Shown: positions 1 to 64,000 of the stretch, in pieces
Layout of the letters: each line of letters opens with the position of its first letter
Position numbering within the stretch: the first letter of the stretch is position 1
DNA from: a virus
Taxonomy: Duplodnaviria; Heunggongvirae; Uroviricota; Caudoviricetes
Length of the DNA stretch: 64,000 nt
Strand: one strand, 5' to 3'
Virus record (IMG/VR): IMGVR_UViG_3300011155_000013
Location: 18,941 to 82,940 of that record
Translations under genes and position numbers: made by a program
Notes under the pieces: generated by a model
Told to the model about the DNA's origin: nothing
The model's database searches: none
The model's input: the letters and a program-made list of their open reading frames with translations, nothing else

Positions 1-380
1 CCGCCGTCGGTGGATGCTTCGTCGGCGGGTCGGGCCCCAATCGGCAGCGGCGGCACCCTCTTCGGTGGGATGAACGCCGGCACATCGTCCCAGTTCCACA
101 GGCACCTTCCGACGTACTGCGCCAACATCCTTTCGGTGAACGGCCCGCAGGCCATTGGCGCGAACGCCGGCTCGCTCAATGAGGCATAGGCATACGACAG
201 GCTTTCCGCCATCGCGCAGGCTACCTCTGGCGCCCTCGGCCCGTAGTTGGCTCGCACCGACTTGCTCGACGGGCAGAGGCGCTGCTTGGGGAAGCCTTTG
301 GGCGTGGTGGGCAGCGACTGCAACTTGACCCGCACCTTTCCGGTGGGGTTTTGGAGGGTGGATAGGGTGGCGTTGGCCAT
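1..380 (-). CDS. hypothetical protein, N-terminal part only; the ORF runs off the left edge of the window (ATG at 380)
   Basis: Open reading frame on the minus strand starting MANATLSTLQNPTGKV..., with no stop before the window edge. No family recognised. Confidence 0.25.
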   Translation of the reverse strand, partial: MANATLSTLQNPTGKVRVKLQSLPTTPKGFPKQRLCPSSKSVRANYGPRAPEVACAMAESLSYAYASLSEPAFAPMACGPFTERMLAQYVGRCLWNWDDVPAFIPPKRVPPLPIGARPADEASTDG

Positions 381-921
381 GTCGTCCTCGGTGGCGATTA
401 GCGTGAAAGCAAAAACCTCAGCGAATGGATAATTCCATAGCTGGATGGGTGAAAAATGAACTGATTGGTTAAAAAGTGTACAGCGCGCCTTCGTCCACAT
501 AGGCCGAATGGGGGCACGTTTTTAAGCGAATGGGGGGTGAAATGTCCGACCTTGTCCTGTGGATAACTCTCGGATTTTTTCAGGGGCAAAAATTCCGTGG
601 GGGATTAAGGGTGGCTCTGGGGGAGTTGTTATGCCAGTTTTCGTATGTTGTTATGTACCGAGGGAAAATTCTATATTTTTGATTGCGTGAACTGGGCGAT
701 TTCTGTCTGGGGTTGGCCGACGTTGTCGTCCTCAGTACCAGCAAAACAGTAGAAAAACGACCCTTTGTTATGTCTGTACCCAGGAAAGTGCAAAAAATTT
801 GCGATACCCCTAATTATAAGGACAACGGCGTTTCGAAAAAAATTTCGTCGATGTCCTAACCATAAGTGATACCCACTTTTGCTAGCACAAAACTATACCT
901 ACTAGCCCTACTGCTAGGCCC

Positions 922-975
922 TATATCTATATATATATATAAAATAAATAAAAATATTATATATATAGAAAGAGC
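922..975. repeat. TA-rich simple sequence (tatatctatatatatatataaaataaataaaaatattatatatatag)
   Basis: Direct reading of the sequence. Confidence 0.8.
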
Positions 976-985
976 CTATAAACCC

Positions 986-1015
986 TTATGCGTATATTGA
1001 TGTATACGCATAAGC
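986..1015 (-). terminator. 12-bp perfect inverted repeat hairpin (cttatgcgtata/ttgatg/tatacgcataag) directly downstream of the 1016 stop, followed by T/A-rich sequence on the minus strand. Terminator or operator candidate.
   Basis: Perfect palindrome seen in the sequence. Position immediately 3' of the minus-strand gene. Confidence 0.4.
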
Positions 1016-1657
1016 TCATCCATCCAGCCCTTCCCGGATCTGGACGAGGACCTCCTCCTCAATCCATTCACCCCTGCTCACCGCTTTGGAGAGGGCTGCG
1101 AGGGCGGCAACCCGGCCCGGCGTGAGCGCTGCCCGTGCCCCCCCGATCGACCTGACCGCCAAGGCGCCTAAGACGTCGATGGTGAAGCGTTCTCCACCTA
1201 GGCAGAACCCCGGTAGCCCTACGCTGCGAACGACGTCAGAAGCGACGCGCAGCGCGTTGTGGAACGTCACCCGGTTATCCGACCTCACACCCATCGCTGC
1301 GACGAGCTGCCCGAAGGTGATGTGCTCGACGCAGGAGGCATTAACGCCCAGGCGCTTCTGGCGCGCTGCCCAGCGTTGCCGGTCCGGCTCGTCGCCGAAC
1401 TCGTCGATGAGCCACTCACCGAAGTCCTCAGCGTCCTTGCGGCGCCGACTGAGGACGAGGTCGACCAACGCCCTGACCTTGACGCTGGGCTTGCCGTAGT
1501 GGCTGTCGATCTCGTCGTCGCCGACGCGGCGTCTGAGGGCGTCGGTGTCACGGTAGCCAAGGATGGGCAGCACCTGCTCGACCAGGAGGCAGTAGCGGCT
1601 GTCGGTCGAATCGGTGACGAGGTCGAGGTCCCGGCCCTTGAAGGAGAGCTTTCTCAC
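1016..1657 (-). CDS. hypothetical protein (213 aa), GTG start overlapping the stop of the upstream membrane-protein gene (GTGA)
   Basis: ORF-track frame 1016..1849. The Arg-rich N-terminal extension is judged spurious. AAGGAGG lies 6 nt upstream of a GTG at 1657, which overlaps the TGA of the 1654..1839 gene. Confidence 0.5.
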   Translation of the reverse strand: MRKLSFKGRDLDLVTDSTDSRYCLLVEQVLPILGYRDTDALRRRVGDDEIDSHYGKPSVKVRALVDLVLSRRRKDAEDFGEWLIDEFGDEPDRQRWAARQKRLGVNASCVEHITFGQLVAAMGVRSDNRVTFHNALRVASDVVRSVGLPGFCLGGERFTIDVLGALAVRSIGGARAALTPGRVAALAALSKAVSRGEWIEEEVLVQIREGLDG

Positions 1658-1839
1658 CGCCTGACCTCCTTGACGAACGTGATGGCGTCCTCGTCCTCTT
1701 CGAAGAGCGCGACGATGCGCGGGTGGTCGTCCTCGTCCTCTTCGAAGAGCGCGACGATACCGGCTGCGATCATCAGCGGGATGGCCACCAGCAGGATGAG
1801 GGCGATGAACCAGTGTGCAAGCTGCTGAGTGATGCTCAT
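1654..1839 (-). CDS. small membrane protein (60 aa) with a tandemly duplicated acidic tail (IVALFEEDED x2)
   Basis: ATG at 1839 has a GGAG 10 nt upstream. A hydrophobic segment (FIALILLVAIPLMIAAGIVAL) is followed by a duplicated acidic motif. Confidence 0.5.
   Translation of the reverse strand: MSITQQLAHWFIALILLVAIPLMIAAGIVALFEEDEDDHPRIVALFEEDEDAITFVKEVRR
1686..1758. repeat. 42-bp direct repeat x2 (cgtcctcgtcctcttcgaagagcgcgacgat) inside the small membrane-protein gene
   Basis: Identical 31-bp cores at 1686-1716 and 1728-1758. Confidence 0.85.
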
Positions 1840-1868
1840 ATCGACGCACTCCAATATTGATGTATTCA

Positions 1869-1881
1869 CTTATTTACAGGT
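1869..1881. promoter_or_regulatory. degenerate copy of the dispersed motif (cTTAtttacaggt), upstream of the membrane-protein gene
   Basis: Seen in sequence. Confidence 0.3.
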
Positions 1882-1931
1882 TCGACGGCCGCCTTTACGC
1901 ACGGCCTGCTCGGGGAAGTTCATACCCACCT

Positions 1932-2234
1932 TTACGCGGCGGCAACCTTGGTCGTGCCACACCACGACGGAATCGGGGCGATGCGAAGGCGAGGGGCAGC
2001 CGGAACCTCGTCCACGACCTTTGGCCTGGCCCGATCCCATACCATCCAGGCGCTGTAACGCTGCTCGGTGTGGTCGCTGCCAAACAGGGTGCCAGCGAAG
2101 CGGGTAAACGGACCCAGGGCGTCGTCGTGGCCCAGGGTGAAGGCAACGAAGGCGATGACGCGCCCGTCCTCGTCCAGGAGGTGGGCGCGGGTGGCGCCGG
2201 GCTGGTTACTGCTGAACGGCTGGAAGTTGAACAT
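1932..2234 (-). CDS. hypothetical protein (100 aa)
   Basis: ORF 1932..2261. The internal ATG at 2234 has a strong GAGGAG SD 5 nt upstream. Confidence 0.45.
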   Translation of the reverse strand: MFNFQPFSSNQPGATRAHLLDEDGRVIAFVAFTLGHDDALGPFTRFAGTLFGSDHTEQRYSAWMVWDRARPKVVDEVPAAPRLRIAPIPSWCGTTKVAAA

Positions 2235-2254
2235 GAGGATCTCCTCGGGGCTCG

Positions 2255-2301
2255 TGGCCACCTTTACGTGCGGTTTACGTTGGCCACCTTTACGTGCGGT
2301 T
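2255..2301. repeat. 26-bp tandem direct repeat (ggccacctttacgtgcggtttacgtt x ~1.8) in the promoter region of the 100-aa gene; related CCTTTACGC boxes at 1887-1904 and 1926-1943
   Basis: Direct reading of the sequence. Confidence 0.8.
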
Positions 2302-2569
2302 AGCTCCAGCGGAACGGGACGCCGAGGTCGATGAGCTGCTCAAGCGCCCAGAAGTTGCCGGAATTGCGGTTGCGGCAGTCGAAAACGAGGGCGTCGCCGA
2401 GGTAGCTGGCGATCCACAGCCCACCAGGAAAGGTGACGACGGCATGGCGGTGGACCTCGCGGGAGAGGTTCTCGTCCTCGCCGTCTTCGTGGACCACGAA
2501 GTCGATGCGAACGTCGCACCCAGCCAGCGCCAGGTCCTCGAGCTGTGCTTCTACCTGACGTCCCATCAC
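2300..2569 (-). CDS. hypothetical protein (89 aa)
   Basis: ORF with an ATGA start/stop overlap with the upstream 142-aa gene. Confidence 0.4.
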   Translation of the reverse strand: MMGRQVEAQLEDLALAGCDVRIDFVVHEDGEDENLSREVHRHAVVTFPGGLWIASYLGDALVFDCRNRNSGNFWALEQLIDLGVPFRWS

Positions 2570-2994
2570 GCGGCTCCCAGGCTGTCGACGGCACGCAGCT
2601 GTTCGCCCAGGGCCTTGGCCAGGGCGTCGAAGTCGATGGCCTCGCCACGCTGCTCCATCAGCGCTGCAATCTCCTGCGGACGTTTGGCCAAGGCAGCCAC
2701 CATGTCGCGCTCACCGAGTTCGGCAGCGACGGCGGCAGCGGCCGGCAGGGCACCGGGATTCTCCAGGTAGTCGGAGAGCTTCAGGCGGCGCATCTTGATG
2801 ACCGAGTTGCTGCGGTACGGCCGGAAGTTGTGGCGCTCGGCGCAGATGTTCTGGGCCTTCTTGAACGCCGAGCCGTTGAAGTCGGCCGGAATGTACATGT
2901 GGTGGGTTTGGCCGGTCAGGGCGTGGGAGACGCTGACGAAGTAGACGTTGGGCAGCGGCAGGTCTGTATCGTGCGGCAGAGTGTGAGCTTGCAT
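2566..2994 (-). CDS. hypothetical protein (142 aa)
   Basis: ATG at 2994 is preceded by AAGGAA. Translationally coupled to 2300..2569. Confidence 0.5.
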   Translation of the reverse strand: MQAHTLPHDTDLPLPNVYFVSVSHALTGQTHHMYIPADFNGSAFKKAQNICAERHNFRPYRSNSVIKMRRLKLSDYLENPGALPAAAAVAAELGERDMVAALAKRPQEIAALMEQRGEAIDFDALAKALGEQLRAVDSLGAA

Positions 2995-3167
2995 GGCGTG
3001 ATTCCTTCAGGTGTGAGCCGGTTCTGGCGGTGAGATTCCCGTCACCTATTGGGTGAAGCTGCCGGCGTTTTTGGTGAATTTCGGCACTATTGCCGGTATT
3101 TTCCGGTACTTTTCCCGGACTTTTCAGGATTTTTTCAGCAGCCGTTCGGCGGCTTTCTCCAGGGCGC

Positions 3168-3200
3168 GGCGGGGTGTGCGTGTGTGTGTGCGCACGCGCG
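3168..3200. repeat. alternating purine-pyrimidine (GT/GC)n tract (gggtgtgcgtgtgtgtgtgcgcacgcgcgcg), potentially Z-DNA forming
   Basis: Direct reading of the sequence. Confidence 0.7.
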
Positions 3201-3202
3201 CG

Positions 3203-3232
3203 AAATAAAAAAAAAGCCGCCCGAAGGCGGCT
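3203..3232 (-). terminator. rho-independent terminator (GCCGCC-ttcg-GGCGGC followed by T9 on the minus strand)
   Basis: GC stem plus U-tract immediately downstream of the 3276 stop on the minus strand. Confidence 0.75.
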
Positions 3233-3241
3233 CATAGCAGA

Positions 3242-3256
3242 CCGTATTTACAGGTC
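3242..3256. promoter_or_regulatory. dispersed motif copy (ccgtatttacaggtc)
   Basis: Seen in sequence. Confidence 0.4.
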
Positions 3257-3275
3257 GACGGACGGATTCGTTCCG

Positions 3276-3992
3276 TTAGACGGCTGCGACCTTGCCGCCG
3301 GCGCGCTTCGACTTGCCAGCCTGACCGGATTTCAGCAGCTCGGCGGCCTTGTCAGCGTCGATAGGCTCGACTTTGCTAGCCAGTTGACTCGCAACAAAGT
3401 CAACCGTGACGAACAAGTCGGACAGTTGCTTGGCCAGTTCGCGGGCCTCCTCTGCCGTGGCGGAAAACGCTTTCGAGTTGATCGCGTCGAGCGCTTTGGT
3501 CAGTTGATTGGCGACGGTCGAAGCCTTCAGCGTGACCGGCTTTGGCTCTTTTGCGGCCTTTTCCAGCGTGCGCCACTCGTCGAAAGTTAGAGCGAAGTCT
3601 GCCGCGTCGACAATGGCGGGCTTGCCGGCGTCGTCGAGGTTCGCCGGGTTGGCGAACTTTTGAAAGCGCGGATTATCGGCCTTCATCCGGGCGACGATAT
3701 AGCGGCCGGTTTTGGCGTCGAGCTGAATTTGCGGCGCGTGCGCTTTGATATACGCGACCACTTCGCCGCCGAGTTTCGACAGCTTGCCAGTAGTAAGGCG
3801 AAACGCGCCATTTTGCAGCATGGCGTTCAATGGCTCGATGTTGTGGTGGGCAACGGCATGGATGGCGCAGTAGTTCGCCCATACAGTGATCGCCTCTGAT
3901 TGAGCGGCAAGGCCCTTGCCGAAAGCTGCGATCTGTTGAGCGGTGATGATTTTGCCGCGGATGGTTATGGATACTTTGTTGGCTTTGGACAT
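3276..3992 (-). CDS. hypothetical protein (238 aa) with a Lys/Ala-rich basic C-terminus; possibly DNA-binding
   Basis: Clean ORF followed by a terminator. No family recognised. Confidence 0.5.
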   Translation of the reverse strand: MSKANKVSITIRGKIITAQQIAAFGKGLAAQSEAITVWANYCAIHAVAHHNIEPLNAMLQNGAFRLTTGKLSKLGGEVVAYIKAHAPQIQLDAKTGRYIVARMKADNPRFQKFANPANLDDAGKPAIVDAADFALTFDEWRTLEKAAKEPKPVTLKASTVANQLTKALDAINSKAFSATAEEARELAKQLSDLFVTVDFVASQLASKVEPIDADKAAELLKSGQAGKSKRAGGKVAAV

Positions 3993-4264
3993 GATGAATT
4001 CCCCTATTCTTTAATGCTTTCTGCAATGTGCTCGCCAATCGGGCACATTGTCGAAGGCACTACGCGAGCGGCCGGCATCCAGGCCGCTCGATTAGTTTCC
4101 TTGCTCCGGTCGATAAGGCCGGTGTGAAGCGCGGGCATCGTTCGGCTTTGGCGCCGGCTTTGGCGGGACTGGCAAAGCTAGCAGGCGAACGACACGCGGG
4201 GCGCAGTAGTGGCGCAGATCGATGGTCGGAGCGTTAGGTTTTTAATGATCCGGCGACCGTATAA

Positions 4265-4279
4265 CTGTAAATACAGGTC
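4265..4279. promoter_or_regulatory. dispersed motif copy (ctgtaaatacaggtc) in the 1-kb non-coding region
   Basis: Seen in sequence. Confidence 0.5.
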
Positions 4280-4911
4280 GCCCAATGCAGTGCAAGCCGT
4301 CGTCTCGATCGTCGGGCATGGCTCCGCCCTGCATGCCCGTAGGCTGCAAAGCGGGGGCGCCATGCTCGCCGTGGCTTTGATCGTCGGGCGTGTCGTCTCT
4401 TGCGCTTTGGTTCCACTATCGGCAATCGGCGCCAGTGTCGCCGAAGGTTCGCCCGAAAGTGGTAGCGCCAGCCCTTGTCAGACAATGGGCGAGACTATCC
4501 GCAACGGCACAAACTGCGCCGTCGTGACTCAATCAAAGCCGCTCGGTCGGAGCGGCAAGCTAGCAGGTTTAAAGAACGGTCAAGGCAAGCGCAAGGCCAG
4601 CCAAGCGGGGCGATGGAGCCAGCCCCGGTGGCCATCAGTAACTGCCTGACCACGGAACAAACTATATACAAGCAAAACGATAGAAACAAGCGTCAAGCAT
4701 GGAAAAGCTAAGAATATAAAAGCATAAGAACATAGCCCCGCCCCCTCTTTTTGGTTATAGAAACCCCATACAGCCCGCCTACCTCCGCGAGCAAAATTTT
4801 TGCAAATTTCCTTTATGGTTATGTTGTTATCACAGTAATTCGCCGATTTTCGCTAAAAGTTGCACAGTCAGGCTTTACAACACTCGCCTCGCTGACTACC
4901 CTCCGAATCTT

Positions 4912-4935
4912 CAAATACAGGTTTACAGGTTCACA
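4912..4935. promoter_or_regulatory. two tandem half-sites (aaatacaggt ttacaggtt), about 30 nt upstream of the HU-like gene
   Basis: Seen in sequence. Confidence 0.5.
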
Positions 4936-4965
4936 GCCTGAATTCACACCAGATCGGAGTCCTCA

Positions 4966-5247
4966 ATGAACTACGCCACCAAAGCCGACCTCGTCGCCGA
5001 CGTAGCCAGCGCCACCGGCCTCACCAAAGCCGCCGCCAAACAAGCAGTCGAAGCCACCCTGTCCGGCATCAGCAAGCTGGCCTTCGAAAAGGGCCACCTC
5101 ACCCTTCGCGGCTTCGGCAAGTTCCGCGCCCGCCGTTACGCAGCTCGCCTGGTCAAGGGAGGCGTCGTGGGCCGCGAAGTGCAAGTACCGGCCCGCACCG
5201 TCCTGACCTACAGCGCCAACCCCGACCAGACCCGCGTCGAGGCATAA
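4966..5247 (+). CDS. HU/IHF-family histone-like DNA-binding protein
   Basis: 93 aa with an HU-like fold signature (LRGFGKF...R...AR). Confidence 0.8.
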   Translation: MNYATKADLVADVASATGLTKAAAKQAVEATLSGISKLAFEKGHLTLRGFGKFRARRYAARLVKGGVVGREVQVPARTVLTYSANPDQTRVEA

Positions 5248-5396
5248 GTGGGCGTAGTGATCCTGCTGAGCTGTGTCGGCGCGACCGGCATAGCCGCATG
5301 GCTCCTGATGCGAAAGGCCCTCCAGGAGCTGGAGTCGGCCTTTCGCTGCGCCACCTACAGCGACGGCAGCACAGACGCTGCGAAGGACGCGGACCA

Positions 5397-5723
5397 ATGA
5401 CTCCCGAGAATTTCTGCTACTGGCTGCAGGGCTTCAGCGAGCTGAACGGACAGGCGCCGACCGAAGACCAGTGGAAGTCGATCGCCGAGCACCTGGAACT
5501 GGTGTTCAAGAAGGTGACGCCAGCAGGCCCCGGGCAGGTGTACCGGCAGCCGACGCCGAATGACGGCGGCCTGTTCAGGGACCGGGCGATGTGTTCGGCC
5601 CACACGCTGCCCAAGGCAGAGACCACCTGCTCAGTGAAACCAATCGAGGCGACAGGCGTACTCAACCGTAGCCAGGCTGAGGCCCTCAGTCGCGCTGTTA
5701 GCCAGATGTCACTGAAATGCTGA
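5397..5723 (+). CDS. hypothetical protein (108 aa)
   Basis: ORF 5298..5723. The internal ATG at 5397 is more plausible because the upstream part is low-complexity. Confidence 0.35.
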   Translation: MTPENFCYWLQGFSELNGQAPTEDQWKSIAEHLELVFKKVTPAGPGQVYRQPTPNDGGLFRDRAMCSAHTLPKAETTCSVKPIEATGVLNRSQAEALSRAVSQMSLKC

Positions 5724-6268
5724 ACCGCCCCGACACCACCGACGAATCCCGCAGCCGGCGCCAGGTCAACCCCCACACTGACCTCACGCCATACGGCCGC
5801 AGTGACGAGCTGGGCGACGACCCCAGCCTCCACCGGGCCGTGCAGGACGTCATCGGCGCACTGCGGCAGGACATGCTGTCCTCGGACATCCAACGATCGA
5901 TCATCGATGCGATGAGCCCGTCTGCGCGCCGCGACATGGTGGCCAAGATCGCCGGCCTCGAGGCTAGCGTCCTGATGACGTTCAAGCAGCAAATCCAACT
6001 GGTCGACACCGTACTGCGCCGGATTGTGAACCCAGATGGCACAGTCACGGCCACCGCCGAGGACTACGACATCCCGCTGAAGGACGCCATGAACCTGTCG
6101 CTGAAGGTGACTCAGGTGATGGTCCGCGACCTGCCAAAGATCTACACGATCGACCGAATCCAGAAACAGGAGGAGGCGCTGCGCAGGGTCATGGAGTCAC
6201 ACCTGACCAGGCCTCAGCAAGAGGCGCTGCTGGCGGAACTGGAGCGGATCGAGACCGGGGAAAGCTGA
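5717..6268 (+). CDS. candidate terminase small subunit or DNA-packaging protein (183 aa)
   Basis: Called on position alone: immediately upstream of the large terminase. No motif recognised. Confidence 0.3.
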   Translation: MLNRPDTTDESRSRRQVNPHTDLTPYGRSDELGDDPSLHRAVQDVIGALRQDMLSSDIQRSIIDAMSPSARRDMVAKIAGLEASVLMTFKQQIQLVDTVLRRIVNPDGTVTATAEDYDIPLKDAMNLSLKVTQVMVRDLPKIYTIDRIQKQEEALRRVMESHLTRPQQEALLAELERIETGES

Positions 6269-6723
6269 CCAATTGGTAGACCCGACGAAAGGATTAATTC
6301 TCGATTTGGACTGAAATAACGGCGTTTACAGCGGACTCAGATATTGACCTGCATGAAAAGTGGACATTTCGCAGTGTGACAAACCACGGGCTCCAGAGCA
6401 TCATCTGCTCCCGCCGATAACCATAATGTCAAAAAGACATCACAAGGCAGCCTTGCGGGCACAGATCTGACTTTCACAAATGGGAATGCAACACAATGGA
6501 AAAGTACCTGATGTTCGGTTTTCTGCCGATTCGCGTCTCCCCAGAAGGGACATGGACAGCGGACACAGGCAGCCGATTGGTTGACCAAATCGCAAATACA
6601 GGTGCCCGCATGGCCCTGCTGTTTATCGACTCCCTGGAACGAGCGTTCGACGTGCACCTGCCGGTGAGCGTGGCGCCGGCCCAGGAGCTGCCAGCAACAC
6701 AGCTGTAAGGAGGCGGGAACGAG

Positions 6724-8460
6724 ATGACGGCTTCTGCGGCTAGTAGACTCAGGATGCAGCTCAACCGAGAGGAGGGGATGCGGGAGCTGGACAAGGTCGT
6801 GCTCAAGTACGGCCGAGTCAACGGGAAGCCGTACTCTTTCAAGGACCACGAGTTCCAGCAAGAGATCATTCGAGACACCAGCGCTCGAATCGATGTCCAG
6901 AAGTGCTCCCAGGTAGGCCTCTCCGAGGTGATGGTTCAGAAGACCATCGCCATGGGTGCCACGATGAAGCACATCCGGATCATCTTCACGCTGCCGACCC
7001 GCGATATGGCGATGCCGTTCTCCAAGGACCGCTTCGACACGGCGATCGACAGCTCAGACTTCTACAGCGGGCTGGTCCATAAGGCCAGCAACAGCGCGAG
7101 CCAGAAGAAGATCGGCACCTGCACGCTGTATATCACCGGCTCGTTCGGGGCCAACAGCGCGATCTCGGTGCCTGCCGAAGTGGTGATCAGCGACGAAGTG
7201 GACTTCTCCAACGAGGTCGTGCTCGGCAAGCTGAACTCTCGCCTGCGACACGCCAGCATGGTGGACGAGATGGGCAACCGCGGCATGCGGATGCGCTTCT
7301 CGACTCCGACCGTTGACGACTACGGCGTGAACAAGGGCTTCCTCGCTGGCAACCAGATGCACTACATGGTCAAGTGCCTGGGCTGCAAGCAGTGGGTTCT
7401 CCCTGACTTCGACCATGACTTCATCGTCCCGGGGTTCGACGACAGCATCGTCAAATTCGGCCGCGAGGACGTCAGCGATCCGCGTTTCCGTATCCAGGAG
7501 TCGTACATCAAGTGCCCATGCTGCGGAAAAGACCTGCAGCAGGCACTGCTCAATCCAGGGCGACGCCAGTGGGTGGCCAAGCGGCCGGACGTGTGGGACC
7601 ACAGCTACCAGGTCTTCCCTTGGGACGTGCCCAAGTACAACACGCCGCCGGCGATCATCAAGCAGATGGGTGACTACCCGCTGCGCAGCGACTTCTACAA
7701 CTTCGTCATCGGGTTGCCTCACAGCGACGCCGAGAACAACTTCACGGTAACCGACGAGCACCGCAAGCGGGTCAGCGACGTCGATCTGTGGATATACAAG
7801 CAGTGGGCGGTGACCTGCCAGACCATCGGCGGTATGGACATCGGCAAGGTCTGCCACTTCGTCGTCAAGGCGAAGGTTGGCCGCCACTGGCATGTCGTCT
7901 GGGCCGAGAAGATTCACAACACCCGGGAGAATCCGGCGACCGGCCAGGTGATCGAGCGCTACGACTACTTCCGCATGGCCATGCTGTGCATCGACGCCGG
8001 GCCAGACATCACCCTGGTCAACAGCCTGGTCGGCTCCCGGCAGGGCATCCGCGCCGTGGTCTACGTCGGCAAGGTCAGCGGCATTTTGCCTATCGACGAG
8101 AAGGCCGATGGGATGGTGGTGAACGCGGATCGGACGAAGACTCTATCGCTGCTGCTGAACAAGCACAACGCAGGGGAGATTCACTACCCGATGCGCGAGG
8201 AGATCACGAAGGAGATCTTCGAACACCTCAAGACCACCAAGAAGATTCGCGCGAAAGGGCCGGACGGGGAGATGGTCGAGCGGTTCATCAAGACCAACGA
8301 TACCGACCACTGGGTGCACGCGCTGAACTACTCGAACATCGCTGCGTTACTGGTCGAGGACCTCGGCCTGTCGGCGATCATCTCGGCGCCGCCGAGCGTG
8401 GGTAAGGTCAAGGTCGGTAGCAACGCCGGTAACAAACCGTTGGATCGCACCGGCTGGTGA
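6724..8460 (+). CDS. terminase large subunit
   Basis: 578 aa. GGAGG SD. Walker-B-like VVISDEVD. Precedes the portal. Two-domain ATPase/nuclease size. Confidence 0.6.
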   Translation: MTASAASRLRMQLNREEGMRELDKVVLKYGRVNGKPYSFKDHEFQQEIIRDTSARIDVQKCSQVGLSEVMVQKTIAMGATMKHIRIIFTLPTRDMAMPFSKDRFDTAIDSSDFYSGLVHKASNSASQKKIGTCTLYITGSFGANSAISVPAEVVISDEVDFSNEVVLGKLNSRLRHASMVDEMGNRGMRMRFSTPTVDDYGVNKGFLAGNQMHYMVKCLGCKQWVLPDFDHDFIVPGFDDSIVKFGREDVSDPRFRIQESYIKCPCCGKDLQQALLNPGRRQWVAKRPDVWDHSYQVFPWDVPKYNTPPAIIKQMGDYPLRSDFYNFVIGLPHSDAENNFTVTDEHRKRVSDVDLWIYKQWAVTCQTIGGMDIGKVCHFVVKAKVGRHWHVVWAEKIHNTRENPATGQVIERYDYFRMAMLCIDAGPDITLVNSLVGSRQGIRAVVYVGKVSGILPIDEKADGMVVNADRTKTLSLLLNKHNAGEIHYPMREEITKEIFEHLKTTKKIRAKGPDGEMVERFIKTNDTDHWVHALNYSNIAALLVEDLGLSAIISAPPSVGKVKVGSNAGNKPLDRTGW

Positions 8461-8766
8461 TCAGGGGTTACAGAGCTTCTCGTTGAGCTCGTCCACCGGC
8501 GAATCGCTGTAGCGATCACGCAGCTCGAGCGCCTTCGTCTGGAGGATGAAAGGCGCCCACCCAGCCCATCGGCCGTCCGCCGTCTGGTACTTCACCTCTC
8601 CGCATACGACGCCTGGCGCACCGTCGGCGACGTTCCTGAACTGAACGCTGCTTGGGTTGCCGATGAAGTCCGTGTTCTTCGCGGCGTCCATCAGGCGGCT
8701 ATCTGTCCCGTCTTTGCACGCCACCAAAGCCAGCAGCATCGCGGCAGTGAAAATAATTTTGCGCAT
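8461..8766 (-). CDS. small lipoprotein (101 aa) on the opposite strand between terminase and portal; a moron
   Basis: MRKIIFTAAMLLALVAC signal peptide with a lipobox. AAGGTG SD before the ATG at 8766. Confidence 0.6.
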   Translation of the reverse strand: MRKIIFTAAMLLALVACKDGTDSRLMDAAKNTDFIGNPSSVQFRNVADGAPGVVCGEVKYQTADGRWAGWAPFILQTKALELRDRYSDSPVDELNEKLCNP

Positions 8767-8885
8767 GCTTCGCACCTTATCCCTGTGATTTCTGAGAGTA
8801 GCGGCAATCCGCCATTTCAGGCAAGCCACCCAGGGTAAATAGCCTATTGCGTCAAGGGGTTACATCCACAATAATCCGCCTAATT

Positions 8886-8907
8886 CCTGTAAACCTGTAA
8901 ATACAGT
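8886..8907. promoter_or_regulatory. half-site plus full motif (cctgtaaa cctgtaaatacagt), ending 2 nt before the portal ATG
   Basis: Seen in sequence. Confidence 0.5.
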
Positions 8908-8909
8908 TA

Positions 8910-10367
8910 ATGGCGAAACGCTCACCAGGTTCGGATTCATCTCGGTACCAGCAAGCTGGTTCGAATGTCGTGCTGCCTACGAGAAACCTCGCAGGTAAGG
9001 CCAGAGCAAAGCGCCCAGGATCTGACTTCGATCGGGGTCAGTCGATCCGGAACGAACTCAACCAGTACGTTTCGAAAGCGATCCGCGATATCCGCGAGCG
9101 GTCCGATGTCAACGACATCATCCGCACGCTGATGCGTGAGGACGGCCTCTTCAGCTCAGCCGCCAACAGCATGGTTGCCTTGGCTGCCAACAGTGGCTAC
9201 CGCCTGGCCTGCTACAACGCAGAAGGGGCGATGGACCTGGCAGTGATGGGCACCGCCTACTCGCTGCTGGACCGCCTGAGCACGCTGCACGACTACAGCC
9301 AGGGCTTCAACGATAAGCCGGGCATGCAGTCCCTGCTGACCACCCTGCAGATCGATGTGATCGGCACGGGCGGCTGCGGTGTCGAGCTGGTACTGGACAA
9401 GGCGTTTGGCCCGGAGCGGCTGGTCCCGGTTGGCTATTCCACAATCCAGTGGGAGGCCGACGGCAAGGGCGGTCGCTACCCGACGCAGGACAACGGCGAG
9501 ATCGACCTGAACCTGCCGACCGTCTTCATCGCCGAGCACAACCGCAACGCCGACGAGGCCTATGCGGTGAGCCTGCTCCGGCCCGGCCTGACGCACACGA
9601 TCAACTTCAACGAGTTCCTGGAAGACACCAACCGCGCCGTGAACCGCACCGGTCACAGCCGTCTGGTGGCCACGCTGATCAGCGAGAAGGTTCTCGCCGC
9701 AGCGCCTGACCAGGTCAAGAACGACCCGGCCAAGCGCAACGAGTTCTTCAACCAGGTCCGCACCCAGGTCGAGGAAGCGCTCGAAGGCCTGGAGCCGGAA
9801 GACGCCCTGGTGGCCTATGACAGCGTCACGTACGAGGTCAAGGACACCGGCGGCAGCAAGGCTGACTACAGCCCGATGCTGACCACGCTGGGCAACTTGC
9901 TTGGCGCGTCACTGAAGACTCCGGCGTCAGTCAGCGGCCTACGTGCTGAAGGCGGCCAGGGCCTTTCCAACGCCGAGACGCTGATCTACCTCAAGGTGGT
10001 CGAGGCAGCTCGTCCGCCGGTGGAAGAGGCAATGAGCCGAGCCCTGACCCTGGCAGTGCGCCTGCTCGGTGTAGAAGGCCACGTCTACTTCGAATTCCTG
10101 CCAGTGAACCTCCGTCCGGAGGAAGAGCTGGAAGCCTACAAAGGCACCAAGCAGAAGCGCGTTCTCGAGCTGCTCAGCCACGGCCTGATCAACGATGCAG
10201 AGGCCTGCTACCAGCTCGGCGTGCGCCCACAGGGGCTCATCTGGTTGCTGGCCGGTACCGGCTTCTACGGCAAATCCGCGCCGACCGGAGAAGGTGAGCG
10301 TGAGAGTTCGACCGGCCGCGCGCTGAACCCAGGCACTCCGAGCAAATCCGGGGGCGACGACCAATGA
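8910..10367 (+). CDS. portal protein
   Basis: 485 aa. Position between terminase and protease. Acidic, Gly-rich C-terminus. Confidence 0.6.
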   Translation: MAKRSPGSDSSRYQQAGSNVVLPTRNLAGKARAKRPGSDFDRGQSIRNELNQYVSKAIRDIRERSDVNDIIRTLMREDGLFSSAANSMVALAANSGYRLACYNAEGAMDLAVMGTAYSLLDRLSTLHDYSQGFNDKPGMQSLLTTLQIDVIGTGGCGVELVLDKAFGPERLVPVGYSTIQWEADGKGGRYPTQDNGEIDLNLPTVFIAEHNRNADEAYAVSLLRPGLTHTINFNEFLEDTNRAVNRTGHSRLVATLISEKVLAAAPDQVKNDPAKRNEFFNQVRTQVEEALEGLEPEDALVAYDSVTYEVKDTGGSKADYSPMLTTLGNLLGASLKTPASVSGLRAEGGQGLSNAETLIYLKVVEAARPPVEEAMSRALTLAVRLLGVEGHVYFEFLPVNLRPEEELEAYKGTKQKRVLELLSHGLINDAEACYQLGVRPQGLIWLLAGTGFYGKSAPTGEGERESSTGRALNPGTPSKSGGDDQ

Positions 10368-10431
10368 CCCGTGACGACTACCAAGGCTTCACCCCGGTGG
10401 GGTTTGGCGAAAGCATCCCCAAGGAGACGAT

Positions 10432-11817
10432 ATGAAGGGTTTCCGAACCTGGCTGGGTACCGAAGAGGCGCTGGCTGAGCTCGACCGCTTCGAGGCGATG
10501 TACGCCGGCCAACCGCCTGAGAAGCTGGCCTACGACGAAGACGAAGATGGTCGCCCGTCCCGGGACAAGGACTTCAACGTCTACAGCGACCGCAAGGGCC
10601 TCTACCTGCTCGAGCGTATCGGCAACATCGCCATCGTCAAGGTACATGGCTCGCTGACCAACACGCACCGTTGGTGGCACGAGTACCTGGCCGGCCAGGT
10701 CACCAGCTATGAAGCGCTGGCCGACGCGCTGCAGATCGCGGCCAACGAAGAAGGCATCACTGAGATCCTCATGGATTTCGCCACCGGCGGCGGCGTTGTT
10801 CGTGGTTTGGACGTGATGTCCGAGGCGATCCGCCGCGTGGATGCCCGCAAGCCGGTCTACGCCCACACCGATTCGCACTCGTTCTCCGCCGGCTACTGGC
10901 TGGCCTGCACGGCACGCCGGGTCACCGCCTCTCGTATGGCTGAGGTCGGCTCCATCGGCACGCTGATGGTCCTGTCGACCTACGTCAAGGCAGCTGAGAA
11001 GGAGGGCATCGAGTACCACGTCTTCCGGGCCGGCGAGTTCAAGGCCCTCGGCCTGCCGTACGAGACCCTGGACGACAAGGCCAAGGCGTACATCCAGGAA
11101 AACCTCGAGAAGACCAACAAGTTCTTCCTCGAGCACGTATCCCGCAACCGAAACCTGATGATGAGCGAACGCGATCGTTGGGCAGAGGGCAAGACCTTCT
11201 TCGCTGAAGAAGCGCTTGCGGTAGGACTGATCGACCGAGTTACCACTCTGGCCGATCTCATCGGAAGCGCCGCTTCCACAACCACCACCAGTGACCCCCG
11301 GAGATTCGAGATGAACATCTCTGCTGAAAAACTGGCTCAGATTGCGGCCGGCGCCGACCCGAAAACGGTCCTGACCGCGGAAGAGCTCAAGCAATACGAG
11401 GCGAGCCTCGAAACCCCTGAGCCCGAGGCCAACGAAGGCAACGGCGAAGGTGGCGACGAGCCGGAAGCCGAAGAGCCTGAAAAGCCGGCAGCTGACACCA
11501 TGGCGCTGATGAAAGAGATCGGCCGACTGGAAGCCAAGCTGGAAGCTGCCGAGGCCGACAACGCCACCCTGCAGCAGGCGCTGGCAGGCCGTGACGCTCA
11601 GATGGCTTCGCTGCTGACCGTCGCCCAGGTCGCCGTAGGCAACCTTCAGGCCGCGCTGCAGCGCCCGAAAGAGGCCAAGAGCACCGCTGCCGAGGTCGTC
11701 GCCCAGTTCAATGAGCTGCAGGGCGACATGGCCAAGCGATTCAAGATTGGTCAGCAGACCACTACCCCGACCGAGGACACCACCCGTGCTCAGGTCACCA
11801 CGTCGTTCCGTCACTAA
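10432..11817 (+). CDS. prohead protease (S49/ClpP-family) fused to a coiled-coil scaffold domain
   Basis: N-terminal ~250 aa resemble SppA/ClpP-type serine peptidases (GGGVV...HTDSHSFSAGYWLA). C-terminus is Ala/Glu/Lys-rich coiled coil. Confidence 0.65.
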   Translation: MKGFRTWLGTEEALAELDRFEAMYAGQPPEKLAYDEDEDGRPSRDKDFNVYSDRKGLYLLERIGNIAIVKVHGSLTNTHRWWHEYLAGQVTSYEALADALQIAANEEGITEILMDFATGGGVVRGLDVMSEAIRRVDARKPVYAHTDSHSFSAGYWLACTARRVTASRMAEVGSIGTLMVLSTYVKAAEKEGIEYHVFRAGEFKALGLPYETLDDKAKAYIQENLEKTNKFFLEHVSRNRNLMMSERDRWAEGKTFFAEEALAVGLIDRVTTLADLIGSAASTTTTSDPRRFEMNISAEKLAQIAAGADPKTVLTAEELKQYEASLETPEPEANEGNGEGGDEPEAEEPEKPAADTMALMKEIGRLEAKLEAAEADNATLQQALAGRDAQMASLLTVAQVAVGNLQAALQRPKEAKSTAAEVVAQFNELQGDMAKRFKIGQQTTTPTEDTTRAQVTTSFRH

Positions 11818-11832
11818 CTGAGGAGGCCAGCC

Positions 11833-12288
11833 ATGGCTGATTTCGAATTCAATGTGCTGACTCACAGTCCTGAGCGACTGAACGTCATCGCCACCAAGCT
11901 CGGCCCCGATGCCGCTACCAAGTACACCGACAAGGACAAGCGCAAGGCTGTCAAGTTGGGTGCGGTCGGCAACCACGTCCTGTGCGTGGCAGGCGACGAG
12001 ATCGAAGGGTTCATCGACAGCGTCGAGGCGGCTACCTCCGGTGGCTTCTCCTTCGGCGGTGTAGCGCGCGGGAACCGCGGCTTCCGGGTCGAGGCTCAAG
12101 TGGGTGCAGGCCAAGGCGCAACGCCGATGGCCGTAGGCGACCTGGTGGTTGCTGATGACCAGCTGGCGATCGGCACTGCCGGCAAGGCGCAGGTCAAGAC
12201 CGGCACCCCGGCCACCCACAAGTACCGGGTGATGAACGTCAAAGGTACCGGCCTGGCCGGCACCACTGTCGTCCTCGAACTGCTCTAA
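11833..12288 (+). CDS. hypothetical head protein (151 aa), decoration-like
   Basis: Position between scaffold and capsid. Gly-rich. Confidence 0.35.
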   Translation: MADFEFNVLTHSPERLNVIATKLGPDAATKYTDKDKRKAVKLGAVGNHVLCVAGDEIEGFIDSVEAATSGGFSFGGVARGNRGFRVEAQVGAGQGATPMAVGDLVVADDQLAIGTAGKAQVKTGTPATHKYRVMNVKGTGLAGTTVVLELL

Positions 12289-12297
12289 AACTTGGCA

Positions 12298-12321
12298 AGC
12301 AGACCTGTAAATACAGGTCTG
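12298..12321. promoter_or_regulatory. 24-bp perfect palindrome gcagacctgta-aa-tacaggtctgc containing the motif, about 30 nt upstream of the major capsid gene
   Basis: Seen in sequence. Confidence 0.6.
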
Positions 12322-12352
12322 CTAACCCCCAGATATACAGGAAAAAGTCAGT

Positions 12353-13534
12353 ATGAAACCATTCAAACTCGAATACTGGGCCAAGGACGAGAAGGGCGGC
12401 AAAGTCCTGAAGTCGGTCGACGTCACCGTCGAGGCCTACAAGCACGCAGCTGAGAAGGGCATGACCCTGCGTCAGTACGTCAAGCACCTGGCGTCCGACT
12501 GGGACCGCAGCATGGGCGACCCGCTGGACCAGATGTACGCCAACTCCGGCCTGCTCGACGGCCAGAAGTTCGGCATGCCGGCGATGACCCTGCAGGACAT
12601 CGCCAAGGCCCAGCTGGCCGACGGCTTCCGCCGCCCGGACGGCAGCGACAACAGCCTGGGCGCCCGCCTGCTGTACCCGCAGCTGATCCTGGAAACCATG
12701 CAGGCCAACGCCCTGCGTGACGACGGCAGCGACATTCTGGCGATCTGGGAAAGCCTGATCGGGGTCAGCCGCAACATCAACGGCACCAAGGCCGACCAGC
12801 CGATCATCGACACCACCGCACCGGAAGGCAGCCGCAGCGGTCGTATCGCCCAGCTGGCGGAGCCGGAGACCATGATCTCCATCACCACCGGCGACAAGTC
12901 GTACCGCATCCCGACCAACTCGATTGGTCTGATGATCTCCGACGAGGCCATGGCCGCCACCACTATCGACCTGGTTCGTACGGTGATGGAAGCGCAGTCC
13001 CGCGGCGATCGCATCCGCCGCGCCATGGAGCAGTTGAAGTCCATGGTCCAGGGCGACATCGACGCTGGCATCGCCGCTCTGCCGGTGACCAAGATCAGCG
13101 AGTTCGACAGCTCGATCACCACCAACGGTGTGATCACCAAGCGCGCCTTCATCAAGTGGCTGCACAGCAAGCAGAAGATCTGCAACCTGAGCCAGGTGCT
13201 GACCGACATCGACACCGCCATCGACATCGATGACGCCCTGCTGCCGAAGGTCACCGGTACCGACTCGTCCAAGATCGCTGCACCGTGGGGCGGCCTGAAC
13301 CTGGGCATCACCCAGCCGCGCATCGTACCGGTGGACGCTGACGTGTTCGGCGCCGCGCACCTGGTCGGCCTGGACCCGCGCTACGCGATCCAGCGTTTCG
13401 TCAACGTGTCGGCTTCCTACGACGCGATCGAAGAGTACGTGATGCGCAAGGCGACCGGCTTCCGCGTCGACTTCGGCGAGATGTCCACCCGCCTGTACGA
13501 CGAGGCGTGGTCGGTAGTCAGCCTCGAGGCGTAA
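12353..13534 (+). CDS. major capsid protein
   Basis: 393 aa following protease/scaffold and decoration genes. Strong expression context, including a downstream GC hairpin. Confidence 0.65.
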   Translation: MKPFKLEYWAKDEKGGKVLKSVDVTVEAYKHAAEKGMTLRQYVKHLASDWDRSMGDPLDQMYANSGLLDGQKFGMPAMTLQDIAKAQLADGFRRPDGSDNSLGARLLYPQLILETMQANALRDDGSDILAIWESLIGVSRNINGTKADQPIIDTTAPEGSRSGRIAQLAEPETMISITTGDKSYRIPTNSIGLMISDEAMAATTIDLVRTVMEAQSRGDRIRRAMEQLKSMVQGDIDAGIAALPVTKISEFDSSITTNGVITKRAFIKWLHSKQKICNLSQVLTDIDTAIDIDDALLPKVTGTDSSKIAAPWGGLNLGITQPRIVPVDADVFGAAHLVGLDPRYAIQRFVNVSASYDAIEEYVMRKATGFRVDFGEMSTRLYDEAWSVVSLEA

Positions 13535-13580
13535 CTGATCGGGGCCGGCTCCGGCCGGCCCCGCTCCAAGGAGAGCGAAC

Positions 13581-13841
13581 ATGGCACTGAAGAAAACCGA
13601 AGCGTCGGAGCTGGCTACAGCAGAGGCCGCGCTGGCAGCCGAAGCGGCAAAGGCCGAGGAAGAAGCCAAGGCAGCTGAGAAGGGCGAAGGCCTGGTTCTG
13701 GTCAAGGTGGTCAACCTGACTCACTCGACCCTGTACCAGCACTCGACCGGCCTGTCTATCGGCCCGAAGGCCGAGAAACCCCTGCTGAACGACGGGTGGC
13801 TGGCCAACCAGATTAAAGCCCGGCTGCTGAAGCGAGTGTGA
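13581..13841 (+). CDS. hypothetical structural protein (86 aa)
   Basis: ORF in the head-tail joining region. Confidence 0.35.
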   Translation: MALKKTEASELATAEAALAAEAAKAEEEAKAAEKGEGLVLVKVVNLTHSTLYQHSTGLSIGPKAEKPLLNDGWLANQIKARLLKRV

Positions 13842-13844
13842 CCC

Positions 13845-14333
13845 ATGAGCCTGTTCAGTTTGACCACGTTCGACCAGATCCGGGGTGTGCTCACCGTCTC
13901 TCAGGCAGACCTGCCTGACGAGGTGCTGGCTTCCTACGGCCTGGAGGACGACTTGGCTGTCGATCTCGACGACTGGGCAGGCGACTGGAAGGCGATGTCA
14001 GCGGCAGGCTCTGCAGACACCGCCAGCGAGGAGGACACCAAGCGTTATCGCTTGCTGAAGCTGTTCTCCAAGTATTTCTGTGCGGCCCAGGTGGCGGTCA
14101 CCGCGCCTGTGTTCGTGCTCACCAAGACCTCAGATGGCTCCAACGAGGGGCAGCGAGGGGACTCTGAAGGCTTCTTGTGGCTCCAGAGGGCGATGCTCAC
14201 CAAAGCCTCGCAGTACCGGGAGAAACTCCTGGATCTGTTGAACGCTGCACCTGTGGACAGCTCGCTGACCTTCATCTCCCGTGTGGCGCCTGGGCGTGAC
14301 CCAGTTACCGAGGCTCGCAGCGATGTTTCTTAA
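13845..14333 (+). CDS. hypothetical head-tail connector-like protein (162 aa)
   Basis: Called on position only. Confidence 0.35.
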   Translation: MSLFSLTTFDQIRGVLTVSQADLPDEVLASYGLEDDLAVDLDDWAGDWKAMSAAGSADTASEEDTKRYRLLKLFSKYFCAAQVAVTAPVFVLTKTSDGSNEGQRGDSEGFLWLQRAMLTKASQYREKLLDLLNAAPVDSSLTFISRVAPGRDPVTEARSDVS

Positions 14334-15225
14334 CAAGATCGCAGCGAAGAAGATCACCGAGCCGATGGAGGCATGGGACGAGACCACTGAGTCGTTCGTC
14401 CCAGGCTTCACTGGCCGTATCGACCTGACCGACCGGTTCCTGTCGAACTTCAACAAGCCCCTGCGCCGGCGGATGCTCTACACCGAGTTCGGCACCGCCT
14501 TTCCGGACAGCAGGACGTTCCGCCACCCAGGCACAGGGCAGGTCTACCTGCTCGGGCAGACGCGGTCTGATGCGCTTGACGGCCGGCCGTACGTTGATCT
14601 GACGGTGTGCCACCTGGCCACCGACGAGCCGAACGGAAGTGCGGGGCTGGCCACGATTTACCGGAAGTCCCCGGTAGGCCCGCCCAACGACCCAGGCTGG
14701 CTGGTTGAGCAGCCGGTGGCCAAGGCGTTCGTGGACCTGGAGTTCCGCACAAGCGCCAACGAAGCGGACACCTACGAGGTCAAGGTGGAGAATTTCTTCG
14801 CCTTCCTGCCGGCGCACATCAAGTGCGAGGAGTGGGATTTCCTTGAACTTCACGGCAAGCGCTACCGGGTTGTGGACACATTCCCGGACAGCGGCCTTGC
14901 CGGCCTGCGTGTGGATGAGGAGCCAGACCATCGGCTCGACTTTGTGCTGCATGTCGACGGCGAGAAGGTCTACAACCGGACCACCCATCAGTGGGACCTG
15001 GCCACTGCATCGTTCAACGTCACGGGCGTGCTCACCAAGTACCGCGATTTTGCGCTATGGGCGGAGGATTCTGAGAGCTACTTCGAAGTGGTGATCGATA
15101 AAGCCCACATCGGGATGCGCCCAGTTCCTTCGACCATGTCGCTGGAGATTGAGGGCAAGCGCCGGATTATCCGCCAGGTCTCCACGCAGCCAGGCGAGCG
15201 CCAGTACATCCTGAGGTGCCAGTGA
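14323..15225 (+). CDS. hypothetical structural protein (300 aa)
   Basis: ORF 14281..15225. ATG at 14323 overlaps the upstream stop. Confidence 0.4.
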   Translation: MFLNKIAAKKITEPMEAWDETTESFVPGFTGRIDLTDRFLSNFNKPLRRRMLYTEFGTAFPDSRTFRHPGTGQVYLLGQTRSDALDGRPYVDLTVCHLATDEPNGSAGLATIYRKSPVGPPNDPGWLVEQPVAKAFVDLEFRTSANEADTYEVKVENFFAFLPAHIKCEEWDFLELHGKRYRVVDTFPDSGLAGLRVDEEPDHRLDFVLHVDGEKVYNRTTHQWDLATASFNVTGVLTKYRDFALWAEDSESYFEVVIDKAHIGMRPVPSTMSLEIEGKRRIIRQVSTQPGERQYILRCQ

Positions 15226-15743
15226 TGGCCGGCGATAAGCGCTTCTCAGGACAGGCAAACCAGCTGGCAGATGCCGTAGGGCAGCTGTTCAACCGCGCCA
15301 TCCGATCCGCTCTGCTGGAAGGGTTGGAGATGGCGATACGGTCGACCAAGCACGACTCCTCCAACGCCGCTGCTCACTGGATGCTTGCAGGGGAGAGCAA
15401 AAGCCGCCCGTGGCAACGACGGCTCGGGAAGATCCGTGACTTGAGGGGAACTAAAGGCGGACGCGCACCGGTGGCCCCGGTCGGGTTCCGCCGGGACGGC
15501 GGAAAGAATCTGCCGGCGACGGTGAGGTTTGTCCGTGAACGCGAGCTGAAAGAGGTGCTGGACGACCTGGTCTCAGGCCGCCGCCCTGAGTTTCGCTTCT
15601 ACTTCTACAACGCGGTCGGAGCGGACGAGGGCTATTCCACGAACGCCAACATCGACGAAGCCGGTAAAGAGGCGGTGAATCGAACCCTCGCCGCCGCGGC
15701 CCGCCGGATCATCGCCGGCAACACGAGAAAGGTACCGCTCTGA
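15216..15743 (+). CDS. hypothetical head-tail joining protein (175 aa)
   Basis: Called on position only. Confidence 0.35.
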   Translation: MPVMAGDKRFSGQANQLADAVGQLFNRAIRSALLEGLEMAIRSTKHDSSNAAAHWMLAGESKSRPWQRRLGKIRDLRGTKGGRAPVAPVGFRRDGGKNLPATVRFVRERELKEVLDDLVSGRRPEFRFYFYNAVGADEGYSTNANIDEAGKEAVNRTLAAAARRIIAGNTRKVPL

Positions 15744-16177
15744 TGCTGCAGTCCATGACTGATTCGCTCGCCTTCATCCGCGAGATCGTGTTTGAGCAGG
15801 TCACGCCAGGGACCCGGTTCGCGTTCAGTTTCACCGACGACGCTGACGTTGGCGACCTACAGGCCGGGCCGCTGTTCGACCAGAACGAGGAGTTCTTTCT
15901 GTTCGAGGCAGAGCTTGCCGACACCAAGCGGGCCGGCGTCAGTGCAGTCTCTCCGACCCGTTGCTGGGGGGAGTTGGTGGTCAGCCTGCTGACCAAGGAC
16001 AGCAGGCGGGAGATACCAAACAAGCGACGGCTGGAGGAGGTCTCCAACTGGTTCGCAGAACAGACGATCCGGGGTATCCGGTTTCGTACCTTCACCCCGT
16101 TGAGCACGGCGAAGGTGATGGGCTTCACGTCGTACAGCGGCGTGCTCAACTTTGATTTTGACATCTCGAGAGGGTAA
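15743..16177 (+). CDS. hypothetical tail completion or terminator-like protein (144 aa)
   Basis: Position immediately before the major tail gene. Confidence 0.35.
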   Translation: MLQSMTDSLAFIREIVFEQVTPGTRFAFSFTDDADVGDLQAGPLFDQNEEFFLFEAELADTKRAGVSAVSPTRCWGELVVSLLTKDSRREIPNKRRLEEVSNWFAEQTIRGIRFRTFTPLSTAKVMGFTSYSGVLNFDFDISRG

Positions 16178-16181
16178 CCCT

Positions 16182-17216
16182 ATGCCAGTCAAGAGCTTTA
16201 CCGATACCTCCGCCGTTTCGCTGGCATACGCGATCGGTGACGGAACCACTGCCGCCGAGTTCGCCGGCCAGACGTTCAACTACATCCCCTTCACCACCGA
16301 AGGGTTCAACATGGCCAAGGAGGCGAAAACCTCCACTGCGATCACCAACGATCGCCGCCAGAGCAACTCCAAGAACACCAAAGGCAGCGCATCCGGTGCG
16401 GTCACCATGGAGTTCGGCGCCACGCCGTTTATCCAGGACATGCTGTCGCTGGGGCTGATGAACGAGTGGACTCCGGTCGATGAACTGGACACCACCAAAG
16501 GCGTGTTCATCACCGACGGCGACATCAAGAAGTTCATGGCGGTGGAGAAGACGGCCAAGAGCGGACCGGATGCCACCGACACGCTGTTCCATGAGCGCTA
16601 CTACGGCACCATGGTCAACGACTTCACCCTGGAGTTCGGGGACGGTGAGCTGATCACCATGGCACTGAACACCATTTCGATGTTCGCCGATTACGGCAAG
16701 GCGGCTGCAGGCGCCGACGGCCTCGGCGGCAGTATCGCAACTGCGAAAGCGGTACCGGCTGACTATGAGATCGCCGACAGCTCCAACAACCTGAAGAACC
16801 TGATCCTCAAGGATCCGGAGGGCAATGCCCTGGAGGTTGTGTTCTCGGACGCATCGCTGCAGATCCAGAACAACGTCCGCGAGCAGTCCGGCCTGGGCTT
16901 CGAGTTCGCCGCCGGCGTGGGTATGGGTAAGGTAGGCGTCGCGCTGTCCGGCGAGATCTACTTCTTCGACCAGACCATGCTGGACGCGCACATGAAGAAC
17001 AAGCGTCTGTCCGGTGAAATGACCGTCGATACGGCGGAGGGCACGTTCCATATCCTCCTGCCGAACCTGGTTGCGCAAAGCCCGTCGAACAGCGCTGACG
17101 GCGAGAACCAGGACTACAAGACCTCGCTCACCTTGACGGCTGAGAAAGGCACCGTAGAGATCGGTGGCGTGCAGCGTGTCTGCGCCGTGGCTATCACCTA
17201 CGTCGCCAAACCGTAA
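16182..17216 (+). CDS. major tail protein
   Basis: 344 aa. GAGAGG SD. Position before the chaperones and tape measure. Confidence 0.55.
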   Translation: MPVKSFTDTSAVSLAYAIGDGTTAAEFAGQTFNYIPFTTEGFNMAKEAKTSTAITNDRRQSNSKNTKGSASGAVTMEFGATPFIQDMLSLGLMNEWTPVDELDTTKGVFITDGDIKKFMAVEKTAKSGPDATDTLFHERYYGTMVNDFTLEFGDGELITMALNTISMFADYGKAAAGADGLGGSIATAKAVPADYEIADSSNNLKNLILKDPEGNALEVVFSDASLQIQNNVREQSGLGFEFAAGVGMGKVGVALSGEIYFFDQTMLDAHMKNKRLSGEMTVDTAEGTFHILLPNLVAQSPSNSADGENQDYKTSLTLTAEKGTVEIGGVQRVCAVAITYVAKP

Positions 17217-17238
17217 ATACGGAAAGCTGTAAATATGG
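17211..17238. promoter_or_regulatory. ccgtaaatacgg plus ctgtaaatatgg motif variants between the major tail and chaperone genes
   Basis: Seen in sequence. Confidence 0.5.
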
Positions 17239-17292
17239 CCGTCCATCCAGTAGGATGACGGCCATCTTCATAAGCACGACCAAGGAAATCAC

Positions 17293-17715
17293 ATGCTGGA
17301 TATCGACAGCCTCGCTGTAGACCCAACCGCCGCGGAAGAAGGCGTCTGGGCAACCTTCATGGGCGCCCGGCTCAAGATCGCGCGCCACAACACGAACAAG
17401 GCCAACGCCCTACGCGCCAAGCTGACCCTTGAGCAGTGGGATGAGCTGACTGCCGGCACAGACGACAGCGACCGCATTGCCAACGAGATCAACGCCAAGG
17501 TTCTGGCCGAGACCGTGCTGCTGGACTGGGAAAACGTAACCAAAGGCGGCAAGCCGCTGGAGTACTCCCCGAAGGTCGGCCACGAATACCTGCTCGATCC
17601 GCGATTCCGAGACCTGGCGCAGTTCGTTGAGAACTTCTCGCTGAACCGCGGCAACTTCCGCGAAAAGGCAGAGGCAGAGGCAGCTGAGTCGGTAAAGGAT
17701 TCTGCCGCTTCCTGA
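17293..17715 (+). CDS. tail assembly chaperone
   Basis: 140 aa, acidic, immediately upstream of the tape measure. Confidence 0.5.
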   Translation: MLDIDSLAVDPTAAEEGVWATFMGARLKIARHNTNKANALRAKLTLEQWDELTAGTDDSDRIANEINAKVLAETVLLDWENVTKGGKPLEYSPKVGHEYLLDPRFRDLAQFVENFSLNRGNFREKAEAEAAESVKDSAAS

Positions 17716-17744
17716 TCACGCATGGCGCGAAAGGGCTGAAGGCA

Positions 17745-18080
17745 ATGAAGGCCCTCGAGGAGAAGTTCGGGAGAAAACACCCGGCCCTCGAGGACTTCGT
17801 GGATCCACCGGCAGGTGTCATGTGGCTGGTAGATGCGTTCTTTCGCCTGCACAGGAGGCGGCAGCACGCCGAGCACGGGTACCAACCGCTGCAGTACCAG
17901 GAGATGGCCCAGTTCGCTGACCACGTCCTGAACTTGGAGCAAGACCTTAGACCGCTGTTTTTCCGGACGATGGAAGAGACCGACAACGGCGTTCTGTACG
18001 ACCACTACGCAAAAGCCAAAGAGCGCACGCCGGAGGCGCCCAGGCCGAAAAAGCTGCCCCGTCCTACCCCTCGCAGGTAA
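17745..18080 (+). CDS. second tail assembly chaperone-like protein
   Basis: 111 aa between the chaperone and the tape measure. Confidence 0.4.
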   Translation: MKALEEKFGRKHPALEDFVDPPAGVMWLVDAFFRLHRRRQHAEHGYQPLQYQEMAQFADHVLNLEQDLRPLFFRTMEETDNGVLYDHYAKAKERTPEAPRPKKLPRPTPRR

Positions 18081-18083
18081 CGT

Positions 18084-21000
18084 ATGTCCAACAAGTTCGA
18101 CGTAGATTTTTCTGAAGCCCTTCGGCAACTGGCGGAATTCCAGGCCAAGACCCGCGGGCTGGGCGAATCGTTGGACAAGGTTCAGCAGTCTGCCAAGGCC
18201 CCAATCGGCGCCGCCGGCAAGCTGATGAAGGAGATGCACAAGCATTTCAGCGACCTGGAGACGGCGCTGACGCGAGTTGGCGTGGATGCAGAGGCGGCAG
18301 GCGCAGCCGTCAAGCGCTCAAGGGAAACCGCGCAGGGTTTGTTCACCAAGCTGGCGGCGGACAACCTGACCCTGACCACGCGCGCCCGCGCGTACAACGG
18401 CGAGCTGAAAGAGCTGGAACGGCTGCTCAAGGACACCGGAGCGAAGAGCAGCTTCGTCAAGTGGGCAGAGCGTACCAACAACATCACGGCCGAACTCAGC
18501 AACCAGAACCGGTACCTGGTGAAAGCCATCCAGGCGGCTCTGACCGCCGAGGGGCAGTACAACCAGCGGCTGAAGGCCAAACTGGCCACCAACCAGCGCA
18601 TTCTCAACTCGCAAGAGGCGCTGAAGCTCAAGGCCATCGAGCTTGAGCACGCCATTCACCAGCTGGAGACCGCCGAGGGAAGGGCGGCGGCCAGCGCCGG
18701 CGTCAGACTGGCGGCAAACCGCCGTGCCATCACCGAGGATGAGCGCCGCCGCGAGAAGCTGAACGAACTGGAACGCCAGTACGCCAGCCTGCATGGTGGT
18801 ATGGAACAAGAGATCGTCCTGCTACAGCGTCAGATCGCTGAGCGGCGCAAGCAGATCCTCGGCGACGACAAGGCCCGCCAGTCGATATCAGCGCTGACCC
18901 AGGCCCAGGCAGAGCAGAACGCCCAGCTGGCCAGGCAGTCCTCCGCGCTGAAGGCACAGAACCAGGCCATTCAGGAAACCGCCAACGGCCTGCACCGGAT
19001 GACCCGCGCGGAAGCGGAGGCTGTCGCCAAGGCGGAGGCCCTGCGAGCAGCCAACAAGCGCACCACTGACTCCCTGCTGGATGAGGCTCGCGCAGCTCAT
19101 GGCATGAGTAAAGCCCAACTTGAGCTGAACCGGGCCAAGCAGTCGGAGATAGACAAGCTCGAGCGGCTGAAGGTACAGCGCGACCTACTCAGTGGGTCAT
19201 ATGGACGGGATCTCGCCCAGACCCGCCGTCAGATCGCAGAGCAGGAGCGCTATAACCGCCTCCTGGCCATGACCACTGCGGAGCTGCTGGGCCTGACAAA
19301 CGCCCAGCGGAGGCTTTCGGTTGCTCAAGCCACCGGTTCGCAGTCGGCGGCCATGATGCGGGCAGGCCTCGCCGGCCTGCATACCAGCATCGGCATGTAC
19401 ACCAGCGCCACGATCGTTGCGGCTTCCTCGACCTACGCAATCGCAGCCGGCCTGCGCAGTGCGGTGACAGTGGGTACCGAGTTCTCGGCAACCATGGCCC
19501 GCGCCGACGCGATCATGTCCACCTCACGTCCAGCGTGGATGGCCGACAACGGCAGCATGGCGGCGATGGAAGTGCAGGTCCGCGCGCTTGGCCAGAGCAC
19601 TGCCTATACCGCCTCGCAGGTGGCCGAAGGCCTCGGCGAACTGGGTATGGCTGGTCTATCCGCCGGTGACGCGGTGCTGGCTCTGCGCCCGTCCCTAGAC
19701 CTGGCGATGATCGGCAACATCGGCATGGGCCAGTCAGCGGACATCGCTACCAACGTCATGATGACGTTCGGCAAGACCGCCGGCGAACTGACTGAAGTCG
19801 TGGACGTGATGGCCACGGCAGTGACCAACTCGAACACAACCATCGAGCAACTGGCCAACTCCCTGACGTACGCAGGCCCGGCTGCGCAGACCGCTGGCAT
19901 CTCGATGCGCGACACCGTAGCGGCTATCGAGGCGATGGCCAACTCGGGCATCAAGTCGTCCCGCTCAGGTACGGCGTTGCGCCGGCTGTTCGTAAGCCTG
20001 GTGAACCCGACGAAGAAGGGCGCGGCGATGATGGAGCAGTACGGGATCTCCGTACTGGACGCCGAGGGCAAGACCCGAGGCCTTGTCGACATCGTTACCC
20101 AACTGAACAAGGCGCTGTCGAACGTCTCCGGCGCTGAGCGCCTCGGCGCGATCCAAGACCTGGTTGGTGTGTATGCGACCTCGCCAGTGGCAGCGCTGGT
20201 CGACCAGGCGGACAACCTGGTGCACCTTCGCAACCAGCTCGACAACGTGGCCGGCGCCGCTGAGCGCATGCGTGAGAAGATCGAGGACACCCTGTCCAAG
20301 GACTGGAACCAGGTCGTCTCGGCGTTCCAGGAAGTGCAGCTGACGGCCTTCGACGCCTACGAGATGCGGATGCGCGAGGGGTCGATGCGCCTCGCACAGT
20401 GGCTGGTCCAGCTTACTGAGCCGATCGAGACCCTGGCTGACGGATCCACGATTTCCCAGCTCGACATGATCCTTCAGCGAGCAGAGAGCCTTGCCCGGGT
20501 CATCGGTAACCTTGCACTGGGCTTTGTAGCGTTTAAAGCGGCCACGGTCGGCAGCAGCTTGGTCGGGGCCTTGGCCAGCGACATGGGCAAGCTGGGCACC
20601 GTGTACGACGTGCTCAAGGCCAAAGCGGGGTCGGCAGCAGTCGGCGTAAGGGCATTCGACGCCGCATCTCTGAAGGCCGCTGCCTCCGCTCGACTGCAGT
20701 ACGCTGCCAACCACCCGCTGGCAGCTAGCCTGAATGTCGTCGGCAGCACGGCTAGAGGCGCTACGGCAGCGCTGGGCGGCCTTTCCGTGGCCGTTGGCGC
20801 ACTTTCCAAGGCGCTGGGCTGGGTAGGACTGCTATGGGGCATCTACGAGGCTGGTAAGGCTGCCTTCGGCTCCGACGCGCGCCAGGACATCATCGACCAG
20901 CGTGCAGAGGTGGATAACCTCAAGTCCAGTTACGAGCAGCTCAAGGAGGAGATGAAGAAGGTCTCCCTTGAGAAAGAGAAGGACGCCCTGCGTGGGAACG

Positions 21001-23342
21001 TCAAAGCCGACAAGCTGAGTATCGACCAGCTCCGCGAGCGCAACGCGACCATCCAAGCGACCCTCAACTCCAAGGGCGCCGGACTCGACCAAGCCACGCG
21101 CGACTCGCTCCAAGCCATGGTCGAGGCGAACACCTACCAGATCACCCAGTTCGAAAAGCACATCGATGCTACGAACAAGAAGCTGTCCGAGATGGGAAGT
21201 TCGGCGCTGGACGCTGTCCGGGTTCAGGAAGACCAGATCACTGCTGCTCAGAAAGTGGTGGAGACCTACGAGCAGTACCTGGCTGCCAAAGCCGACCTCG
21301 ACGCCAAGGCCGCTTCAGGCACAGCCACCGCACAAGACATGGATGGATTGAAAGCCGCTGAGGCAGCCTGGAGAAGTGCTCTGACTGTGGCGGCGTCGAC
21401 CAATGCGAAGATCGCCGAGGTGAAGGAAAACCTCGTCTCCTTGGCTGAAATCTCTTCGGCGGACGCGGCCAAACAGGATCAAGAGGCTCTGGCCAAACAA
21501 CTGGAGAAGGACGCCAGCGCCACCCAAAAACTCGCCACCGCGCGCGGAGAACTGCTTCGGGTTGATCGGGAGATCAGTGAGCTGGCCGCGCAGGATAAGG
21601 CAGCCATTGAAGCGGGAACTGCGCGCCCAGGTCAGGACACCTACAACCGGCTGAGTGACAAACGGGCTGAGGTCTCAAAGCAGATCGCTGAGCTGGAGGC
21701 GGAGGCCAAAGGGGAGGCTGATGCACTATCTGAGGCCCGCCGCGCCCTGGAGGACTTCTACCGCACGGACCAGGAGAACCTGGCCGAGCTGCAGGAGGAC
21801 CTGGCCGATGTGATGCTGCTGCGTGTGATCAATAACCAGTTGATCGCCGAGGGCGGGCAGCTCGGGGCCGAGGCATCGGTCGCTGAGGCTGATCGCCTGA
21901 AGAAAGAACTGCAGATCCGTCAGGCGATTGCCTCTCTCAACGAGAAAATCAACAAGCCCGCCAAGAAGGGCAAGGAAGAGACGGAACACGAGCGGAACCT
22001 GAAGCAGGCTCAGTCGAGCTACGACGCACTGCGCAAGCAGGCCGACCCCCTTAGCGCCTCTCTGGATGAGGTCAACGAGAAAACCAAGCAGCTGGAACTG
22101 CTGCATAAGAACGGAAAAATCACTGCCGAGCAAAAAGCGAAGGCTATCTGGCAACTGCGCAAGGCCCACTACGAGCTGGCCATCGAGCAGAACGCCAACT
22201 ACCAGTCGCTTGAGAAACTCCGCGATTCCTACTTGGACTCGCCGTTCTCAGAAACGCTGGACGACATGAATGAACTGAACCGCTTGCTCAGGGAGAACAA
22301 CGTCTCCTTGGCCGAGTACAAGCGGATCAAGGAGTCGATCAGAGAGCGCGCTGTAGAGAGCGCAACCAACGGCCTACCAACGGCAAATTTGCAGATGGGT
22401 GAGGCTTCCTCAGGCCCATTCAGCGACTGGATGAGCACTGAGATTGAACGTGCCCAGGGGCTGGGTCAGTTCGGCAAACGGAAGGAAGACCTGTTTACTG
22501 GGTACGAGAATGACACCGACCGTATCCATCGTGAGTTCGAGGCTCGTCAAGCAGCCCTAGACGCGGAGTTTTTGCAAGAGTCTGAGCACGCCGAGCGGAT
22601 GAAAACCCTGGAGCGGGAAAAGAACTCAGCCCTCCTGGCAGCCCACGACCAGTTCAGCGAGGCAAGTAAAGCCGTCGACGCCGACCGTGTTCAGTACGCG
22701 GAGCAAATGAACACGATGGTCACCATGTCGATGCTGGCAACTGCACAGAACGTGCTCGGGATGTTCGCCAGTGCCGGAGAGGACGCCACGACGGCCCAGA
22801 AAGTTGCTTTCGTCGCGCAAAAGGCTTTGGCCGTTGCTCAAATCCTTATGTACACACATCTGGCCGCAGCCCGAGCGGAGGCCGAGCTAGGAGTTGTCGC
22901 CGGTACGCCGATGGCGGCAAAAATTCTGGCGCTTGGTTATGCGAACGCTGGAATCGTCGCCGGGCTCGCGGTGGCCGAAATGTCAGGAGCCGGGACAGGA
23001 GGCGGCTCCTACTCTGGTGCCTACGACGACGGCGGCTTCATCCCCTACAACTCCTACGGCATCGTCGGCGAGTACGGCCCTGAGATCGTGCACGGCCCGG
23101 CCAACGTCACCTCCCGAGAGAAATCGGCGAAGAAGCTGTCAGGTGGAAGCCAAGAGTACAACATCACCCTTGCGCCGCAGATCACCGTACAAGCCGCGGA
23201 AGGTACGCAAGACTCTGCGACCGCCAACGCACAGGCAAGGGAAATGGCAACGATCGTGAAGGGGGTTGTGATTTCAACGATGCGGGATCAAACCCGCGCT
23301 GGCGGCTTGCTGGACAACTGGATCAAATCGCAGAGGGGGTGA
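18084..23342 (+). CDS. tail tape measure protein (1752 aa)
   Basis: Very long coiled-coil-rich protein with a hydrophobic C-terminal region. Canonical siphovirus position. Confidence 0.85.
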   Translation: MSNKFDVDFSEALRQLAEFQAKTRGLGESLDKVQQSAKAPIGAAGKLMKEMHKHFSDLETALTRVGVDAEAAGAAVKRSRETAQGLFTKLAADNLTLTTRARAYNGELKELERLLKDTGAKSSFVKWAERTNNITAELSNQNRYLVKAIQAALTAEGQYNQRLKAKLATNQRILNSQEALKLKAIELEHAIHQLETAEGRAAASAGVRLAANRRAITEDERRREKLNELERQYASLHGGMEQEIVLLQRQIAERRKQILGDDKARQSISALTQAQAEQNAQLARQSSALKAQNQAIQETANGLHRMTRAEAEAVAKAEALRAANKRTTDSLLDEARAAHGMSKAQLELNRAKQSEIDKLERLKVQRDLLSGSYGRDLAQTRRQIAEQERYNRLLAMTTAELLGLTNAQRRLSVAQATGSQSAAMMRAGLAGLHTSIGMYTSATIVAASSTYAIAAGLRSAVTVGTEFSATMARADAIMSTSRPAWMADNGSMAAMEVQVRALGQSTAYTASQVAEGLGELGMAGLSAGDAVLALRPSLDLAMIGNIGMGQSADIATNVMMTFGKTAGELTEVVDVMATAVTNSNTTIEQLANSLTYAGPAAQTAGISMRDTVAAIEAMANSGIKSSRSGTALRRLFVSLVNPTKKGAAMMEQYGISVLDAEGKTRGLVDIVTQLNKALSNVSGAERLGAIQDLVGVYATSPVAALVDQADNLVHLRNQLDNVAGAAERMREKIEDTLSKDWNQVVSAFQEVQLTAFDAYEMRMREGSMRLAQWLVQLTEPIETLADGSTISQLDMILQRAESLARVIGNLALGFVAFKAATVGSSLVGALASDMGKLGTVYDVLKAKAGSAAVGVRAFDAASLKAAASARLQYAANHPLAASLNVVGSTARGATAALGGLSVAVGALSKALGWVGLLWGIYEAGKAAFGSDARQDIIDQRAEVDNLKSSYEQLKEEMKKVSLEKEKDALRGNVKADKLSIDQLRERNATIQATLNSKGAGLDQATRDSLQAMVEANTYQITQFEKHIDATNKKLSEMGSSALDAVRVQEDQITAAQKVVETYEQYLAAKADLDAKAASGTATAQDMDGLKAAEAAWRSALTVAASTNAKIAEVKENLVSLAEISSADAAKQDQEALAKQLEKDASATQKLATARGELLRVDREISELAAQDKAAIEAGTARPGQDTYNRLSDKRAEVSKQIAELEAEAKGEADALSEARRALEDFYRTDQENLAELQEDLADVMLLRVINNQLIAEGGQLGAEASVAEADRLKKELQIRQAIASLNEKINKPAKKGKEETEHERNLKQAQSSYDALRKQADPLSASLDEVNEKTKQLELLHKNGKITAEQKAKAIWQLRKAHYELAIEQNANYQSLEKLRDSYLDSPFSETLDDMNELNRLLRENNVSLAEYKRIKESIRERAVESATNGLPTANLQMGEASSGPFSDWMSTEIERAQGLGQFGKRKEDLFTGYENDTDRIHREFEARQAALDAEFLQESEHAERMKTLEREKNSALLAAHDQFSEASKAVDADRVQYAEQMNTMVTMSMLATAQNVLGMFASAGEDATTAQKVAFVAQKALAVAQILMYTHLAAARAEAELGVVAGTPMAAKILALGYANAGIVAGLAVAEMSGAGTGGGSYSGAYDDGGFIPYNSYGIVGEYGPEIVHGPANVTSREKSAKKLSGGSQEYNITLAPQITVQAAEGTQDSATANAQAREMATIVKGVVISTMRDQTRAGGLLDNWIKSQRG

Positions 23343-23692
23343 AAATGGACGAATTCCTTGCCGCAGGAGCCCCCGACTGGGGGATCTCCGATGAACCTAA
23401 GGCCGACGTAATCGAGGTCCGTCTCGGCGACGGATACACGCTGAGGCAGCCAACCGGCATAAACCATGTGAGAGACGGTTGGTCGCCGGTATGGTCAGGT
23501 CTTGAGAAAGAGGATGCCAGGGCCGCTTACGCATGGCTGCGTTCACGGTTAAAGCTGACTCCGTTCCTATGGGTTCACCCAGTTACTGGGCAACCGGTGA
23601 AGGTCATCTGCCAGTCGGTCAGGCTGGAATATAACCAGTTCAACGACGAGATTCTGTCCGCCACGTTCGAGCAGGATTTCAACCCCTCCTGA
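23339..23692 (+). CDS. minor tail protein, lambda gpM-like
   Basis: 117 aa directly after the tape measure. Confidence 0.5.
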   Translation: MKMDEFLAAGAPDWGISDEPKADVIEVRLGDGYTLRQPTGINHVRDGWSPVWSGLEKEDARAAYAWLRSRLKLTPFLWVHPVTGQPVKVICQSVRLEYNQFNDEILSATFEQDFNPS

Positions 23693-23715
23693 CCTGTATT
23701 TACATAAATACAGGT
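23692..23715. promoter_or_regulatory. acctgtattta-ca-taaatacaggt extended palindrome between the gpM-like and gpL-like genes
   Basis: Seen in sequence. Confidence 0.55.
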
Positions 23716-23756
23716 TTGCGGTACTGTGAAACTCCCTACGTCCAGTACCCGAACCG

Positions 23757-24464
23757 ATGAGTAACGTAATCGCCTCCGACGCCCAGAAACTATCGCAGGA
23801 CGCGATAGTGACTATGTTCGAGCTGGACGCAAGAAAGTTCGGCGACGGGATTCTCAGGTTCTCAAACACGTCCGTAGACGGCTTGCCGATCAGCTTCAAC
23901 GGCTACCAGTACACCCCGCTGCCGATTACGGCGGAGGGGTTTACCTGGAACGGCAGCGGGACGCTTCCCCGGCCCACTCTAACGCTAGCGGCCAAGGACT
24001 TGGTGTTCCTGAGCCTGGTCGTCAACTCAGACGACCTCATCGGCTGCCCAGTTAAGCGAATCCGCACTTACCGGAAGTATCTGGACGACGGAGCTACCCC
24101 GAACCCGGAGGCCATGTTCCAGCCTGACTACTACGTCATCGAGAAGAAGACCTCGCAGAAGCGCACCCAGCTGCAGTTCGAGCTATCCACGAAGATGGAC
24201 CAGCAAGGCCGGATGATACCCAACCGGCAGGTGTTGCGTGATTCGTGCACTCACCGGTTCCGCTACTGGGCCAACGGCACCTGGAACTACGACGGCGTGA
24301 CCTGTCCGTACGCAGGCGCAGCCATGTACAAGGTCAACGGCGAGGCGACCTCTGACCCAGCAGAGGCCAAATGCGGCAAGCGCATCACAGACTGCAAGAT
24401 CCACTTCGGCGAGACCGCGGTACTGCCTTTCTACGGCTACCCGGGCGTGGCGAGGTACCAGTGA
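23757..24464 (+). CDS. minor tail protein, lambda gpL-like
   Basis: 235 aa with a C-terminal 4-Cys cluster (C..C..C..C), as in gpL. Confidence 0.55.
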   Translation: MSNVIASDAQKLSQDAIVTMFELDARKFGDGILRFSNTSVDGLPISFNGYQYTPLPITAEGFTWNGSGTLPRPTLTLAAKDLVFLSLVVNSDDLIGCPVKRIRTYRKYLDDGATPNPEAMFQPDYYVIEKKTSQKRTQLQFELSTKMDQQGRMIPNRQVLRDSCTHRFRYWANGTWNYDGVTCPYAGAAMYKVNGEATSDPAEAKCGKRITDCKIHFGETAVLPFYGYPGVARYQ

Positions 24465-25189
24465 TGTTCCCTCAGTTTGAGCTGCAGATCCGACAGGAGG
24501 CCATTGAAGCCTTTCCCTGTGAGGCGGTCTGGTTAATCACCTCAGCCGGGTGCCGCCAGGTGCCCAACACTCATGAAAACCCTGAAGAGTTTTTCTCGAT
24601 CAGCGAGCAAGACACCTGCAGGGCGATGGCTGAAGGGCTACTTGCAGTGGTTCACAGCCACCCCAGCAATATCGCAGCGCCCTCCGCGTCAGACATGCAG
24701 TCGCAGATAAACACCGGCGTCCCGTGGGGCGTGCTGGGCACCGATGGTATCAACGCGACAGAGGTTGCGTGGTGGGGGGACGGAGTGCCTGTCCAACCCC
24801 TCCTAGGCCGCGGGTTTCGCCACGGAGTTACCGACTGCTACTCGCTGATTCGTGACTATTACCGAATCGAGAAGGGCGCGACCCTCCCGGAGTTCCCGAG
24901 GAACTGGAGGTGGTGGGAGGGCGAGTCAAACTTCTTCGCCGAGGACTACCCGTCAGCAGGGTTCAAGCGCATCGATGAGAGCGAGGCGAGGCCGGGCGAC
25001 GTCTGGCTGGCTCAGATCAGAAGCGAGGTGCCCAACCACGGCGGCATCCTGCTCGAGAACGGCCTGGCCCTTCACCAAATCGGCGGCACGGTGCCTGTAG
25101 ATGACTCACGACTCTCTGCCAGGGAGCCGATTTTCCGCTACCACCGCCACATCACCCATTGGCTTCGCTACGTAGGGGATGAGGCGTGA
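24464..25189 (+). CDS. tail assembly protein, lambda gpK-like (JAB/MPN plus NlpC/P60)
   Basis: JAMM-like motif VHSHPSNIAAPSASD. Position after the gpL-like gene. Confidence 0.6.
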   Translation: MFPQFELQIRQEAIEAFPCEAVWLITSAGCRQVPNTHENPEEFFSISEQDTCRAMAEGLLAVVHSHPSNIAAPSASDMQSQINTGVPWGVLGTDGINATEVAWWGDGVPVQPLLGRGFRHGVTDCYSLIRDYYRIEKGATLPEFPRNWRWWEGESNFFAEDYPSAGFKRIDESEARPGDVWLAQIRSEVPNHGGILLENGLALHQIGGTVPVDDSRLSAREPIFRYHRHITHWLRYVGDEA

Positions 25190-25764
25190 AGACGATTCAC
25201 CTGCATGGGTTCCTCGCCGAAAAGTTCGGCGGCCCTTACACCTTGGATGTGAGCACCCCGAAGGAAGCTGTGCAGGCGCTATCTGTGCAGCTTCCTGGAT
25301 TCCGCGAGACGATTCGCAAAGGCAACTGGCATCTCGTAAGGGGCGCCTTGGACGGCCGTGACGAGGTCGACGAAGCCGGCGTGGATCTTTCGCTGGGAAA
25401 ACAGAGCGAGTTGCACATCATACCCGCCATCGAGGGGGCCAACAGCGGCTGGACCAACATCATCATCGGCATCATTCTGATTGTTGTTGGCTACTTCACT
25501 TTCGGTTCGACCACAGGCCCCGGCATGGCCATGATCGCCGCCGGCGCAGGACTGGCGGTGGGCGGAATCGTCCAGCTGACTACCAAGATGCCAGGGGTAG
25601 ACGACTCGACCAAAGGGAGTACTGAAGAGCGGGCATCCTACCTGTTTAACGGCCCAACCAACCAGTCTACACAGGGCGTAGCAGTGCCGCGGGGGTACGG
25701 CCGACTGAAAGTTGGCAGCATCGTCGTGAGCGCCGGCCTATTCGCTGAGCAGATGTCCGCATGA
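25186..25764 (+). CDS. tail assembly protein, lambda gpI-like
   Basis: 192 aa with a C-terminal hydrophobic segment. Position before the J-like gene. Confidence 0.5.
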   Translation: MKTIHLHGFLAEKFGGPYTLDVSTPKEAVQALSVQLPGFRETIRKGNWHLVRGALDGRDEVDEAGVDLSLGKQSELHIIPAIEGANSGWTNIIIGIILIVVGYFTFGSTTGPGMAMIAAGAGLAVGGIVQLTTKMPGVDDSTKGSTEERASYLFNGPTNQSTQGVAVPRGYGRLKVGSIVVSAGLFAEQMSA

Positions 25765-28700
25765 CGACCTATGAAGTGATCGAAGGCGCCGGGGGCGGCA
25801 GCTCCAAGCCAAAGCAGCGAACCCCGGTGGAGTCGCCTAACACGTTGCGCAGTGTGGCGAAGGGACGAATACTCGACCTCATCGCGCACGGGCCTATAGC
25901 TGGCTTGGTAGACGGCCTCAAGTCAGTCTACCTGGACGATACACCACTGCAGAACGCGGACGGCTCATTCAATTTCTCGGGTGTCACGCTCCATACCCGT
26001 GACGGCTACCCTGACCAGGACTATATCCCTGGGTTCCCTGCAGTAGAAAACGCGGTAGAGATCGCCACCCAGGTAACGAACGCCAACCCAGTGGTTAGGT
26101 CAGTATCGAACAACGACGCCGACGCGGTTCTGGTGACTGTCCAACTGCAGGGGTTGAGCTACCAAGACTCATCCACAGGCGATCTGAAGGGCAACTCGGT
26201 AGCCCTGGCCGTCGACGTCAAGGCTGGGTCTGGAAACTGGTACACGGCGGTGCAGGACACCATCTCCGGCAAGACCGTGTCCGCCTACCAGCGAACCTAC
26301 CGAGTTCCGTTGGGTGGCAACGGCCCATTCGAAGTGCGCGTCCGGCGACTGACCGAGGACCGAAGCGGCATCGGCCATACGGACAAGCTGGCGTGGGCCA
26401 TCATGACCGAGGTGGTAGACGCAAGACTGAGCTACCCAGACAGCGCGCTCGTCGGCATAGAGCTGGACTCTTCACTGTTCGGTTCGCAAATGCCGTCTCG
26501 GATGTACGACGTCAATCTCAGCATCATCAAGGTACCCAGCAACTACAGCCCAACTACCCGGGAATACACCGGCATATGGGACGGCACCTTCAAGGAAGCC
26601 TGGACTGACAACCCTGCCTGGGCATTTTACGACCTCGCCACCCACCCGGTAATCGGCGCCAACATCCAGAACGTCGACAAGTGGGCGCTCTACCAGATCG
26701 GAAGATACTGCGATGAGATGGTGCCGGATGGCTACGGGGGTATGGAACCCAGATTCACGATCAACACCTTGTTCGGTAGCCGTGAGGAAGCGATTACCGT
26801 CCTGAGCAACCTCGCTTCGGTATTCCGCGGGATGGCGTACTGGGGCTCTGACACGGTTGTTCCGGTGGCAGATATGCCAGCGGACCCGGTGAAGTTGGTA
26901 ACCGCTGCGAACGTTGTTGACGGGGATTTTGAGTACAGCGGTACGTCCCTGAGGGAGCGTCACTCGGTGGCGATCGTCATGTGGAACGACCCCGCCGATA
27001 ACTACAAGGCCAAACCAGAGTTTGTCGAAGACCCGGAGAGCATCGACCTGTTCGGCTGGAGGGAGACGCAGGTCACGGCGCTTGGCTGCACCTCGCGTGG
27101 GCAGGCAAGGCGGCTTGGTAAGTGGATACTTTACTCAGAGCGAATGGAGACGCAGACCGTCTCCTACTCAGCGACGGCTGACCACGCAGACCTAAGGCCA
27201 GGTGAATTCATCACCTTGTCGGACCCTGACCGGGCCGGGGCCAGGATGGGCGGTAGGGTGCTCGTCCCTGGTACCAGGACTTTGACGCTCGACAAAGTCC
27301 CCGACCAAGTCAGTATGGACACCTGGTTCATCAGCGTAGTGATGCCGACGGGCTCGATTGAGCGCAGGCAGATTCACAGCTTTTCCGGGGACGTGGCCAA
27401 CCTCGTGGACCCCTTGTCAGTGGAGCCGGTTATCGGCGCAGTTTGGGTGCTTTCTAGTCTATCTGTTGAGCCACCACTGTACCGGGTCGTATCTGTAGAA
27501 GAGGAGGCCGACAAACCGACCTACCGGGTGTCAGCAACCGAGCACAGCCGCAATAAGTATGACCGGGTCGAGCTGGACCTGATCCTCCCTGAGGTGCCTG
27601 ATAGCTTCTTGCCAACAGGACCCGTGGCGCCTCCGATGGACATCACCGCTGAGGTCTACAAGTACCTCGCAGGCGGCACCGATCATCAGGGTTTGACGAT
27701 CAGCTGGACGCCCTCGAGAGACGTCAGGGTCGTGGGCTACATCCTTGAGGCGCAAGGACCAGAAGACCTTACCTTCCGGACTCTCTACACAGGAGCTGGC
27801 TCTTCGGTCGATGAAAAGGACGCAGCAGCTGGCCAGTGGATCTTCAGGCTAAAGGCCGTTACCTCTCTGGGAACGGGCTCGCAGTGGGTCTCGCGGACAA
27901 TTCAGGTGGCCGGGCTGCTGCTTCCAGTCCCACCTGACAGCGTCGACGTCAGCGTGGCTACCTTCAGCATCTCCCTGTTCCCTCGCGGAGCATACCCAGG
28001 CGCGGTCTATGAGTTCTGGCGATCTTCCACTGCCCTTACCGACGCGCAGATCGAAAGCAACGCGGTACGCCTCAGCGTCTCCACGGATCTAGTGGACACA
28101 GGGCTGCGCTCTGACACCCAGTACTACTACTACATCCGCGGCTCAAACGCCTACGGTCTGTCTGCTTGGTATCCGGTGCAGGCGAAGACGATCGCTGACT
28201 TCGACGACATTCTGAGTGCCCTAGACGAAGATATTCGCCGGCCGGGCGGCCTGTTCGAGGAGATGGTGGGGGAGGCGAAGACCTCTGTCGCAGAAGGGGT
28301 GGTAGACGAGGTAACCGCCCTCGTTCAGGCCGACCTGGATGTGATTCGCACTGATTTGGCCGGAGCAAAGGCCGAAGTGACGCTGCTCGATGGGGCCGTC
28401 GACAACCTCGCAGTGGGCGTCACCAACCTCGAGATGATGAACGAGATGGAGACCGTGAGGTACCTGGCCACTGTGGCTCTGCACGAAGGCAGCTCAGCCC
28501 GCGCGACCACGGAAGAGGCGACCAGGGCTGACGAAGACAGTGCCTTGGCCACCCGTATCACCACCTTGCAGTCGGAGTTCGACACCAACAAAGCAACGGT
28601 GACCCAAGAGCTGACTGCGCTGACCAGCGCTGACCAAGCCATTGCTGCGCGGATAGACAGCCTGGAAGTGCAGGTCGGCGAGGACATACAGGCGCAGATC

Positions 28701-29372
28701 ACCTCGGAGGCCGCTGCCCGAGCTGATGCAGATAGTGCGCTGGCGACTCAGATCACCCAGCTCAAGGCAACGGTCGACAACGATGTAGCGGCAGCCATCT
28801 CGTCTGAAGCGGCTGCCCGAGCTGATGCCGATGGCGCTCTGTCCACACGCATCGACACCCTGACGTCATCCACCAACGACCAGTTCGCTTCGGTTTCCCA
28901 GCAGTTCACTGCGCAGACCTCCTACACAGACGGGGCAGTGGCGCGATCGGTGACCACCGCCACGGTGAATGGCAAGAAAGCTGTGTTCGGGATTTCGGTA
29001 GATGGCACGGTGGCAGAAATCGGCGCAATCGCAGACCGCTTCTACGTCTACAACCCGGCGGGCGGCACCTACACGCTTGCGTTCGCTGTGGCCAACGGCA
29101 AGACGGTGATCCAGGACGCGATGATTAGGGACGCGTCGATCGGGACGGCGAAGATCGCTGATGCGGCTATCACAATGGCGAAGATCAGTGGGGCGATCCA
29201 GTCGGATAACTACAGCGCAGTTAATAAGACAGGCTGGAGACTAAACCGTGATGGAACATTTGAGATTAATGGGAGCGTAGCCGGGCAGGGGAGGGTGAAG
29301 ATCACCAACCAGCTGGTTGAGGTCTTCGACTCGAACGACTTGCTTCGTGTGCGGCTTGGGATATGGGGGTGA
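25761..29372 (+). CDS. host specificity protein J-like central tail fibre (1203 aa)
   Basis: Size and position. The C-terminal region has about three ~27-aa Ala/Asp-rich repeats. Confidence 0.7.
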   Translation: MTTYEVIEGAGGGSSKPKQRTPVESPNTLRSVAKGRILDLIAHGPIAGLVDGLKSVYLDDTPLQNADGSFNFSGVTLHTRDGYPDQDYIPGFPAVENAVEIATQVTNANPVVRSVSNNDADAVLVTVQLQGLSYQDSSTGDLKGNSVALAVDVKAGSGNWYTAVQDTISGKTVSAYQRTYRVPLGGNGPFEVRVRRLTEDRSGIGHTDKLAWAIMTEVVDARLSYPDSALVGIELDSSLFGSQMPSRMYDVNLSIIKVPSNYSPTTREYTGIWDGTFKEAWTDNPAWAFYDLATHPVIGANIQNVDKWALYQIGRYCDEMVPDGYGGMEPRFTINTLFGSREEAITVLSNLASVFRGMAYWGSDTVVPVADMPADPVKLVTAANVVDGDFEYSGTSLRERHSVAIVMWNDPADNYKAKPEFVEDPESIDLFGWRETQVTALGCTSRGQARRLGKWILYSERMETQTVSYSATADHADLRPGEFITLSDPDRAGARMGGRVLVPGTRTLTLDKVPDQVSMDTWFISVVMPTGSIERRQIHSFSGDVANLVDPLSVEPVIGAVWVLSSLSVEPPLYRVVSVEEEADKPTYRVSATEHSRNKYDRVELDLILPEVPDSFLPTGPVAPPMDITAEVYKYLAGGTDHQGLTISWTPSRDVRVVGYILEAQGPEDLTFRTLYTGAGSSVDEKDAAAGQWIFRLKAVTSLGTGSQWVSRTIQVAGLLLPVPPDSVDVSVATFSISLFPRGAYPGAVYEFWRSSTALTDAQIESNAVRLSVSTDLVDTGLRSDTQYYYYIRGSNAYGLSAWYPVQAKTIADFDDILSALDEDIRRPGGLFEEMVGEAKTSVAEGVVDEVTALVQADLDVIRTDLAGAKAEVTLLDGAVDNLAVGVTNLEMMNEMETVRYLATVALHEGSSARATTEEATRADEDSALATRITTLQSEFDTNKATVTQELTALTSADQAIAARIDSLEVQVGEDIQAQITSEAAARADADSALATQITQLKATVDNDVAAAISSEAAARADADGALSTRIDTLTSSTNDQFASVSQQFTAQTSYTDGAVARSVTTATVNGKKAVFGISVDGTVAEIGAIADRFYVYNPAGGTYTLAFAVANGKTVIQDAMIRDASIGTAKIADAAITMAKISGAIQSDNYSAVNKTGWRLNRDGTFEINGSVAGQGRVKITNQLVEVFDSNDLLRVRLGIWG

Positions 29373-29375
29373 AGT

Positions 29376-29702
29376 ATGTCTGCGGGATTACAGGTATGGG
29401 ATTCTGATGGCCGAATGGTTCTAGATACTACTGTGCTAGTGGGTAGGATATTTGGCCACACTATAATGTTGGAAAACCAAGCTAATGGAGTTGTTACCCA
29501 TCCCGGATTATCTTCAGGCACCCCTTTTGCCTTCCCTTTGATGCCTTTCATCCCTGAGAGGGGCTTCGGTGTAACAGCCGCCGCAACCTTGCCCAGATTC
29601 AGCTTCTCTGGAAATACCATGACATGGACGCGCGGCGCCGTGGACTCAGGCGGAGGCGTTGAAAATCTGCCTCGTGGAATAATTTACTTTGGAGCGTACT
29701 GA
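29376..29702 (+). CDS. hypothetical tail-associated protein (108 aa)
   Basis: ORF between the J-like and fibre genes. Confidence 0.35.
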   Translation: MSAGLQVWDSDGRMVLDTTVLVGRIFGHTIMLENQANGVVTHPGLSSGTPFAFPLMPFIPERGFGVTAAATLPRFSFSGNTMTWTRGAVDSGGGVENLPRGIIYFGAY

Positions 29703-30379
29703 TGCCTGCCGGGTTTACAGTTATAAATGACTCCGGGTCATATCAGGTGGACGGCGACTATCCTTGCATGGCTTTGATCCGCAAGGGCTCGCTTATTACT
29801 CAAACAGCACCTACAGATACAGTCGCATCGGAGGTGAAAGTCCCTCTTGCAGACGGTGAAATTATTGCTTTTTCGTGCGCAATACCAACGGCAATCGTTG
29901 GCTTCTCCGATGGAGAGGTTTATCTTCGAACAGACGCCCCCGCGGGGGTTCTACTAAACTACTGGATATTTTCGACGACACAGCAGGAATCAAGCTTCGG
30001 ACTCCAAGCGTATGATGAGGTCGGCGGGCTGATATTCGACTCTTCATGGAAGCTTCTTAATATCGTAGGTACTCAAGTGGGAAGCGGTAACTATTCATAC
30101 GCTCCAGGCAGAGAATACGCGGTCATACCACAATCTGTATTGGTATCGATTCGTAGGCTACTGTATTACCAAGGGATTCATCCGCACGTTTACAACATAT
30201 TCGAACGCTGGTTGACCTTCGATGCTGCAAGCGTATCTTCCGGAAGTATTGTTGTTGGCCCTGCCACCCTCGAAATTCAAACATGGATTACAGAAGGGCC
30301 GGTTGGGGAAGGGTGGGATTTTTTTGGAAACAATGGCAACACCACACAGTACATTGTGGTAGACGTAACAGGCTTTTAG
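29702..30379 (+). CDS. hypothetical tail-associated protein (225 aa)
   Basis: ORF with an ATGA overlap to the upstream gene. Confidence 0.4.
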   Translation: MPAGFTVINDSGSYQVDGDYPCMALIRKGSLITQTAPTDTVASEVKVPLADGEIIAFSCAIPTAIVGFSDGEVYLRTDAPAGVLLNYWIFSTTQQESSFGLQAYDEVGGLIFDSSWKLLNIVGTQVGSGNYSYAPGREYAVIPQSVLVSIRRLLYYQGIHPHVYNIFERWLTFDAASVSSGSIVVGPATLEIQTWITEGPVGEGWDFFGNNGNTTQYIVVDVTGF

Positions 30380-30511
30380 CTCGCGACTCGTGCCGGCACG
30401 CCGCGGATGGAGAAGCTCGAGGCGTTCAAATGCCAGGGTAGCTACGTCTGGAGATTGGTCGACGGACGGGCTAGTAGCAGCTAGCCCTCCCTGCTATCCT
30501 CACACCCATAA

Positions 30512-30527
30512 ACCTGTAAATACGGTT
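30512..30527. promoter_or_regulatory. acctgtaaatacggtt, ending 5 nt before the tail fibre ATG
   Basis: Seen in sequence. Confidence 0.5.
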
Positions 30528-30532
30528 ACCCC

Positions 30533-32659
30533 ATGTCAGCCACCAATTTCCCCGAGTTCAACGCCGCCGTCACCGAACTGACCACGAAAGTCAGCACCCT
30601 CCTGGGCGACGTCGCCACGATGCAGTCGGTGGCGAACGTCCAAGTGGCTGTTGACAAGGCGGCTGAAGCATCAACCTCCGCAACAGAAGCAGCGGCGAGC
30701 GAGGCCGCGGCGGCGTCCAGCGCGGTTCAGGCAGCGGCGAGCGAGACAGCTTCAGAAACCGCCAGGACTGTGGCGGAGTCAGCTCAATCAGCAGCAGCTG
30801 CGAGCGAGACCGCAGCCGCCGGCTCTGCCTCTACCGCGAGTACGAAGGCGAGCGAGGCATCTACATCGGCGGCCAACGCCGCCGCGAGCGAGACCGCAGC
30901 CGCCGGCTCTGCCTCTACCGCGAGTACGAAGGCGAGCGAGGCATCTACATCGGCGGCCAACGCCGCCGCGAGCGAGACCGCTGCACACGCTGCCAAGATT
31001 GGCGCGGAAGCAGCTCGTGATAGGGCGGAGACCGCCGCTGCCACCGTAACTGGTAACCTGATCGAGATGGGTGGCGTAAGTCTGGCCTCGGGGGTGTACC
31101 CGGCAAAGCCGGCGAACAACGGGGCCTTTTGGAAGGTGACAACTGGCGGAACGGTTGACGGCGTCGAGTATGGGGTTGGCGACACCCTTATCTACTCGAA
31201 AAACCTTGACCAGTTCTACAAGATCGACAACACCGAAAGCGTAACCTCGGTAGCAGGCAAAACCGGCGTCGTGACTTTGACAAAGGCCGATGTGGGCCTC
31301 GACAACGTCGATAACACCAGCGATGCGAGTAAGCCGATTTCCACGGCCACCCAAACCGCGCTGGACGCCAAGGCACCTTTGGCCTCTCCGGCGTTGACCG
31401 GTACGCCTACGGCACCTACGCCAGCGGCAGGTACGAACACGACCCAGATTGCCAATACCGCGTTCGTGCAGGCAGCGCTGGCCGCTCTGGTGGATAGCTC
31501 GCCTACCGCGCTGGACACGCTAAATGAGCTGGCAGCTGCCCTGGGCGATGACCCCAACTTTGCCACGACGATGACCAATGCACTGGCGCTGAAAGCCCCT
31601 CTTGCCTCGCCTGCACTGACGGGTAACCCCACTGCACCCACGCCTGCTGCTGATGACAGCGGCACGTCGATTTCGACGACTGCCCATGTGAAGGCGGCGA
31701 TGGCGTTGTTTGGTGTGGGAGGGGCTAAGTCGCTAGAGTTCGTTAACCTAGACTCCGTACATGTAAGCGGCTTCTACTCCGTTGATCAGTGTCCAGGTGG
31801 CCCCAACGGAGGACAGGGTAACGGGATGCTACTCGTTACTGGGTCAGGCTATGTAAGCCAGCAGACCTATCACCCATATGGCACCAGTACGACCTATGCC
31901 CGAAGTAGAGTAGGTACTACATGGTCCGCTTGGTCAGAACTCTGGCACACCGGCAACCTCGTCAAGCAGTCCTCGCCAACCGACACCACTGCCGGGGCGC
32001 TGATGGCGGTGGGGGCTGGCGGGTGGATGGGGAGAGCGTCAAATAACGATAGCTATATTGCGGGTTATCCACAGGACATTGGGGAAAATATTTCTCAGAT
32101 ATATAGGCGGAGCGTTGGGGATATGGGGGTGCCTGGATATTCCGCTTCTTTACACTTTGCTGCAGTCGACACATGGGGGAGGGTGCGGATAAGTCACTAC
32201 ACCCCCAGGGCATGGATTCAAGGGGGGACTGCTTCTACTGGAACTGGATGGACCGCAGAGCTATACCACACCGGCAACATCCTCGGCACCGTCTCCCAAT
32301 CCGCAGGCGTACCTACCGGCGCAATCATCGAGCGCGGCAGCAATGCCAATGGGGAGTACGTGCGGTTTGCAGATGGGACGCAGATTTGCCTAAAGAAGAT
32401 ACCCGCCAATGTGGCCATTAGCACCGCTGGATCGAGCTTATATTGGACTGGGGAGCCCATACCGGGCGGGCAGTTCGCCGCGTCGTTTACCGAGGAGCCC
32501 AGCGTAACCATGTTCGTAACAGGTAATTTTCCCTCAATGTTACAGGGTGGGGAGGGGCTGACAGCGACAGCATTTGGCATTTTTTATCAATACTCAGACG
32601 CTATGCGGCCATTATCAAGCTACATCTATCATCTGCGTGCCGAAGGGCGCTGGTACTAA
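30533..32659 (+). CDS. tail fibre protein with an Ala/Ser-rich repeat region and phage tail-fibre repeat motifs (KAPLASPALTG.PTAPTPAA x2)
   Basis: 708 aa with repeats characteristic of phage tail fibre repeat families. Confidence 0.7.
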   Translation: MSATNFPEFNAAVTELTTKVSTLLGDVATMQSVANVQVAVDKAAEASTSATEAAASEAAAASSAVQAAASETASETARTVAESAQSAAAASETAAAGSASTASTKASEASTSAANAAASETAAAGSASTASTKASEASTSAANAAASETAAHAAKIGAEAARDRAETAAATVTGNLIEMGGVSLASGVYPAKPANNGAFWKVTTGGTVDGVEYGVGDTLIYSKNLDQFYKIDNTESVTSVAGKTGVVTLTKADVGLDNVDNTSDASKPISTATQTALDAKAPLASPALTGTPTAPTPAAGTNTTQIANTAFVQAALAALVDSSPTALDTLNELAAALGDDPNFATTMTNALALKAPLASPALTGNPTAPTPAADDSGTSISTTAHVKAAMALFGVGGAKSLEFVNLDSVHVSGFYSVDQCPGGPNGGQGNGMLLVTGSGYVSQQTYHPYGTSTTYARSRVGTTWSAWSELWHTGNLVKQSSPTDTTAGALMAVGAGGWMGRASNNDSYIAGYPQDIGENISQIYRRSVGDMGVPGYSASLHFAAVDTWGRVRISHYTPRAWIQGGTASTGTGWTAELYHTGNILGTVSQSAGVPTGAIIERGSNANGEYVRFADGTQICLKKIPANVAISTAGSSLYWTGEPIPGGQFAASFTEEPSVTMFVTGNFPSMLQGGEGLTATAFGIFYQYSDAMRPLSSYIYHLRAEGRWY
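30800..30985. repeat. 84-bp (28-aa, in-frame) perfect tandem repeat x2.2 inside the tail fibre gene
   Basis: Identical units begin at 30800, 30884 and 30968. Confidence 0.85.
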
Positions 32660-33019
32660 GGAGCACCCATGCGCATCACCCTATCCCCCGTCCGCCTGGA
32701 CGAAACCCTGACCGCCTCCCGCGCCGGCGACGCGCTGACCCTCAACGGCGAGGCCTTCGATTTCTCACCGCTACCCGACGGCGCCACGCTGCCGGCCGAG
32801 GCGATTGATTCGGAGTGGATCGTCGGCCCCGTGTCGCGCATTGACGGCGACCTGCACCTGACCCTGCGCCTGCCGCACGGGCCGAATCCATCACGAGCCG
32901 TGGCATTCCCTGAGCCGATCCATGTGACCGAGGACGGCCCTATCGTGCTGCCGTTTGATCCTGAACCGGAGCCTGAACTGTTTGAAGAACCTGCCGAAGA
33001 AGGGGCGCCCGAAGCATGA
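32656..33019 (+). CDS. hypothetical protein (116 aa), acidic
   Basis: ORF after the fibre gene. Confidence 0.35.
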
Positions 33020-33348
33020 CCATCGACTGGAGCCAACTGAAAACCGCTGAACAGAAAGCTGATGAGGCTGCACAAGCGGCGCGCGAGGCGTGGAAGGCAC
33101 GCCGCGCCGAGGCGGTGCGCAACATCAAGGTGACCACCACCAGCGGCCGGGTTTTCGACGGCGACGAAGCCAGTCAAGGCCGCATGGCCCGCGCCATCCT
33201 CGGCCTGCAGGAAGCCGGCGAGGGTGCCACCGTGACCTGGGTGCTGGCGGACAACGCGCCGGTGGCCGTGACTGCCGCCGAGCTGTCCGAGGCGCTGCAC
33301 CTGGCCGGCGCCGAGCAGGCGCGGCTATGGGTGGCCAGCCATGAATAA
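33016..33348 (+). CDS. hypothetical protein (110 aa), possible tail fibre assembly factor
   Basis: Called on position only. Confidence 0.3.
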   Translation: MTIDWSQLKTAEQKADEAAQAAREAWKARRAEAVRNIKVTTTSGRVFDGDEASQGRMARAILGLQEAGEGATVTWVLADNAPVAVTAAELSEALHLAGAEQARLWVASHE

Positions 33349-33640
33349 GCTGGACCTGACCGCCTACGTGGCCCGCTACGGCCGCCGGCCCTACTGGCTG
33401 TCGCTGCTGATCGCCCTGGATCAGTTCGTCAACGCGCTGCTGTGGGGCTACGTCGACGAAACGCTGTCGAGCCGGGCCTATCGGAGCGCCCAGCTGCGCA
33501 CGCCGGCGAAACGCCGCTGGCGGCTGGCTGAACAGCTGATCAATGCGCTGTTCTGGCGGGACCGCGTGGGCGAGCTGCGGCACTGCCAGCTGGCGTACCT
33601 GGGCGAACTGGCGCGCGAGCATTTACCCAAAGACCTGTAA
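33341..33640 (+). CDS. hypothetical protein (99 aa)
   Basis: ORF. Its stop lies inside a copy of the dispersed motif. Confidence 0.35.
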   Translation: MNKLDLTAYVARYGRRPYWLSLLIALDQFVNALLWGYVDETLSSRAYRSAQLRTPAKRRWRLAEQLINALFWRDRVGELRHCQLAYLGELAREHLPKDL

Positions 33641-33664
33641 ATAAGGGTTCCCATAAATACGGCC
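33632..33664. promoter_or_regulatory. split site cctgtaaata-(9 nt)-ataaatacgg, overlapping the stop of 33341..33640 and upstream of the spanin genes
   Basis: Seen in sequence. Confidence 0.45.
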
Positions 33665-33702
33665 TGCGGTTAGGATTCACCCAACTCAGGCCGGTACCCA
33701 TC

Positions 33703-34044
33703 ATGTCTTTCGACTGGAAACCTTACGCACTCGCAGTGATCTGCGCGCTTCTGTGCTGGAACTTCTGGATGCAGAAGGGCGATGCCGAGCGGGAGCGGGA
33801 TCAGGCCTTAGCCGCAAACACCAAACTTGTGACGGCAAACAGCAAATTGCGCAACAGCATCAGCCGCCAGAACGAAGCGGTCAGCCTGTTGCGCATCAGC
33901 GCTGAGACCGCTGCAGCTGATGCCGGCGCAAGGGCCGATACGGTCCAGCAGGCAATTCCGCGCAAGATCCAACAGGACCGTGCCACAGGCACAGCGCCGG
34001 AGGAGATGAACCAGTGGTTCGAATCGCTCTTCTCCTCGCACTGA
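33703..34044 (+). CDS. i-spanin (Rz-like)
   Basis: N-terminal TM segment, then a coiled-coil periplasmic domain. The o-spanin gene overlaps it. Confidence 0.6.
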   Translation: MSFDWKPYALAVICALLCWNFWMQKGDAERERDQALAANTKLVTANSKLRNSISRQNEAVSLLRISAETAAADAGARADTVQQAIPRKIQQDRATGTAPEEMNQWFESLFSSH

Positions 34045-34328
34045 CCCTCACCGGGTGCACCACTACCGAGTACATCGACCGCCCGGTTGAAGTCCTCGTC
34101 CCGGTACCGGTCGAGCGCCGTACCCCTGAATGGCTCGCCGCGCCTTATCAGCCTGATTCACTTCCTCGTTTCATCCACCCATCAGACCCCGCCGCGAAGG
34201 CCGCTTTGTCCGAACAAGGCCTGGCCGACCTGAAGGTCATCCTGCGCATGCTCGTTGAGCGTGACAACGGATGGCGCGTGTGGGCGATAACCCCTGCCGA
34301 AGAGGCCACCCATGTTCAACCTGAGTAG
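34014..34328 (+). CDS. o-spanin (Rz1-like outer-membrane lipoprotein)
   Basis: LTLTGC lipobox. Pro-rich. Overlaps the i-spanin 3' end. Confidence 0.55.
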   Translation: MVRIALLLALTLTGCTTTEYIDRPVEVLVPVPVERRTPEWLAAPYQPDSLPRFIHPSDPAAKAALSEQGLADLKVILRMLVERDNGWRVWAITPAEEATHVQPE

Positions 34329-34773
34329 CCGCAGCGAACAGCGGCTGTCCGAGGTCCACCCAGACCTTCAGAAAGTGGTCCGCCTTGCCATCCGCAGGTC
34401 GAAGACCGATTTCACTGTCCTGGAGGGGCTGCGGAGCGCGACCCGGCAGAAGCAGCTGGTAGCCCAGGGAAAGTCGAAAACGCTGGACGGCCGGCACATC
34501 ACTGGTCACGCCGTAGACCTTGGCGCCTATGTCGACGGCCAGGTGTCATGGGACTGGGAGCACTACTACCGACTGGCCGAAGCGATGCGGGACGCAGCTG
34601 TAGAGCTCGGCGTGCCAATCGTATGGGGCGGGGTGTGGGACAAGCGACTCAACCTGCTGCACAACACGAAGCAGGCCGTCGCGGACTATGTGCAGTCTCG
34701 CAAGGCAGTGGGGCGGGATGCGTTCATTGACGGCCCGCACTTTGAGCTTGATCGGAAGGAATACCCAGCATGA
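34312..34773 (+). CDS. endolysin, peptidase M15 (L-alanyl-D-glutamate peptidase or VanY-like)
   Basis: Motifs RHITGHAVDL and a downstream His, typical of the M15 Zn peptidase fold. Confidence 0.65.
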   Translation: MFNLSSRSEQRLSEVHPDLQKVVRLAIRRSKTDFTVLEGLRSATRQKQLVAQGKSKTLDGRHITGHAVDLGAYVDGQVSWDWEHYYRLAEAMRDAAVELGVPIVWGGVWDKRLNLLHNTKQAVADYVQSRKAVGRDAFIDGPHFELDRKEYPA

Positions 34774-35084
34774 GCGCTGAACAGTGGTCCAACCTGTTCG
34801 TCAACGCGGCGCCGTTCCTCTTGTATGGCGCGCTACTGTTCAAGCTCTACTCGGCTTGGCGTCGAGTCAGGTCCATGGAAGATCGATGCAAGGAGGCCAG
34901 ACTGGCGGCCGTCCTGCTGCTGCTCACGGTGTGCACGCTGACCTTCATGGCGGCCAATGCGTACGCACTGGAGGTGTACGGCAAAACCTTCCTGTCGCTC
35001 AGGGTCTTCCAGATGTTCGTGCTCAGCAACTGTGCGGCTTACTGGCTCGTCCTGGATCTGATCACCAAAGACGCCTGTGAGTAA
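34770..35084 (+). CDS. holin or antiholin-like membrane protein
   Basis: 104 aa with three predicted TM segments. Confidence 0.45.
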   Translation: MSAEQWSNLFVNAAPFLLYGALLFKLYSAWRRVRSMEDRCKEARLAAVLLLLTVCTLTFMAANAYALEVYGKTFLSLRVFQMFVLSNCAAYWLVLDLITKDACE

Positions 35085-35095
35085 GGAACCATCCA

Positions 35096-35443
35096 TTGAA
35101 GATCCCGCCGGAGTGGTTCGATAAGGCTCAGGATTACCTCTACTTCGGCTCTCTAGGGGCGTTCGCTGCTCTGGTCGGCTGTTTGTGGCAGGTGGCGAGG
35201 AAGGGTGGGCAGCCGGTCGCGCTGCTGACGCTGTTCTCCACCACCGTGGTGGGGTTCTACCTGGGGATGCTATTTGGGGGGATTGTCTCGCCAGAGTGGG
35301 CGAATAGAGACGCGGTGGTCCTGCTGATCGGTGCCACCGGTTTGAAGGGATTCGAGGTGGTGCTCTCCGTGGCGAAGAACACCATCCCCGTTTTGTTGCG
35401 GGCTACTCAACAGCCTCCGCCGACGACGAAGGACGAGGATTGA
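35096..35443 (+). CDS. holin-like membrane protein
   Basis: 115 aa with 2-3 TM segments and a charged C-terminus. Confidence 0.45.
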   Translation: MKIPPEWFDKAQDYLYFGSLGAFAALVGCLWQVARKGGQPVALLTLFSTTVVGFYLGMLFGGIVSPEWANRDAVVLLIGATGLKGFEVVLSVAKNTIPVLLRATQQPPPTTKDED

Positions 35444-35618
35444 GGTTCAGCGCGTTCGCGATAAGGCGGGCGCCATCTTCCTCGAAGCATTCACACACCT
35501 GGGCAAACTCGCCAGGTGGGAAGCTAAGCGGCTGTTCGGTGTCTACCACCGTCCACTCGAAGCAACAGTGGGCCGACTGGGAACCTTTGACGACTTGGTA
35601 CCTCATGGATACGTCCAT
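35403..35618 (-). CDS. hypothetical small Cys-containing protein (71 aa)
   Basis: ORF at the distal end of the minus-strand operon. Confidence 0.2.
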   Translation of the reverse strand: MDVSMRYQVVKGSQSAHCCFEWTVVDTEQPLSFPPGEFAQVCECFEEDGARLIANALNLNPRPSSSAEAVE

Positions 35619-35785
35619 CTGTACCTCCCGACAATCCTCTCGCCGGACTGTAGCTGATACTCCATCTGCCGGTCACGCTGTTCGACGAACCCAGTGCGTT
35701 CCGCACGGATGAGTTCGCCGTTGACGTCGATCAGAAGAGGACAATTCACAGGCGGCAGGTGCTCAGCTGCGTTGAGATGGTCCAT
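35603..35785 (-). CDS. hypothetical small protein (60 aa)
   Basis: ORF only. Confidence 0.2.
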   Translation of the reverse strand: MDHLNAAEHLPPVNCPLLIDVNGELIRAERTGFVEQRDRQMEYQLQSGERIVGRYRWTYP

Positions 35786-35788
35786 GGG

Positions 35789-37015
35789 CTACCCCTTCAC
35801 ACAAAGAACTTGCCGAAGGGTATGAACCACTTCGATCAGATCCGATTGGGCGGCCATTACCGCGTCGATATCCTTGTAAGCACCAGGTGTTTCATCGAGG
35901 ACACCCTCGTCTTTCCGGCACTCAACACCTTCTGTGGCCTTTATGTGATCCTCAAGCGTGAACCTGCGTTTTGCCTCTGCACGACTCATAGCCCGGCCGG
36001 CGCCATGTGAACAGCTGCAGAACGACTGTGCGTCCCCCTTTCCTCTGACGATGAAAGAGCGAGCACCCATGCTGCCAGGGATGATGCCTAAATCACCAGC
36101 ACGGGCCCGTACAGCCCCCTTTCTGGTAACCATCACGTTATCGCCAAAGTGGTTCTCCCAGGCGACGTAGTTGTGGTGGCAGTTGACCGCTGCACAATCA
36201 CAGGAGAATGGCTTCGGCACTGCTGCTGACAGCGCGTCTATCGCCTCCGACATCATCAGTTCGCGGTTCACGCGGGCAAACGTCTGCGCCCATTCAACAG
36301 CCTCGCAGTAGTCAGCAAACAGCTCAGAGCCCTGCGGCAGATAAGCCAGGTCCTGGTCGGGCAGGTTGATGTGCCACCGGCGCATTTCTTCTTTGGCCCG
36401 CTCGATAAAATATGAGCCGATCGCATTGCCGATTCCGCGTGAACCGGAGTGCAGCATTATCCAAACCCGCTGCTCCTCATCCAGGCAGACCTCGACAAAG
36501 TGGTTGCCGGTACCGAGGGTACCGGCGTGCTTGATGGCACGATTACCGGCACGCTCAAGCTTGGGATGTTTGGCCGTAATTTTCGACAACTGAGCTATCA
36601 GCCCACCCAACTCTGGGTGAGTTGACGCCTTGGGCGCCTGGTCTCCCCACGCACCCCGATCTCCAGGGCCTCCGTTGTTGGTGCGGCCGTGCGGGATCCG
36701 GCGCTCGATCTCGCTGCGGAGTGCTTGGAGGTTATCCGGCAGGTCAGAAGCCGTAAGGGTGGTCCGCTGCGCCGCCATTCCACAGCCAATATCCACTCCG
36801 ACCGCAGCGGGAATCACCGCACCTTTCGTAGCTATCACGCTGCCGACGGTCGCCCCCATTCCCCAGTGCACATCCGGCATAGCTGCGATGTGCGAGTGGA
36901 TGAAGGGGAGTCCTGCCAGGTTGCGCAGCTGCTTCTTGGCAGCTTCTTCAACCTGCACGCCACGGACCCATGCCTTGATTGGGCGACCTTCGCTTTCGAT
37001 CAGTTGAAACGTCAT
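35789..37015 (-). CDS. rtcB: RtcB-family RNA 3'-phosphate ligase
   Basis: 408 aa with multiple His/Cys metal-site motifs conserved in RtcB (e.g. GTGNHF, NCHHNY, SCSHGAGR). Confidence 0.85.
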   Translation of the reverse strand: MTFQLIESEGRPIKAWVRGVQVEEAAKKQLRNLAGLPFIHSHIAAMPDVHWGMGATVGSVIATKGAVIPAAVGVDIGCGMAAQRTTLTASDLPDNLQALRSEIERRIPHGRTNNGGPGDRGAWGDQAPKASTHPELGGLIAQLSKITAKHPKLERAGNRAIKHAGTLGTGNHFVEVCLDEEQRVWIMLHSGSRGIGNAIGSYFIERAKEEMRRWHINLPDQDLAYLPQGSELFADYCEAVEWAQTFARVNRELMMSEAIDALSAAVPKPFSCDCAAVNCHHNYVAWENHFGDNVMVTRKGAVRARAGDLGIIPGSMGARSFIVRGKGDAQSFCSCSHGAGRAMSRAEAKRRFTLEDHIKATEGVECRKDEGVLDETPGAYKDIDAVMAAQSDLIEVVHTLRQVLCVKG

Positions 37016-37464
37016 TTGCCAGTGCTCCCGAAGCCACCCTCGCCGCGTGCCGTAGAGCTCAACTCCTCGACCTCGAGGAACTCGACCATCGGCACCTGCG
37101 ACAATTTCGCTTGGGCAATGCGGTCGCCGTGCAGAATCGGCATAGGCTCAGTTCCTTCGTTGATCAGCTTGACCATCACCTCGCCGCGGTAGTCCGCGTC
37201 GATGATCCCGACGCAGTTGGCCAGCCGGACACCGTTCTTGAATCCGTGGCCGCTGCGGGAGTAAACCTCCATCGTCCAGCAGACAGGGATTTCGAAGGAA
37301 AGGCCGGTGCGGATCAACGCGGTATGGCCTGGCTGAAGCAGCTGTCCGCCCTCCGACAGCAGGGCATGCAGGTCAAAGCAGGCGGCATGCTCTGTGCCGT
37401 ATCGTGGCAGCATGGCCTGCGGGTCCAGCTTCTTGACCTTCACGGGGATGTTGTCCATGTTCAA
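37012..37464 (-). CDS. dut: dUTP diphosphatase
   Basis: 150 aa with the trimeric dUTPase motif GIIDADYRGEV. ATGA-coupled to rtcB. Confidence 0.85.
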   Translation of the reverse strand: MNMDNIPVKVKKLDPQAMLPRYGTEHAACFDLHALLSEGGQLLQPGHTALIRTGLSFEIPVCWTMEVYSRSGHGFKNGVRLANCVGIIDADYRGEVMVKLINEGTEPMPILHGDRIAQAKLSQVPMVEFLEVEELSSTARGEGGFGSTGK

Positions 37465-39665
37465 ACTCCAACTTCAATGATGTTCGCGGCCAGGGCTTGA
37501 TCCTGCTCGCGGTGGGTGATGAGCAACAGCTGCTTGGCGCTTCCCGCCAGCGACGCGGCCAGTCCCGTCGCGTTGTGCTCGCTCATGGATTCAGTAGGCT
37601 CGTCGAAGATCAGCAGGCTGTCCGAGCCATACAACGCCCGGGCCAGGCCGATACGAACAGCTGAGCCGATGAACGCCTTCTGCGCGCCGGAAGCACACGC
37701 GACCGGTGCAACCACGCCGTCCTCCTCGTAGCAGAAGTCGCCGTCTTCGTTGGTGATACGGGTGATCTCGCCGCGGGTTGCTGCCTTGACCTGGCGCGAG
37801 GCCACGGCCATTACCGTTTCCCATACGTCGCGCAGGTACTGGATACGGCGATCAGCTAGGAAGCGGGCCAGCCGGCCGGCGCGGTCGGCGGCGATCTCGT
37901 GGCCCTTGACCTTCTGCAGAGTGCTTTCCATCGCCTCGACGCGACGCTGGGCCTCCCTCAGTGCCTTGGCTGCGACTGCATCATCCCGCACGGCCATCTC
38001 CACAGCATGCTGCGCCGCCTGGTAGCTGCGATCCCACTCGGCCTTGGCCTGGGCATAGGCGCCCTCAGCGGCGCGCGCCGCGGCGATCTGCTCATCGGTC
38101 GGGGCGTCGGCCACCAGTGCCTGGCGCGCTTCAGCCACGGCGTCTTCAGCGCTGGCGACGTTCTTGTGGGCCTGATTCAGCCGGCGTTCCGCCGCAGCGC
38201 GCCGCTCGTTTGCCTCTGCGCCGGCGTCAGCCTTGGCTTTGAGGGCGGCGACCTCGCCCTGCAGTTCTTCGATCACGCTATCGAGGCTGCTCGCCTCGCC
38301 GCGCAGGTCGTTGACCACACTGGCGTCGACCAGCTTGGCGGCCCACTTCTCAACCTCGGCCTGCTTGGCAGCGCGCTGATCGATGCGCTTTCGCATGGTG
38401 GCCAGCTGCTTGGTCCCTTCGGCCTCACCGGCGGTGGCCAGCGAAAGGCCCACACCCAGGTCGGAGATCTGCTTCTCGAGCGTGGCGATTTCCTCGGCCA
38501 GCTGCTCAGGGTCATGCTCGGCCAGCGCCGTGCCGCAGGTCGGGCAGGTGGCGTCCTTCTCGAGCTTGCGCAGCGCGGCCAGCTTGGATTTGTCGACGGC
38601 GATCAGCTCGCGGGTGCGGGTGGCCTCGTCGGCATAGTGGGCGTGGGTTTTCTCAGCTTCTTCAAGCCGCGCCACGGTGACCGGCTCAATCGCCGCCAGC
38701 TCCGTCTGAGCCTGCTCGTGCTCAGCCTCGGCGCGGATTGCACTGGCCAGCTGTTCCTTCACGTCAGCCAGACGGGCACGCTTCTGGCGAAGCACGGCGC
38801 CTTTCTCAGCGGAGGCTGCGGTGACGCTGTCGATGTCCACCAGCTCACCGCACTCTGCCAGCGCCTGCTCAGCCGTGACGACGGCCTCACGCTTGTGCTC
38901 CATAGCGGCCTCAGCTTCGCGCAGGGCGCTTTCCGCACGCTGGGCAATACGTTGGGTCGTCTGAAGGGCAGAAGAGCTCACCACGGGCGGCATAGCGGCC
39001 AGCGGCGGGAAGTTGTCGAGGTCGGTCTCGGCCTTCTGCCGGTCGACAACTGCTTCCTCGGAGCAGGTGGTGGCAGCGTCAAGAGCTGCGCGAGCAACGG
39101 CCAGCTCCTCTGCTGACACACTGCAAGCGTCCGCCGCAGCTTTCTCAGCGGTCGCCATGGCTCGGGCGCGGGTCATGATGCTGTCGATCAGCGCGATGCC
39201 GGCGAACTCTTCGACCTTCTGGTTCAGCGCGGTCGTACCGAAGGACAGCAGGCCGGAGGTCTGATGCTGCTTCGAGTTCAGAAACAGCGCGAAGTCCTTG
39301 GCGGTGAGGCCGAGCAGCTCTTCGACGTAGGCGGTCACCGGGGTGTTGCCGTTGGCAACGAGGGCGTCCCCGCCGCTGGCACGCTCGACCAACTTGGCCG
39401 TCGACTTGCTGCGGGTCAGGATGTAACGGGCGTTGTCGACCTCGAAGTGAAGCTCCAACCCGAACGTCGTCCGCCCCCAGGTCGGGATGTGCTCTTTCTT
39501 GCCAGGCACGACGGTCACGCCGAACAGTGCGGCCTCGATAGCCTGGATCAGGGTCGACTTGCCGCGGGCGTTCTCGCCGCAGATCACGTTCAGGCCGTCG
39601 GTGAAGTCGGCGGTGAAGGTGCCAAGGCGCTTGAAGTTGGTGGTAATGAGCTTGATCAGTTTCAT
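37461..39665 (-). CDS. SbcC/Rad50-like SMC ATPase with a CxxC zinc hook
   Basis: Walker A GENARGKST. Long coiled coils with a central ATCPTCG hook. C-terminal signature and D-loop LLIFDEPT. Confidence 0.8.
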   Translation of the reverse strand: MKLIKLITTNFKRLGTFTADFTDGLNVICGENARGKSTLIQAIEAALFGVTVVPGKKEHIPTWGRTTFGLELHFEVDNARYILTRSKSTAKLVERASGGDALVANGNTPVTAYVEELLGLTAKDFALFLNSKQHQTSGLLSFGTTALNQKVEEFAGIALIDSIMTRARAMATAEKAAADACSVSAEELAVARAALDAATTCSEEAVVDRQKAETDLDNFPPLAAMPPVVSSSALQTTQRIAQRAESALREAEAAMEHKREAVVTAEQALAECGELVDIDSVTAASAEKGAVLRQKRARLADVKEQLASAIRAEAEHEQAQTELAAIEPVTVARLEEAEKTHAHYADEATRTRELIAVDKSKLAALRKLEKDATCPTCGTALAEHDPEQLAEEIATLEKQISDLGVGLSLATAGEAEGTKQLATMRKRIDQRAAKQAEVEKWAAKLVDASVVNDLRGEASSLDSVIEELQGEVAALKAKADAGAEANERRAAAERRLNQAHKNVASAEDAVAEARQALVADAPTDEQIAAARAAEGAYAQAKAEWDRSYQAAQHAVEMAVRDDAVAAKALREAQRRVEAMESTLQKVKGHEIAADRAGRLARFLADRRIQYLRDVWETVMAVASRQVKAATRGEITRITNEDGDFCYEEDGVVAPVACASGAQKAFIGSAVRIGLARALYGSDSLLIFDEPTESMSEHNATGLAASLAGSAKQLLLITHREQDQALAANIIEVGV

Positions 39666-39822
39666 CGTGAATTCCTTGGAAATATGCCAAGTAACGCTGC
39701 GACGCTGGACATGGCGAAGAGCATCAGGCAGGCCACTGAGGTCCAATCGCCGTTGTTCTTGGTCAGTTCAGCGGCGATGAACCAGATAGGTGATGCGACC
39801 AGGTGGGAGTTGTGTGAGAAGT

Positions 39823-40194
39823 TCATTTGGCCGCCCCTGTGAGGTCTTCCAGCGTTTCCAGGTACTGGCGGCGCTGCTTTGCGTCTCGCTCAGCCTCTAG
39901 CCGAAGTACAAGTGCTCGGAGCCTGGCCATTGTCCTGATGCGGGGCCGTCGCGCCTCGGCCCCCTTCCATCGGTCTCCCTTGTAGACCATGGAGAGGTGC
40001 CCGAACGAGTAGGGGTAGTTGCTTACACACACGTCCGCATTCCCCATCTGTACGGTGTGATGGGATAACTTGGCGGTTTCGCTATGTGTGTCTAAGAGAG
40101 AGTTCAGAGTTTTGTCCCATTCCGGGCAGAACTCCTCCATGAAAAGCACCCCAAACCACGACCTCAGAACGATCTCGACGTAACCAAGAGTCAT
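39823..40194 (-). CDS. hypothetical protein (123 aa)
   Basis: Real-looking C-terminal part of ORF 39823..40581. ATG at 40194 overlaps the stop of the upstream gene (ATGA). Confidence 0.45.
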   Translation of the reverse strand: MTLGYVEIVLRSWFGVLFMEEFCPEWDKTLNSLLDTHSETAKLSHHTVQMGNADVCVSNYPYSFGHLSMVYKGDRWKGAEARRPRIRTMARLRALVLRLEAERDAKQRRQYLETLEDLTGAAK

Positions 40195-40466
40195 CAGGCT
40201 GCCTCCACCGCATAGATCGTCACGCCTTCGGCAGGCGCTGCCCTGCAGATTCTCTCGAGCATTTTCAGCTCTTCTCTTGAGCAGTCGTCGATGACGATGG
40301 TGGTCATCCCGTCGGCTGCCAGCCGGCGCAATGCTCTTTCGACGCTGAGCGAGTCGTAACCCCACAGGATCCGCTGGATACCTTTGTCCCCCGCGTTCCG
40401 CAGGATCTCTTGCAGCTTGGTTGTCTTCCCGGACATCGCCGGGCCGCGGATGATTTCTAGCTTCAT
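40194..40466 (-). CDS. mini P-loop protein (90 aa) with a thymidine-kinase-like Walker A (RGPAMSGKTT) and Walker-B-like IVIDD
   Basis: Motifs seen in the sequence. Far shorter than full-length TK. Confidence 0.5.
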   Translation of the reverse strand: MKLEIIRGPAMSGKTTKLQEILRNAGDKGIQRILWGYDSLSVERALRRLAADGMTTIVIDDCSREELKMLERICRAAPAEGVTIYAVEAA

Positions 40467-40602
40467 ACAGTGAGTTCCTTGATCGCTTGACGAATGGAGA
40501 GCCGGAGACGCAGGGTCTTGAAGCAGAGGCGCGGGGCGTACTCAGCCTCGATTCGGAGCAGCTGCTCGAGGCGCGGGCCAAGGCCGCTGGAAGGGCGTGG
40601 GG
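40463..40602 (-). CDS. small ORF (46 aa) translationally coupled on both sides
   Basis: ATGA overlaps at both ends. Not in the ORF track because it is short. Confidence 0.3.
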
Positions 40603-40608
40603 CTGGCT

Positions 40609-40941
40609 TCATGGCTGACCTCCGTCTGCGTCGTAGATGCACGCAGGGCGGCGGAACTCAATGACCTCGCCGTTCTCCTCCTTCCAGTCCATCGCTGAGC
40701 CGAGGTGGCACTTGTCGGTGCGAACCGCGTAGTGGACCTGGCAGCCGGCAATAACCAGATCACCGACCTGCACGTACCAATTGGTCGATCGTGCGTTGGT
40801 TCGAATGCCCAGTGTCTTCTCATCGCTGTGGACGCCGTGGACTGTGCCGTAGGCAGCTCGGTATTGCCTTCCGTCAGGCGCGAAGAAGAAACAGTCGGTG
40901 GTGATCAGGACCTTGGTTCCTATCTCAAACTGATGACTCAC
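40609..40941 (-). CDS. hypothetical protein (110 aa)
   Basis: ORF with 4-nt overlaps with both neighbours. Confidence 0.45.
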   Translation of the reverse strand: MSHQFEIGTKVLITTDCFFFAPDGRQYRAAYGTVHGVHSDEKTLGIRTNARSTNWYVQVGDLVIAGCQVHYAVRTDKCHLGSAMDWKEENGEVIEFRRPACIYDADGGQP

Positions 40942-41972
40942 ACCGCCACCTCCTTCGCCAACTCGCTGAACAGGTCAGCCAAATCGCTACCTTCCAACTC
41001 GCGGCTGATGCGGGTGCGCAGATCCTCGACTACCGGCTTCTCCGCCTCGTCGTCGACTACGTTCACGCCGGCCACCGAGACGCTGTTGCGAACTGCCAAT
41101 GCGTCCGGGGCGTTCTCCCACACCATCTGCATGAAGTCGGCGACAGCCACGGCCTCGTCCGCAGCGCCAATCACGTCGATGAACTGCACGCCACTCAGGT
41201 CCGGCAGCTCCTGACCGAACATGACTGACGCGAAGCGCTCGTCCTTGGACCAGATGCGGGTTTTGGTGAGATCAATGCTGTCGTCGGTGATCTCCAGCTG
41301 GTAGGAGAACTTGTCGCTGATATCGGCAAACGACGTCGGGTGCGTGTTGCCCAGGATCACCACTCGGCCGTCGAAGTGGGTGGACGGCTTGTGCTCGTGG
41401 CCGAGGAAGATGTAGTCGAACGACTCCAACAGCTTCTGCGCGATTGCCGGCGACAGGTTGAGGGTGTCGTCCTCGGTGGCGAAGGGCTGGTCGTAGTTGC
41501 AATGCAGCATCAAGACGCTGGCCCGGCCGGCGCGCTCACAGGCCGCATGCTCAGCGGCGTCCAGCATTGCCTGCTCGAACAGCTCCTGACTGGCGTGGTG
41601 CGGGACGAAGTAGAGCGGTTCGAAGTTGTCGAAGTAGGGCTCCGACAAGCTGGGCGAGGAGATGATCGCGCAGCCCATTTCCTGGAGCGCGCGGAGGCTT
41701 GTGATGGTCCCTTCGCGGTTGGTCTCGTCGTGGTTGCCGGCCAGCGTCCACATGCAGTTGCTGGCGATCTCGTAACCCTGGACCAAGATCGATTCGTCGT
41801 TGAAGGCGCGGTCGAACAGGTCGCCCAGGCAGATCGGCTTCTCCGCGTCCTCAATGACGTCCCACGCCTGCTTGAACAAGGCGAGGGTCAGGTGCTTGGA
41901 GGACTCGCGGGTGGTATGCGCTGCCCGGCGGGTGCCGAGGTGTGGATCGGTGAAGAGCGTATACGTCGTCAT
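40938..41972 (-). CDS. SbcD/Mre11-like metallophosphoesterase nuclease
   Basis: N-terminal DPHLG motif. The later GNHD and GHEH motifs are typical of the calcineurin-like nuclease family. Confidence 0.8.
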   Translation of the reverse strand: MTTYTLFTDPHLGTRRAAHTTRESSKHLTLALFKQAWDVIEDAEKPICLGDLFDRAFNDESILVQGYEIASNCMWTLAGNHDETNREGTITSLRALQEMGCAIISSPSLSEPYFDNFEPLYFVPHHASQELFEQAMLDAAEHAACERAGRASVLMLHCNYDQPFATEDDTLNLSPAIAQKLLESFDYIFLGHEHKPSTHFDGRVVILGNTHPTSFADISDKFSYQLEITDDSIDLTKTRIWSKDERFASVMFGQELPDLSGVQFIDVIGAADEAVAVADFMQMVWENAPDALAVRNSVSVAGVNVVDDEAEKPVVEDLRTRISRELEGSDLADLFSELAKEVAV

Positions 41973-42063
41973 AACAGGCTTCCTGTAATTACGGCACTAA
42001 GAGCCCACCCCGCCGCTTGCGCGGCGAGGAGGGTGACGGCGAAGTGGCGGAGGGCGCGGCGGG

Positions 42064-42222
42064 TCACAGCAACGCCTGCACAAATGGAAGGGCGAAGAAG
42101 AAACCGAGGGTCGCCCCGAAGCCAAAGAAGCCGCCGACGCAGATCAGCAGGATGAGCTTGCAGACGCTGCCGATGGTTTCGTCTACCAGGCCTCGCAGCG
42201 CCCGCTTGGTCTCGTACCTCAT
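42064..42222 (-). CDS. small membrane protein (52 aa)
   Basis: ATG at 42222 overlaps the ligase stop. Single hydrophobic helix with a GxxxG-like packing motif. Confidence 0.35.
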   Translation of the reverse strand: MRYETKRALRGLVDETIGSVCKLILLICVGGFFGFGATLGFFFALPFVQALL

Positions 42223-43382
42223 ACGTCTTCCCTCCAGCGCAAGGCCACCGGCAGCAGCGGGATGCCGTCCTTGCTGTGGCCGAAGTGTTGGTAGGTCAGC
42301 GTCTTGCCGATGTGGACATGCTGCATTTCCCACTGGGCGTGCTTCTGCTGGGCATTGCCGTGGGCAGTGGCCTTGAACGTCCGACCGCAGGGCATCTGCA
42401 AGGTCCAGACCGGCACCTCGAACTCGCCGTTGGGCGTGCCGCGCTCCACCGCGATGACGATGGCCTCGGCGTCGGAGAAGTCCTTGACCTTCAGTAGCGA
42501 CTGGCTGCGTTTGTCGGTCTCGTAAGGAGCCATGCCGTGGCGGAGGATGGAGCCCTCGAAGCCGGCCTCTTTCCAGTTCTCATGGAGCATGGTCAGCTGG
42601 CTGCGATCCTGCACCTGGATGGTTGGCACCGCCTGTAGAGGAGCATCGGCTGAGCAGTACCGGGAAAGCAGGATGTCGGTCGGCAGGCTGCCGCGCAGAT
42701 AGCTGATGCGCTTGCTGTAGCGGCAGTCCATCACCACGTCGTAGACGTGATACTGCAGTTTCAGCGATTCCTCGCGCGGCTTCTTCACCAGGCTGCCAAT
42801 GTCCTGCAGCAGCATGCCGTGGATGTACAGCTCGCCGTCCAGGTGCAGGTTCTGAAGGCCAGCAGCGTGGATCGCCTCTACGATGTGCGGCAGGTTGATG
42901 ACCTTGCCATTGCGGCTGTAGAGCACGCCGCCCTTGAACAGGCAGCGGTGGCCGTCCAGCTTGGGTTGCGCGAAAGCGTTGTCCCAGTCGATGGCTTCCG
43001 GTTTCACCTTGTCGATCGGGTGGGCCAGCATCGGCTTTTCCAGGCCCAGGGCGTTGGTGGCCGGTGCGCTCGCTTCCTCGAGTGTGCGGACGTAGCCCTT
43101 GTCGAGCTGCTTGTTGACGCGGCTGTCCAGTTCCATCACAGCCTGCTGAGCAGGGGTGGTCTGGTTGGCGCGGCCGATGTTCTTGGCCTCGACCGGCACT
43201 TCCTTGGTCACGGCTGCTCCGCCGACGACCTTGGTGTGCGAGATGACGAGCTTGGCCACTTCATACCCTGCGCAGGCTGGCTCGCCAGCAGGGAATTCCA
43301 TGTCCTCGACCGCCTGAATCTTCCAGTCCCCGGTCTTTCCGCCGTGGTTCTTGAAGAGCGTGACTTCCTTCAATACTTTCAT
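42219..43382 (-). CDS. ATP-dependent DNA ligase
   Basis: KxDG adenylation motif (KLDGHR) and later ligase motifs. 387 aa. Confidence 0.8.
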   Translation of the reverse strand: MKVLKEVTLFKNHGGKTGDWKIQAVEDMEFPAGEPACAGYEVAKLVISHTKVVGGAAVTKEVPVEAKNIGRANQTTPAQQAVMELDSRVNKQLDKGYVRTLEEASAPATNALGLEKPMLAHPIDKVKPEAIDWDNAFAQPKLDGHRCLFKGGVLYSRNGKVINLPHIVEAIHAAGLQNLHLDGELYIHGMLLQDIGSLVKKPREESLKLQYHVYDVVMDCRYSKRISYLRGSLPTDILLSRYCSADAPLQAVPTIQVQDRSQLTMLHENWKEAGFEGSILRHGMAPYETDKRSQSLLKVKDFSDAEAIVIAVERGTPNGEFEVPVWTLQMPCGRTFKATAHGNAQQKHAQWEMQHVHIGKTLTYQHFGHSKDGIPLLPVALRWREDV

Positions 43383-43406
43383 GTTGTGCTTCCGTTGTTA
43401 CGGGTT

Positions 43407-43429
43407 GCTGTATTTACAGCAATACAGGT
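43407..43429. promoter_or_regulatory. ctgtatttacag plus caatacaggtt, upstream of the DNA ligase gene (minus strand)
   Basis: Seen in sequence. Confidence 0.55.
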
Positions 43430-43947
43430 TGGCTTGCAAGAGTAGCGGCCATCGTGGGCAGTGCGAAGTAGTCCACCAGCCCTCGACTGACGACGTCCGC
43501 GTTCAGCTTTACGCCGTGGCCGGCATTCTCGATGGAGGCCAGCAGGTAGTCCTTACTGATCCGCTCCTCCTGCACCACTGCAGCGCCGTCCCAGATCTGA
43601 ATCACGCCGCGCTCCGCGTCGTAGAACAGGACCAGGTAGGGGAGCTTGAGCAGCTCTCGGTAGAACGAGATGGCGCCGCGCTGGGCCGGCTGCATCGCCT
43701 GCTTGGTCAGCGTCGAGTTCTTCTCGCTGGCCTTCACTTCGCAGAAGAACAGCCGCTGGCCGGCCAGCGGTGAGCGAGCACCTGCCGGCAGGGCCAGCAG
43801 GTAGTCACTTGGCTGTGCAGCCACGATGGAGCCGCCGGCGGCACCGGTGTCGGCCAGGCGGTGCCAGCCCAGAAGGTGGCTCTCGCGCAGGGCGCGGAAC
43901 ACCTTCTGGATCTCCTTCTCGAAGATCTTGCCTATGTCCGTAGACAA
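43414..43947 (-). CDS. hypothetical protein, possible PD-(D/E)xK-type nuclease (about 177 aa; the TTG start is uncertain)
   Basis: The 3' part of ORF 43414..44286 looks real. GAGGTGAT SD lies before a TTG at 43947. A D...EVK-like motif is present. Confidence 0.35.
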   Translation of the reverse strand: MSTDIGKIFEKEIQKVFRALRESHLLGWHRLADTGAAGGSIVAAQPSDYLLALPAGARSPLAGQRLFFCEVKASEKNSTLTKQAMQPAQRGAISFYRELLKLPYLVLFYDAERGVIQIWDGAAVVQEERISKDYLLASIENAGHGVKLNADVVSRGLVDYFALPTMAATLASQPVLL

Positions 43948-44471
43948 TTCATCACCTCGTCGAGCGCTGCGTAGAGGTCGTCGATCGTGCCGTCGTTGTG
44001 GATGACGTGGTCGGCCTGGACCGTGCAGCCTGCTTCGCTGACGTGAGCCGAGACCTGTGTGGCGGCCGACCGCCGGATCTCGATCAGGACACCACCTTGT
44101 TCCTTGATCCACCGCGCCTCGTTGTCGTACCTGACGTCGCTGACGACCATGCCCTTTGCGAGGTTGCGTTGGCAGGCCAGCCACTCCTGGTGGGCTAGTA
44201 GCACCCACAGGTCCGGGTGAACACACTGCCGGCCCCATTCTGTGCCGAGCGTCTGCATCAGCTGCCGTGGGCTCTTTCCGAGCCACTCGATCGGCGCTTC
44301 GCGGTCGCCGTCGTAGAACAGGTCCCCGAAGACACTGGTCAGCATGCCCTTCAGTGGGTTGGCAAACGCGAACTGCTGAAGGAGGTGGCGATCCTCCAGA
44401 AACGCAGCTGCAGTGTCCTTGCCGACCCTGGCCCGGCCGTAAAGCCCGACCAGCTTCTTGGACTGGTTCAC
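43932..44471 (-). CDS. deoxynucleoside monophosphate kinase-like P-loop kinase (GTG start)
   Basis: Walker A GRARVGKDT. Phage dNMP-kinase-like size. GTGA overlap with the upstream exonuclease stop. Confidence 0.55.
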   Translation of the reverse strand: MNQSKKLVGLYGRARVGKDTAAAFLEDRHLLQQFAFANPLKGMLTSVFGDLFYDGDREAPIEWLGKSPRQLMQTLGTEWGRQCVHPDLWVLLAHQEWLACQRNLAKGMVVSDVRYDNEARWIKEQGGVLIEIRRSAATQVSAHVSEAGCTVQADHVIHNDGTIDDLYAALDEVMNCLRT

Positions 44472-45175
44472 CGCACCATCTCCAGGCCCAGCTGCAGGTC
44501 CGGACTCAGGCTGTCCATGTTCTCCAGTGCCCAGCGGACGTAGGACTTTGGTAGGTTGCACAGCTTCACGCCCTTGTGTTTGCCGTAGGGCATTTCCATC
44601 GACGTCGTCGCCCAGGGCTCCCGCATCCAGGCGATGAGCTCGCTGAGAGAGGTGCAGTTGGCCTTCTCGATCGACGGCTGAATAAGGTCCAGCGTCATCA
44701 CGATGTCGGCGAAGGCGTCATGGGCATTCTCAGCCTTCCGGCCGGTGAGCACCTCGTAGGCAGTGCCAAGATTGGCCTTCGGTAACAGACCCGCGTTCTT
44801 GAAGCGGCGGGTGGCGACCATCAGGTCGATCGACGGGAACTCGGCCAGGCCGCAGCGGCGGGCCAGCTTGTCGTCGAAAGCGGCGCTGTTGTAGCCGAGC
44901 ACAGCCTGGATGGCGGTGTCGTTGACCAGCTCGAACTGTTCAGCCAGGTAGCTTTCCCAGTGCGGCCTATCTTCGACGTGGTGGTCGTAGATGCCGTGCA
45001 CCCCACTGGCGCCGGCTGGGATAGGCTCGCCCGGGTGGAGCAGCTGCACATCCTTTTCCAGGATGCTGTAGCGACCGTCCTCGTGAAGCGTTGCGAAGCA
45101 CAGGGCCGCTTGCACGACCCCGCACTTGGCTGTGTTCACCCCGGTGGTTTCATAGTCGTGGGCGAAGACCAGCAT
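44468..45175 (-). CDS. DnaQ-like 3'-5' exonuclease with a C-terminal KHKG...YVRW (DUF3820-like) domain
   Basis: DEDDh motifs (FAHDYETTG; ...HDAFAD). Confidence 0.75.
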   Translation of the reverse strand: MLVFAHDYETTGVNTAKCGVVQAALCFATLHEDGRYSILEKDVQLLHPGEPIPAGASGVHGIYDHHVEDRPHWESYLAEQFELVNDTAIQAVLGYNSAAFDDKLARRCGLAEFPSIDLMVATRRFKNAGLLPKANLGTAYEVLTGRKAENAHDAFADIVMTLDLIQPSIEKANCTSLSELIAWMREPWATTSMEMPYGKHKGVKLCNLPKSYVRWALENMDSLSPDLQLGLEMVR

Positions 45176-45456
45176 CAGCGATCACCTCCGGCGGTGGCCT
45201 TCGTCGACTTCTTGTGCTCCTGCATGGCGCGCATCGCATCACCCTCGCGGGTGAAATAGCGCTTCCACAGGTCTGGCCAGTCTTTCTTCAGTGCCTCGGA
45301 GCGGCGGTGCAGCGCACCCTGCGCTGCGGACGCCAGCTTGAGGCTGGAGCGGGCCTGGGCCAGCTCCTGCTCCAGACTGTTCACCTTCCGCTGCAGGTCT
45401 GCCACTGCCTTGGGGTCAGCTCGTTGAATCAACGATTTGAGGGTTGCGCCGATCAT
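45175..45456 (-). CDS. hypothetical coiled-coil protein (93 aa)
   Basis: Only the C-terminal 93 codons of ORF 45175..45969 look real. ATGA overlap with the polymerase stop. Confidence 0.4.
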   Translation of the reverse strand: MIGATLKSLIQRADPKAVADLQRKVNSLEQELAQARSSLKLASAAQGALHRRSEALKKDWPDLWKRYFTREGDAMRAMQEHKKSTKATAGGDR

Positions 45457-48400
45457 GCAGCCTCCTTCTCTTCCAACTCTGCGCCGCGGATCTCGGCCCA
45501 GATTTCTTTGGCTTCTTCGAGGCTGCGCTCCACGGCCTCCATGATTTTCTCGTCGCCTGGGTAGCGACCCAGCTCGTGCACCCTTCCCCAGTCGGGACCG
45601 ATGGAGAATTCCGGACACTGCGGAACGGCGTGGCCTGGCGGTGTCGCACTGCGCATGATCTCGTTCATCTCGCGGCAGTATTCGGCGACGTCGTCCTTGT
45701 GGACGAAGGCGACCGTCTCGTCGTAGATCGGAGCGAAGAAGACCATGTCCAGGCGGTCCAGCAGACCGCGCTCGACGATCTTGGTCAGCACGATGCGCAG
45801 CATCTCTGCTGCCGTGCCCTGGATCGTCGCGTTGGTGCCTTGGCGGTGCTGGCGACTGACCTTGCCGTGGTCCTTGGCGAAGATGTCCTCGGTGGCGTGG
45901 CGCTTGGTGCCGAAGGCAGTCAGCGTGAAGCCGTTCTTCTCCATGAACCGCGCGGTTTCCTCTTGCCACTGCGGGATTCGGGCGTACAGCGTCATCGCGC
46001 CATCCAGCAGTTCCTTCGCCTCGTCGATCGGGACGATCAGGTTGCGGGAGAGGGTGGCCGGGCCAGCGCCGTAGGCCAGACCGAAGTTGACGCCCTTGGC
46101 CGACTTGCGGATGCCAGAGGCCAGCTTGTTCAGCGGGTGATCATCGAGGCTGTGGGCCTCGTTGAAGGTGCTGAACGCACTGAGGGTGGCTAGGTCGTCC
46201 TTGTCGTCACCGGGCTTGGTGGACTTCAGCTTGGCGATACCGGAGCCGGTTACGCTGTGCAGGTCCTTCTCGTCGGCCGGATCGTAGGCATCGATCATCA
46301 CCGGGTCGCCAGACTCGCAAGCCAGCAGGCGCAGCTCCTGGCCGTTGTAGTCGATGGCCACTACGACGTGGTCAGGCGACGGCGGCACGAACATGCTGCG
46401 CATCGACTTGTCCTTCTTCGACACCTGCAGCACGTTCGGCGCGGAGCCGGTCGGGCGACGGGTGTCGGTGCCGGCGTCGGTGAACGACGGGTGCAGCTTG
46501 CCGTCCCGGTGTTTCCACAGCGGGTACTTGTCGTGGTACAGGCTGATGCGGGTGCTCGCCGACTTGACCTTCAGCAGGGCGCGCAGGGCGTTGTGCTGCC
46601 AGCTGCCCGCCTCGATGTCGTTGGCGATCGCCGTCTCGATGGCAGTCTCGTCCGTGGACGGGCCAGCCTCGGTGATGCCGACCATGAGGCGGCCTTTGCC
46701 GGCGGTCTTACCGCGCAGGCGAACCGGGACGCCGATCTTGCAGTAGAGCAGCTGCTGCATCTGCACTGGAGATCCGGTGTTCAGCTCGTCGCCGACCTTG
46801 ATCACCTTGGCTTCTACGCCGGCCAGCCGCTGCACGACCTCACCCAACTGGTCGAATGCCTTGCGGGCCTGCTCGGCAGACTTGGCGGCTTTCTCGTCGC
46901 CGTCCTCTGCCTTGGTTTCCAGCAGCTTGACCTTCAGCGCGCCGCGCTCCATTGCCTTGACCAGCGCCGACAGGAATTCAGCCTGACGCGGATCGGAAGG
47001 CATGTCAGCCCCTGCGCCGTCCAGGCCACACTGCTCCAGGTACTCGGAGAGGCCGGAAGCTGTGACCTTGGTGACCTCTGGTAAGCCGATCGCCAGTGCC
47101 GCGGAGGAGAGCTGTTTGGCAGTCAGCGCGAACGCCGGCATCACCCGCTCCTCGCGGTACGGGACGTACTGGCACGCCTGCTCCTGCTTCAGCTGCCATT
47201 CGTACAGCTTCTGCTTGGCTGTTTCAGTGTCGCCTTCGGCCTTCTTCTTGGCCGAGCGGTAGATGAAGTCCTTCTCGGCTTCGATGAACGACTTGCAGCC
47301 CTCGGTGACGCTGCCGGTGACGTTCTCCTGCAGGATGGTGCGCAGCTCTACCATACCTTCGTCGACCTGCTTCAGGTCCCGCTCATGCAGGCGCTTCTGC
47401 AGCGGCCAGTTGATGTCCACACCCTTGATGTAGGCATGCTGCAGGACGACGGTCGGGTTGACCGCCCAACGCTGGTAGAACTCCCATTGCTCGTCGAGCT
47501 GCAGCAGGAGCTTCAGTAGGTCGTACAGCGAACCGGTGACCTGTGCGTCGTCGGCGCCGTAGCTGAACACTTCGTCCAGGGTCAGCTCGCTCATGTTGGC
47601 TGCGCCCTCACCGCCGTTACCGGCAGCCAGGGTTTCCTCGTAGCTCGCCTGCTCGTAGTTCAGGTAGTTGAGCGACAGCGACTTGAGGCCGGCTTCCATG
47701 TTCTCGTTGACATACCGCTGCATCAGCCGGGTGTCGTGGACGTTCTTGAGCTGCAGGTTCAGGTTGGTCTGGCTGACGACGCCTTCGAAGTTGGCGTTGT
47801 GGGCGACCAGTCGGGTACGGCTAGCAGCGTGCTCCAAGATCTCAGCGATGACCGCTTTCGGCAGGTTCGGGCTGTTCTTGTGATCGACGGGGATGTAGAT
47901 CACGTTCTCCAGGTGGCGACCGAACTGGAACGAAGCGCCGCTCAACTCCTGACTGAGCACGTCGACGAACTTGTCGCCCTGCGTAGATGCCTGGGCGAAC
48001 TCCGGGATCGGGTTCTTGTTGGCCGACTCGTAGTCGAACGTGGTGACGTCGCCGGCCTCGATCTCAGCCAGAATGGCGTCGCGCATCTCAGCCCAGTTCT
48101 CGCTGGTGATGGCGATCTGGTTGGGCAGCAGCGCTGCGAACAGCGTGTCCCACAGGTCCTCGGCGCCGGCGGCTTGCAGCAGGCTGTAGGCATGCTGAGC
48201 GTTCGGGATGCGCTTGTGGATCAAAGGGGTGACCAGCTTCTTGGCCCGCGGCTTCCAGCACAGCTCGGGGTGCAGGTTTGCCAGGCGCCACATGGTCCGC
48301 CACTCGCCGAACTGCTCGCGCAGCTTGATGAGGGTCTTGTCGCCGGTGGCCTCGATGGCCTGGTCCAGTAGCTCGGTGCGACCGGTGTCGACGATGTCGC

Positions 48401-49067
48401 GCAGTTCCTCGACACCATCCACCCCGTAGTTCTTCAGCAACGCTGCGAACTTGGCCTCCCCGAGACCCTTGACGCCGCCGTAGTCGTCGCTGGTGTCACC
48501 CAGGATCGACTTGGCGATGCTGGTCAGCTTGTACGGGATGCCCTTGTGCTCGCCGTCGCCGAAGTGTGGCTCGTTCTTCAGATAGACGATGGTGGAGTCG
48601 TTGCACAGCTGCAGCAGGTCGGCGTCGACCGTGTACACCGCCTTCGGGTAGGTGATGCGCTGGCACAGCCAGGCGATGACGTCATCCGCCTCTACGCCTT
48701 TGACGCCGATCTGAGTGGCGCCGATTGCCGAGAAGAACTTCTTGGCCCAGTCGAACAGCAGGTTGCACTGCTCGACCTCGATCGGGCTTTTGACGACGTT
48801 GGCGCGCTGCGCCTTGTATTCCGGGTAGATCGCGGAGCGGTAGTCCTTGCCCATGTCCTGGGCGACGATCAGCGTACGGGGGCTGCCACCCTGCTGAATG
48901 ATCGGCTCGATGTAGCGGCTGATCAGCCCTTGGGCAGCGCACTGCCAGGTCGGGAATCGGCGGCCGGTTTCTTCGCAGAAGATTGCCTCGGGGTCGGAAG
49001 CGCCGTAGTAGGCGTGCTTTACAACCGCACGGAAATCGAGAATCGCATAGGAAGTGGTGTCTTCCAT
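45453..49067 (-). CDS. family A DNA polymerase (Pol I-like) with N-terminal 5'-3' exonuclease and 3'-5' exonuclease domains
   Basis: Pol A motifs (…DYNGQELRLLA…, KxxxNFGLAYGAG, …HDE…). ATG at 49067 with AAGGAG SD. Confidence 0.85.
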   Translation of the reverse strand: MEDTTSYAILDFRAVVKHAYYGASDPEAIFCEETGRRFPTWQCAAQGLISRYIEPIIQQGGSPRTLIVAQDMGKDYRSAIYPEYKAQRANVVKSPIEVEQCNLLFDWAKKFFSAIGATQIGVKGVEADDVIAWLCQRITYPKAVYTVDADLLQLCNDSTIVYLKNEPHFGDGEHKGIPYKLTSIAKSILGDTSDDYGGVKGLGEAKFAALLKNYGVDGVEELRDIVDTGRTELLDQAIEATGDKTLIKLREQFGEWRTMWRLANLHPELCWKPRAKKLVTPLIHKRIPNAQHAYSLLQAAGAEDLWDTLFAALLPNQIAITSENWAEMRDAILAEIEAGDVTTFDYESANKNPIPEFAQASTQGDKFVDVLSQELSGASFQFGRHLENVIYIPVDHKNSPNLPKAVIAEILEHAASRTRLVAHNANFEGVVSQTNLNLQLKNVHDTRLMQRYVNENMEAGLKSLSLNYLNYEQASYEETLAAGNGGEGAANMSELTLDEVFSYGADDAQVTGSLYDLLKLLLQLDEQWEFYQRWAVNPTVVLQHAYIKGVDINWPLQKRLHERDLKQVDEGMVELRTILQENVTGSVTEGCKSFIEAEKDFIYRSAKKKAEGDTETAKQKLYEWQLKQEQACQYVPYREERVMPAFALTAKQLSSAALAIGLPEVTKVTASGLSEYLEQCGLDGAGADMPSDPRQAEFLSALVKAMERGALKVKLLETKAEDGDEKAAKSAEQARKAFDQLGEVVQRLAGVEAKVIKVGDELNTGSPVQMQQLLYCKIGVPVRLRGKTAGKGRLMVGITEAGPSTDETAIETAIANDIEAGSWQHNALRALLKVKSASTRISLYHDKYPLWKHRDGKLHPSFTDAGTDTRRPTGSAPNVLQVSKKDKSMRSMFVPPSPDHVVVAIDYNGQELRLLACESGDPVMIDAYDPADEKDLHSVTGSGIAKLKSTKPGDDKDDLATLSAFSTFNEAHSLDDHPLNKLASGIRKSAKGVNFGLAYGAGPATLSRNLIVPIDEAKELLDGAMTLYARIPQWQEETARFMEKNGFTLTAFGTKRHATEDIFAKDHGKVSRQHRQGTNATIQGTAAEMLRIVLTKIVERGLLDRLDMVFFAPIYDETVAFVHKDDVAEYCREMNEIMRSATPPGHAVPQCPEFSIGPDWGRVHELGRYPGDEKIMEAVERSLEEAKEIWAEIRGAELEEKEAA

Positions 49068-49077
49068 GGTGAACTCC

Positions 49078-49113
49078 TTAAATACGGGATCTATTGCCCC
49101 ATAAATACAGGTT
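49078..49113. promoter_or_regulatory. two half-sites (ttaaatacggg ... ataaatacaggtt) upstream of the Pol A gene; the proximal one overlaps its SD
   Basis: Seen in sequence. Confidence 0.5.
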
Positions 49114-49329
49114 GGCGCGAGACTTCCATCGCGCCGGCGGGTTACCGCTTGGTGAGACACCTGCGGCAGTGGCACACGTCTCCGTGCTCTTGTTCCTTGG
49201 CCTGGACCCCGAAACACCAGCACGTCGACTTGCCTGCCTCGATGTCACACCTGACGGGTGCCGAGCAGGCCGGGCATGGGTGGGTACCCTGCCCGGCCTC
49301 CAAGGACTTCAGGATTTGCATCCTGTCCT

Positions 49330-51345
49330 TCATTTCACTTCACAGCCGCCTGCGCCGCAGGCGATTTCACCTGTCAGGTCGGTGTTGTCATCGCGCTCAA
49401 CCACTCGGGTGAGATCGATGGCCGTTACCGTGCCGATCAGGTCGCGGTATTGCTCAGCCGTGATGTCCTCAAACGGGGCCTGCTGGTAGGTGCCGCCGTC
49501 ATATGGCAGGACGCTGATGCCGTTGTAGAGGTCGCGGTTTTCCCACATCCACCGGCTGACCAGAGGCCACTCGTCGTCCTTCACACTGATCGTGCAAGAC
49601 ACGTTGTGAGTGTTGTCGCCGCTGACGTGGCCAGCGCGGACCCATTCCAGGTTGAACCGCTTGACTCGTTCCAGCAGAGACTCAGGCGACTCCGTACGCA
49701 GGATCGCGCCTTCAGGTGCTTTTTGCGGCACGCTGATGACGGCTTGCTCTTGCGGGCGGAAGTATTCGTCTTCGACCAGCTCAGGGTGGTGCTCAGCCAG
49801 GTACTGGTAGATCGCCTCGTTTTTGCCGACGCGGACTCGGCGGATGTAGTAGGGGGCGTGCCAGGCGTGAATGCCGGAGGCGCTGCCCAGGACCAGCGAG
49901 GTGGTGCCGGCGGGCTTGACGGTGCTGGTACGAGCCGCGACGTTGATGCCGATGATGGCTGCAACCCGGGCGTTCTCCTGCTTCACCACCTCAGCCGCCT
50001 CGGTCAGGTCCAGCGGCAGCACCGCACCGGAGCCTATGCCTGTCATGCCGACACCGATCAGTGCGTCTTCTTCGGTGGTCTGCTTCCAAACCGGGCGCAG
50101 GTAGTGGAAGTCAGTGAAGCCAGCCTGCAGCGTTCCGATAAACGCGGCGGCGCGGGCTCGAGCATTCAGTTCCTCCTGGGTGAAGGCGTCGTCAGCGTTG
50201 ATCTCAGTCAGGTTGCAGAACTGGTTAGGTTTGAGCCCGATCTCGCAGCAGGGGTTGGTACCCCAATCGAGATTGTTGGTCCAGTACACCCCCGGCTCGC
50301 CGGCGCCGCTGGCTTCTACCGTGGCCATGAGGTCCATGAACTCGGCTTCGGTCAGGCTGCCGCGGAGCAGGTTGGCGCTGTTGTTTGCCCGGCCGCGTTG
50401 CGGCTCGAAGAGGTACCAAGGGAGGGTGCCGGCGTCCTTCCATGCGTCCAGTTGGGACTGGTGGAGAATGACGTTGTGGTAGTCACGGCCAGCTGCAGTG
50501 ATGTCGCACTCGAACAGTTCGTTGCTGCCTGCCAGTGGCTCCGTGCGATGGAATGTGCAGCGCAGGTTGGACTTGCAGGTGAGCATGTCCTGGTCGTCGA
50601 GGTCGAACAGCACGATCATAGCAGCTCGTCGAATGCCGCCGGCCAGCACCGCGTCCGCGATGTGGCAAAGCATGTCATGCACTTCGATCGGTTTCAGACT
50701 GGTACCGGCACCGCGCTCTGCGATCGCCTGGTCCATCACCTGCTGAAGTTTCTGCAGGCAGGTGGCCAGCGGCTGCGGGCCTGGCGCTTTGCCGCCGGAA
50801 GTGATCAGACGGGCGCCTTTGGGTCGTACATCGCTGAAGTCGAAGCGTGGCAGGTCTCGGCCAAGGAAGTAGGCCTTGACCAGCATCTTGACTGCATCGG
50901 CCCAGCCTTCGATTGAGTCGCCGACTACGAAACGGCGGGAGTCCTTCGAGGGGCCAACCAAGGCAGGCAGCCGGCCTACGTGGCGACGCTGCACGGAGTA
51001 GCCGAGGCCGGTACCGCCCAGCAGCAGGAACATGGCTTCACTGAACACGGCAGGGTGGTCAGCAGGGGCAAAAGCACAGTTGAAGATGCGACTCTGGGTC
51101 AGCTCGATCGGCGCTCCGCCGAACTGCAGACTGCGCATCGACGGCAGCACTTTCTTGGTGAGCACGAACTCCTTGTACACCCGCTGGATCTCGGCACGGA
51201 GTTGAGGGTAGCGGCGGACGTGCATGGCCATGTTGCGCTCGCACAACTCTTCCCAGGTCTCGCGGCGGGCGATCTCCGGGACGTGGCGGGCATATTTCAT
51301 ATGCGTCGTCAAGGAACTTAATACTTCTACTGATACATCTTTCAT
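49330..51345 (-). CDS. ribonucleotide reductase, class II-like (single-chain)
   Basis: Active-site motifs NPCCEI and CNLTEIN. 671 aa. Start coupled to the endoVII stop. Confidence 0.7.
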   Translation of the reverse strand: MKDVSVEVLSSLTTHMKYARHVPEIARRETWEELCERNMAMHVRRYPQLRAEIQRVYKEFVLTKKVLPSMRSLQFGGAPIELTQSRIFNCAFAPADHPAVFSEAMFLLLGGTGLGYSVQRRHVGRLPALVGPSKDSRRFVVGDSIEGWADAVKMLVKAYFLGRDLPRFDFSDVRPKGARLITSGGKAPGPQPLATCLQKLQQVMDQAIAERGAGTSLKPIEVHDMLCHIADAVLAGGIRRAAMIVLFDLDDQDMLTCKSNLRCTFHRTEPLAGSNELFECDITAAGRDYHNVILHQSQLDAWKDAGTLPWYLFEPQRGRANNSANLLRGSLTEAEFMDLMATVEASGAGEPGVYWTNNLDWGTNPCCEIGLKPNQFCNLTEINADDAFTQEELNARARAAAFIGTLQAGFTDFHYLRPVWKQTTEEDALIGVGMTGIGSGAVLPLDLTEAAEVVKQENARVAAIIGINVAARTSTVKPAGTTSLVLGSASGIHAWHAPYYIRRVRVGKNEAIYQYLAEHHPELVEDEYFRPQEQAVISVPQKAPEGAILRTESPESLLERVKRFNLEWVRAGHVSGDNTHNVSCTISVKDDEWPLVSRWMWENRDLYNGISVLPYDGGTYQQAPFEDITAEQYRDLIGTVTAIDLTRVVERDDNTDLTGEIACGAGGCEVK

Positions 51346-51830
51346 TCTATTCGTTCCAGATAGGAAGCTGCAGCTCGCAGCGACTCAACGTTGTCTTTAA
51401 AGGCGCCTAGACCTTTGTTGCAGAGATGGCACAGCAGTCCTCTAACCTTCCCCGTGGTGTGGCAGTGGTCGATGTTTACTGAGCCGTGCTTTACCTGCCC
51501 TCCGCAGATCTCGCACTTTCCAGTGAACCGCTGGTTGAACCACTCACGGGTGACCCCGTACCGCTCAAATCGCATTACCTCCCGGTAGTACACTTTTCGG
51601 CGCGCGACACTGCACTCTTGGCAGACGCTGTTGTGCTTCTGCGGGCGGAGCCTGCAGTCGTTACACAACTTTTTTCCGTCGGGGGTGTAAGCCATTCCCT
51701 TGCCGCCGGCCTTTAAGGAGTTGGCGCAGGAGGTGCAGGGCCTGCCCCTACCTCTTTCGAGGTTCTGCTTATTCGCGTAATGCCGTGCTTTTTTACAGAC
51801 GGGGCACGGGTAGCCGAGGATCTTTTCCAC
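51342..51830 (-). CDS. endonuclease VII-family Holliday junction resolvase
   Basis: IDHCHTTGKVRGLLCHLCNKGLG signature plus N-terminal Cys clusters. Confidence 0.75.
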   Translation of the reverse strand: MEKILGYPCPVCKKARHYANKQNLERGRGRPCTSCANSLKAGGKGMAYTPDGKKLCNDCRLRPQKHNSVCQECSVARRKVYYREVMRFERYGVTREWFNQRFTGKCEICGGQVKHGSVNIDHCHTTGKVRGLLCHLCNKGLGAFKDNVESLRAAASYLERIE

Positions 51831-51843
51831 TTAGGCTCTCCGG

Positions 51844-52572
51844 CTAGCTCACAAGCGCAGCCCACGAAACTGGATACAACGGGGCGATGATCTCGTTGAC
51901 CTGCTCGGCCAGATGCTGGATCTCGACCTGGGCGTGGCTGTCGCTGCGCTGGTTGTAGAAGTTGGAAAAGGCGTACAGCGAGCCGGTCCACACCCAGTTC
52001 ACTTCAGTGCCCTGCGGCAGGATGAGGCGAGCCTGCTCGGGGCAGACCCCGTCCTGGATCATGGCTTCGTACTGGTCGATCAGCGCCTTGCAAGTTCCGG
52101 TGTAGCTCGCCAGCCATGCGGCACTGCGCGGGTGAACCCCGCCCGACCCCTGCTTCACATTCTCGGCCGCGGCCCGGAAGTGCTCGGGGACGAAGAACTC
52201 CGGACGACTGCTGATGTAGCGGCGGCTCTCCTCGGACTCGACGAAGCCGATCTTGTGCTTGAACGCCTGGCGGGCGATTGGCACAGGTGCTTGCATGCGC
52301 AACGAGATGTGCGGGTGACCGAACGGAACCCAATGCTCGGGGATTTTGCGCAGGTAGTTGGCCAGCTTTGTGGCCTGCTCCTTGGTGACCGCCAGGATCA
52401 TCGAGTCGATCAGCGCTTCCCAGTCGCCGGTCTTCATGCCGCGCGCCAGGAAACGGATCAGGCTGTGGTTCTGCTCAGTCGGGAACTGCTCAGCCAGCTT
52501 GCCGAACGACTGCCGGGCGAAGTTCGCCACGTCGGTGTCGGTCAGGTAGTGGTTTTCGTAGACTGCTTTCAT
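51844..52572 (-). CDS. thyX: flavin-dependent thymidylate synthase ThyX-like
   Basis: HPHISLRMQAPVPIARQAFKHK...ESRRY resembles the ThyX HxS..EH...SR..Q..RHR...S.RY core. ATG at 52572 with AGGAAG SD. Confidence 0.55.
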   Translation of the reverse strand: MKAVYENHYLTDTDVANFARQSFGKLAEQFPTEQNHSLIRFLARGMKTGDWEALIDSMILAVTKEQATKLANYLRKIPEHWVPFGHPHISLRMQAPVPIARQAFKHKIGFVESEESRRYISSRPEFFVPEHFRAAAENVKQGSGGVHPRSAAWLASYTGTCKALIDQYEAMIQDGVCPEQARLILPQGTEVNWVWTGSLYAFSNFYNQRSDSHAQVEIQHLAEQVNEIIAPLYPVSWAALVS

Positions 52573-52579
52573 TCTGCTT

Positions 52580-52595
52580 CCTGTAAATACAGGTT
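52580..52595. promoter_or_regulatory. cctgtaaatacaggtt, immediately upstream of and overlapping the SD of the ThyX-like gene
   Basis: Seen in sequence. Confidence 0.55.
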
Positions 52596-52600
52596 TGTGA

Positions 52601-53080
52601 TCAAACCTTGTGGCTACCTTCAACCCCTCGAGCCATCCGCTCACGGGTGCGATTCAGCAGGATCTCCTGAGCGGCCTTCAGGTGGCCCAGACAGTCCTGG
52701 TTGGCTTGGCAGGCGAACGGGCCGGACTGGAAGCCGGTGATGCGGTCGATCAACACCTCCAGGAGCACTTCATGGGTAATGCCGTTGACCCCGGATTCCG
52801 GTATCGGGCCGTTCTGGAACAACAGCAGCAGGTCATCCGTCTTGTTGACCGTGTGACGGAAGTGGAGCGCAATCTCTGGAGCAGGGTTCGGGTTCTCATC
52901 CAGATACTGCTTGGCGTTGAGGTACCGGCCGTGCTTGGGGTGGCTGGGGTTGGCCAGCTGTTTGGCGCCGCTGATCAGGTATGCGTGGTTGGCTCCGCCG
53001 CTGCCAGGTTCGTCAGTGACGGTGATGTTGATGGTGTCGTTGGCGGGATTGACTTTGTGGCCGTTCAATTCACGTGACAT
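52601..53080 (-). CDS. hypothetical protein (159 aa)
   Basis: Clean ORF. No family recognised. Confidence 0.45.
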   Translation of the reverse strand: MSRELNGHKVNPANDTINITVTDEPGSGGANHAYLISGAKQLANPSHPKHGRYLNAKQYLDENPNPAPEIALHFRHTVNKTDDLLLLFQNGPIPESGVNGITHEVLLEVLIDRITGFQSGPFACQANQDCLGHLKAAQEILLNRTRERMARGVEGSHKV

Positions 53081-53107
53081 ATCTGTCTCCGATGGGGTGG
53101 TAAAAAG

Positions 53108-53137
53108 CCGCCGGCAATCCCTCGGCGGTTTTGTTCA
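53108..53137 (-). terminator. rho-independent terminator after the SPFH gene
   Basis: CCGCCG...CGGCGG stem followed by a T-run on the minus strand. Confidence 0.6.
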
Positions 53138-53138
53138 G

Positions 53139-53996
53139 CTACTTGAGCTGGATGAACGGCATCGCGCCGTCAGCACCCATGAAGGTCGGCATGACGCCGT
53201 TCCATTTTTCGATGGCGTTGAGGGTCGCCACATCGCTGTTGGCGCGCAGTGCTTCGGCCTTGAGCTTGATGGCGTCGGCGTCGGCGCGGGCGACAATCAG
53301 GCGGGCGTCTGCTTCGCCCTGGGCGGTTTCGCGTGCCTTTTGGGCTTCGGCCTTGGCCTGCTCGATTTCGTTACGACGCTGCTCGGCCATTTGCGTGGCT
53401 TGCAGCTTGGCGTTCAGTGCCTGGGTCATCGCCGGGGGCAGACGTACCGCGCCGATCCAGTAGATGCGCTCGATGTTGATGCCGAACGGCTCGACCTGCT
53501 GGCGGACGCGCTCCTGGGCACGGGCGATGATGTCGGCCTTGCCCTCGCCATAGACGGCTTCTACGGGGCGGGAACCTGCCTCGCTGACCAAGGCGTCGCG
53601 CACCATATTTCGCAGGTAGACGTCGGTGATCTCGTTGATGCCCTTGCGATACTTCTGGAAGATGTCGGTGACCTTGCTGGGGTCGATGGCGTAGGTGATA
53701 CCGATGTCTGCGTTGACTTCCATACCCTCCTTCGTCTGGAAGCTGATCGACTCATCCCCGGTACCGCCATCGGTACCGGCAGTCCATACGAAGTTCTGGC
53801 TGAACGTCGGGAACAGGTACAGCTCTTCATTGATGCCGATCCAGTAGCGGCCGACTCCGAGCTCCACGGAATCGACACCCTTCTCGCCGCCGAGCAGATA
53901 GACCTTTACGCCCACATGGCCGGAGGGGACTTTGCTGCAACCTACCGCGAGTACCGCGAGAAGGCCGATAGCGAGGAATTTAAGCGATTTATTCAC
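53139..53996 (-). CDS. SPFH/band-7 (prohibitin/HflC-like) lipoprotein
   Basis: GTG at 53996 with AAAGGGA SD. LAVGC lipobox. SPFH core followed by an Ala/Glu/Gln-rich coiled coil. Confidence 0.7.
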   Translation of the reverse strand: MNKSLKFLAIGLLAVLAVGCSKVPSGHVGVKVYLLGGEKGVDSVELGVGRYWIGINEELYLFPTFSQNFVWTAGTDGGTGDESISFQTKEGMEVNADIGITYAIDPSKVTDIFQKYRKGINEITDVYLRNMVRDALVSEAGSRPVEAVYGEGKADIIARAQERVRQQVEPFGINIERIYWIGAVRLPPAMTQALNAKLQATQMAEQRRNEIEQAKAEAQKARETAQGEADARLIVARADADAIKLKAEALRANSDVATLNAIEKWNGVMPTFMGADGAMPFIQLK

Positions 53997-54192
53997 GGAA
54001 ATTTCCCTTTGGAAACAGGAGCTTGTAGGTGATAACGCACCACACCGGCAAGAAGAGGACGGCGGTGAGGGCGCCAAGGGCAGCGTGCAGCGAGTCCCGG
54101 CTGCTGACCAACGACGGTAGAATCAGGCCGTAAACGACCAGAAGCAGAATTGCAGCGACGGTGACGACCATCAGTCGAGTGAGCGATTTCAT
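53989..54192 (-). CDS. small two-TM membrane protein (67 aa), partner of the SPFH gene
   Basis: Two hydrophobic helices. Overlaps the SPFH start by 8 nt. Confidence 0.45.
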   Translation of the reverse strand: MKSLTRLMVVTVAAILLLVVYGLILPSLVSSRDSLHAALGALTAVLFLPVWCVITYKLLFPKGNFRE

Positions 54193-54217
54193 TCAGCGAT
54201 CCTGGTGAGGGGTAAAA

Positions 54218-54243
54218 AGCCGCCCCGAAAGGCGGCTTTTTGC
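54218..54243. terminator. bidirectional rho-independent terminator (A5-GCCGCC-ccgaaa-GGCGGC-T5)
   Basis: Symmetric GC hairpin flanked by an A-run and a T-run. Confidence 0.7.
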
Positions 54244-54255
54244 ACAGCGATCCGA

Positions 54256-55080
54256 TCAGCCTTCGTAGCGGCCGACGGTCTTGAACACCCACGGGCGGAA
54301 CGCCTTGGTGCCTTCGCCGACCTTCTTGCCGACCTGGCACTGGGTCACCACCTGGTCGAGGCGGGCGCCGCGCAGCTTGGTGTAAGCCTGGGCAGCGGCC
54401 CCGGCGAGGCGGGCCTTGGAGGCCGGCGGGATGCTCAGCATGACCATCTGCTGCTCGTACTCGTCGTCGCGGTTGACCAGCGTGGCCATGGCCTCGAGGT
54501 ATTCCTTGATGTCGAGCGGGGACTCTTCACCACCGTAGCCTTCGTCGGCCCAGTCGTGCAGCTTCTCGGCCGCGCAGCTGCCGTCGGTGAACGTCGCGCC
54601 GGTGGCGTCGTAGGAGTAGTAGGACTCGGCGTCCTGGTCGGTGCTCTGGCGAACAACGTACAGGCGGCGGGTGCTGTGGATCACGCAGTCGAACTCGGTG
54701 CCCAGCTCAGCCTCTTCGCTGCCCAGCAGGAACTTGCCTTCGTGCATCTTGATGCGGTCGAAGGACATACCGGTCAGGTCCAGGCCTTCGAAGCCGGCGG
54801 CTGCCTGGTCTGCGGAGAACTGTGCCATTGCGTTGGTGCGCTGCTCGGTGACCGAAACGGCCTTCTGTTCCGCGAGTTCAGCGACGACTACACCCTGGAC
54901 GGCTTCAACACCTTGCTCGGTCATCGGCTCGCTGGAAGCGACAGCCTCGGAAGCTGCCGCGGAGACGACCTCCGGCTCAGCGACAGCGGCGGTTGCGGTG
55001 GCTTCCACACCGGCAGTGTTCAGGGTTTCAGCTTCGTCTTGGGTCTTGGTTACTTGGGGGCGTGCGAGTGCCATGGTCAT
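54256..55080 (-). CDS. hypothetical acidic protein (274 aa); speculative ssDNA-binding or recombination mediator
   Basis: Low-complexity Ala/Glu/Val N-terminus. No family recognised. Sits in the replication module, which lacks an obvious SSB. Confidence 0.4.
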   Translation of the reverse strand: MTMALARPQVTKTQDEAETLNTAGVEATATAAVAEPEVVSAAASEAVASSEPMTEQGVEAVQGVVVAELAEQKAVSVTEQRTNAMAQFSADQAAAGFEGLDLTGMSFDRIKMHEGKFLLGSEEAELGTEFDCVIHSTRRLYVVRQSTDQDAESYYSYDATGATFTDGSCAAEKLHDWADEGYGGEESPLDIKEYLEAMATLVNRDDEYEQQMVMLSIPPASKARLAGAAAQAYTKLRGARLDQVVTQCQVGKKVGEGTKAFRPWVFKTVGRYEG

Positions 55081-55111
55081 TTTCCTTTTAGATCGTCAGT
55101 TGTCCGCATCG

Positions 55112-55156
55112 CTGTATCTACAGAAATACAGGAATACGGTCGTGGCTTTATACAGG
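55112..55156. promoter_or_regulatory. cluster of four sites or half-sites (ctgtatctacag, aaatacagg, aatacgg, ttatacagg) upstream of the 274-aa gene
   Basis: Seen in sequence. Confidence 0.55.
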
Positions 55157-55191
55157 CCGATTCCCAGGCCGTCAACAATGAGGCGGAGGCC

Positions 55192-56826
55192 TCAGTGGAG
55201 CAGCTCGTGCAGCAGATCTTTCCGATCCCGCACGATCTGGTTGTTTTCCTCCTCGTTTTTGAGGAGGTTCTTGAAGTTCCTGTCGAGTAAGGTTCCCATC
55301 ACTCGGAGGAAATAGACGTTCACGATGTTCTCCTGCCCCTTTCGGTCGGTGCGGGCAATGGCCTGCTTGGCGTCCTTGGGGGAGGTCGGACATTCGTAGA
55401 AGATGCTGTGGGAGGCACACTGCAGGTTCAGGCCGGCGCCGCCGGCGATCCAGTTGATGACGAATATCCTGCAGCTGGGGTCCGTCTTGAATTTCTCGAC
55501 CTGGCCGCGATCCGAACCGCCGTACAGGACGGCTGGGTTCCAGCGTGAGTAGCGCTTGGCCAGGAAGTCGATCGCCCGCTTGTAGTAGGCGAAGATGATG
55601 ACCTTGTGCTGGTCCGGGTTGATCGAGTCGAGCAGCGTGTCGCATGCCTTGGCGAGGTCGTTGTCCATGCTGACGCTTTGATCGAACTCATCAGGGCAGC
55701 TGATCAACTGCAGGGCCAGGTGGCGCAGCGCGCTCTGGTTGTCCGGCATCAGGACCTTGTCACCGAGGATGGCGAATCGGTTGTTGATGATCTTCTTGTA
55801 GAGCTTCTTGTGAGCCCCTGTCAGGTGCACTTTGATCTGCGTGATCAGCGGGTCAGGCATCTGGATCACATCCCGCTTCTGGACCCGCCGTGCGTTCTTG
55901 TAGAGCGCCTGGTAGACCTTCTCGGTGTTGTGATACGCGACGATTTTCTTGACCTTGACGTCCTTCTTGCCGTTGTTCACGGAGAAGGTCTGGATCTCAC
56001 AGTGCTGCCGCTCGAAGGCGGCTTTGTTGCCATACGCACCAGGGTTGATCAGCCGGATGATGCCGTAGACGTCCTCAAGGTGGGTCGGCACTGGCGTGCC
56101 GGTCATCAGGTAGACCGCGACCTCATCGCCCAGCTGCGCGCTCATCTCGTACACCGAGGTCGAGAGAATCGAATCGACGCCGCAAAGCGCATGCGCCTCG
56201 TCGAAGAAGAGCACGTTGTAGCCTGACCGCTTGAGCTTGAACTGAAACGGGTTACGCGCCCGGCCACGCTTGTTGATCTCCCTGCCGTCTTTGGTGAACG
56301 GCTTGGCGGTTCGGTCGTACGGTTCGCCTTCCCCCTTGAAATAAGGGCTGCCATCACGCTGGTACCAGAGGTTGTGGCCGATCGCCTTGGTAGGGGAGCG
56401 GTCATTCAGCACCCGGTAGATGTCGTAGGACATGATCAGGATGTCCGGCCAACCGGTGGCATCCCACTGATCGATCAGCTTCTTCTTCTGCGTGGCCGGC
56501 ACGTCCAGATGGGCGACTTTCAGGTGGTTGTCGATCCCGACGAAGAAGTCCTTCAGCTCCTCGTAGAACTGGACGATCAGCTTCGGTGGCATCGAGAAGA
56601 CGACCTTGTTTCCCAAGGACGCCATCAACACTGCGTGAATTTGCGCGGGGAAGGTCTTCCCGACGCCGGGGTCCCCTGCATCAAGGAAGCGCATGTTCCG
56701 GGCGTAGAGCTTCACCTGCTCCATTTGGTGTGGCATCGGCCAGAAGGGCAGCTGCACCTTATCGAACCAGACGGGGTAGTTGGTCACCCCGCTGGCGAGC
56801 ATCAGATCGCTAAGGCTTGATGCCAT
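55192..56826 (-). CDS. SNF2-family DEAH-box helicase
   Basis: Walker A DPGVGKT, DEAH box (FFDEAHAL), motif VI (QAIARTDRKGQ). Confidence 0.8.
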   Translation of the reverse strand: MASSLSDLMLASGVTNYPVWFDKVQLPFWPMPHQMEQVKLYARNMRFLDAGDPGVGKTFPAQIHAVLMASLGNKVVFSMPPKLIVQFYEELKDFFVGIDNHLKVAHLDVPATQKKKLIDQWDATGWPDILIMSYDIYRVLNDRSPTKAIGHNLWYQRDGSPYFKGEGEPYDRTAKPFTKDGREINKRGRARNPFQFKLKRSGYNVLFFDEAHALCGVDSILSTSVYEMSAQLGDEVAVYLMTGTPVPTHLEDVYGIIRLINPGAYGNKAAFERQHCEIQTFSVNNGKKDVKVKKIVAYHNTEKVYQALYKNARRVQKRDVIQMPDPLITQIKVHLTGAHKKLYKKIINNRFAILGDKVLMPDNQSALRHLALQLISCPDEFDQSVSMDNDLAKACDTLLDSINPDQHKVIIFAYYKRAIDFLAKRYSRWNPAVLYGGSDRGQVEKFKTDPSCRIFVINWIAGGAGLNLQCASHSIFYECPTSPKDAKQAIARTDRKGQENIVNVYFLRVMGTLLDRNFKNLLKNEEENNQIVRDRKDLLHELLH

Positions 56827-57037
56827 TGACCTTTCTCCGGGTCATGAGGTGGTCGTAGTCACCGCAGCAGAACTCATCGCAGAACCTGAGTCCGGCGCCG
56901 AGCGGCTCTTCGCAGTAGTAGCAAGAGCCTTTCGCCTGCAGGCGTGGCTCTGCCTCGGCCCGCGCAGCGGCGATAAAGCGCTCGAGGTTCTCAGCTGCTA
57001 CGTCGGCTGCTTCATCCACTGGGTCGGCATTACGCAT
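56810..57037 (-). CDS. small Cys-rich protein (75 aa, zinc-ribbon-like)
   Basis: CYYC...C...CC cluster. Confidence 0.35.
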   Translation of the reverse strand: MRNADPVDEAADVAAENLERFIAAARAEAEPRLQAKGSCYYCEEPLGAGLRFCDEFCCGDYDHLMTRRKVNGIKP

Positions 57038-57081
57038 TTTTCTTGTCTCCTTCGGGGCCGAAGCCCCTACTTCTGCCGCGC

Positions 57082-59943
57082 TCAGACTTCCGCTGGCTCG
57101 GTTTCATCTTGGAAGTTGGTTAGCGGCGTGCCTTTGCTGCGCACGGCCGACAGGTTGATGACGTGGACGTCGACGCCCTCCTTGTGGGGGTGTTGTTCAC
57201 GCCGGTCGAAGTACACTTCGCCCTCCAGCAGGCTGGTCATCTGCCGCGCTTCCTTGATCACCGGGATGTCCCCGAGCGTCTTGGCGTAGCGGCAGTAGCG
57301 GGGCAGGCAGGACGAGATCACCAGGAACAAGCTGTTTCCTTGACGCCAGTAGTGGTCACCAGCTCGCAGGCCTGTCTGGCGGTCCTCTGGATCCTCCGCC
57401 ATCTGGTTCAGCGTGCTGAGGACTCGGTCGACCTCGGAGATGGACTTCTCCTTCTCCATCTCGCCGGCATTGCTGGACAGGAAGCCTGAGAGGGCGTTGA
57501 ACAGTTCGTCGACGTGCTCACGACCCTTGACCTCGTAGTCGTCCATCGTCTTGGCGAGAAGGGCGAGCCCGGTAAGCGCTGTCTGGTAGCCCCATTTGGG
57601 GCGCGGGCCGATGCTGTCCGGCACCAAATGAGCAGTGCTGTCGAACACCTCCAGGACCTGCTCCGGGGCCATATTTACAGCTTTGGTGACCAGCGCCTTG
57701 GCCATTCTCATCAGCGCGTGGCGGCGCTTTGCCGCTTCCGCGTAATGGAACCTGTACTGGTCGTTCATCAGCGCCTTCGACGTGAGCTTCACCTCTACGG
57801 TCCGGCTGCGCAGGGATGGCACGGTGGCCGTCTGCTCGCTGGTGTAGACGATCGGTGAACTGACGCGGTCGGCGGAGATCCCGACCCCCTTCTCGCTGAG
57901 CTTTCCGCGCGGGACCGGAGCCCGGTTCCATGCAGCTTTCAGGATGCCGAGGATCTTGCCGTACATGCCGACGCCGATGTTCGCCGGGTTGACCTCCTCA
58001 ACCAGGCGGGGCACGGTGCTGCTGCTGGATACAAACCGGACCAGCGGATAGATCGTCGAAACCTCGACGTTCATGAAGTCCGCCTTGCCGTAGTCCATGC
58101 CGTTCAGAAAGCTCGCCAGGATTGCCAGCGAGGTCTTGCCAGCGCTGGCGTTCCCGCTGATGTTCAGTAGCGGGAACTGCACTTCGTTGAACTGGATGTG
58201 CTCGCGGAAGTGGCAGGCGACGTGCCAGCCGATCACCGCGCCAATACTGTGAGCCTCGTTCACCTTGGTCAGGTGGAAGATCGCCTCTTCGAGATCGGTG
58301 TCATCCTCGTAGGGGTAGTCTTCAGACAGCAGCTTCGGCGATTGCTTGGGGTCGCCGTTGTAGTAGTACCGGCTGACTTTACCTGCAGAGGTGCAGGAGC
58401 CAGCGTCCTCGACATAGTGGGCGACCACCTTGTCTTTGCGCCGGTCAAGCAGCACCCCGCACAGTTGGGTGCGAACCATCTTCTCGATTTCCTTGCCTTG
58501 CTGTTCAGCTTTGCGCCGGCCCAGTTCCTGGACGGCACGCAGCAGGTTCTGGATGTCTGCGTCGGAGGCGGTGACTGTCGCGCTGTTGCGCCCACTGATC
58601 GCGCTGATCAACGATCGCTTTGATGACCACGCTTCCTCCGGCATCTCGTGATCCTCGACCGTCTGGCCAAGGTCATCGATCAGCCTTCCGATGTAGGCCC
58701 TGCGCGGCGACTCCTTGAACAACACCTGATCGGCGGAGACGTCCTCGAGGTCATACACCTCGGTATGCGGCCAGAAGGTGAAGGTGGTCAGCTTGCGCCC
58801 GCTGCCCTCGTTCTCCAGGAAGTAGCCGATGGTGGCTGCCCTGATGCTCGTCCGAGGGTCAAAGTCGTCCTCATCGTCGCTGCCCCTCTGCTCTGGGTTC
58901 TCAACGTCGCCGCGGCAGATGATGCAGTGTCCGCAGGGCTTGCCGATCGTTGCGATCAGTGGTCCTGGGAGGAACTTCAGCCGGCCAGTGAAGGCCCGGT
59001 TGAGCATCCCTTCCACATGCTTGCGGCGCTCCTTTGCCGAGGGCCGGGCGCTGCTCTCCACGTTGGTCACGAACGGCTCTACGATGTCGGCGGTGTACTC
59101 GTCGGCGTCGTCTCGCTCGTAGCGCGCTGCCACATACGCGGCGACCTGCATCGCAGCCTGGTTCCAGTTCGACTCTGGTGAGTCGCCCTCGGTAATCAGC
59201 TTCTGGATACAGCCTGGAACCTCTGTCAGGGCCTGCAGCTTTTCCTTCGGCACTACCACGGACGACTTCATCGCCTTAACTCGCTTGGCCGCCCGGATGC
59301 GCGCCGCTTTGAACAGCGCCTCGGCCTTGGGGAAGATCACCGAATCAGACGGCTCGTTCAGCGCCATCGACGGGCGCGGCTGGGCTACCAGCGTGGCGTA
59401 CTGCTCGCTGTCCATGTCGACCAGCTCGTCGTAGGTCACTCCGACCTTGAACGTGCCGGTGGGGCGCTGGATGTTCTCGCACCGCCACATCCGGCCGCGG
59501 CCCGCCGAGTAGACGACCATGTCGAGGTGCTCGACTTTCATCGTCTCCGCGACTTCGCGGTAGATCAGCGGGAGAGCCTTCACCGGCGCCTTCAGTCCGA
59601 AGACCCGGGCCGGCACCGTAACGTGCACGCCTTTCTTCCCGGACAGCCAGCAATGAACGAAGGACTTGTCGATGTCCAACTTCTTCGTCAGGTGGGTCAG
59701 GACAGTGCGGACCGACTCGAGGACGGCATCCAGGTCAGGACCGTCGAAGTCGAAATACATAGGTCCCATGTACTTGACGTGGTCGAGCGGGTCTTCGCCG
59801 TTCTCAGCGAAGTTTTCCGGATCCTGGTCGACCTTCAGGACAGTCATGAAGGCTGGCGGCTGCTCTAGTCCGGAGAGCTGCCGCTCGTCGTACAGGCGCC
59901 AGGCTTCCTTCGCGTTCGGCTTGAACTGCAGGAAATGGTACAT
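57082..59943 (-). CDS. bifunctional primase-polymerase (AEP) plus SF3/D5-like helicase
   Basis: AEP motifs (FDFDGPD; SGKKGVHV). C-terminal Walker A GNASAGKTSLA. 953 aa. Confidence 0.75.
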   Translation of the reverse strand: MYHFLQFKPNAKEAWRLYDERQLSGLEQPPAFMTVLKVDQDPENFAENGEDPLDHVKYMGPMYFDFDGPDLDAVLESVRTVLTHLTKKLDIDKSFVHCWLSGKKGVHVTVPARVFGLKAPVKALPLIYREVAETMKVEHLDMVVYSAGRGRMWRCENIQRPTGTFKVGVTYDELVDMDSEQYATLVAQPRPSMALNEPSDSVIFPKAEALFKAARIRAAKRVKAMKSSVVVPKEKLQALTEVPGCIQKLITEGDSPESNWNQAAMQVAAYVAARYERDDADEYTADIVEPFVTNVESSARPSAKERRKHVEGMLNRAFTGRLKFLPGPLIATIGKPCGHCIICRGDVENPEQRGSDDEDDFDPRTSIRAATIGYFLENEGSGRKLTTFTFWPHTEVYDLEDVSADQVLFKESPRRAYIGRLIDDLGQTVEDHEMPEEAWSSKRSLISAISGRNSATVTASDADIQNLLRAVQELGRRKAEQQGKEIEKMVRTQLCGVLLDRRKDKVVAHYVEDAGSCTSAGKVSRYYYNGDPKQSPKLLSEDYPYEDDTDLEEAIFHLTKVNEAHSIGAVIGWHVACHFREHIQFNEVQFPLLNISGNASAGKTSLAILASFLNGMDYGKADFMNVEVSTIYPLVRFVSSSSTVPRLVEEVNPANIGVGMYGKILGILKAAWNRAPVPRGKLSEKGVGISADRVSSPIVYTSEQTATVPSLRSRTVEVKLTSKALMNDQYRFHYAEAAKRRHALMRMAKALVTKAVNMAPEQVLEVFDSTAHLVPDSIGPRPKWGYQTALTGLALLAKTMDDYEVKGREHVDELFNALSGFLSSNAGEMEKEKSISEVDRVLSTLNQMAEDPEDRQTGLRAGDHYWRQGNSLFLVISSCLPRYCRYAKTLGDIPVIKEARQMTSLLEGEVYFDRREQHPHKEGVDVHVINLSAVRSKGTPLTNFQDETEPAEV

Positions 59944-59950
59944 GGCACCC

Positions 59951-60229
59951 TCACGCCATCAGCGTTTCAGACTTTCTGGTGATGTAGCAGGAGCCCTTGC
60001 GCTGATAGACCTCGGCGTCGGAGTCAGCCAGGCCACGGCGTTGCAGGCTCTGGCGGAAGAGGGTGGTGTTGTAGACCCGGCCGAGCTTCAGCGACTTGCC
60101 CACTTCCAGGGCGTTGTAGTGCTGAGCGAGCTCGACGTAGTCGATCCTTTTTACCGGGGCGGGGGCGTCTGTTTCTGATACTTGTTGAATCTGCATGGGC
60201 CTCTCCCGAGTTTCTGATTTCTGGGTCAC
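59951..60229 (-). CDS. hypothetical protein (92 aa)
   Basis: ORF only. Confidence 0.35.
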   Translation of the reverse strand: MTQKSETRERPMQIQQVSETDAPAPVKRIDYVELAQHYNALEVGKSLKLGRVYNTTLFRQSLQRRGLADSDAEVYQRKGSCYITRKSETLMA

Positions 60230-61533
60230 GCGACGTACTTGCCCTTGTTGAGCAGCAGTTCGTGACTCGGGCGGCTGAACGCCACATACACGAGTCGCTG
60301 CCGCTCAGCGCGGATGTTGTTCTTGAGGATGTTGTTCAGGTCGACGAAAGCTCGCCGGAAGGTGCTGCCTTGTGAGCGGTGCACCGTGATGCAGTAGCAG
60401 TAGCGGATGGACGCAAACAGGTCCTTGAAGTCGTGGTACTTCGCCCAGAACATGCGTGCTTCCTGGGGGTGCTTCTTGGCCATGGACGCGAGGTGGTTCA
60501 GTCGGTCCCAGTAACGATCCGTTTCCCGGTCGTCGAGGACGTGGGCGAACACCTGGCCGATGTCGGCGTGAATCGGGTTCAGGACCAGCATCAGCGTCCG
60601 GTAGCTGTCTCCGGTCTCCTCGTCCTCGATCGACGACTCGGTGATCCGGTGGACGATGCACTCCTCGTCGGTGCTGAGTAGCACCGTCTCGCCGTCTGTG
60701 ATTGGTGCACCGGTGACGACTCGTTCGCCTTCCACGAACCGCGGCGCGCCTCTGCCGAACAGCTTCTGGCGGATAGCAGAGTTGATCTCGTCGACCCGGG
60801 CATTGGACCAGGCCAGAACACGCTGCTCATCGAGATCGGTGTCCTTGTCGAACGCCTTCACCACTTCCTTGAGGAAGTCAGCTGACTTGATCACCTCGAC
60901 GCCGTTGCCCTGGATCGCCGGCGAGAAAAAGGGCTTGTTGTTGGCCATCGCCGTGCGCAGCAGGCCGCTGAGCGTGAGGATGTTGCTGTCGGCGGCCTGT
61001 CGTTCCACCTGGGTCAGGCGGACCGTGTCGAAGACCTTGAACGCCAGCGACTCCTTTTCCTTCACCGGCGGCAGCTGCATGTCGTCGCCCATGAGCAGCA
61101 GCTTGCAGTTGTGCTCTTTGGCGTCCGGCAGCAGGTAGTCGAAGAGGACGCGCTTGCCGAGCATCGAGGCCTCGTCCACCACCACAACGTCGAAGATCGG
61201 GAACACGCCGCGGCCCAGCCGGTGGGCGTACTTGTTCTCTTCGGACGGGAGCAGGGCCAGCCCCAACGCGCTGTGCAGGGTCTGGAAGGCGACGTTATTC
61301 AGCGTCAGGCCGTACCGTTTCGCCGACTTCTCAAGCTGTTTGACGGCTTTGTTGGTCGGGGCGGTGAACAGGACCTTGAGGCCTGCTTTGATCAGCTGGG
61401 CGGCTATGTCCATGACGCAGGTGGTTTTTCCTGTGCCACCTTCTCCGATGATGGTCAGGCCTGGCAGGTCTTTTTCTAGGAAGCCATCTACCGCTCGGCG
61501 AATGGCAGCCTTCTGGTCGTTGTTGAATTCCAT
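60226..61533 (-). CDS. Dda/RecD-like SF1B DNA helicase
   Basis: Walker A GEGGTGKTT. Walker B VVVDEASM. C-terminal SF1 motifs (ITVHRSQGST). Confidence 0.8.
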   Translation of the reverse strand: MEFNNDQKAAIRRAVDGFLEKDLPGLTIIGEGGTGKTTCVMDIAAQLIKAGLKVLFTAPTNKAVKQLEKSAKRYGLTLNNVAFQTLHSALGLALLPSEENKYAHRLGRGVFPIFDVVVVDEASMLGKRVLFDYLLPDAKEHNCKLLLMGDDMQLPPVKEKESLAFKVFDTVRLTQVERQAADSNILTLSGLLRTAMANNKPFFSPAIQGNGVEVIKSADFLKEVVKAFDKDTDLDEQRVLAWSNARVDEINSAIRQKLFGRGAPRFVEGERVVTGAPITDGETVLLSTDEECIVHRITESSIEDEETGDSYRTLMLVLNPIHADIGQVFAHVLDDRETDRYWDRLNHLASMAKKHPQEARMFWAKYHDFKDLFASIRYCYCITVHRSQGSTFRRAFVDLNNILKNNIRAERQRLVYVAFSRPSHELLLNKGKYVA

Positions 61534-61552
61534 GTGAGTTCCTTATGTAATG

Positions 61553-61575
61553 CTGTATACCTGTAAATACAGGTT
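61553..61575. promoter_or_regulatory. ctgtatac plus cctgtaaatacaggtt, upstream of the Dda-like helicase gene
   Basis: Seen in sequence. Confidence 0.55.
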
Positions 61576-61655
61576 ATTGGGCAGTACGTTTTCTTTTTAT
61601 GAAGTTCTAGCGCAAGCGGCGATGCTACCGGCTGCGTTCGAGGGCAGTCAACGGG

Positions 61656-61994
61656 TCATTTGACGACGCGGAGGGAAGGTCTTTGCTTGACGCGGGTTAC
61701 GCTGTTTTTGCGGGTTTCGGCCGCGACACACAGAGGGGCCACCGGCTGTGATCCGGCCCTGACCGCCTCCATCATCACCTCGGCGAGGGACAGGTTGTAG
61801 CGGGCAGCGGTGTTGATCATCACGGACAGATGAACATGGCCGATCCGTTCAAGGGTGGCTTCGGTCACGACGGACCTGGCAACCTCGAGATGGCGGTAGA
61901 TGTTGTCACGCAGGGCGTGTTCATCCACGTCCAGCTTGCATTTGCGGCTGAACTGCAGGGTGTACTGAACGACCTTCTCGTCGATGTCAGCCAT
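61656..61994 (-). CDS. hypothetical protein (112 aa)
   Basis: ORF 61656..62063. The internal ATG at 61994 is preferred because the upstream part is low-complexity. Confidence 0.35.
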   Translation of the reverse strand: MADIDEKVVQYTLQFSRKCKLDVDEHALRDNIYRHLEVARSVVTEATLERIGHVHLSVMINTAARYNLSLAEVMMEAVRAGSQPVAPLCVAAETRKNSVTRVKQRPSLRVVK

Positions 61995-62295
61995 AGAGTT
62001 GGACGACGTTCGCTTTCTCTTGGGCTCTGGGGAGCTCGGTTTTAGGGAAGACTGTGATGGCACTGATCAGTCGGCTGCGGCGCTGCGCGTCGGTCTCACC
62101 GTTGATAACTGCAGTTGCCCAGTCTGAGTACAGTGCATAGAGCACTTGGTCGGAGGTTGCGTCAACGACTTCCTCGCAGACTACGCTGTCCAGCTCCGAA
62201 AGGAACATTGTGATTGCGAAGTCCCTGCTGTCCGCAGTGCCTCTGCTGGAATGCTCAATCGATAGCCTGCGAAGCCTCGCCAGGCGATTGCTCAT
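61987..62295 (-). CDS. hypothetical protein (102 aa)
   Basis: ORF only. Confidence 0.35.
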   Translation of the reverse strand: MSNRLARLRRLSIEHSSRGTADSRDFAITMFLSELDSVVCEEVVDATSDQVLYALYSDWATAVINGETDAQRRSRLISAITVFPKTELPRAQEKANVVQLYG

Positions 62296-62304
62296 CAGAA
62301 CTCC

Positions 62305-62511
62305 TTACTCGACAGGTTTCGAGTATTTGGGGATGGTGTATTCGGTCAGTGCCTCGATCATCAGGTCCTTGGCGGATTTGCGGCTGAACGCTGCGATCTG
62401 CTTGAGCTTAGCGTGCAGCTCCTCCGGCATGTCCATGGTGAACTTCTTTTCTTGTCGGGCGAGGAGGTAGGAAGCCTGGAGGGACGATCCTACTGGATGG
62501 GCTTTAGGCAT
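62305..62511 (-). CDS. ribbon-helix-helix (Arc/CopG-like) DNA-binding protein
   Basis: 68 aa with an RHH pattern (KKFTMDMPEELHAKLKQIAAFSRKSAKDLMIEAL). Confidence 0.5.
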   Translation of the reverse strand: MPKAHPVGSSLQASYLLARQEKKFTMDMPEELHAKLKQIAAFSRKSAKDLMIEALTEYTIPKYSKPVE

Positions 62512-62559
62512 GGGGCAAAATCCTTTATGTCAATTAACGAGTAATTGAATCCTATTTTG

Positions 62560-62581
62560 GACCTGTATTGCTGTCAATACA
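62560..62581. promoter_or_regulatory. acctgtattg-ctgtc-aatacag inverted pair, upstream of the RHH gene
   Basis: Seen in sequence. Nearly identical to the reverse complement of the ligase-upstream copy. Confidence 0.55.
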
Positions 62582-62622
62582 GATTCAAGTATATAAGAAT
62601 TAAATTACGGTTAATCGGGGCT

Positions 62623-63261
62623 TCATGCCCAGGTTCTTGCGACTTCCCTCACGAACTCCCCCTTGGCGTTGCGTGCCAAGGTCACCTTCGCTTCTGCAGG
62701 TATGGCCACGATCTTGGCTGCGCCGGCTTCCGCTGCCTCCTCGTTTGCGTCCGACACTGCTCTGACAAGCTCAGGCGCTGAACGCCCTTCAATAGTCGCC
62801 AGCTCCTCTGTGGTGAACGGAGTGCCGCGGAGGTCGCCGGCCTTGTCGAGGACCTCTTGCTTCAGCCGCAGGCGATCAGCGCCTTTGGCAATAACCGCCA
62901 ATCGAAGGCCGTGCGGATCGTCAGGGCCTCCGGCAACGCCGAGGATCTCGACATCGGAGGGTGAAGGGCTGAGCAGGTATGATCGGTCGACGCTGCCTGG
63001 TGGGCAGGTCAGGTAAAGGGGGATGATTCGGTTTGTGGCCTGCAAGGGCGTGAGGTTGCTGTCGTACACCGCCTCGAGCAGCGGTCTAGGCAGGCCGAGG
63101 CCGGCTGGGCCGCTGGAATACAGCTTCTCTATCCTTGCCAGGAAGTCCAGGTAGTTGTCACGGTCTGCTCCGGCCCAGTGAAGGCGGGCGGGGCTTTTGT
63201 GAGTGTGCAGTGCTATGTAGGTGCCGCGTCTCGGAAGCGAGAGGGCAGTGAGGTACAGCAT
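62623..63261 (-). CDS. hypothetical protein (212 aa)
   Basis: ORF only. Confidence 0.4.
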   Translation of the reverse strand: MLYLTALSLPRRGTYIALHTHKSPARLHWAGADRDNYLDFLARIEKLYSSGPAGLGLPRPLLEAVYDSNLTPLQATNRIIPLYLTCPPGSVDRSYLLSPSPSDVEILGVAGGPDDPHGLRLAVIAKGADRLRLKQEVLDKAGDLRGTPFTTEELATIEGRSAPELVRAVSDANEEAAEAGAAKIVAIPAEAKVTLARNAKGEFVREVARTWA

Positions 63262-63395
63262 GACGACTCCTTGCGCGCAGGTTTGCTTGCCACTAGAATC
63301 GAAGGCGTGAATTCCTTCTTGCGCCGGCCCTTAAAGCCGGCGTTTCTTTTTCTGGTGGGCAAGCCTGCTAGCAAGGTGTCGCTCCGTCAAGCAGG

Positions 63396-63659
63396 TCAGT
63401 GTTTAGCCGCTTCCTCGGCGGTGTTGATCAGCTCGACAACCAGCGGCTTCGCTTTGTAGATCTTCTTGTTGTGTTGGCGCTCAAAGACAACTGCCCCCCC
63501 TTGGTTCAGGAGGCAGAGGTGTCGGGATGCGTTTGCCTGCGAGATTTCGAGACGGGCTGCCACGTCATTTACGCAAAGACCATTTTCCGTGTGCAGCAAC
63601 TGAACGATGTGCAGGCGGGTAGGGTGGGACAAACTGTTGAGCAATTCGGCAGACGACAT
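63396..63659 (-). CDS. ArsR/SmtB-family winged-HTH transcriptional regulator
   Basis: 87 aa with LSHPTRLHIVQLL...VNDVAARLEISQANASRHLCLL. Confidence 0.65.
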   Translation of the reverse strand: MSSAELLNSLSHPTRLHIVQLLHTENGLCVNDVAARLEISQANASRHLCLLNQGGAVVFERQHNKKIYKAKPLVVELINTAEEAAKH

Positions 63660-63691
63660 TCTTTTTCCTATAAGGTTCTGTGTTGGCTGGT

Positions 63692-63733
63692 GAATACAGT
63701 AATACAGGTCCGTAAATATGTAAATACAGGTCT
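63692..63733. promoter_or_regulatory. cluster of four sites (gaatacag, aatacaggtc, ccgtaaatatg, tgtaaatacaggtct) upstream of the ArsR-family gene and about 130 bp upstream of lepA
   Basis: Seen in sequence. Confidence 0.55.
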
Positions 63734-63867
63734 CCCCCAGTATTTGCTTTCACGCGAGTAGCTTTCCGCCGATTCCTGTATATTGCTCCGCTGCCCGCCG
63801 GATCGCTCCAAACGGGGCACTTTCAGAAATGCGTACATAACGGCGTACATAGTTCAGGTTTTAGCGG

Positions 63868-64000
63868 ATGTCCGAAGCAAAAAAGCTCAGTGATCTCAGT
63901 CACATACGGAACTTCTCCATCATCGCGCACATCGATCATGGCAAGTCGACGCTGGCCGATCGGTTCATTCAGATGTGCGGTGGCCTGACGGAACGTGAGA
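63868..64000 (+). CDS. lepA: elongation factor 4 (LepA), N-terminal fragment (host chromosomal gene)
   Basis: [35 protein letters not shown] matches the LepA N-terminal G-domain. Confidence 0.85.

What the first reader, a model, noticed from the sequence alone, without database searches (positions are those of the whole stretch)
1869..63733. Genome-wide dispersed near-palindromic motif ACCTGTA-AA-TACAGGT (about 17 intergenic loci)
A 12-16 bp motif occurs at about 17 places spread across 62 kb. Its core is CTGTA-(AA or TT)-TACAG, with CGG/CCG variants. All the full copies are intergenic, and they sit upstream of gene starts on both strands: portal, capsid, chaperones, gpL-like, tail fibre, spanins, ligase, Pol A, ThyX, the 274-aa gene, Dda helicase, RHH, ArsR and HU. 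It takes three forms: perfect palindromes (12298-12321, 23692-23715), tandem half-site arrays (4912-4935, 55112-55156, 63692-63733) and split sites (33632-33664). This architecture is what one expects for binding sites of a dimeric phage-encoded regulator, comparable in spirit to mycobacteriophage stoperators, or for a phage-specific promoter class. It does not fit E. coli-type LexA boxes (CTGT-N8-ACAG) and does not align to sigma54 -24/-12 spacing. Chance occurrence of so many copies of a 12-mer in 64 kb of 62% GC DNA is negligible.
Basis: seen in the sequence. Interest (0 to 1): 0.85.

Follow-up and report, generated by a model that had tools for sequence, protein, structure and literature searches.

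The report
Dispersed operator boxes of a prophage
A short near-palindromic DNA word repeated at about 20 gene boundaries of a Stutzerimonas stutzeri prophage is most likely the docking site of the phage's own repressor. Genome-wide silencing of this style is already known, but the site design here is new.

Summary
CTGTAWWTACAG occurs 6 times (0 expected), and degenerate forms mark 18 intergenic loci between 1869 and 63733. Non-coding DNA is 6.9% of the window but holds 25 of 31 WTACAGG copies.

The repeating unit is an 8-bp box (WTACAGGT). Boxes sit unspaced on an 8-bp lattice, in either orientation, 1 to 5 per locus.

The window is not a lytic phage. It is a prophage of about 78 kb integrated into the 5' end of host lepA in S. 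stutzeri.

The boxes are kept at orthologous positions in relatives. They are absent from host flanks and from the syntenic virulent phage Lana. Lana also lacks the att-proximal module: integrase, ArsR-like wHTH, a 212-aa protein and an Arc-like RHH. That module accompanies the boxes even in distant relatives.

Boxes overlap or directly follow the few conserved sigma70-type promoters (upstream of RHH, Dda and HU). Elsewhere they fill tiny gaps that touch stop codons and ribosome-binding sites.

Best reading: dispersed operator and roadblock sites of a phage repressor. They work like mycobacteriophage stoperators but are symmetric and arranged in arrays like RHH omega/MetJ operators. Whether the RHH or the ArsR-like protein binds is unresolved. 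This is a new variant of a known kind, of moderate interest.

The parts
1869..1881 (.). Box locus: single strong box TTTACAGGT with degenerate partners. It lies 29 nt upstream of a 61-aa gene on the minus strand (ATG 1839), which is followed by a weak Bro-N-like ORF.
   Evidence: A whole-gene insertion abuts it in relative L126.
3240..3255 (.). Box pair CCGTATTTACAGGT between the stop of gene 3276-3992 (minus strand) and a terminator at 3233-3214.
   Evidence: Relatives carry 1-2 extra genes between the box and the terminator.
4257..4278 (.). Three boxes (CCGTATAA CTGTAAAT ACAGGT) inside the 970-bp non-coding divergent control region.
   Evidence: Present in all 9 relatives; the centre flips AA/TT.
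4874..4902 (+). Candidate sigma70-type promoter P_HU: TTTACA-N17-TACCCT.
   Evidence: The hexamers are conserved while the spacer varies in relatives (sequence). Inference; the strict scan did not find it.
4912..4930 (.). Two direct boxes AAATACAGG TTTACAGGT. They start about +4 from P_HU and lie 36 nt upstream of the HU gene.
8885..8908 (.). Three boxes (CCTGTAAA CCTGTAAA TACAGTT). They end 3 nt before the portal ATG, in an 80-bp divergent gap.
   Evidence: Conserved down to L129.
12303..12341 (.). Perfect 16-bp palindrome, extended to 24 bp, plus a lone box TATACAGG, upstream of the major capsid gene.
   Evidence: two flanking pairs show compensatory change
17209..17240 (.). Two palindromes 16 bp apart (CCGTAAATACGG, CTGTAAATATGG). 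The first contains the stop codon of gene 16152-17216. A hairpin follows, then the tail assembly chaperone gene.
23692..23715 (.). 24-bp near-perfect palindrome of three boxes, abutting the stop of 23339-23692 and 41 nt upstream of the minor tail protein gene.
30512..30527 (.). Box pair ACCTGTAAATACGGTT, 5 nt upstream of the tail fibre ATG, which has no Shine-Dalgarno sequence.
33633..33664 (.). Two palindromes 16 bp apart. The first contains the stop of 33341-33640. TTCCCA-N17-TAGGAT follows, then the lysis cassette.
   Evidence: The promoter is an inference.
41981..41996 (.). Box pair CCTGTAATTACGG, overlapping the Shine-Dalgarno sequence of the SbcD-like gene on the minus strand.
43399..43429 (.). 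Four boxes, 16-25 nt upstream of the DNA ligase gene on the minus strand.
49074..49112 (.). Two palindromes upstream of PolA (true ATG 49067). The proximal one overlaps the Shine-Dalgarno sequence AAGGAG.
52579..52594 (.). Palindrome TCCTGTAAATACAGGT in a 24-bp gap, overlapping the Shine-Dalgarno sequence of the ThyX gene on the minus strand.
   Evidence: PF02511 on the orthologue
55110..55156 (.). Array of 4-5 boxes, 31 nt upstream of the 274-aa gene on the minus strand.
61551..61574 (.). Three boxes, 19 nt upstream of the Dda-like helicase gene on the minus strand. They lie in the transcribed leader, about 45 nt downstream of P_Dda.
61622..61651 (-). Sigma70-type promoter P_Dda: TTGACT-18-TAGCAT.
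   Evidence: The hexamers are conserved with a variable spacer in L170 and L175.
62549..62584 (-). Best sigma70-type promoter found in the window (TTGACA-17-TAGGAT, 10/12). Three boxes overlap its -35 element and spacer, 49 nt upstream of the RHH gene.
63693..63731 (.). Five-box array, 33 nt upstream of the ArsR-like gene and between it and attL/lepA. There is also a lone conserved box at 63775-63783.
63396..63659 (-). ArsR/SmtB-family winged-helix protein (87 aa). Candidate box binder.
62623..63261 (-). Conserved 212-aa protein of the module. No known family; the fold was not predictable.
62305..62511 (-). Arc-like ribbon-helix-helix protein (68 aa). Candidate box binder.
63868..64000 (+). 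5' end of host lepA, with the att-like core at 63890-63923. This marks the prophage end.

Best explanation
The motif is the operator code of a temperate phage.

The unit is an 8-bp box, WTACAGGT. Boxes are laid down without spacers on an 8-bp lattice, in either orientation, 1 to 5 per locus. The 16-bp palindrome ACCTGTAWWTACAGGT is simply two boxes facing away from each other.

Inferred mechanism: a phage-encoded DNA-binding protein from the att-proximal module (integrase | attP | ArsR-like wHTH | 212-aa protein | Arc-like RHH) binds these boxes on double-stranded DNA as dimers that line up along an array. Where boxes overlap or directly follow a sigma70-type promoter (P_RHH, the ArsR-like gene's own upstream region, P_HU, P_Dda), the protein blocks initiation or promoter escape and also autoregulates. 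Where boxes sit in tiny gaps between co-directional genes, it acts as a roadblock to read-through. Together these keep all three transcription blocks of the roughly 78-kb prophage silent and probably give immunity.

Shown: the sites, their lattice, their restriction to intergenic DNA, their conservation, their promoter overlap, the prophage state, and co-occurrence with the module.

Inferred: that a protein binds, which one, and that the effect is negative. My split for the binder is RHH about 0.4, ArsR-like about 0.4, 212-aa or other about 0.2.
For: 1. Statistics and location. 25 of 31 WTACAGG copies lie in the 6.9% of the window that is non-coding. In relative L145, 5 of 5 further copies lie in 22-53 bp gaps of the early region.

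2. Lattice. Same-orientation spacing is 8 in 9 of 9 adjacent pairs. Divergent spacing is 7, 15 or 23 (7 + 8n). Convergent spacing is 9, 9 and 7.

3. Symmetry without orientation. The centre switches between AA, TT and AT among orthologous sites. Arrays show no consistent polarity towards genes.

4. Conservation. In block A the box columns are 94-97% identical, against 75-77% for other intergenic DNA and 81-83% for coding DNA. Sites persist in L129, whose TerL is 85% identical.

5. Specific to the phage. There are no boxes in about 18 kb of host flank and none in the 88 kb of syntenic phage Lana. Lana also lacks the ArsR-like, 212-aa and RHH genes but keeps HU.

6. The phage is temperate. It is integrated at lepA in three S. 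stutzeri-type assemblies, and an excised form carries an integrase.

7. The module travels with the boxes through deep divergence. Boxes are unchanged where the ArsR-like protein is 44-52% identical and the RHH 52-59% identical. A remnant island keeps only the module and its boxes.

8. Operator-like placement.
- The best sigma70-like promoter in the window (TTGACA-17-TAGGAT) has its -35 element inside a box pair.
- P_Dda and P_HU have conserved hexamers with variable spacers, and boxes lie just downstream.
- No box array sits in the usual activator position upstream of a -35 element.

9. Precedent. Unspaced short repeats in direct and inverted orientation are how the RHH repressor omega is bound, one dimer per heptad, on arrays overlapping promoters (PMC4627068).
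Against: - No binding or expression data exist.
- Only 3-4 loci have a recognisable promoter next to the boxes. The strict sigma70 scan finds no more sites than chance across the window, so a roadblock role at the other loci is an assumption.
- Both candidate binders are present in every box-bearing genome, so co-occurrence cannot separate them.
- The RHH assignment rests on a modest PHROG hit (E = 4e-6) and on a source's name. The fold search gave only a non-significant Arc match.
- In some relatives the RHH gene carries a frameshift while the boxes are intact.
- The ArsR-like recognition helix differs at 3 of 9 positions in L170 while the boxes look the same.
- The comparison with Lana involves a distant relative (TerL 59% identical) and is a single contrast.
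- Portal and tail-fibre genes have a box 3-5 nt before an ATG with no Shine-Dalgarno sequence. That could instead mean leaderless transcripts starting at the box.
Confidence: 0.6

Rival explanations
1. Positive control. The boxes are binding sites of a phage activator, or part of a phage-specific promoter, that switches on middle and late operons. On this view each locus is a transcription start region rather than a block.
For: - Recognisable sigma70 promoters are at or below chance level in the 30-kb late block, so late genes need some other signal.
- Boxes sit at sensible operon heads: HU/terminase, portal, capsid, tail chaperone, minor tail, tail fibre and lysis.
- TGTAAATA resembles the T4 late -10 element TATAAATA (my own knowledge). 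At the portal and tail-fibre genes it would place a start at or next to an ATG that has no Shine-Dalgarno sequence.
- In all 7 late-block sites the centre reads AA in the direction of the gene.
Against: - The centre flips to TT or AT at the capsid site in five relatives, so orientation is not constrained.
- Arrays have no polarity.
- The distance to start codons ranges from 3 to 54 nt.
- Where promoters are identifiable, the boxes overlap the -35 element or lie downstream of the start, not upstream.
- No RNA polymerase or sigma factor appeared in Pfam scans of about 60 proteins.
- Syntenic Lana expresses the same late genes without any such motif.
- Boxes are also in front of early and replication genes and of the regulators themselves.
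Confidence: 0.2
2. RNA-level element. The palindrome acts as a hairpin in the mRNA, for example as a translational operator that hides the Shine-Dalgarno sequence, a processing or stability site, or a factor-dependent terminator.
For: - Several copies overlap the Shine-Dalgarno sequence or abut start codons (41983, 49076, 52579, 8885, 30512).
- Perfect copies fold at -9 kcal/mol, and the capsid copy at -16.6 kcal/mol.
- At the capsid site two flanking pairs change in a compensatory way. The flanks of 4263 do likewise.
Against: - Direct-repeat arrays cannot fold (0 kcal/mol), and the portal and tail-fibre copies reach only -2.1 kcal/mol.
- Beyond the 16-bp core, flank complementarity is at chance: 31 of 114 positions, P = 0.33.
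- What is conserved is the stem sequence, not merely the pairing.
- The copy at 4263 and those upstream of promoters need not be transcribed.
- There is no Rfam match.
Confidence: 0.05
3. The boxes are not a dedicated phage regulator site. Either they bind a host protein or the phage HU-like protein (nucleoid structuring), or they are mainly recombination boundary sequences that shuffle gene cassettes between related phages.
For: - Whole-gene insertions and deletions in relatives abut boxes at 1869 and 3240, as with boundary sequences and with T4-type promoter/stem-loop cassettes (my own knowledge).
- An HU gene lies directly behind one array.
Against: - There are no boxes in 18 kb of host flank.
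- There is no LexA-type spacing.
- HU is kept in Lana, which has no boxes.
- Boxes inside conserved, non-mosaic regions (capsid, portal, Dda) are as well kept as those at indel junctions.
- Cassette junctions at regulatory sites are an expected side effect of short shared sequences, not evidence of their primary function.
Confidence: 0.1

Closest known systems
Stoperators and operators of the Cluster A mycobacteriophage immunity repressor (L5 gp71, TipsytheTRex; PMC9283540)
   Same: - More than 20 copies of one short site are spread over a temperate phage genome.
- They lie both at promoters and in short intergenic spaces between co-directional genes.
- The proposed dual action is the same: block initiation and block elongation.
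   Different: - L5 sites are 13-bp asymmetric, bound by a monomer with two HTH-type domains, and work in only one orientation relative to transcription.
- Here the sites are symmetric, built from 8-bp boxes in arrays, and orientation-free.
- The candidate binders are an ArsR-type wHTH or an RHH protein.
- The host is a gamma-proteobacterium.
Omega (RHH) repressor operators of plasmid pSM19035 (PMC4627068) and MetJ met-box arrays (my own knowledge)
   Same: - Short repeats (7 bp for omega, 8 bp for MetJ, 8 bp here) are unspaced.
- They occur in direct and inverted combinations.
- The minimal unit is two repeats.
- Arrays overlap promoter -35 regions, including the regulator's own promoter.
- A small RHH gene is next to one of the arrays.
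   Different: - Omega controls 3-4 promoters with 6-10 heptads each. Here there are about 20-25 loci with mostly 2-3 boxes.
- The box sequence is unrelated.
- Binding of the RHH to the boxes is not shown.
Dispersed operators of phage P1 C1 repressor and the conserved inverted repeats (CIRs) of Streptomyces phage phiC31 repressor (my own knowledge; the paper search found no usable source)
   Same: One repressor has many operators scattered over a large temperate phage genome. The phiC31 sites are inverted repeats near early promoters and terminators.
   Different: - P1 operators are asymmetric 17-mers.
- phiC31 CIRs are single 17-bp palindromes, not lattice arrays.
- The repressor families are different.
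ArsR/SmtB-family operators (structures listed)
   Same: The module encodes a clear family member (PF01022/PF12840). The family binds as dimers to imperfect inverted repeats at its own promoter.
   Different: - The known family role is sensing metal or stress at one operon.
- The protein here has CVN where arsenic sensors have CVC.
- It would serve as a genome-wide prophage repressor.
- Direct 8-bp repeats are not typical of the family.

Membership tests
Cluster A mycobacteriophage stoperator system | Many (>20) copies of one site dispersed over a temperate phage genome, at promoters and in short intergenic spaces | tested here: met
   18 intergenic loci in the 64-kb window, plus 5 more in the early region of relative L145. 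The prophage state is shown.
Cluster A mycobacteriophage stoperator system | Site is asymmetric (13-mer) | tested here: not met
   The core is a palindrome of two 8-bp boxes. The centre switches between AA, TT and AT.
Cluster A mycobacteriophage stoperator system | Orientation of sites correlates with the direction of transcription | tested here: not met
   Arrays show no consistent polarity towards genes. Orthologous sites are inverted between relatives.
Cluster A mycobacteriophage stoperator system | Bound by a monomeric gp71-type repressor (HTH plus stoperator domain) | tested here: inconclusive
   Pfam and PHROG scans of the module and of about 60 window proteins gave ArsR-type and RHH proteins only. 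No direct comparison with gp71 was run. About 14 kb of the prophage lies outside the window.
RHH repeat-array operators (omega / MetJ type) | Unspaced short repeats (7-8 bp), at least 2 contiguous, in direct and/or inverted orientation | tested here: met
   8-bp lattice: same-orientation spacing of 8 in 9 of 9 pairs, divergent spacing of 7, 15 or 23.
RHH repeat-array operators (omega / MetJ type) | Cognate ribbon-helix-helix protein encoded with the sites | tested here: inconclusive
   - Gene 62305-62511 matches phrog_582 'Arc-like repressor' with E = 4e-6.
- UniRef names it 'ribbon-helix-helix domain-containing'.
- The model shows strand-helix-helix order at pLDDT 69.
- The PDB fold match to Arc has E = 9.6 and is not significant.
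RHH repeat-array operators (omega / MetJ type) | One dimer bound per repeat, with cooperative assembly along the array | not testable with these tools
   Needs EMSA, footprinting or a structure.
RHH repeat-array operators (omega / MetJ type) | Arrays overlap the promoters they control, including the regulator's own | tested here: met
   TTGACA-17-TAGGAT upstream of the RHH gene has boxes over its -35 element and spacer. This arrangement is conserved in L154, L158, L161 and L175.
ArsR/SmtB repressor and operator | HTH_5/HTH_20 winged-helix protein | tested here: met
   PF12840 at 4.9e-10 and PF01022 at 9.9e-9. The profile hits ArsR, CadC, BigR, SmtB, CzrA and NolR chains.
ArsR/SmtB repressor and operator | Imperfect inverted repeat (12-2-12 type) at its own promoter | tested here: inconclusive
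   A five-box array with inverted pairs lies 33 nt upstream of the gene. The geometry is an 8-bp lattice, not 12-2-12.
ArsR/SmtB repressor and operator | Metal- or ligand-sensing residues (for example the CXC motif of helix 3) | tested here: not met
   All orthologues down to 52% identity have GLCVN(D/E), not CVC.
LexA / SOS box | CTGT-N8-ACAG | tested here: not met
   0 matches in the window. The motif here is CTGT-N4-ACAG.
Phage-specific promoter (own RNA polymerase or sigma factor) | Phage-encoded polymerase or sigma factor, and sites in fixed orientation to genes | tested here: not met
   No such protein was found. Orientation is not fixed. TSS positions are not testable here.
Integrase arm-type sites | Repeats confined to the arms of attP | tested here: not met
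   Boxes are spread over 62 kb. The attP arms carry a different repeat, TATGTACRC.

The most novel reading that the evidence does not exclude
A small ribbon-helix-helix protein (or an ArsR-family protein that has lost its metal site) is the master repressor of a 78-kb temperate siphovirus. It silences the whole genome by lining up on about 25 arrays of unspaced 8-bp boxes, acting at promoters and as orientation-independent roadblocks inside operons. That would be a symmetric, array-based counterpart of stoperators in a Gram-negative host. Induction would run through a route other than LexA-type self-cleavage: no S24 repressor and no SOS box was found.
Probability: 0.3. Interest if true: 0.6.

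Novelty: new variant of a known kind. Interest (0 to 1): 0.45.

Why it matters
- It gives the operator code and the likely regulon map of an uncharacterised lineage of temperate Stutzerimonas/Pseudomonas phages related to the virulent Lanavirus group. The boxes mark operon and cassette boundaries and so help annotation.
- If binding is confirmed, it extends genome-wide "stoperator-style" silencing beyond actinobacteriophages, with a different molecular solution: symmetric boxes on an 8-bp lattice and a small RHH or wHTH binder.
- It supplies a compact, orthogonal repressor/operator pair.
- The remnant island that keeps only the module and its boxes suggests a domesticated immunity cassette. 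This can be tested by superinfection assays.

Tried and rejected
1. Strand-specific feature (nick, primase or Chi-like site). I considered this because AATACAGGT is mostly on the + strand. I rejected it because the centre flips between orthologues and units occur in both orientations.

2. General extended hairpin. Flank complementarity beyond the 16-bp core is at chance. Folding energies range from 0 to -16.6 kcal/mol.

3. LexA box: none present.

4. Integrase arm sites: the arms carry a different repeat.

5. A scan of IMG/VR for the 14-mer gave mostly single chance hits. The multi-hit locus L009 is a coding tandem repeat in an unrelated low-GC phage.

6. Lana has no equivalent enriched motif of its own.

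7. The "ArsR" of Citrobacter phage Chris1 belongs to a real ars resistance operon and is irrelevant.

8. Homologue searches for the ArsR-like, RHH and 212-aa proteins found only narrow families: 6, 10 and 8 clusters. No independent lineage was available to tie a protein to the box.

9. The 212-aa protein could not be modelled (pLDDT 50), so I ran no fold search on it.

10. Two scans of species-representative genomes found no relative.

11. Four IMG/VR contigs end exactly at window position 62511. This looked like a physical genome end, but it is best explained by provirus trimming at a gene boundary, because other contigs and NCBI assemblies read through.

12. Global pairwise identity as a conservation measure is distorted by gene indels in the left arm. 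Site-by-site alignments are more reliable.

13. One Pfam call failed because of a wrong frame. I repeated it.

Full report
**Observation.** The motif is real and far beyond chance.
- CTGTAWWTACAG occurs 6 times against 0.00 expected.
- The 16-mer ACCTGTAAATACAGGT with up to 3 mismatches hits 13 loci against 0.10 expected.
- The degenerate palindrome CYGTAWWTACRG with up to 1 mismatch occurs 20 times against 0.45 expected.
- The half-site WWTACAGGT occurs 22 times against 0.38 expected.
- It is the most over-represented 10- to 12-mer of the window.
- With a GC3-based gene map only 6.9% of the window is non-coding, yet 25 of 31 WTACAGG copies lie there (P = 4e-24).

Three isolated half-sites lie in coding DNA (6595, 29387, 57669). 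The one at 6595 is lost in relatives.

**Anatomy.** Reading all loci side by side shows that the unit is an 8-bp box, WTACAGGT. Boxes are placed without spacers on an 8-bp lattice in either orientation.
- Neighbouring boxes in the same orientation are 8 bp apart in 9 of 9 cases, and 24 bp apart in one further case.
- Boxes facing away from each other have pentad starts 7, 15 or 23 bp apart (7 + 8n).
- Boxes facing each other are 9, 9 and 7 bp apart.

The "perfect palindrome" is therefore two boxes, and the "tandem arrays" and "split sites" are other tilings of the same lattice. The central dinucleotide is simply W-W. At orthologous sites it reads AA, TT or AT in different relatives, which amounts to inverting the site. 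Arrays show no consistent polarity relative to the downstream gene.

**What the window is.** The nearest isolated phages are Pseudomonas phages Lana and PMBT3, with only 72-77% nucleotide identity over the capsid and terminase genes, but the gene order is the same.

A look-up of the RHH protein showed the element integrated between host lepA and mucD-mucC-mucB-mucA-algU in several NCBI assemblies. An excised form shows integrase | attP | ArsR-like | 212 aa | RHH | ... | Dda. Sources name the host Stutzerimonas (Pseudomonas) stutzeri. Window 63868-64000 is the 5' end of lepA.

The phage is therefore temperate. It has three transcription blocks:
- early genes leftwards from about 4000;
- HU, packaging, structural and lysis genes rightwards from 4966 to 35443;
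- regulators, replication and nucleotide-metabolism genes leftwards from 63659 to 35403.

**Conservation and specificity.**
- Relatives in IMG/VR with TerL 85-99% identical carry the boxes at the same gaps.
- In the right arm the box columns are 94-97% identical. Other intergenic columns are 75-77% identical and coding columns 81-83%.
- There are no boxes in about 18 kb of flanking host DNA.
- There are none in the 88-kb Lana genome, which has no comparable enriched word of its own.
- Lana keeps the HU gene but has no homologue of the ArsR-like, 212-aa or RHH genes.
- The whole module recurs, with boxes unchanged, in much more distant phages: L175 (ArsR-like 44% identical), L153 (ArsR-like about 50% identical: 49%, 52%) and L170-L172 (RHH 52-59% identical).
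- A remnant island retains only the module and its boxes.

**Placement relative to signals.** Strict sigma70-type promoter matches are no more frequent than chance in the window.
- The best match, TTGACA-17-TAGGAT on the minus strand at 62577-62549, has its -35 hexamer inside a box pair upstream of the RHH gene.
- The second, TTGACT-18-TAGCAT at 61651-61622, lies about 45 nt upstream of the three boxes before Dda.
- Both hexamer pairs are conserved across variable spacers in L170 and L175.
- Upstream of HU, TTTACA-17-TACCCT shows the same footprint in relatives, and boxes start at about +4.
- The remaining loci lie 3-54 nt before start codons. Some overlap a stop codon (17214, 23690, 33638) or a Shine-Dalgarno sequence (41983, 49076, 52579).
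- In relatives, whole-gene insertions abut boxes at 1869 and 3240.

**Mechanism.** The combination is what is expected of operators of a phage repressor: symmetric units, lattice arrays, restriction to intergenic DNA, overlap with or position just downstream of promoters, presence in front of the regulators themselves, and linkage to an att-proximal regulator module in a prophage. Such a repressor would act on initiation at promoters and as a roadblock inside operons. I put this at 0.6.

**The binder is unresolved.**
- The 87-aa protein is a clear ArsR/SmtB-family winged-helix protein. Its recognition helix SQANASR and its wing are invariant down to 52% identity, and it lacks the CXC metal motif.
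- The 68-aa protein is Arc-like RHH by PHROG (E = 4e-6) and by a source's name. Its strand KKFT(M/L)DMP is invariant down to 52% identity. Its model is only moderately confident, and the Arc fold match is not significant.
- The unspaced-repeat geometry is the hallmark of RHH repressors such as omega.
- The 16-bp palindrome would also suit a wHTH dimer.
- Against the RHH: a frameshift in some relatives.
- Against the ArsR-like protein: three changes in the recognition helix in L170 with the boxes unchanged.
- HU is unlikely, because Lana keeps it without having boxes.

**Rivals.**
- An activator or promoter role (0.2) is suggested by the lack of ordinary promoters in the late block and by boxes abutting ATGs that have no Shine-Dalgarno sequence. 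It is disfavoured by orientation flips, variable distances to start codons, the position of boxes relative to identifiable promoters, the absence of a phage polymerase or sigma factor, and the absence of the motif in Lana.
- An RNA-hairpin role (0.05) fits only some copies. Folding energies run from 0 to -16.6 kcal/mol, and flank complementarity beyond the core is at chance. The capsid-site flanks do, however, show two compensatory pairs, which remains a local oddity.
- A host factor, HU, or a pure recombination-boundary role (0.1) is countered by the empty host flanks and by conservation in non-mosaic regions.
- LexA boxes, integrase arm sites and Rfam families are excluded.

**Comparison with known systems.** Functionally the closest system is the Cluster A mycobacteriophage repressor with its operators and stoperators. 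The sites here fail the defining features of asymmetry, orientation dependence and a monomeric two-domain repressor, so this works like that system but is not a member of it. Architecturally the closest are RHH repeat-array operators (omega, MetJ). The dispersed operators of P1 C1 and the phiC31 CIRs are further precedents, cited from memory. I rate this a new variant of a known kind, of moderate interest (0.45). Its score of 0.85 is too high for a regulon-type finding without binding data.

Noticed in passing
window 63868-64000 (+); att-like core 63890-63923: The window ends in the 5' end of host lepA. The phage integrates inside the first codons of lepA and supplies a replacement 5' end, and probably the promoter region. 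A duplicated lepA fragment marks the other prophage end in L145 and L149.
   Followed up: partly
window 63831-63851; L145 8400-8640: Direct repeats GCGTACATA (TATGTACRC on the other strand), two on each side of the att core. They are probably integrase arm-type sites and are distinct from the TACAGG boxes.
   Followed up: partly
L149 5580-7487: A remnant island holds only the ArsR-like, 212-aa, RHH, 102-aa and 80-aa genes between lepA and mucD, with its boxes intact. It is possibly a domesticated immunity cassette.
   Followed up: partly
window 500-1000: A low-GC island with a (TA)n run at 920-960 and two small low-GC3 ORFs (530-859), inside an otherwise 61% GC genome.
   Followed up: no
window 3993-4965: A 970-bp conserved non-coding stretch between the divergent early and late blocks. 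It is GC-rich and has terminator-like hairpins (4065-4090 on the plus strand, 4556-4538 on the minus strand). No Rfam family matches. It could be an origin or a non-coding RNA.
   Followed up: partly
window 29376-30379: Two genes just before the tail fibre have GC3 of 0.46-0.47, against 0.75-0.9 elsewhere. This suggests a recently imported host-range cassette.
   Followed up: no
window 12297-12322 and 4250-4284: At these two box loci the flanks beyond the 16-bp core stay complementary through double substitutions in relatives (GCAGACC..GGTCTGC to TCGGACC..GGTCCGA; GGCGAC..GTCGCC to GGCAAC..GTTGCC and GCCGAC..GTCGGC). Other loci do not show this.
   Followed up: yes
L158 4505-4832, L160 2939-3266: The RHH gene carries a frameshift in an A7 run in one sub-lineage, leaving a 43-aa product that lacks most of the DNA-binding strand. 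This could be a sequencing error, slippage or decay.
   Followed up: partly
window 1016-1849 (-): Weak Bro-N (antirepressor-type) match, E = 0.002 and below the Pfam cut-off, in the gene downstream of the box at 1873.
   Followed up: no
window 63321-63343 (+): A strong terminator-like hairpin with a T-run between the ArsR-like and 212-aa genes. It is oriented against both genes, so it would stop antisense transcription heading towards lepA.
   Followed up: no
window 41281-41375 (+): ARAGORN calls a 95-nt tRNA-Ile inside the SbcD-like gene, which is on the opposite strand. This is probably a false positive.
   Followed up: no
window 62511; IMG/VR contigs 3300013923_000004, 3300011498_000007, 2546826722_000003, 3300011889_000039: Four public viral contigs end exactly at the RHH start codon. 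This is probably provirus trimming that wrongly left the ArsR-like and 212-aa genes and attL outside the predicted virus.
   Followed up: partly
window, all palindromic box pairs: The centre reads AA on the window's plus strand at 14 of 17 sites, although it flips between orthologues. This is a weak strand bias that nothing so far explains.
   Followed up: partly
window 49067 versus 49223: The true PolA start is probably ATG 49067, preceded by AAGGAG, not the longest-ORF GTG at 49223. The two box palindromes lie in the gap this creates.
   Followed up: partly

Follow-up and report, generated by a model that had tools for sequence, protein, structure and literature searches.

In the window, that is, the whole 64,000-nt stretch of tailed-phage DNA analyzed here, the portal gene is preceded almost directly by a short near-palindromic motif that recurs upstream of the tail-fibre, ThyX and Pol A genes, which raised the question of whether the motif acts on translation as part of the mRNA or on transcription as a DNA element. 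A sequence-only reading had noted that the motif replaces or overlaps the Shine-Dalgarno (SD) sequence at these genes, and had taken this to suggest translational or RNA-level regulation, either alongside promoter function or in its place, while allowing that the annotated start codons might be wrong.

The window was judged to be a prophage integrated in lepA, with Stutzerimonas stutzeri as the probable host. In the relatives, only 24 lepA codons were found, beside a tyrosine integrase; integrase and attP were present. Because the window ends in the host lepA N-terminus and the lepA codons of the relatives adjoin the tyrosine integrase, the phage was recognized as temperate. The features at the four genes and at the host junction are as follows (arrays and sites carry no strand).

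8847 to 8875, plus strand: predicted sigma70-type promoter of the portal gene (TTGCGT 8847-8852, N17, AATAAT 8870-8875), called from conservation
8887 to 8906: portal array of three boxes, CTGT-aaac-CTGT-aaat-ACAG, invariant in 10 relatives with diverging flanks
8910 to 10367, plus strand: portal gene, ATG 8910, without SD; in-frame TAA 8898-8900 within the motif
30506 to 30525: tail-fibre array CCAT(degenerate)-aaac-CTGT-aaat-ACGG; in the relative L167 it has the opposite orientation and lies 16 nt before the same N-terminus
30533 to 32659, plus strand: tail-fibre gene, ATG 30533, without SD; in-frame TAA 30509-30511; GC3 83% in the first 29 codons
49076 to 49110: region upstream of Pol A (ATG 49067, minus strand), with a good copy at 49099-49110 and a degenerate copy at 49076-49087
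52581 to 52592: ThyX site within a 28-nt intercistronic gap; last box ACAG plus GAAG gives the SD AGGAAG
63868 to 64000, plus strand: 5' end of host lepA, with the prophage/host junction near 63936

Shine-Dalgarno sequences and start codons

A recognisable SD is present in about four-fifths of the genes of this genome. As judged from the SD:anti-SD duplex energies, the portal gene (+0.9 kcal/mol) was the weakest of 79 genes, and the tail-fibre gene (-2.4 kcal/mol) fell at the background median (-2.5 kcal/mol; gene median, -6.2 kcal/mol), in good agreement with the earlier claim that no room is left for a separate SD at either gene. The corresponding values for ThyX and Pol A were -4.3 and -8.7 kcal/mol, respectively. 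At the portal gene, positions 8886-8912 read CCTGTAAACCTGTAAATACAGTTAATG, in which the 12-nt core occupies 8895-8906. The abutment on the ATG described previously was evident, although the gap of 2 nt given for it was not: the core ends 3 nt, and the 16-mer used in that description 1 nt, before ATG 8910. The fibre 16-mer was found where it had been placed (30512-30527, ATG 30533), and its core (30514-30525) ends 7 nt before the ATG.

Conservation indicated that all the start codons checked are correct, and the suspicion that they might be misannotated was dispelled for the portal, fibre and ThyX genes by conservation or by a forced reading frame. The portal ATG is kept in seven lineages, including phage Lana, with in-frame indels, and the alternative start GTG 8970 is replaced by GTT or ATT in relatives. 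The annotated portal start of Lana (GTG 1975) was rejected as support for a downstream start, as an in-frame ATG at 1915 precedes homologous residues and the longer form is conserved. At the fibre gene, ATG 30533 is forced, since an in-frame TAA lies 8 codons upstream and the N-terminus MxATNFP is conserved. The fibre protein is a mosaic whose N-terminus is kept in only one relative (L167), and gene 29702-30379, used as a probe for the fibre region, retrieved no relatives. Most of the 28 relatives compared share the ThyX N-terminus MKAVYEN.

The overlap of motif and SD reported for ThyX and Pol A is plainly visible. On the minus strand, ThyX reads CCTGTATTTACAGGAAGCAGAATG, where the SD AGGAAG, 6 nt before ATG 52572, shares AGG with the motif end, and Pol A reads CCCGTATTTAAGGAGTTCACCATG, where the second half of the degenerate copy is itself the SD AAGGAG. 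Beyond the portal and fibre genes, the motif shares bases with the SD at four or five genes, and the last box together with its spacer constitutes the SD as ACAG-GAAG (ThyX and gene 40938-41972), ACGG-AAG (ligase) or ACAG-GAAA (capsid).

Box grammar and distribution of the motif

Within the window, CTGTAAATACRG was matched 31 times with up to 2 mismatches (3.3 expected), and CCTGTAAATAC 11 times with up to 1 mismatch (0.22 expected). In the window and in the relatives independently, pentamer half-sites formed direct repeats at spacings of only 8, 16 or 24 bp and convergent pairs at spacings of only 7, 15 or 23 bp (about 0.1-0.3 expected per class); these spacings reduce to one uniform 8-bp lattice of tetramer boxes. 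The grammar consists of 4-bp boxes CYGT, or the complement ACRG, held in strict 8-bp register by 4-nt AT-rich spacers (AAAT, AAAC, ATTT, GTTT, CAAT and similar) in a genome of 60% G+C, and the longest runs comprise five boxes in direct and inverted orientation. Nine arrays of at least three boxes were found as compared with 0.17 expected from shuffles, all nine being intergenic. Likewise, non-coding DNA makes up 7.3% of the window, yet 21 of the 22 sites fall between genes (P ~3e-23); of the 21 intergenic gaps measuring 60 nt or more, about 15 hold arrays. An exact 14-mer scan of viral contigs was uninformative on the range of the motif, since almost all its matches were single chance matches in unrelated contigs. 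The further arrays and the promoters associated with them are listed below.

1868 to 1879: weak copy in the gap 1840-1931
3242 to 3261: array between the stop of gene 3276-3992 and the intrinsic terminator 3233-3214
4257 to 4276: three-box array in the non-coding region 3993-4965 between divergent operons
4909 to 4936: ACAG-gttt-ACAG-gttc-ACAG, an array of direct repeats that precedes the HU-like gene at 4966 by 29 nt
12305 to 12316: copy upstream of the capsid gene in an extended 22-bp palindrome (RNA hairpin -22 kcal/mol, z -3.65)
17211 to 17238: array at the end of gene 16182-17216, whose stop TAA lies inside the motif, followed by a hairpin
23694 to 23713: site between genes 23345-23692 and 23757-24464
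33635 to 33662: two copies, the first holding the stop TAA of gene 33341-33640
41983 to 41994: site 10 nt upstream of gene 40938-41972; ACAG plus GAAG gives the SD
43392 to 43427: array of five boxes ahead of the DNA ligase gene; ACGG, the last box, and the adjoining AAG give the SD
55112 to 55155: four boxes and one box 16 bp further on, covering the -10 and about +1 to +28 of a conserved promoter
55152 to 55147 (-10), minus strand: this conserved promoter, TTGACG-N17-TATAAA, upstream of gene 54256-55080
61553 to 61572: array (three boxes) within the Dda-like helicase leader, downstream of the helicase promoter by about 43-62 nt
61651 to 61622: conserved helicase promoter TTGACT-N18-TAGCAT
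62563 to 62582: three-box array containing the -35 TTGACA of the Arc-like gene promoter, kept in homologues of 59-89% protein identity
62577 to 62549: predicted promoter of the Arc-like gene, TTGACA-N17-TAGGAT
63695 to 63729: array upstream of the ArsR-like gene

The TAA in the ligase array is the stop codon of gene 43414-43947. In the region 3993-4965, a rough ORF caller places one ORF, of 32 aa (4613-4711). ATG 4285, following the copy at 4265, was dismissed as a gene start, being out of frame with ORF 4209-4649 and opening no ORF of at least 80 aa, and the ATG at 3235, next to a motif copy, was likewise rejected because it belongs to the intrinsic terminator.

A start codon is found within 10 nt of only about 6 of the roughly 21 sites, the rest being located 15-60 nt upstream or at gene ends; start-codon abutment is no general property of the motif. 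The distance from site to ATG ranges from 3 to 60 nt, and both orientations relative to the downstream gene occur. Furthermore, the relatives L001, L003 and L007, whose portals are 98% identical, carry the central AA/TT of the capsid site flipped relative to the window, as L167 does that of the fibre site, indicating that the orientation of the motif is immaterial.

Such flips might suggest template switching, and homology between relatives breaks down near copies (L135 and the window, for instance, part about 9 nt upstream of the one at ThyX), as would be expected if the motif were a spreading palindromic repeat or a recombination boundary devoid of a regulatory role. However, the portal core is unchanged in phages whose portals are only 80% identical and whose flanks have diverged, and the copies are precisely placed relative to promoter elements and gene starts and follow a strict array grammar, so that we regard such an origin as highly improbable.

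Promoters, leader RNAs and the level of action

Four conserved sigma70-like promoters with predicted starts have arrays over them or just downstream. Since generic sigma70 and terminator scans of the window gave counts at or below the shuffle level, these promoter calls rest on conservation in alignments. At the portal gene, alignment A1 (mean column identity, 74%) shows TTGC and (A/T)ATAAT without variation. The promoter sits 11 nt upstream of the array, and transcription is predicted to start near 8882, which would place the array at +5 to +25, filling nearly the whole predicted 28-nt leader. The earlier proposal that the motif is transcribed into the 5' UTR was thereby probably substantiated, given the conserved TTGCGT-N17-AATAAT pair. 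Upstream of the fibre and ThyX arrays, no convincing promoter was found.

It is conceivable that the motif itself, with its TGTAAATA core as a -10-like element, constitutes a phage-specific promoter yielding leaderless or very short-leader portal and fibre mRNAs. At the portal gene, TAAATA (8898-8903) ends 6 nt ahead of the A of the ATG, a distance right for a leaderless start, and many genes are preceded by the motif while generic sigma70 promoters are scarce. For comparison, the T4 late promoter is TATAAATA. Against such a function, the motif is a near-palindrome found in both orientations and flipped at orthologous sites, TAAATA is missing the final T that is conserved in -10 elements, and there is no -35 at a fixed distance, whereas distinct conserved -35/-10 pairs are situated around the arrays or upstream of them. 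In addition, the variable distance to the ATG and the copies between a stop codon and a terminator do not fit a promoter, and no sigma factor or RNA polymerase was detected among about 40 window proteins scanned. We therefore consider it quite unlikely that the motif is itself a phage-specific promoter.

RNA-level action, in which a 5' UTR hairpin or a bound phage protein would occlude or replace the SD and control translation, is in keeping with the probable transcription of the motif at the portal and helicase genes and with the replacement of the SD at two genes and the sharing of SD bases at others; the recurrent overlap of last box and SD would also suit an mRNA-acting factor. The folding results argued otherwise. 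The portal, fibre, ThyX and Pol A leaders were no more stable than shuffles (z -0.8 to +0.4), and the minimum-energy fold of the fibre leader did not contain the hairpin. The loop flips between AAAU and AUUU at orthologous sites, and the half-site variants in the sense RNA comprised 18 G·U versus 13 C·A pairs (p = 0.47) and so showed no bias toward this strand. No Rfam match at the gathering score was obtained for the whole window, and the intrinsic terminator test flagged only the ThyX copy, on the antisense strand, the other copies having no T-run. Moreover, an 8-bp direct-repeat register is meaningless for a hairpin, most copies are remote from start codons, and -35 and -10 elements are overlapped by arrays. 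The strict register of up to five boxes in direct and inverted orientation indicates a protein-DNA grammar, unlike that of a hairpin. Taken together, the hairpin or translational control advanced by the sequence-only reading was not supported, and we view an RNA-level element as improbable.

The capsid site stands apart in this respect. Its long palindrome folds strongly as RNA and carries two compensatory double changes between relatives, and for these reasons a structural role at this site alone is possible. The capsid SD (AGGA) is supplied by a lone ACAGG box at 12337-12341.

A related, and still more doubtful, variant retains the DNA operator while letting the transcribed AU-rich CUGUAAAUACAG leader substitute for the SD, read by a phage factor or by the ribosome, such that portal and fibre translation would be driven or gated independently of an SD.

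The explanation that we favor, and hold to be probable, is that the motif forms DNA-level operator arrays for a small phage-encoded ribbon-helix-helix (RHH) repressor. Dimers of this protein would bind the box arrays cooperatively, over or just downstream of sigma70-type promoters or within operons, and, because the arrays occupy such positions, the bound protein is proposed to block transcription initiation or elongation at early and late genes, which would amount to genome-wide repression. That some arrays touch start codons would follow from tight packing, with promoter, operator and start codon squeezed into as few nucleotides as possible. At gene starts reached by an array, the unoccupied spacer beyond the final box may have evolved into an SD. 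The portal and tail-fibre genes kept no SD, and their products, two virion proteins of low copy number, presumably rely for translation on a leader that is unstructured, AU-rich and SD-less.

Candidate binding proteins and known operator systems

From sequence comparisons, we infer binding by a phage-encoded protein, for which two genes came into consideration.

62305 to 62511, minus strand: p68, a 68-aa Arc-like RHH protein, candidate binder (PHROG 582 'Arc-like repressor', E 4e-6)
63396 to 63659, minus strand: ArsR/SmtB-like winged-helix protein, alternative candidate binder (HTH_20, E 5e-10; HTH_5, E 1e-8)

The best candidate appears to be p68, with the ArsR-like protein as the alternative and a host factor also possible. 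The UniRef name of p68 is 'Ribbon-helix-helix domain-containing protein', and its Pfam matches, to the ParD, HicB, FitA and Arc RHH families, were all below the gathering threshold. Its strand KKFTMDMP is invariant except for conservative changes (K/R, M/T, M/L), and the boxes are likewise invariant. The AlphaFold model of the monomer was of low confidence (pLDDT 65) and rendered the strand as a helix, on a shallow alignment of 7 sequences. An array overlaps the predicted -35 of p68's own promoter and is carried by every motif-bearing relative examined there.

Alternatively, the binder could be the ArsR-like protein, the HU-like protein (4966-5247) or a host factor such as a host Arc-family regulator, in which case p68 would be only a local autoregulator or antitoxin; the families weakly matched by p68 are indeed RHH families of the antitoxin type. 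The ArsR-like gene, the first gene beside the attachment site, has the largest upstream array, and its product has PagR and HlyU as PDB relatives. The cassette ArsR-p212-p68-p102-p112 is present in every motif-bearing lineage for which that region was recovered, and it was not found in the motif-free phage Lana. Because both genes always travel together, this co-occurrence does not choose between p68 and the ArsR-like protein. Runs of up to five boxes with centers every 8 bp are, however, atypical of winged-helix dimers and typical of RHH proteins (PMC4627068, PMC3413123), and the HU-like gene also occurs in motif-free Lana. A binder other than p68 accordingly seems rather unlikely.

If p68 binds the boxes, it would be an RHH repressor with about 20 arrays interspersed among almost all transcription units of a temperate phage of the Pseudomonas type, which would make it simple to predict the regulons and immunity groups of this prophage clade and would supply synthetic biology with a compact, portable 8-bp-lattice operator. 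The portal and fibre genes are in themselves natural SD-less essential virion genes, useful for studies of SD-independent initiation in pseudomonads.

Among known elements, the LexA box, the TyrR box and the T4 late promoter were ruled out on spacing or symmetry. The gammaproteobacterial LexA SOS box is CTGT-N8-ACAG; its arms are the same as those found here, whereas the spacer here is 4 nt instead of 8 and extra boxes continue the 8-bp register, an arrangement unfit for a LexA dimer.

The closest parallels were found in RHH operators. Omega2 binds unspaced 7-bp heptads in direct or direct-plus-inverted repeats, with two heptads as the minimal site (PMC4627068), ParG recognizes eight tetramer boxes (ACTC) in either orientation, separated by AT-rich spacers and situated downstream of the -10, and MetJ binds tandem 8-bp met-boxes (PMC3413123). 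The present arrays share with ParG O_F (TP228), omega (pSM19035) and MetJ a fixed 7-8 bp register of direct and inverted boxes, with ParG the AT-rich spacers, and with RHH operators generally a minimal unit of two boxes, arrays of 3-10 boxes and positions overlapping or following the -35/-10 (PMC4627068, PMC3413123). The regulator gene in those systems carries an array on its own promoter; for p68, as a candidate regulator, an array overlaps the predicted -35. They differ in that the box CYGT/ACRG is new here and in that about 20 arrays are spread over a phage genome of 60-80 kb, as against one to four operators.

The start-associated sequences (SAS/ESAS) of cluster K mycobacteriophages, to which an RNA-level element would be comparable, are asymmetric, contain AGGAG, and lie in one orientation, nearly all 3-7 bp before the starts of exclusively non-structural genes (PMC3203893). 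They resemble the motif as phage-specific repeats in the ribosome-binding position, with upstream stop codons sometimes within the repeat (PMC3203893). In contrast, the core of the present motif contains no AGGAG or other SD core, about 6 of 21 copies lie at most 10 nt from a start, and both orientations and both gene classes are represented.

The stoperators of cluster A mycobacteriophages (L5 gp71 type) are asymmetric 13-bp sites bound by a monomeric two-domain repressor in one orientation relative to transcription (PMC9283540). As with the roughly 21 intergenic sites in the window, they belong to a temperate phage, number more than 20 and occupy promoters and short intergenic gaps of early and late operons (PMC9283540), some copies lying inside operons where only an elongation block makes sense. 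The sites described here differ in being palindromic lattices of free orientation, and host phylum and protein fold differ as well; a layout for genome-wide silencing of this kind is known mainly from these unrelated mycobacteriophage stoperators.

Start codons and Shine–Dalgarno sequences beside the motif

The sequence-only reading had described motif copies at the starts of the portal, tail-fibre, ThyX and Pol A genes, and the sequences there were confirmed: the core CTGTAAATACRG is separated from the portal ATG (8910) by 3 nt and from the tail-fibre ATG (30533) by 7 nt. It had also allowed that the start codons could be wrong, an idea not borne out for portal, fibre and ThyX, whose starts are supported by conservation and are correct. 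The portal ATG was conserved in 7 of 7 lineages compared, phage Lana (L132) included; the next 20 residues stay in frame despite indels of +1 and +2 codons, with N-terminal residues shared via synonymous changes (SRY: TCT CGG TAC vs TCG AGG TAC). GTG 8970, the sole downstream alternative, is GTT or ATT in relatives, and an earlier start is ruled out by an in-frame TAA (8898-8900) within the motif. Likewise, an in-frame TAA (30509-30511), in a degenerate box (one of the CYGT/ACRG tetramers of the motif) just upstream of the fibre core, rules out an earlier fibre start; GC3 reaches 83% across the first 29 fibre codons, and the N-terminus MSATNFP corresponds to MAAATNFP in the relative L167. For ThyX, MKAVYEN or a close variant formed the N-terminus in most of 28 loci compared. 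In the deposited record of Lana, GTG 1975 is given as the portal start; the in-frame ATG at 1915 is preceded by SD-like AGGGAAG and opens an N-terminus homologous to that of the window's clade, and this comparison suggests that the annotated gene lacks its first 20 codons.

A recognisable SD was found in approximately 61 of 77 gene calls. When SD strength was scored as duplex energy with the 16S tail (79 genes), the portal value (+0.9 kcal/mol) was the weakest of all and the fibre value (−2.4 kcal/mol) was at background (−2.5), against a gene median of −6.2. The lack of a separate SD at these two genes, as first proposed, is thus real and exceptional. Since AGGGAAG precedes the homologous portal ATG in Lana, the array may have displaced an ancestral portal SD. 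The portal and fibre leaders are AU-rich and unstructured, which would be compatible with SD-independent initiation and with a low copy number of both proteins. At ThyX, where the minus strand reads ...TTTACAGGAAGCAGAATG, the motif does overlap the SD, AGG being common to it and AGGAAG; at Pol A the SD AAGGAG likewise lies in the proximal copy as its second half, but that copy is degenerate. In arrays that extend as far as a gene, the spacer past the last box is GAAG or GAAA rather than the usual GTTN and the SD is made with the final G of the box, as seen at ThyX, gene 40938-41972, the ligase and the capsid genes. Contact with the start codon would then reflect how closely promoter, operator and start are packed.

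Array grammar and promoter placement

The motif was strongly over-represented (11 matches against 0.22 expected; 31 against 3.3 in a second count), and 21 of 22 matches fell between genes, non-coding sequence making up 7.3% of the window (P ~3e-23). A half-site survey revealed the 12-mer to be the mere centre of larger arrays: CYGTA or TACRG direct repeats are spaced by exactly 8, 16 or 24 bp and convergent pairs by exactly 7, 15 or 23 bp; no other half-site spacing was enriched in the window, nor in an independent count over eight relatives. Expressed as tetramers, CYGT and ACRG fall on a single uniform lattice of 8 bp, the 4-nt spacers between them being AT-rich, as in the portal array, CTGT-aaac-CTGT-aaat-ACAG. 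Strict-register arrays of at least three boxes numbered nine, vs 0.17 in shuffles; all nine were intergenic, the longest comprising five boxes. Of the 21 intergenic gaps that measure 60 nt or more, about 15 contain a site, and three genes stop at a TAA within the motif (17214-17216, 33638-33640 and 43414-43416). The motif is limited to one clade, being found in relatives of 80-98% portal identity and neither in Lana nor in ThyX relatives below ~75% identity.

Two further arrangements were observed. Upstream of Pol A in the divergent relative L155 (14039-14074), two motif copies form the two arms of a single long palindrome, CTGTAAATACAGGGCC-GTAA-GGCCCTGTATTTACAT. Between divergent operons, the ~970 bp of 3993-4965, nearly without gene calls, contain two arrays, a terminator-like hairpin (4065-4090) and a conserved CAATGCAGTGC immediately after the 4265 copy; this region may hold regulatory, origin or packaging signals.

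Alignments revealed predicted sigma70-like promoters with conserved hexamers and diverged spacers.

Predicted promoters and array positions
Portal gene: TTGCGT-N17-AATAAT; array at about +5 to +25
Gene 54256-55080: TTGACG-N17-TATAAA upstream; boxes over −10 and +1 to +28
Helicase gene: TTGACT-N18-TAGCAT; array within the leader
p68 gene: TTGACA-N17-TAGGAT; array contains −35

The array positions at these four promoters are typical of repression. Some arrays are intra-operon, such as the ThyX copy in a 28-nt gap and the copies that supply three genes with their stop TAA, and for these only an elongation roadblock would make sense. Next to the portal gene lies one further feature:

8461-8766, minus strand: small gene, probable lipoprotein (MRKIIFTAAMLLALVAC...), sandwiched between the terminase gene and the portal gene

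No gene is present at this position in Lana; the gene looks like a moron, and its insertion may account for the separate promoter and operator of the portal gene.

Action on DNA or RNA

An RNA hairpin or translational regulation had been suggested from the proximity to starts, and found no support; five lines of evidence point to action on DNA instead. Motif orientation is free, since its centre flips between relatives: at the capsid site (12305-12316) the centre AAAT becomes ATTT in relatives of 98% portal identity with otherwise identical flanks (L001 13396, L003 13408, L007 11228), and at the fibre site of L167 the motif is reversed, its distance (16 nt) also being different. In sense RNA, half-site variants at 66 distinct sites for which the sense strand is defined gave 18 G·U vs 13 C·A pairs (p = 0.47), and thus no selection for transcript pairing was indicated. 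The portal, fibre, ThyX and Pol A leaders showed no extra folding stability over shuffles (z −0.8 to +0.4), no Rfam family matched, and direct repeats on an 8-bp register have no meaning for a hairpin. The exception is the capsid copy, which lies within a 22-bp palindrome that folds at −22 kcal/mol and shows two compensatory double changes among relatives. This palindrome could have a local structural role, or it could have arisen as a side effect of the template switching implied by the loop flips; its inverted central four bases suggest such switching there. Taken together, we consider the motif to be, with reasonable probability, a DNA-level operator.

The phage, a candidate binding protein and known systems

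The 64-kb window (G+C ~60%) carries a siphovirus-type gene set (terminase, portal, capsid, tail fibre and a tape measure of 1752 aa), along with an SbcCD-like nuclease, ligase, Pol A, ThyX, primase, helicases and the following:

35789-37015: RtcB RNA ligase
49330-51345: class II (B12-dependent) ribonucleotide reductase
53139-53996: SPFH/Band-7 protein
41281-41375, plus strand: 95-nt tRNA-Ile called by ARAGORN, probably a false positive (antisense inside gene 40938-41972)

A very AT-rich (TA)n tract lies near 900-970, within 880-1015, and a 12-bp inverted repeat, CTTATGCGTATA-N6-TATACGCATAAG (986-1015), just downstream of a Bro-N-like gene in a gene-free 826-bp gap. The Pseudomonas phages Lana and PMBT3 are distant relatives only (72-77% identity across a few genes).

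At the right end, 63868-64000 codes for the N-terminal part of the host GTPase LepA. Since free-phage relatives hold only the first 24 lepA codons, directly adjoining a tyrosine integrase (e.g. L165 4280-5800), the phage is temperate with attP within the 5' end of lepA, and on integration provides a substitute lepA N-terminus; the window is an integrated prophage with its host junction near 63936. Genes for two small predicted DNA-binding proteins, each with arrays upstream, adjoin the attachment site:

63396-63659: ArsR-like winged-helix protein
62305-62511, minus strand: p68, Arc-like 68-aa protein

p68 matched an Arc-like repressor PHROG (E 4e-6) and, sub-threshold, several ribbon-helix-helix (RHH) Pfam families; an identical annotated protein occurs in Stutzerimonas stutzeri genomes. 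The cassette ArsR-p212-p68-p102-p112 was present in all motif-bearing lineages with the region recovered and was not found in Lana. Among p68 homologues of 52-100% identity, the strand KKFTMDMP shows essentially no variation, paralleling the invariant boxes; the low-confidence AlphaFold monomer model contributes nothing. Four contigs (L247, L248, L249 and L251; three metagenome, one provirus call) all terminate exactly at the p68 gene start, suggesting that the p212/ArsR region immediately upstream holds a hypervariable segment or a break in assembly.

The motif string did not occur in the relevant papers of the literature searched. Like cluster A mycobacteriophage stoperators, it is spread genome-wide; membership fails because stoperators are asymmetric, orientation-dependent and bound by a monomeric repressor (PMC9283540). 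Its copies sit before start codons like the cluster K start-associated sequences, a class likewise rejected because those are asymmetric, contain AGGAG and lie in one orientation, at a distance of 3-7 bp from almost all associated starts (PMC3203893). For the inverted repeats linked to them (ESAS), the same authors judged protein-DNA sites likelier, as inter-arm departures do not support RNA pairing (PMC3203893), and this logic applies to the present motif too. The arrays share the grammar of RHH operators. Omega2 recognises 7-bp heptads that abut one another, repeated directly or in a direct-plus-inverted arrangement, two heptads being the minimum (PMC4627068); the eight tetramer boxes of ParG lie downstream of −10 in either orientation and are separated by AT-rich spacers, and MetJ uses tandem 8-bp met-boxes (PMC3413123). 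For this reason p68 is tentatively favoured as the binder of the boxes. The best explanation of the element is an RHH-type operator lattice with a new box sequence, deployed genome-wide in a temperate phage.

Follow-up and report, generated by a model that had tools for sequence, protein, structure and literature searches.

Why should a phage carry its own rtcB, the gene of an RNA ligase, and does the position of this gene near dUTPase and SbcCD-like genes say anything about its role? The window considered here, that is, the whole stretch of 64,000 nucleotides that was analysed (IMGVR_UViG_3300011155_000013:18941-82940), encodes a terminase, an S49 prohead protease, tail tube, tape measure, tail protein L and endolysin, together with a class II ribonucleotide reductase, ThyX, helicases and a primase, and its DNA polymerase shares 57-60% identity with the polymerases of the Pseudomonas phages UAntarctica, PMBT3 and Lana. 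Given this phage gene set and the polymerase identity, the window is therefore assigned to a Lana/UAntarctica-like siphovirus, of which it forms a part. A megablast of positions 35000-40000 against cultured phages retrieved no near-identical DNA. The gene is indeed phage-borne, as the preliminary description had it: terminase, S49 protease, tail and endolysin genes lie in the same window.

The leftward gene array around rtcB

The interval 35789-37464 contains two minus-strand genes, rtcB and a dUTPase gene. The first occupies 35789..37015 and the second 37012..37464. The latter encodes a trimeric dUTPase (minus strand; PF00692, 3.1e-20; NCBIfam PRK00601 dUTP diphosphatase, 153 bits for a cut-off of 103), whose reading frame gives 150 aa from a TTG codon and 148 aa from the ATG at 37458. 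This ATG, with GGAG 9 nt upstream, is likely the true start, and the 148-aa protein was also obtained in an independent gene call from a public assembly (run SRR1749011) with an identical locus.

Upstream of the dUTPase gene, at 37461..39746 on the minus strand, lies the gene of a 761-aa SbcC/Rad50-like ATPase, which matches phrog_28217 ('DNA repair exonuclease') over its full length (E=2e-130) as well as the SbcC-like phrog_77, with the Pfam domains AAA_23/SMC_N at its N-terminus and ABC_tran at residues 694-718. An RloC-type anticodon nuclease was considered for this protein and rejected, on account of the full-length SbcC/Rad50 match and of a C-terminus with the ABC signature and Walker B motif; this C-terminus holds no extra anticodon-nuclease domain. 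The 344-aa SbcD/Mre11-like phosphoesterase is encoded at 40938..41972 on the minus strand (Pfam Metallophos/Metallophos_2; SbcD-like phrog_100, E=2e-23), beyond two ORFs without assigned function (39823..40581 and 40609..40941). Both members of an SbcCD-type pair, a Rad50/SbcC-like ABC ATPase and an Mre11/SbcD-like phosphoesterase, are thus present, and genes for an ATP-dependent DNA ligase, a resolvase-like protein, a DnaQ-like exonuclease and DNA polymerase I also lie upstream of rtcB on the same strand.

In the other direction, the array does not stop at rtcB, and the idea that rtcB is the last gene of its operon was not borne out, as two small genes continue on the same strand. The first, orf60 (60 aa; 35603..35785, minus strand), has its ATG 3 nt past the rtcB stop, is found in an independent gene call and has homologues in related phages. 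The second and last of the array, orf71 (71 aa; 35403..35618, minus strand), matches phrog_19733 (E=2.3e-19), appears in an independent gene call and has homologues in three relatives (L008, L009 and L014). Its 3' end overlaps a convergent plus-strand gene at 35096..35443. The amino-acid conservation of 92-99% in relatives shows this gene and its plus-strand neighbour at 34770..35084 to be real. The overlapping plus-strand ORF at 35440..35712 is probably spurious.

It is likely that rtcB is co-expressed with the dUTPase and SbcC-like genes, because their coding regions overlap or abut. Overlaps of 4 nt are found between the SbcC-like and dUTPase genes, provided that the latter begins at its TTG, and between dUTPase and rtcB, where the dUTPase TGA lies over the rtcB ATG (ATGA). 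The region around the rtcB locus contains no promoter-like sites, and terminator-like sites are no more frequent there than in shuffled sequence; therefore, the argument for co-transcription comes from gene overlap only. Co-transcription with dUTPase and SbcCD-like genes, as first described, is thus compatible with a single array and its overlaps, but the SbcD-like gene is not adjacent.

The RtcB protein and the search for its partners

The product of rtcB (35789..37015, minus strand) is a 408-aa protein predicted to be an RNA 3'-phosphate/5'-OH ligase of the E. coli type. Residues 29-408 match the Pfam domain PF01139 (E=3.8e-132) over profile positions 1-426 of 426, PHROG 1075 'tRNA splicing ligase' is matched with E=1.2e-148, and the RtcB structures of Thermus, Pyrococcus and human in the PDB are retrieved with E-values from 2.6e-40 to 8e-29. 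These matches are far beyond chance and confirm the original identification of the gene. In the alignment, the protein is 60% identical to the biochemically characterised RtcB of E. coli, and both are 408 aa long.

In the E. coli enzyme, Mn1 is bound by Cys78, His185 and His281 and Mn2 by Asp75, Cys78 and His168, while His337 accepts GMP (PMC9745838). The aligned residues of the window protein are C78, H189 and H281 for Mn1, D75, C78 and H172 for Mn2 and, within the motif SCSHGAGR, H337; N171, R193, H280, K299, R341 and R345 are also conserved. The catalytic set consists of D75, C78, N171/H172, H189, R193, H280/H281, H337, R341 and R345. The alignment of active-site residues that had been suggested as a check on this gene found every catalytic His, Cys and Asp examined to be intact and none lost. 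Moreover, none of these residues varies among 78 RtcBs of phage or prophage loci with 62-84% identity to the window protein, which indicates purifying selection on catalysis in viruses. All the features of the RtcB family that can be read from a sequence are present, namely the full-length domain, the binuclear Mn2+ site and the histidine nucleophile, and, by homology to the E. coli protein, the window RtcB is probably a catalytically competent, stand-alone enzyme.

[quoted passage not shown] By homology to E. coli RtcB (PMC9745838), the enzyme would guanylylate itself at His337 with GTP and Mn2+, hydrolyse the 2',3'-cyclic phosphate of the RNA to a 3'-phosphate and transfer GMP to this 3'-phosphate to give RNA-ppG, after which the 5'-OH end would attack the activated end and the phosphodiester bond would be restored.

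RtcB is a highly conserved enzyme common to cells and viruses. Of 50,697 phage records, 703 contain it (221 from Mycobacterium, 63 from Bacillus and 58 from Listeria phages, besides jumbo Pseudomonas and Erwinia phages at about 66% identity), and with peptide patterns derived from the window protein 223 stretches were retrieved from IMG/VR, each with a gene for a relative. The closest sequences (79-84% identical), including one of Pseudomonas oryzihabitans, occur in phage-like or prophage-like contexts; at 77% identity, proteins encoded by stand-alone genes of bacterial chromosomes are found, and the RtcBs of jumbo Pseudomonas, Erwinia and Ralstonia phages (such as HPP-Temi, PA1C and Ea35-70) are 63-67% identical.

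Possible partners were searched with Pfam (E <= 0.01 or 0.001) in nearly all window ORFs, leaving aside two large tail proteins and the portal, major-capsid and tail-fibre ORFs. At this sensitivity, the scanned ORFs contain no archease, RtcA, Pnk, Hen1, Rnl/ATP-dependent RNA ligase, TROVE/Ro or PrfH, in agreement with the earlier statement that no partner such as Archease is recognisable nearby. However, the missing archease is uninformative: the RtcB of E. coli works without it (PMC10630183), so its absence is expected for a 408-aa protein of this type. Neither does the locus resemble an Rtc operon, as rtcB is flanked by the dUTPase gene and orf60 and not by RtcA or RtcR genes. The model of PrfH-linked RtcBs, TIGR03073, scores 138.6 bits, below its cut-off of 271.8, and no release-factor-like ORF was found among those scanned against Pfam. 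An Rsr(Ro60)/Y-RNA system is not apparent either, with no TROVE domain, no Rfam match and no intergenic space flanking rtcB. The Rfam scan of the window returned no family at gathering score, a permissive scan of positions 1-6800 gave only chance-level matches, and ARAGORN and Rfam detected no tRNA gene in the 64-kb window. A 95-nt 'tRNA-Ile' that ARAGORN placed within the SbcD ORF, antisense to it, had no Rfam support and was treated as a false positive.

The search was extended to the neighbourhoods of 84 phage and prophage loci carrying an RtcB 61-84% identical to the window protein. When the ORFs of these loci were clustered, no family recurred in more than 7 of them. Judging from these varied neighbourhoods and from the lack of partners, phage RtcB appears to be a self-sufficient, freely moving gene.

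Presence and absence of rtcB among close relatives

Seven IMG/VR relatives, whose SbcC is 91-94% identical to that of the window, were compared over 14-kb stretches, in which the neighbouring genes are conserved. Each of the seven lacks RtcB at this place and has a small ORF directly after the gene in the dUTPase slot. Aligned at the DNA level, homology to these relatives ends exactly at the TGA stop of the dUTPase gene (upstream junction, 37009..37018, minus strand) and resumes at CATCT, codon 3 of orf60 (downstream junction, 35775..35795, minus strand). The small ORF of the relatives (67-68 aa) has as its start codon a GTG that overlaps the stop of the dUTPase gene, begins with MICEICRGGV and shares 64-88% amino-acid identity with orf60, from which this N-terminal segment was lost at the insertion junction. 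The new ATG of orf60 and a purine-rich AAGGGG derive from the rtcB 3' end and the junction; AAGGGG is a possible ribosome-binding site for orf60.

Other searches gave a concordant picture. In tblastn searches, UAntarctica (~78/81 kb), the 35.5-kb Lana segment and the relatives' stretches of 14 kb gave no RtcB, the annotation of the Lana segment lists none, and the contigs of the seven relatives are absent from the 80 best RtcB-bearing viral contigs. The GC3 of rtcB is 0.65, compared with 0.80-0.88 in the flanking core genes, and although it is the fifth lowest of 48 genes, the deviation is modest (z = -1.26) and points only weakly to a foreign origin.

The comparison thus shows rtcB to be a single gene-sized, lineage-specific insertion between the dUTPase gene and a small conserved ORF. 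Its absence in relatives, the junctions at gene borders and the GC3 fit an accessory gene retained in one lineage. Since rtcB was inserted and is absent from this slot in the seven relatives, its proximity to the dUTPase and SbcCD genes is a historical accident and not a functional association. The link between these genes drawn in the preliminary description is therefore not upheld as a functional one, in view of the seven relatives and of the 84 loci without a recurrent neighbour.

Possible functions and comparison with known systems

[quoted passage not shown] We regard counter-defence by RNA repair as a plausible function, with somewhat better than even chances of being correct. As the insertion that brought in rtcB lies close to the distal end of the leftward replication and repair array, RtcB would most likely be made together with the DNA-metabolism genes via read-through and translational coupling. 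During infection, it would reseal tRNA of the host, and perhaps also its rRNA or mRNA, after cleavage by host ribonucleases that act without metal, for which PrrC/RloC-type anticodon nucleases, HEPN effectors of the Csm6/Cas13 type and MazF/ToxN-type toxins are candidates; translation could then continue on the resealed RNA and abortive infection would be defeated. That near-identical phages differ in having rtcB fits an accessory function whose benefit depends on the host, and is compatible with counter-defence.

In the literature, bacterial RtcB is reported to reverse toxin damage to RNA, which speaks for this reading. Other findings speak against a strong claim: deletion of the host rtcB had no effect on the plating of phage PAK_P3, a kind of phenotype that can be silent, and overexpression of the Adephagia RtcB in M. 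smegmatis was mildly growth-inhibitory. In the literature searched, no experiment was found in which a phage RtcB counters any defence. Observations on the window also stand against counter-defence: rtcB lies late in a replication operon and not among immediate-early genes, its compositional deviation is modest, the window has no tRNA gene that would be paired with it as in cluster K1 mycobacteriophages, and no substrate, host or defence system can be identified from the sequence.

Among the targets first listed for this gene, PARIS and retron systems are doubtful RtcB substrates on grounds of general enzymology. AriB of PARIS is a TOPRIM nuclease and PtuB of retron Eco7 is probably an HNH-type nuclease, and metal-dependent nucleases of these kinds normally leave 3'-OH/5'-P ends, which RtcB cannot join. 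VapC, from the same list, may still be a source of substrates, since its expression activates the E. coli Rtc operon (PMC7790460).

Alternatively, the phage RtcB could repair RNA damage unrelated to defence, keeping up rRNA (16S/23S), tRNA and mRNA against toxin-antitoxin or stress RNases set free when the phage shuts off host gene expression, or against RNA damage by the phage's own host-takeover nucleases. An intact active site would serve such maintenance equally well, and, with housekeeping-like chromosomal RtcBs 77% identical to it, the phage copy is not visibly specialised. Bacterial RtcB is reported to reverse MazF-induced changes of the ribosome and, together with PrfH, to repair ribosomes cut by colicin E3. 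Nevertheless, no PrfH-type partner was found among the scanned ORFs, the TIGR03073 score is below its cut-off, and the patchy occurrence of rtcB among near-identical phages argues for a benefit that depends on the host instead of a general need. We therefore hold translation maintenance to be rather unlikely, while giving it appreciable weight.

It is improbable that rtcB is a recently acquired neutral passenger without a selected function in the window phage. Its absence from the slot in the seven close relatives, its below-average GC3 and the truncation of the N-terminus of the downstream orf60 by the insertion are what would be expected of such a gene. In contrast, its reading frame is intact, with start and stop precisely coupled to the neighbouring genes, its catalytic residues are all conserved, and hundreds of viral contigs maintain the family under constraint.

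A role at DNA ends has still less in its favour and seems quite improbable. According to this proposal, RtcB would seal or cap 3'-phosphate/5'-OH breaks in replicating phage DNA in concert with the neighbouring SbcCD-like nuclease, ATP-dependent DNA ligase, exonuclease and DNA polymerase I. The gene does lie within a DNA replication and repair array, and RtcB is reported to ligate 5'-OH DNA strands in vitro (PMC8051266). However, its position results from a lineage-specific insertion, and the 84 other phage loci contain no recurrent neighbour, of DNA repair or otherwise; therefore, the co-location of rtcB with repair genes is little informative and a DNA reading unlikely. The variant in which RtcB seals or GMP-caps 3'-phosphate/5'-OH breaks cut into phage DNA by a host nuclease, as a counter-defence by DNA repair, is the least probable of all.

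Counter-defence by RNA repair, the reading that we retain, is not a new idea. Protection from host tRNA cleavage was proposed in 2011 for the RtcB of cluster K1 mycobacteriophages (Pope et al., PMC3203893), and tRNA repair was proposed again in 2021 for that of jumbo phages (Iyer et al., PMC7824862). The window RtcB is an ordinary member of this known class of phage genes, and adding one RtcB to the several hundred annotated in phages changes little by itself. What appears to be new is the clean, gene-sized presence/absence polymorphism of rtcB among close relatives. The RtcB-plus window phage and the seven RtcB-minus relatives form a natural comparison, that is, a ready-made experimental contrast, for the 15-year-old hypothesis that phage RtcB overcomes RNA-cleaving host defences, of which no experimental test was found in the literature searched. 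Identifying the defence countered by RtcB would define which immune RNases leave repairable ends.

The systems with which the window gene can be compared share either its enzyme or its proposed logic. The RtcB2-PrfH module likewise uses an RtcB-family ligase that is reported to repair toxin-cut RNA, but differs by the presence of PrfH, which the window lacks; the window RtcB also scores below the TIGR03073 cut-off. The E. coli RtcB, equal in length and 60% identical, agrees with the window protein in its metal ligands, its GMP-accepting H337 and its archease-independent type. There, however, the genes are arranged as rtcR-rtcB-rtcA, whereas the window rtcB has no adjacent RtcA cyclase or RtcR/sigma-54 regulator; the E. 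coli gene is induced by damaged tRNA, while the window rtcB is predicted to be expressed from a phage operon.

As in jumbo phages and cluster K1 mycobacteriophages, rtcB is a stand-alone phage gene of the kind annotated as tRNA-splicing ligase, for which a counter-defence function had already been hypothesised. In contrast to the jumbo phages, the window phage is a mid-sized Lana/UAntarctica-like siphovirus (contigs of its relatives reach ~80 kb), and whereas the K1 mycobacteriophages pair tRNA genes with RtcB, the window carries no tRNA genes.

Finally, no homologue of the Pnk or Rnl proteins of T4 was found among the Pfam-scanned window ORFs, and the T4 proteins are unrelated to RtcB. The T4 pathway proceeds by kinase/phosphatase healing followed by an ATP-dependent ligase, while RtcB joins the ends directly with GTP and Mn2+. 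Nevertheless, the logic proposed for the window RtcB would be the same as that of Pnk and Rnl1 in countering PrrC, with a single enzyme in place of two: the 2',3'-cyclic phosphate/5'-OH breaks of the anticodon loop would be resealed and translation would continue.

The rtcB insertion junction and the end of the leftward array

The small ORF that follows rtcB, orf60 (35603-35785, minus strand), is shorter than its homologues of 67-68 amino acids, such as the one encoded at 8678-8884 of L009, a contig from a close relative. The missing part is an N-terminal MICEICRGGV segment, containing a CxxC motif, which was lost at the rtcB insertion junction, where orf60 acquired a new ATG. This ORF also weakly resembles the C-termini of uan_078 and gp27, which close the same operon in the Pseudomonas phages UAntarctica and Lana, respectively. 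At the end of the leftward array, the 3' ends of orf71 and of the convergent rightward lysis-side gene (35096-35443) overlap by approximately 41 nt (35403-35443). A search for terminator-like hairpins separating the array from the convergent rightward transcription unit detected none.

The slot adjacent to SbcC

Immediately 3' of the SbcC gene, close relatives carry interchangeable cassettes in a single slot (37012-37464 in the window, and 8229-8765, 8286-8735, and 8229-8681 in the related contigs L008, L012, and L013, respectively). Among these relatives, the cassette can be a dUTPase resembling that of the window (88-95% identical) or a second type of dUTPase, only 43-46% identical to it, while in L008 the dUTPase is replaced by a 179-aa "pyrophosphatase" (phrog_5658, E=7e-59). 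This variation looks like the swapping of one nucleotide-sanitising function by non-orthologous replacement.

tRNA genes and accessory cargo

UAntarctica encodes tRNA-Gln, tRNA-His, and tRNA-Met upstream of the terminase (L099:18919-19239). In the counterpart of this region, window positions 1-6700, no tRNA or Rfam family was detectable; coding density is low there, with a short AT-rich stretch at about 560-1000. ARAGORN predicted a 95-nt tRNA-Ile(GAT) at 41281-41375 (plus strand), antisense to the SbcD-like ORF, which is very likely a false positive because Rfam finds no tRNA at this location.

The strongest compositional outliers of the window are two adjoining genes next to the tail-fibre region (29376-30379, plus strand), with a GC3 of 0.46-0.47 versus a genome mean of 0.76. 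They match no Pfam family and probably represent recent acquisitions of host-range or tail accessory genes. Inside the replication-module array, an SPFH/Band 7 membrane-scaffold protein (53139-54077, minus strand; PF01145, E=1.6e-24) represents unusual phage cargo.

Defence-type cargo also lies near rtcB in other phage or prophage contigs bearing the closest RtcBs. It comprises a CBASS-like SMODS and SLATT pair in a P. oryzihabitans contig (L003:14119-15553), and a GmrSD_N-domain protein together with a PIN/PhdYeFM toxin-antitoxin pair in L101 (1661-2185 and 8960-9545). Accessory "conflict" regions may be places where RtcB tends to travel.
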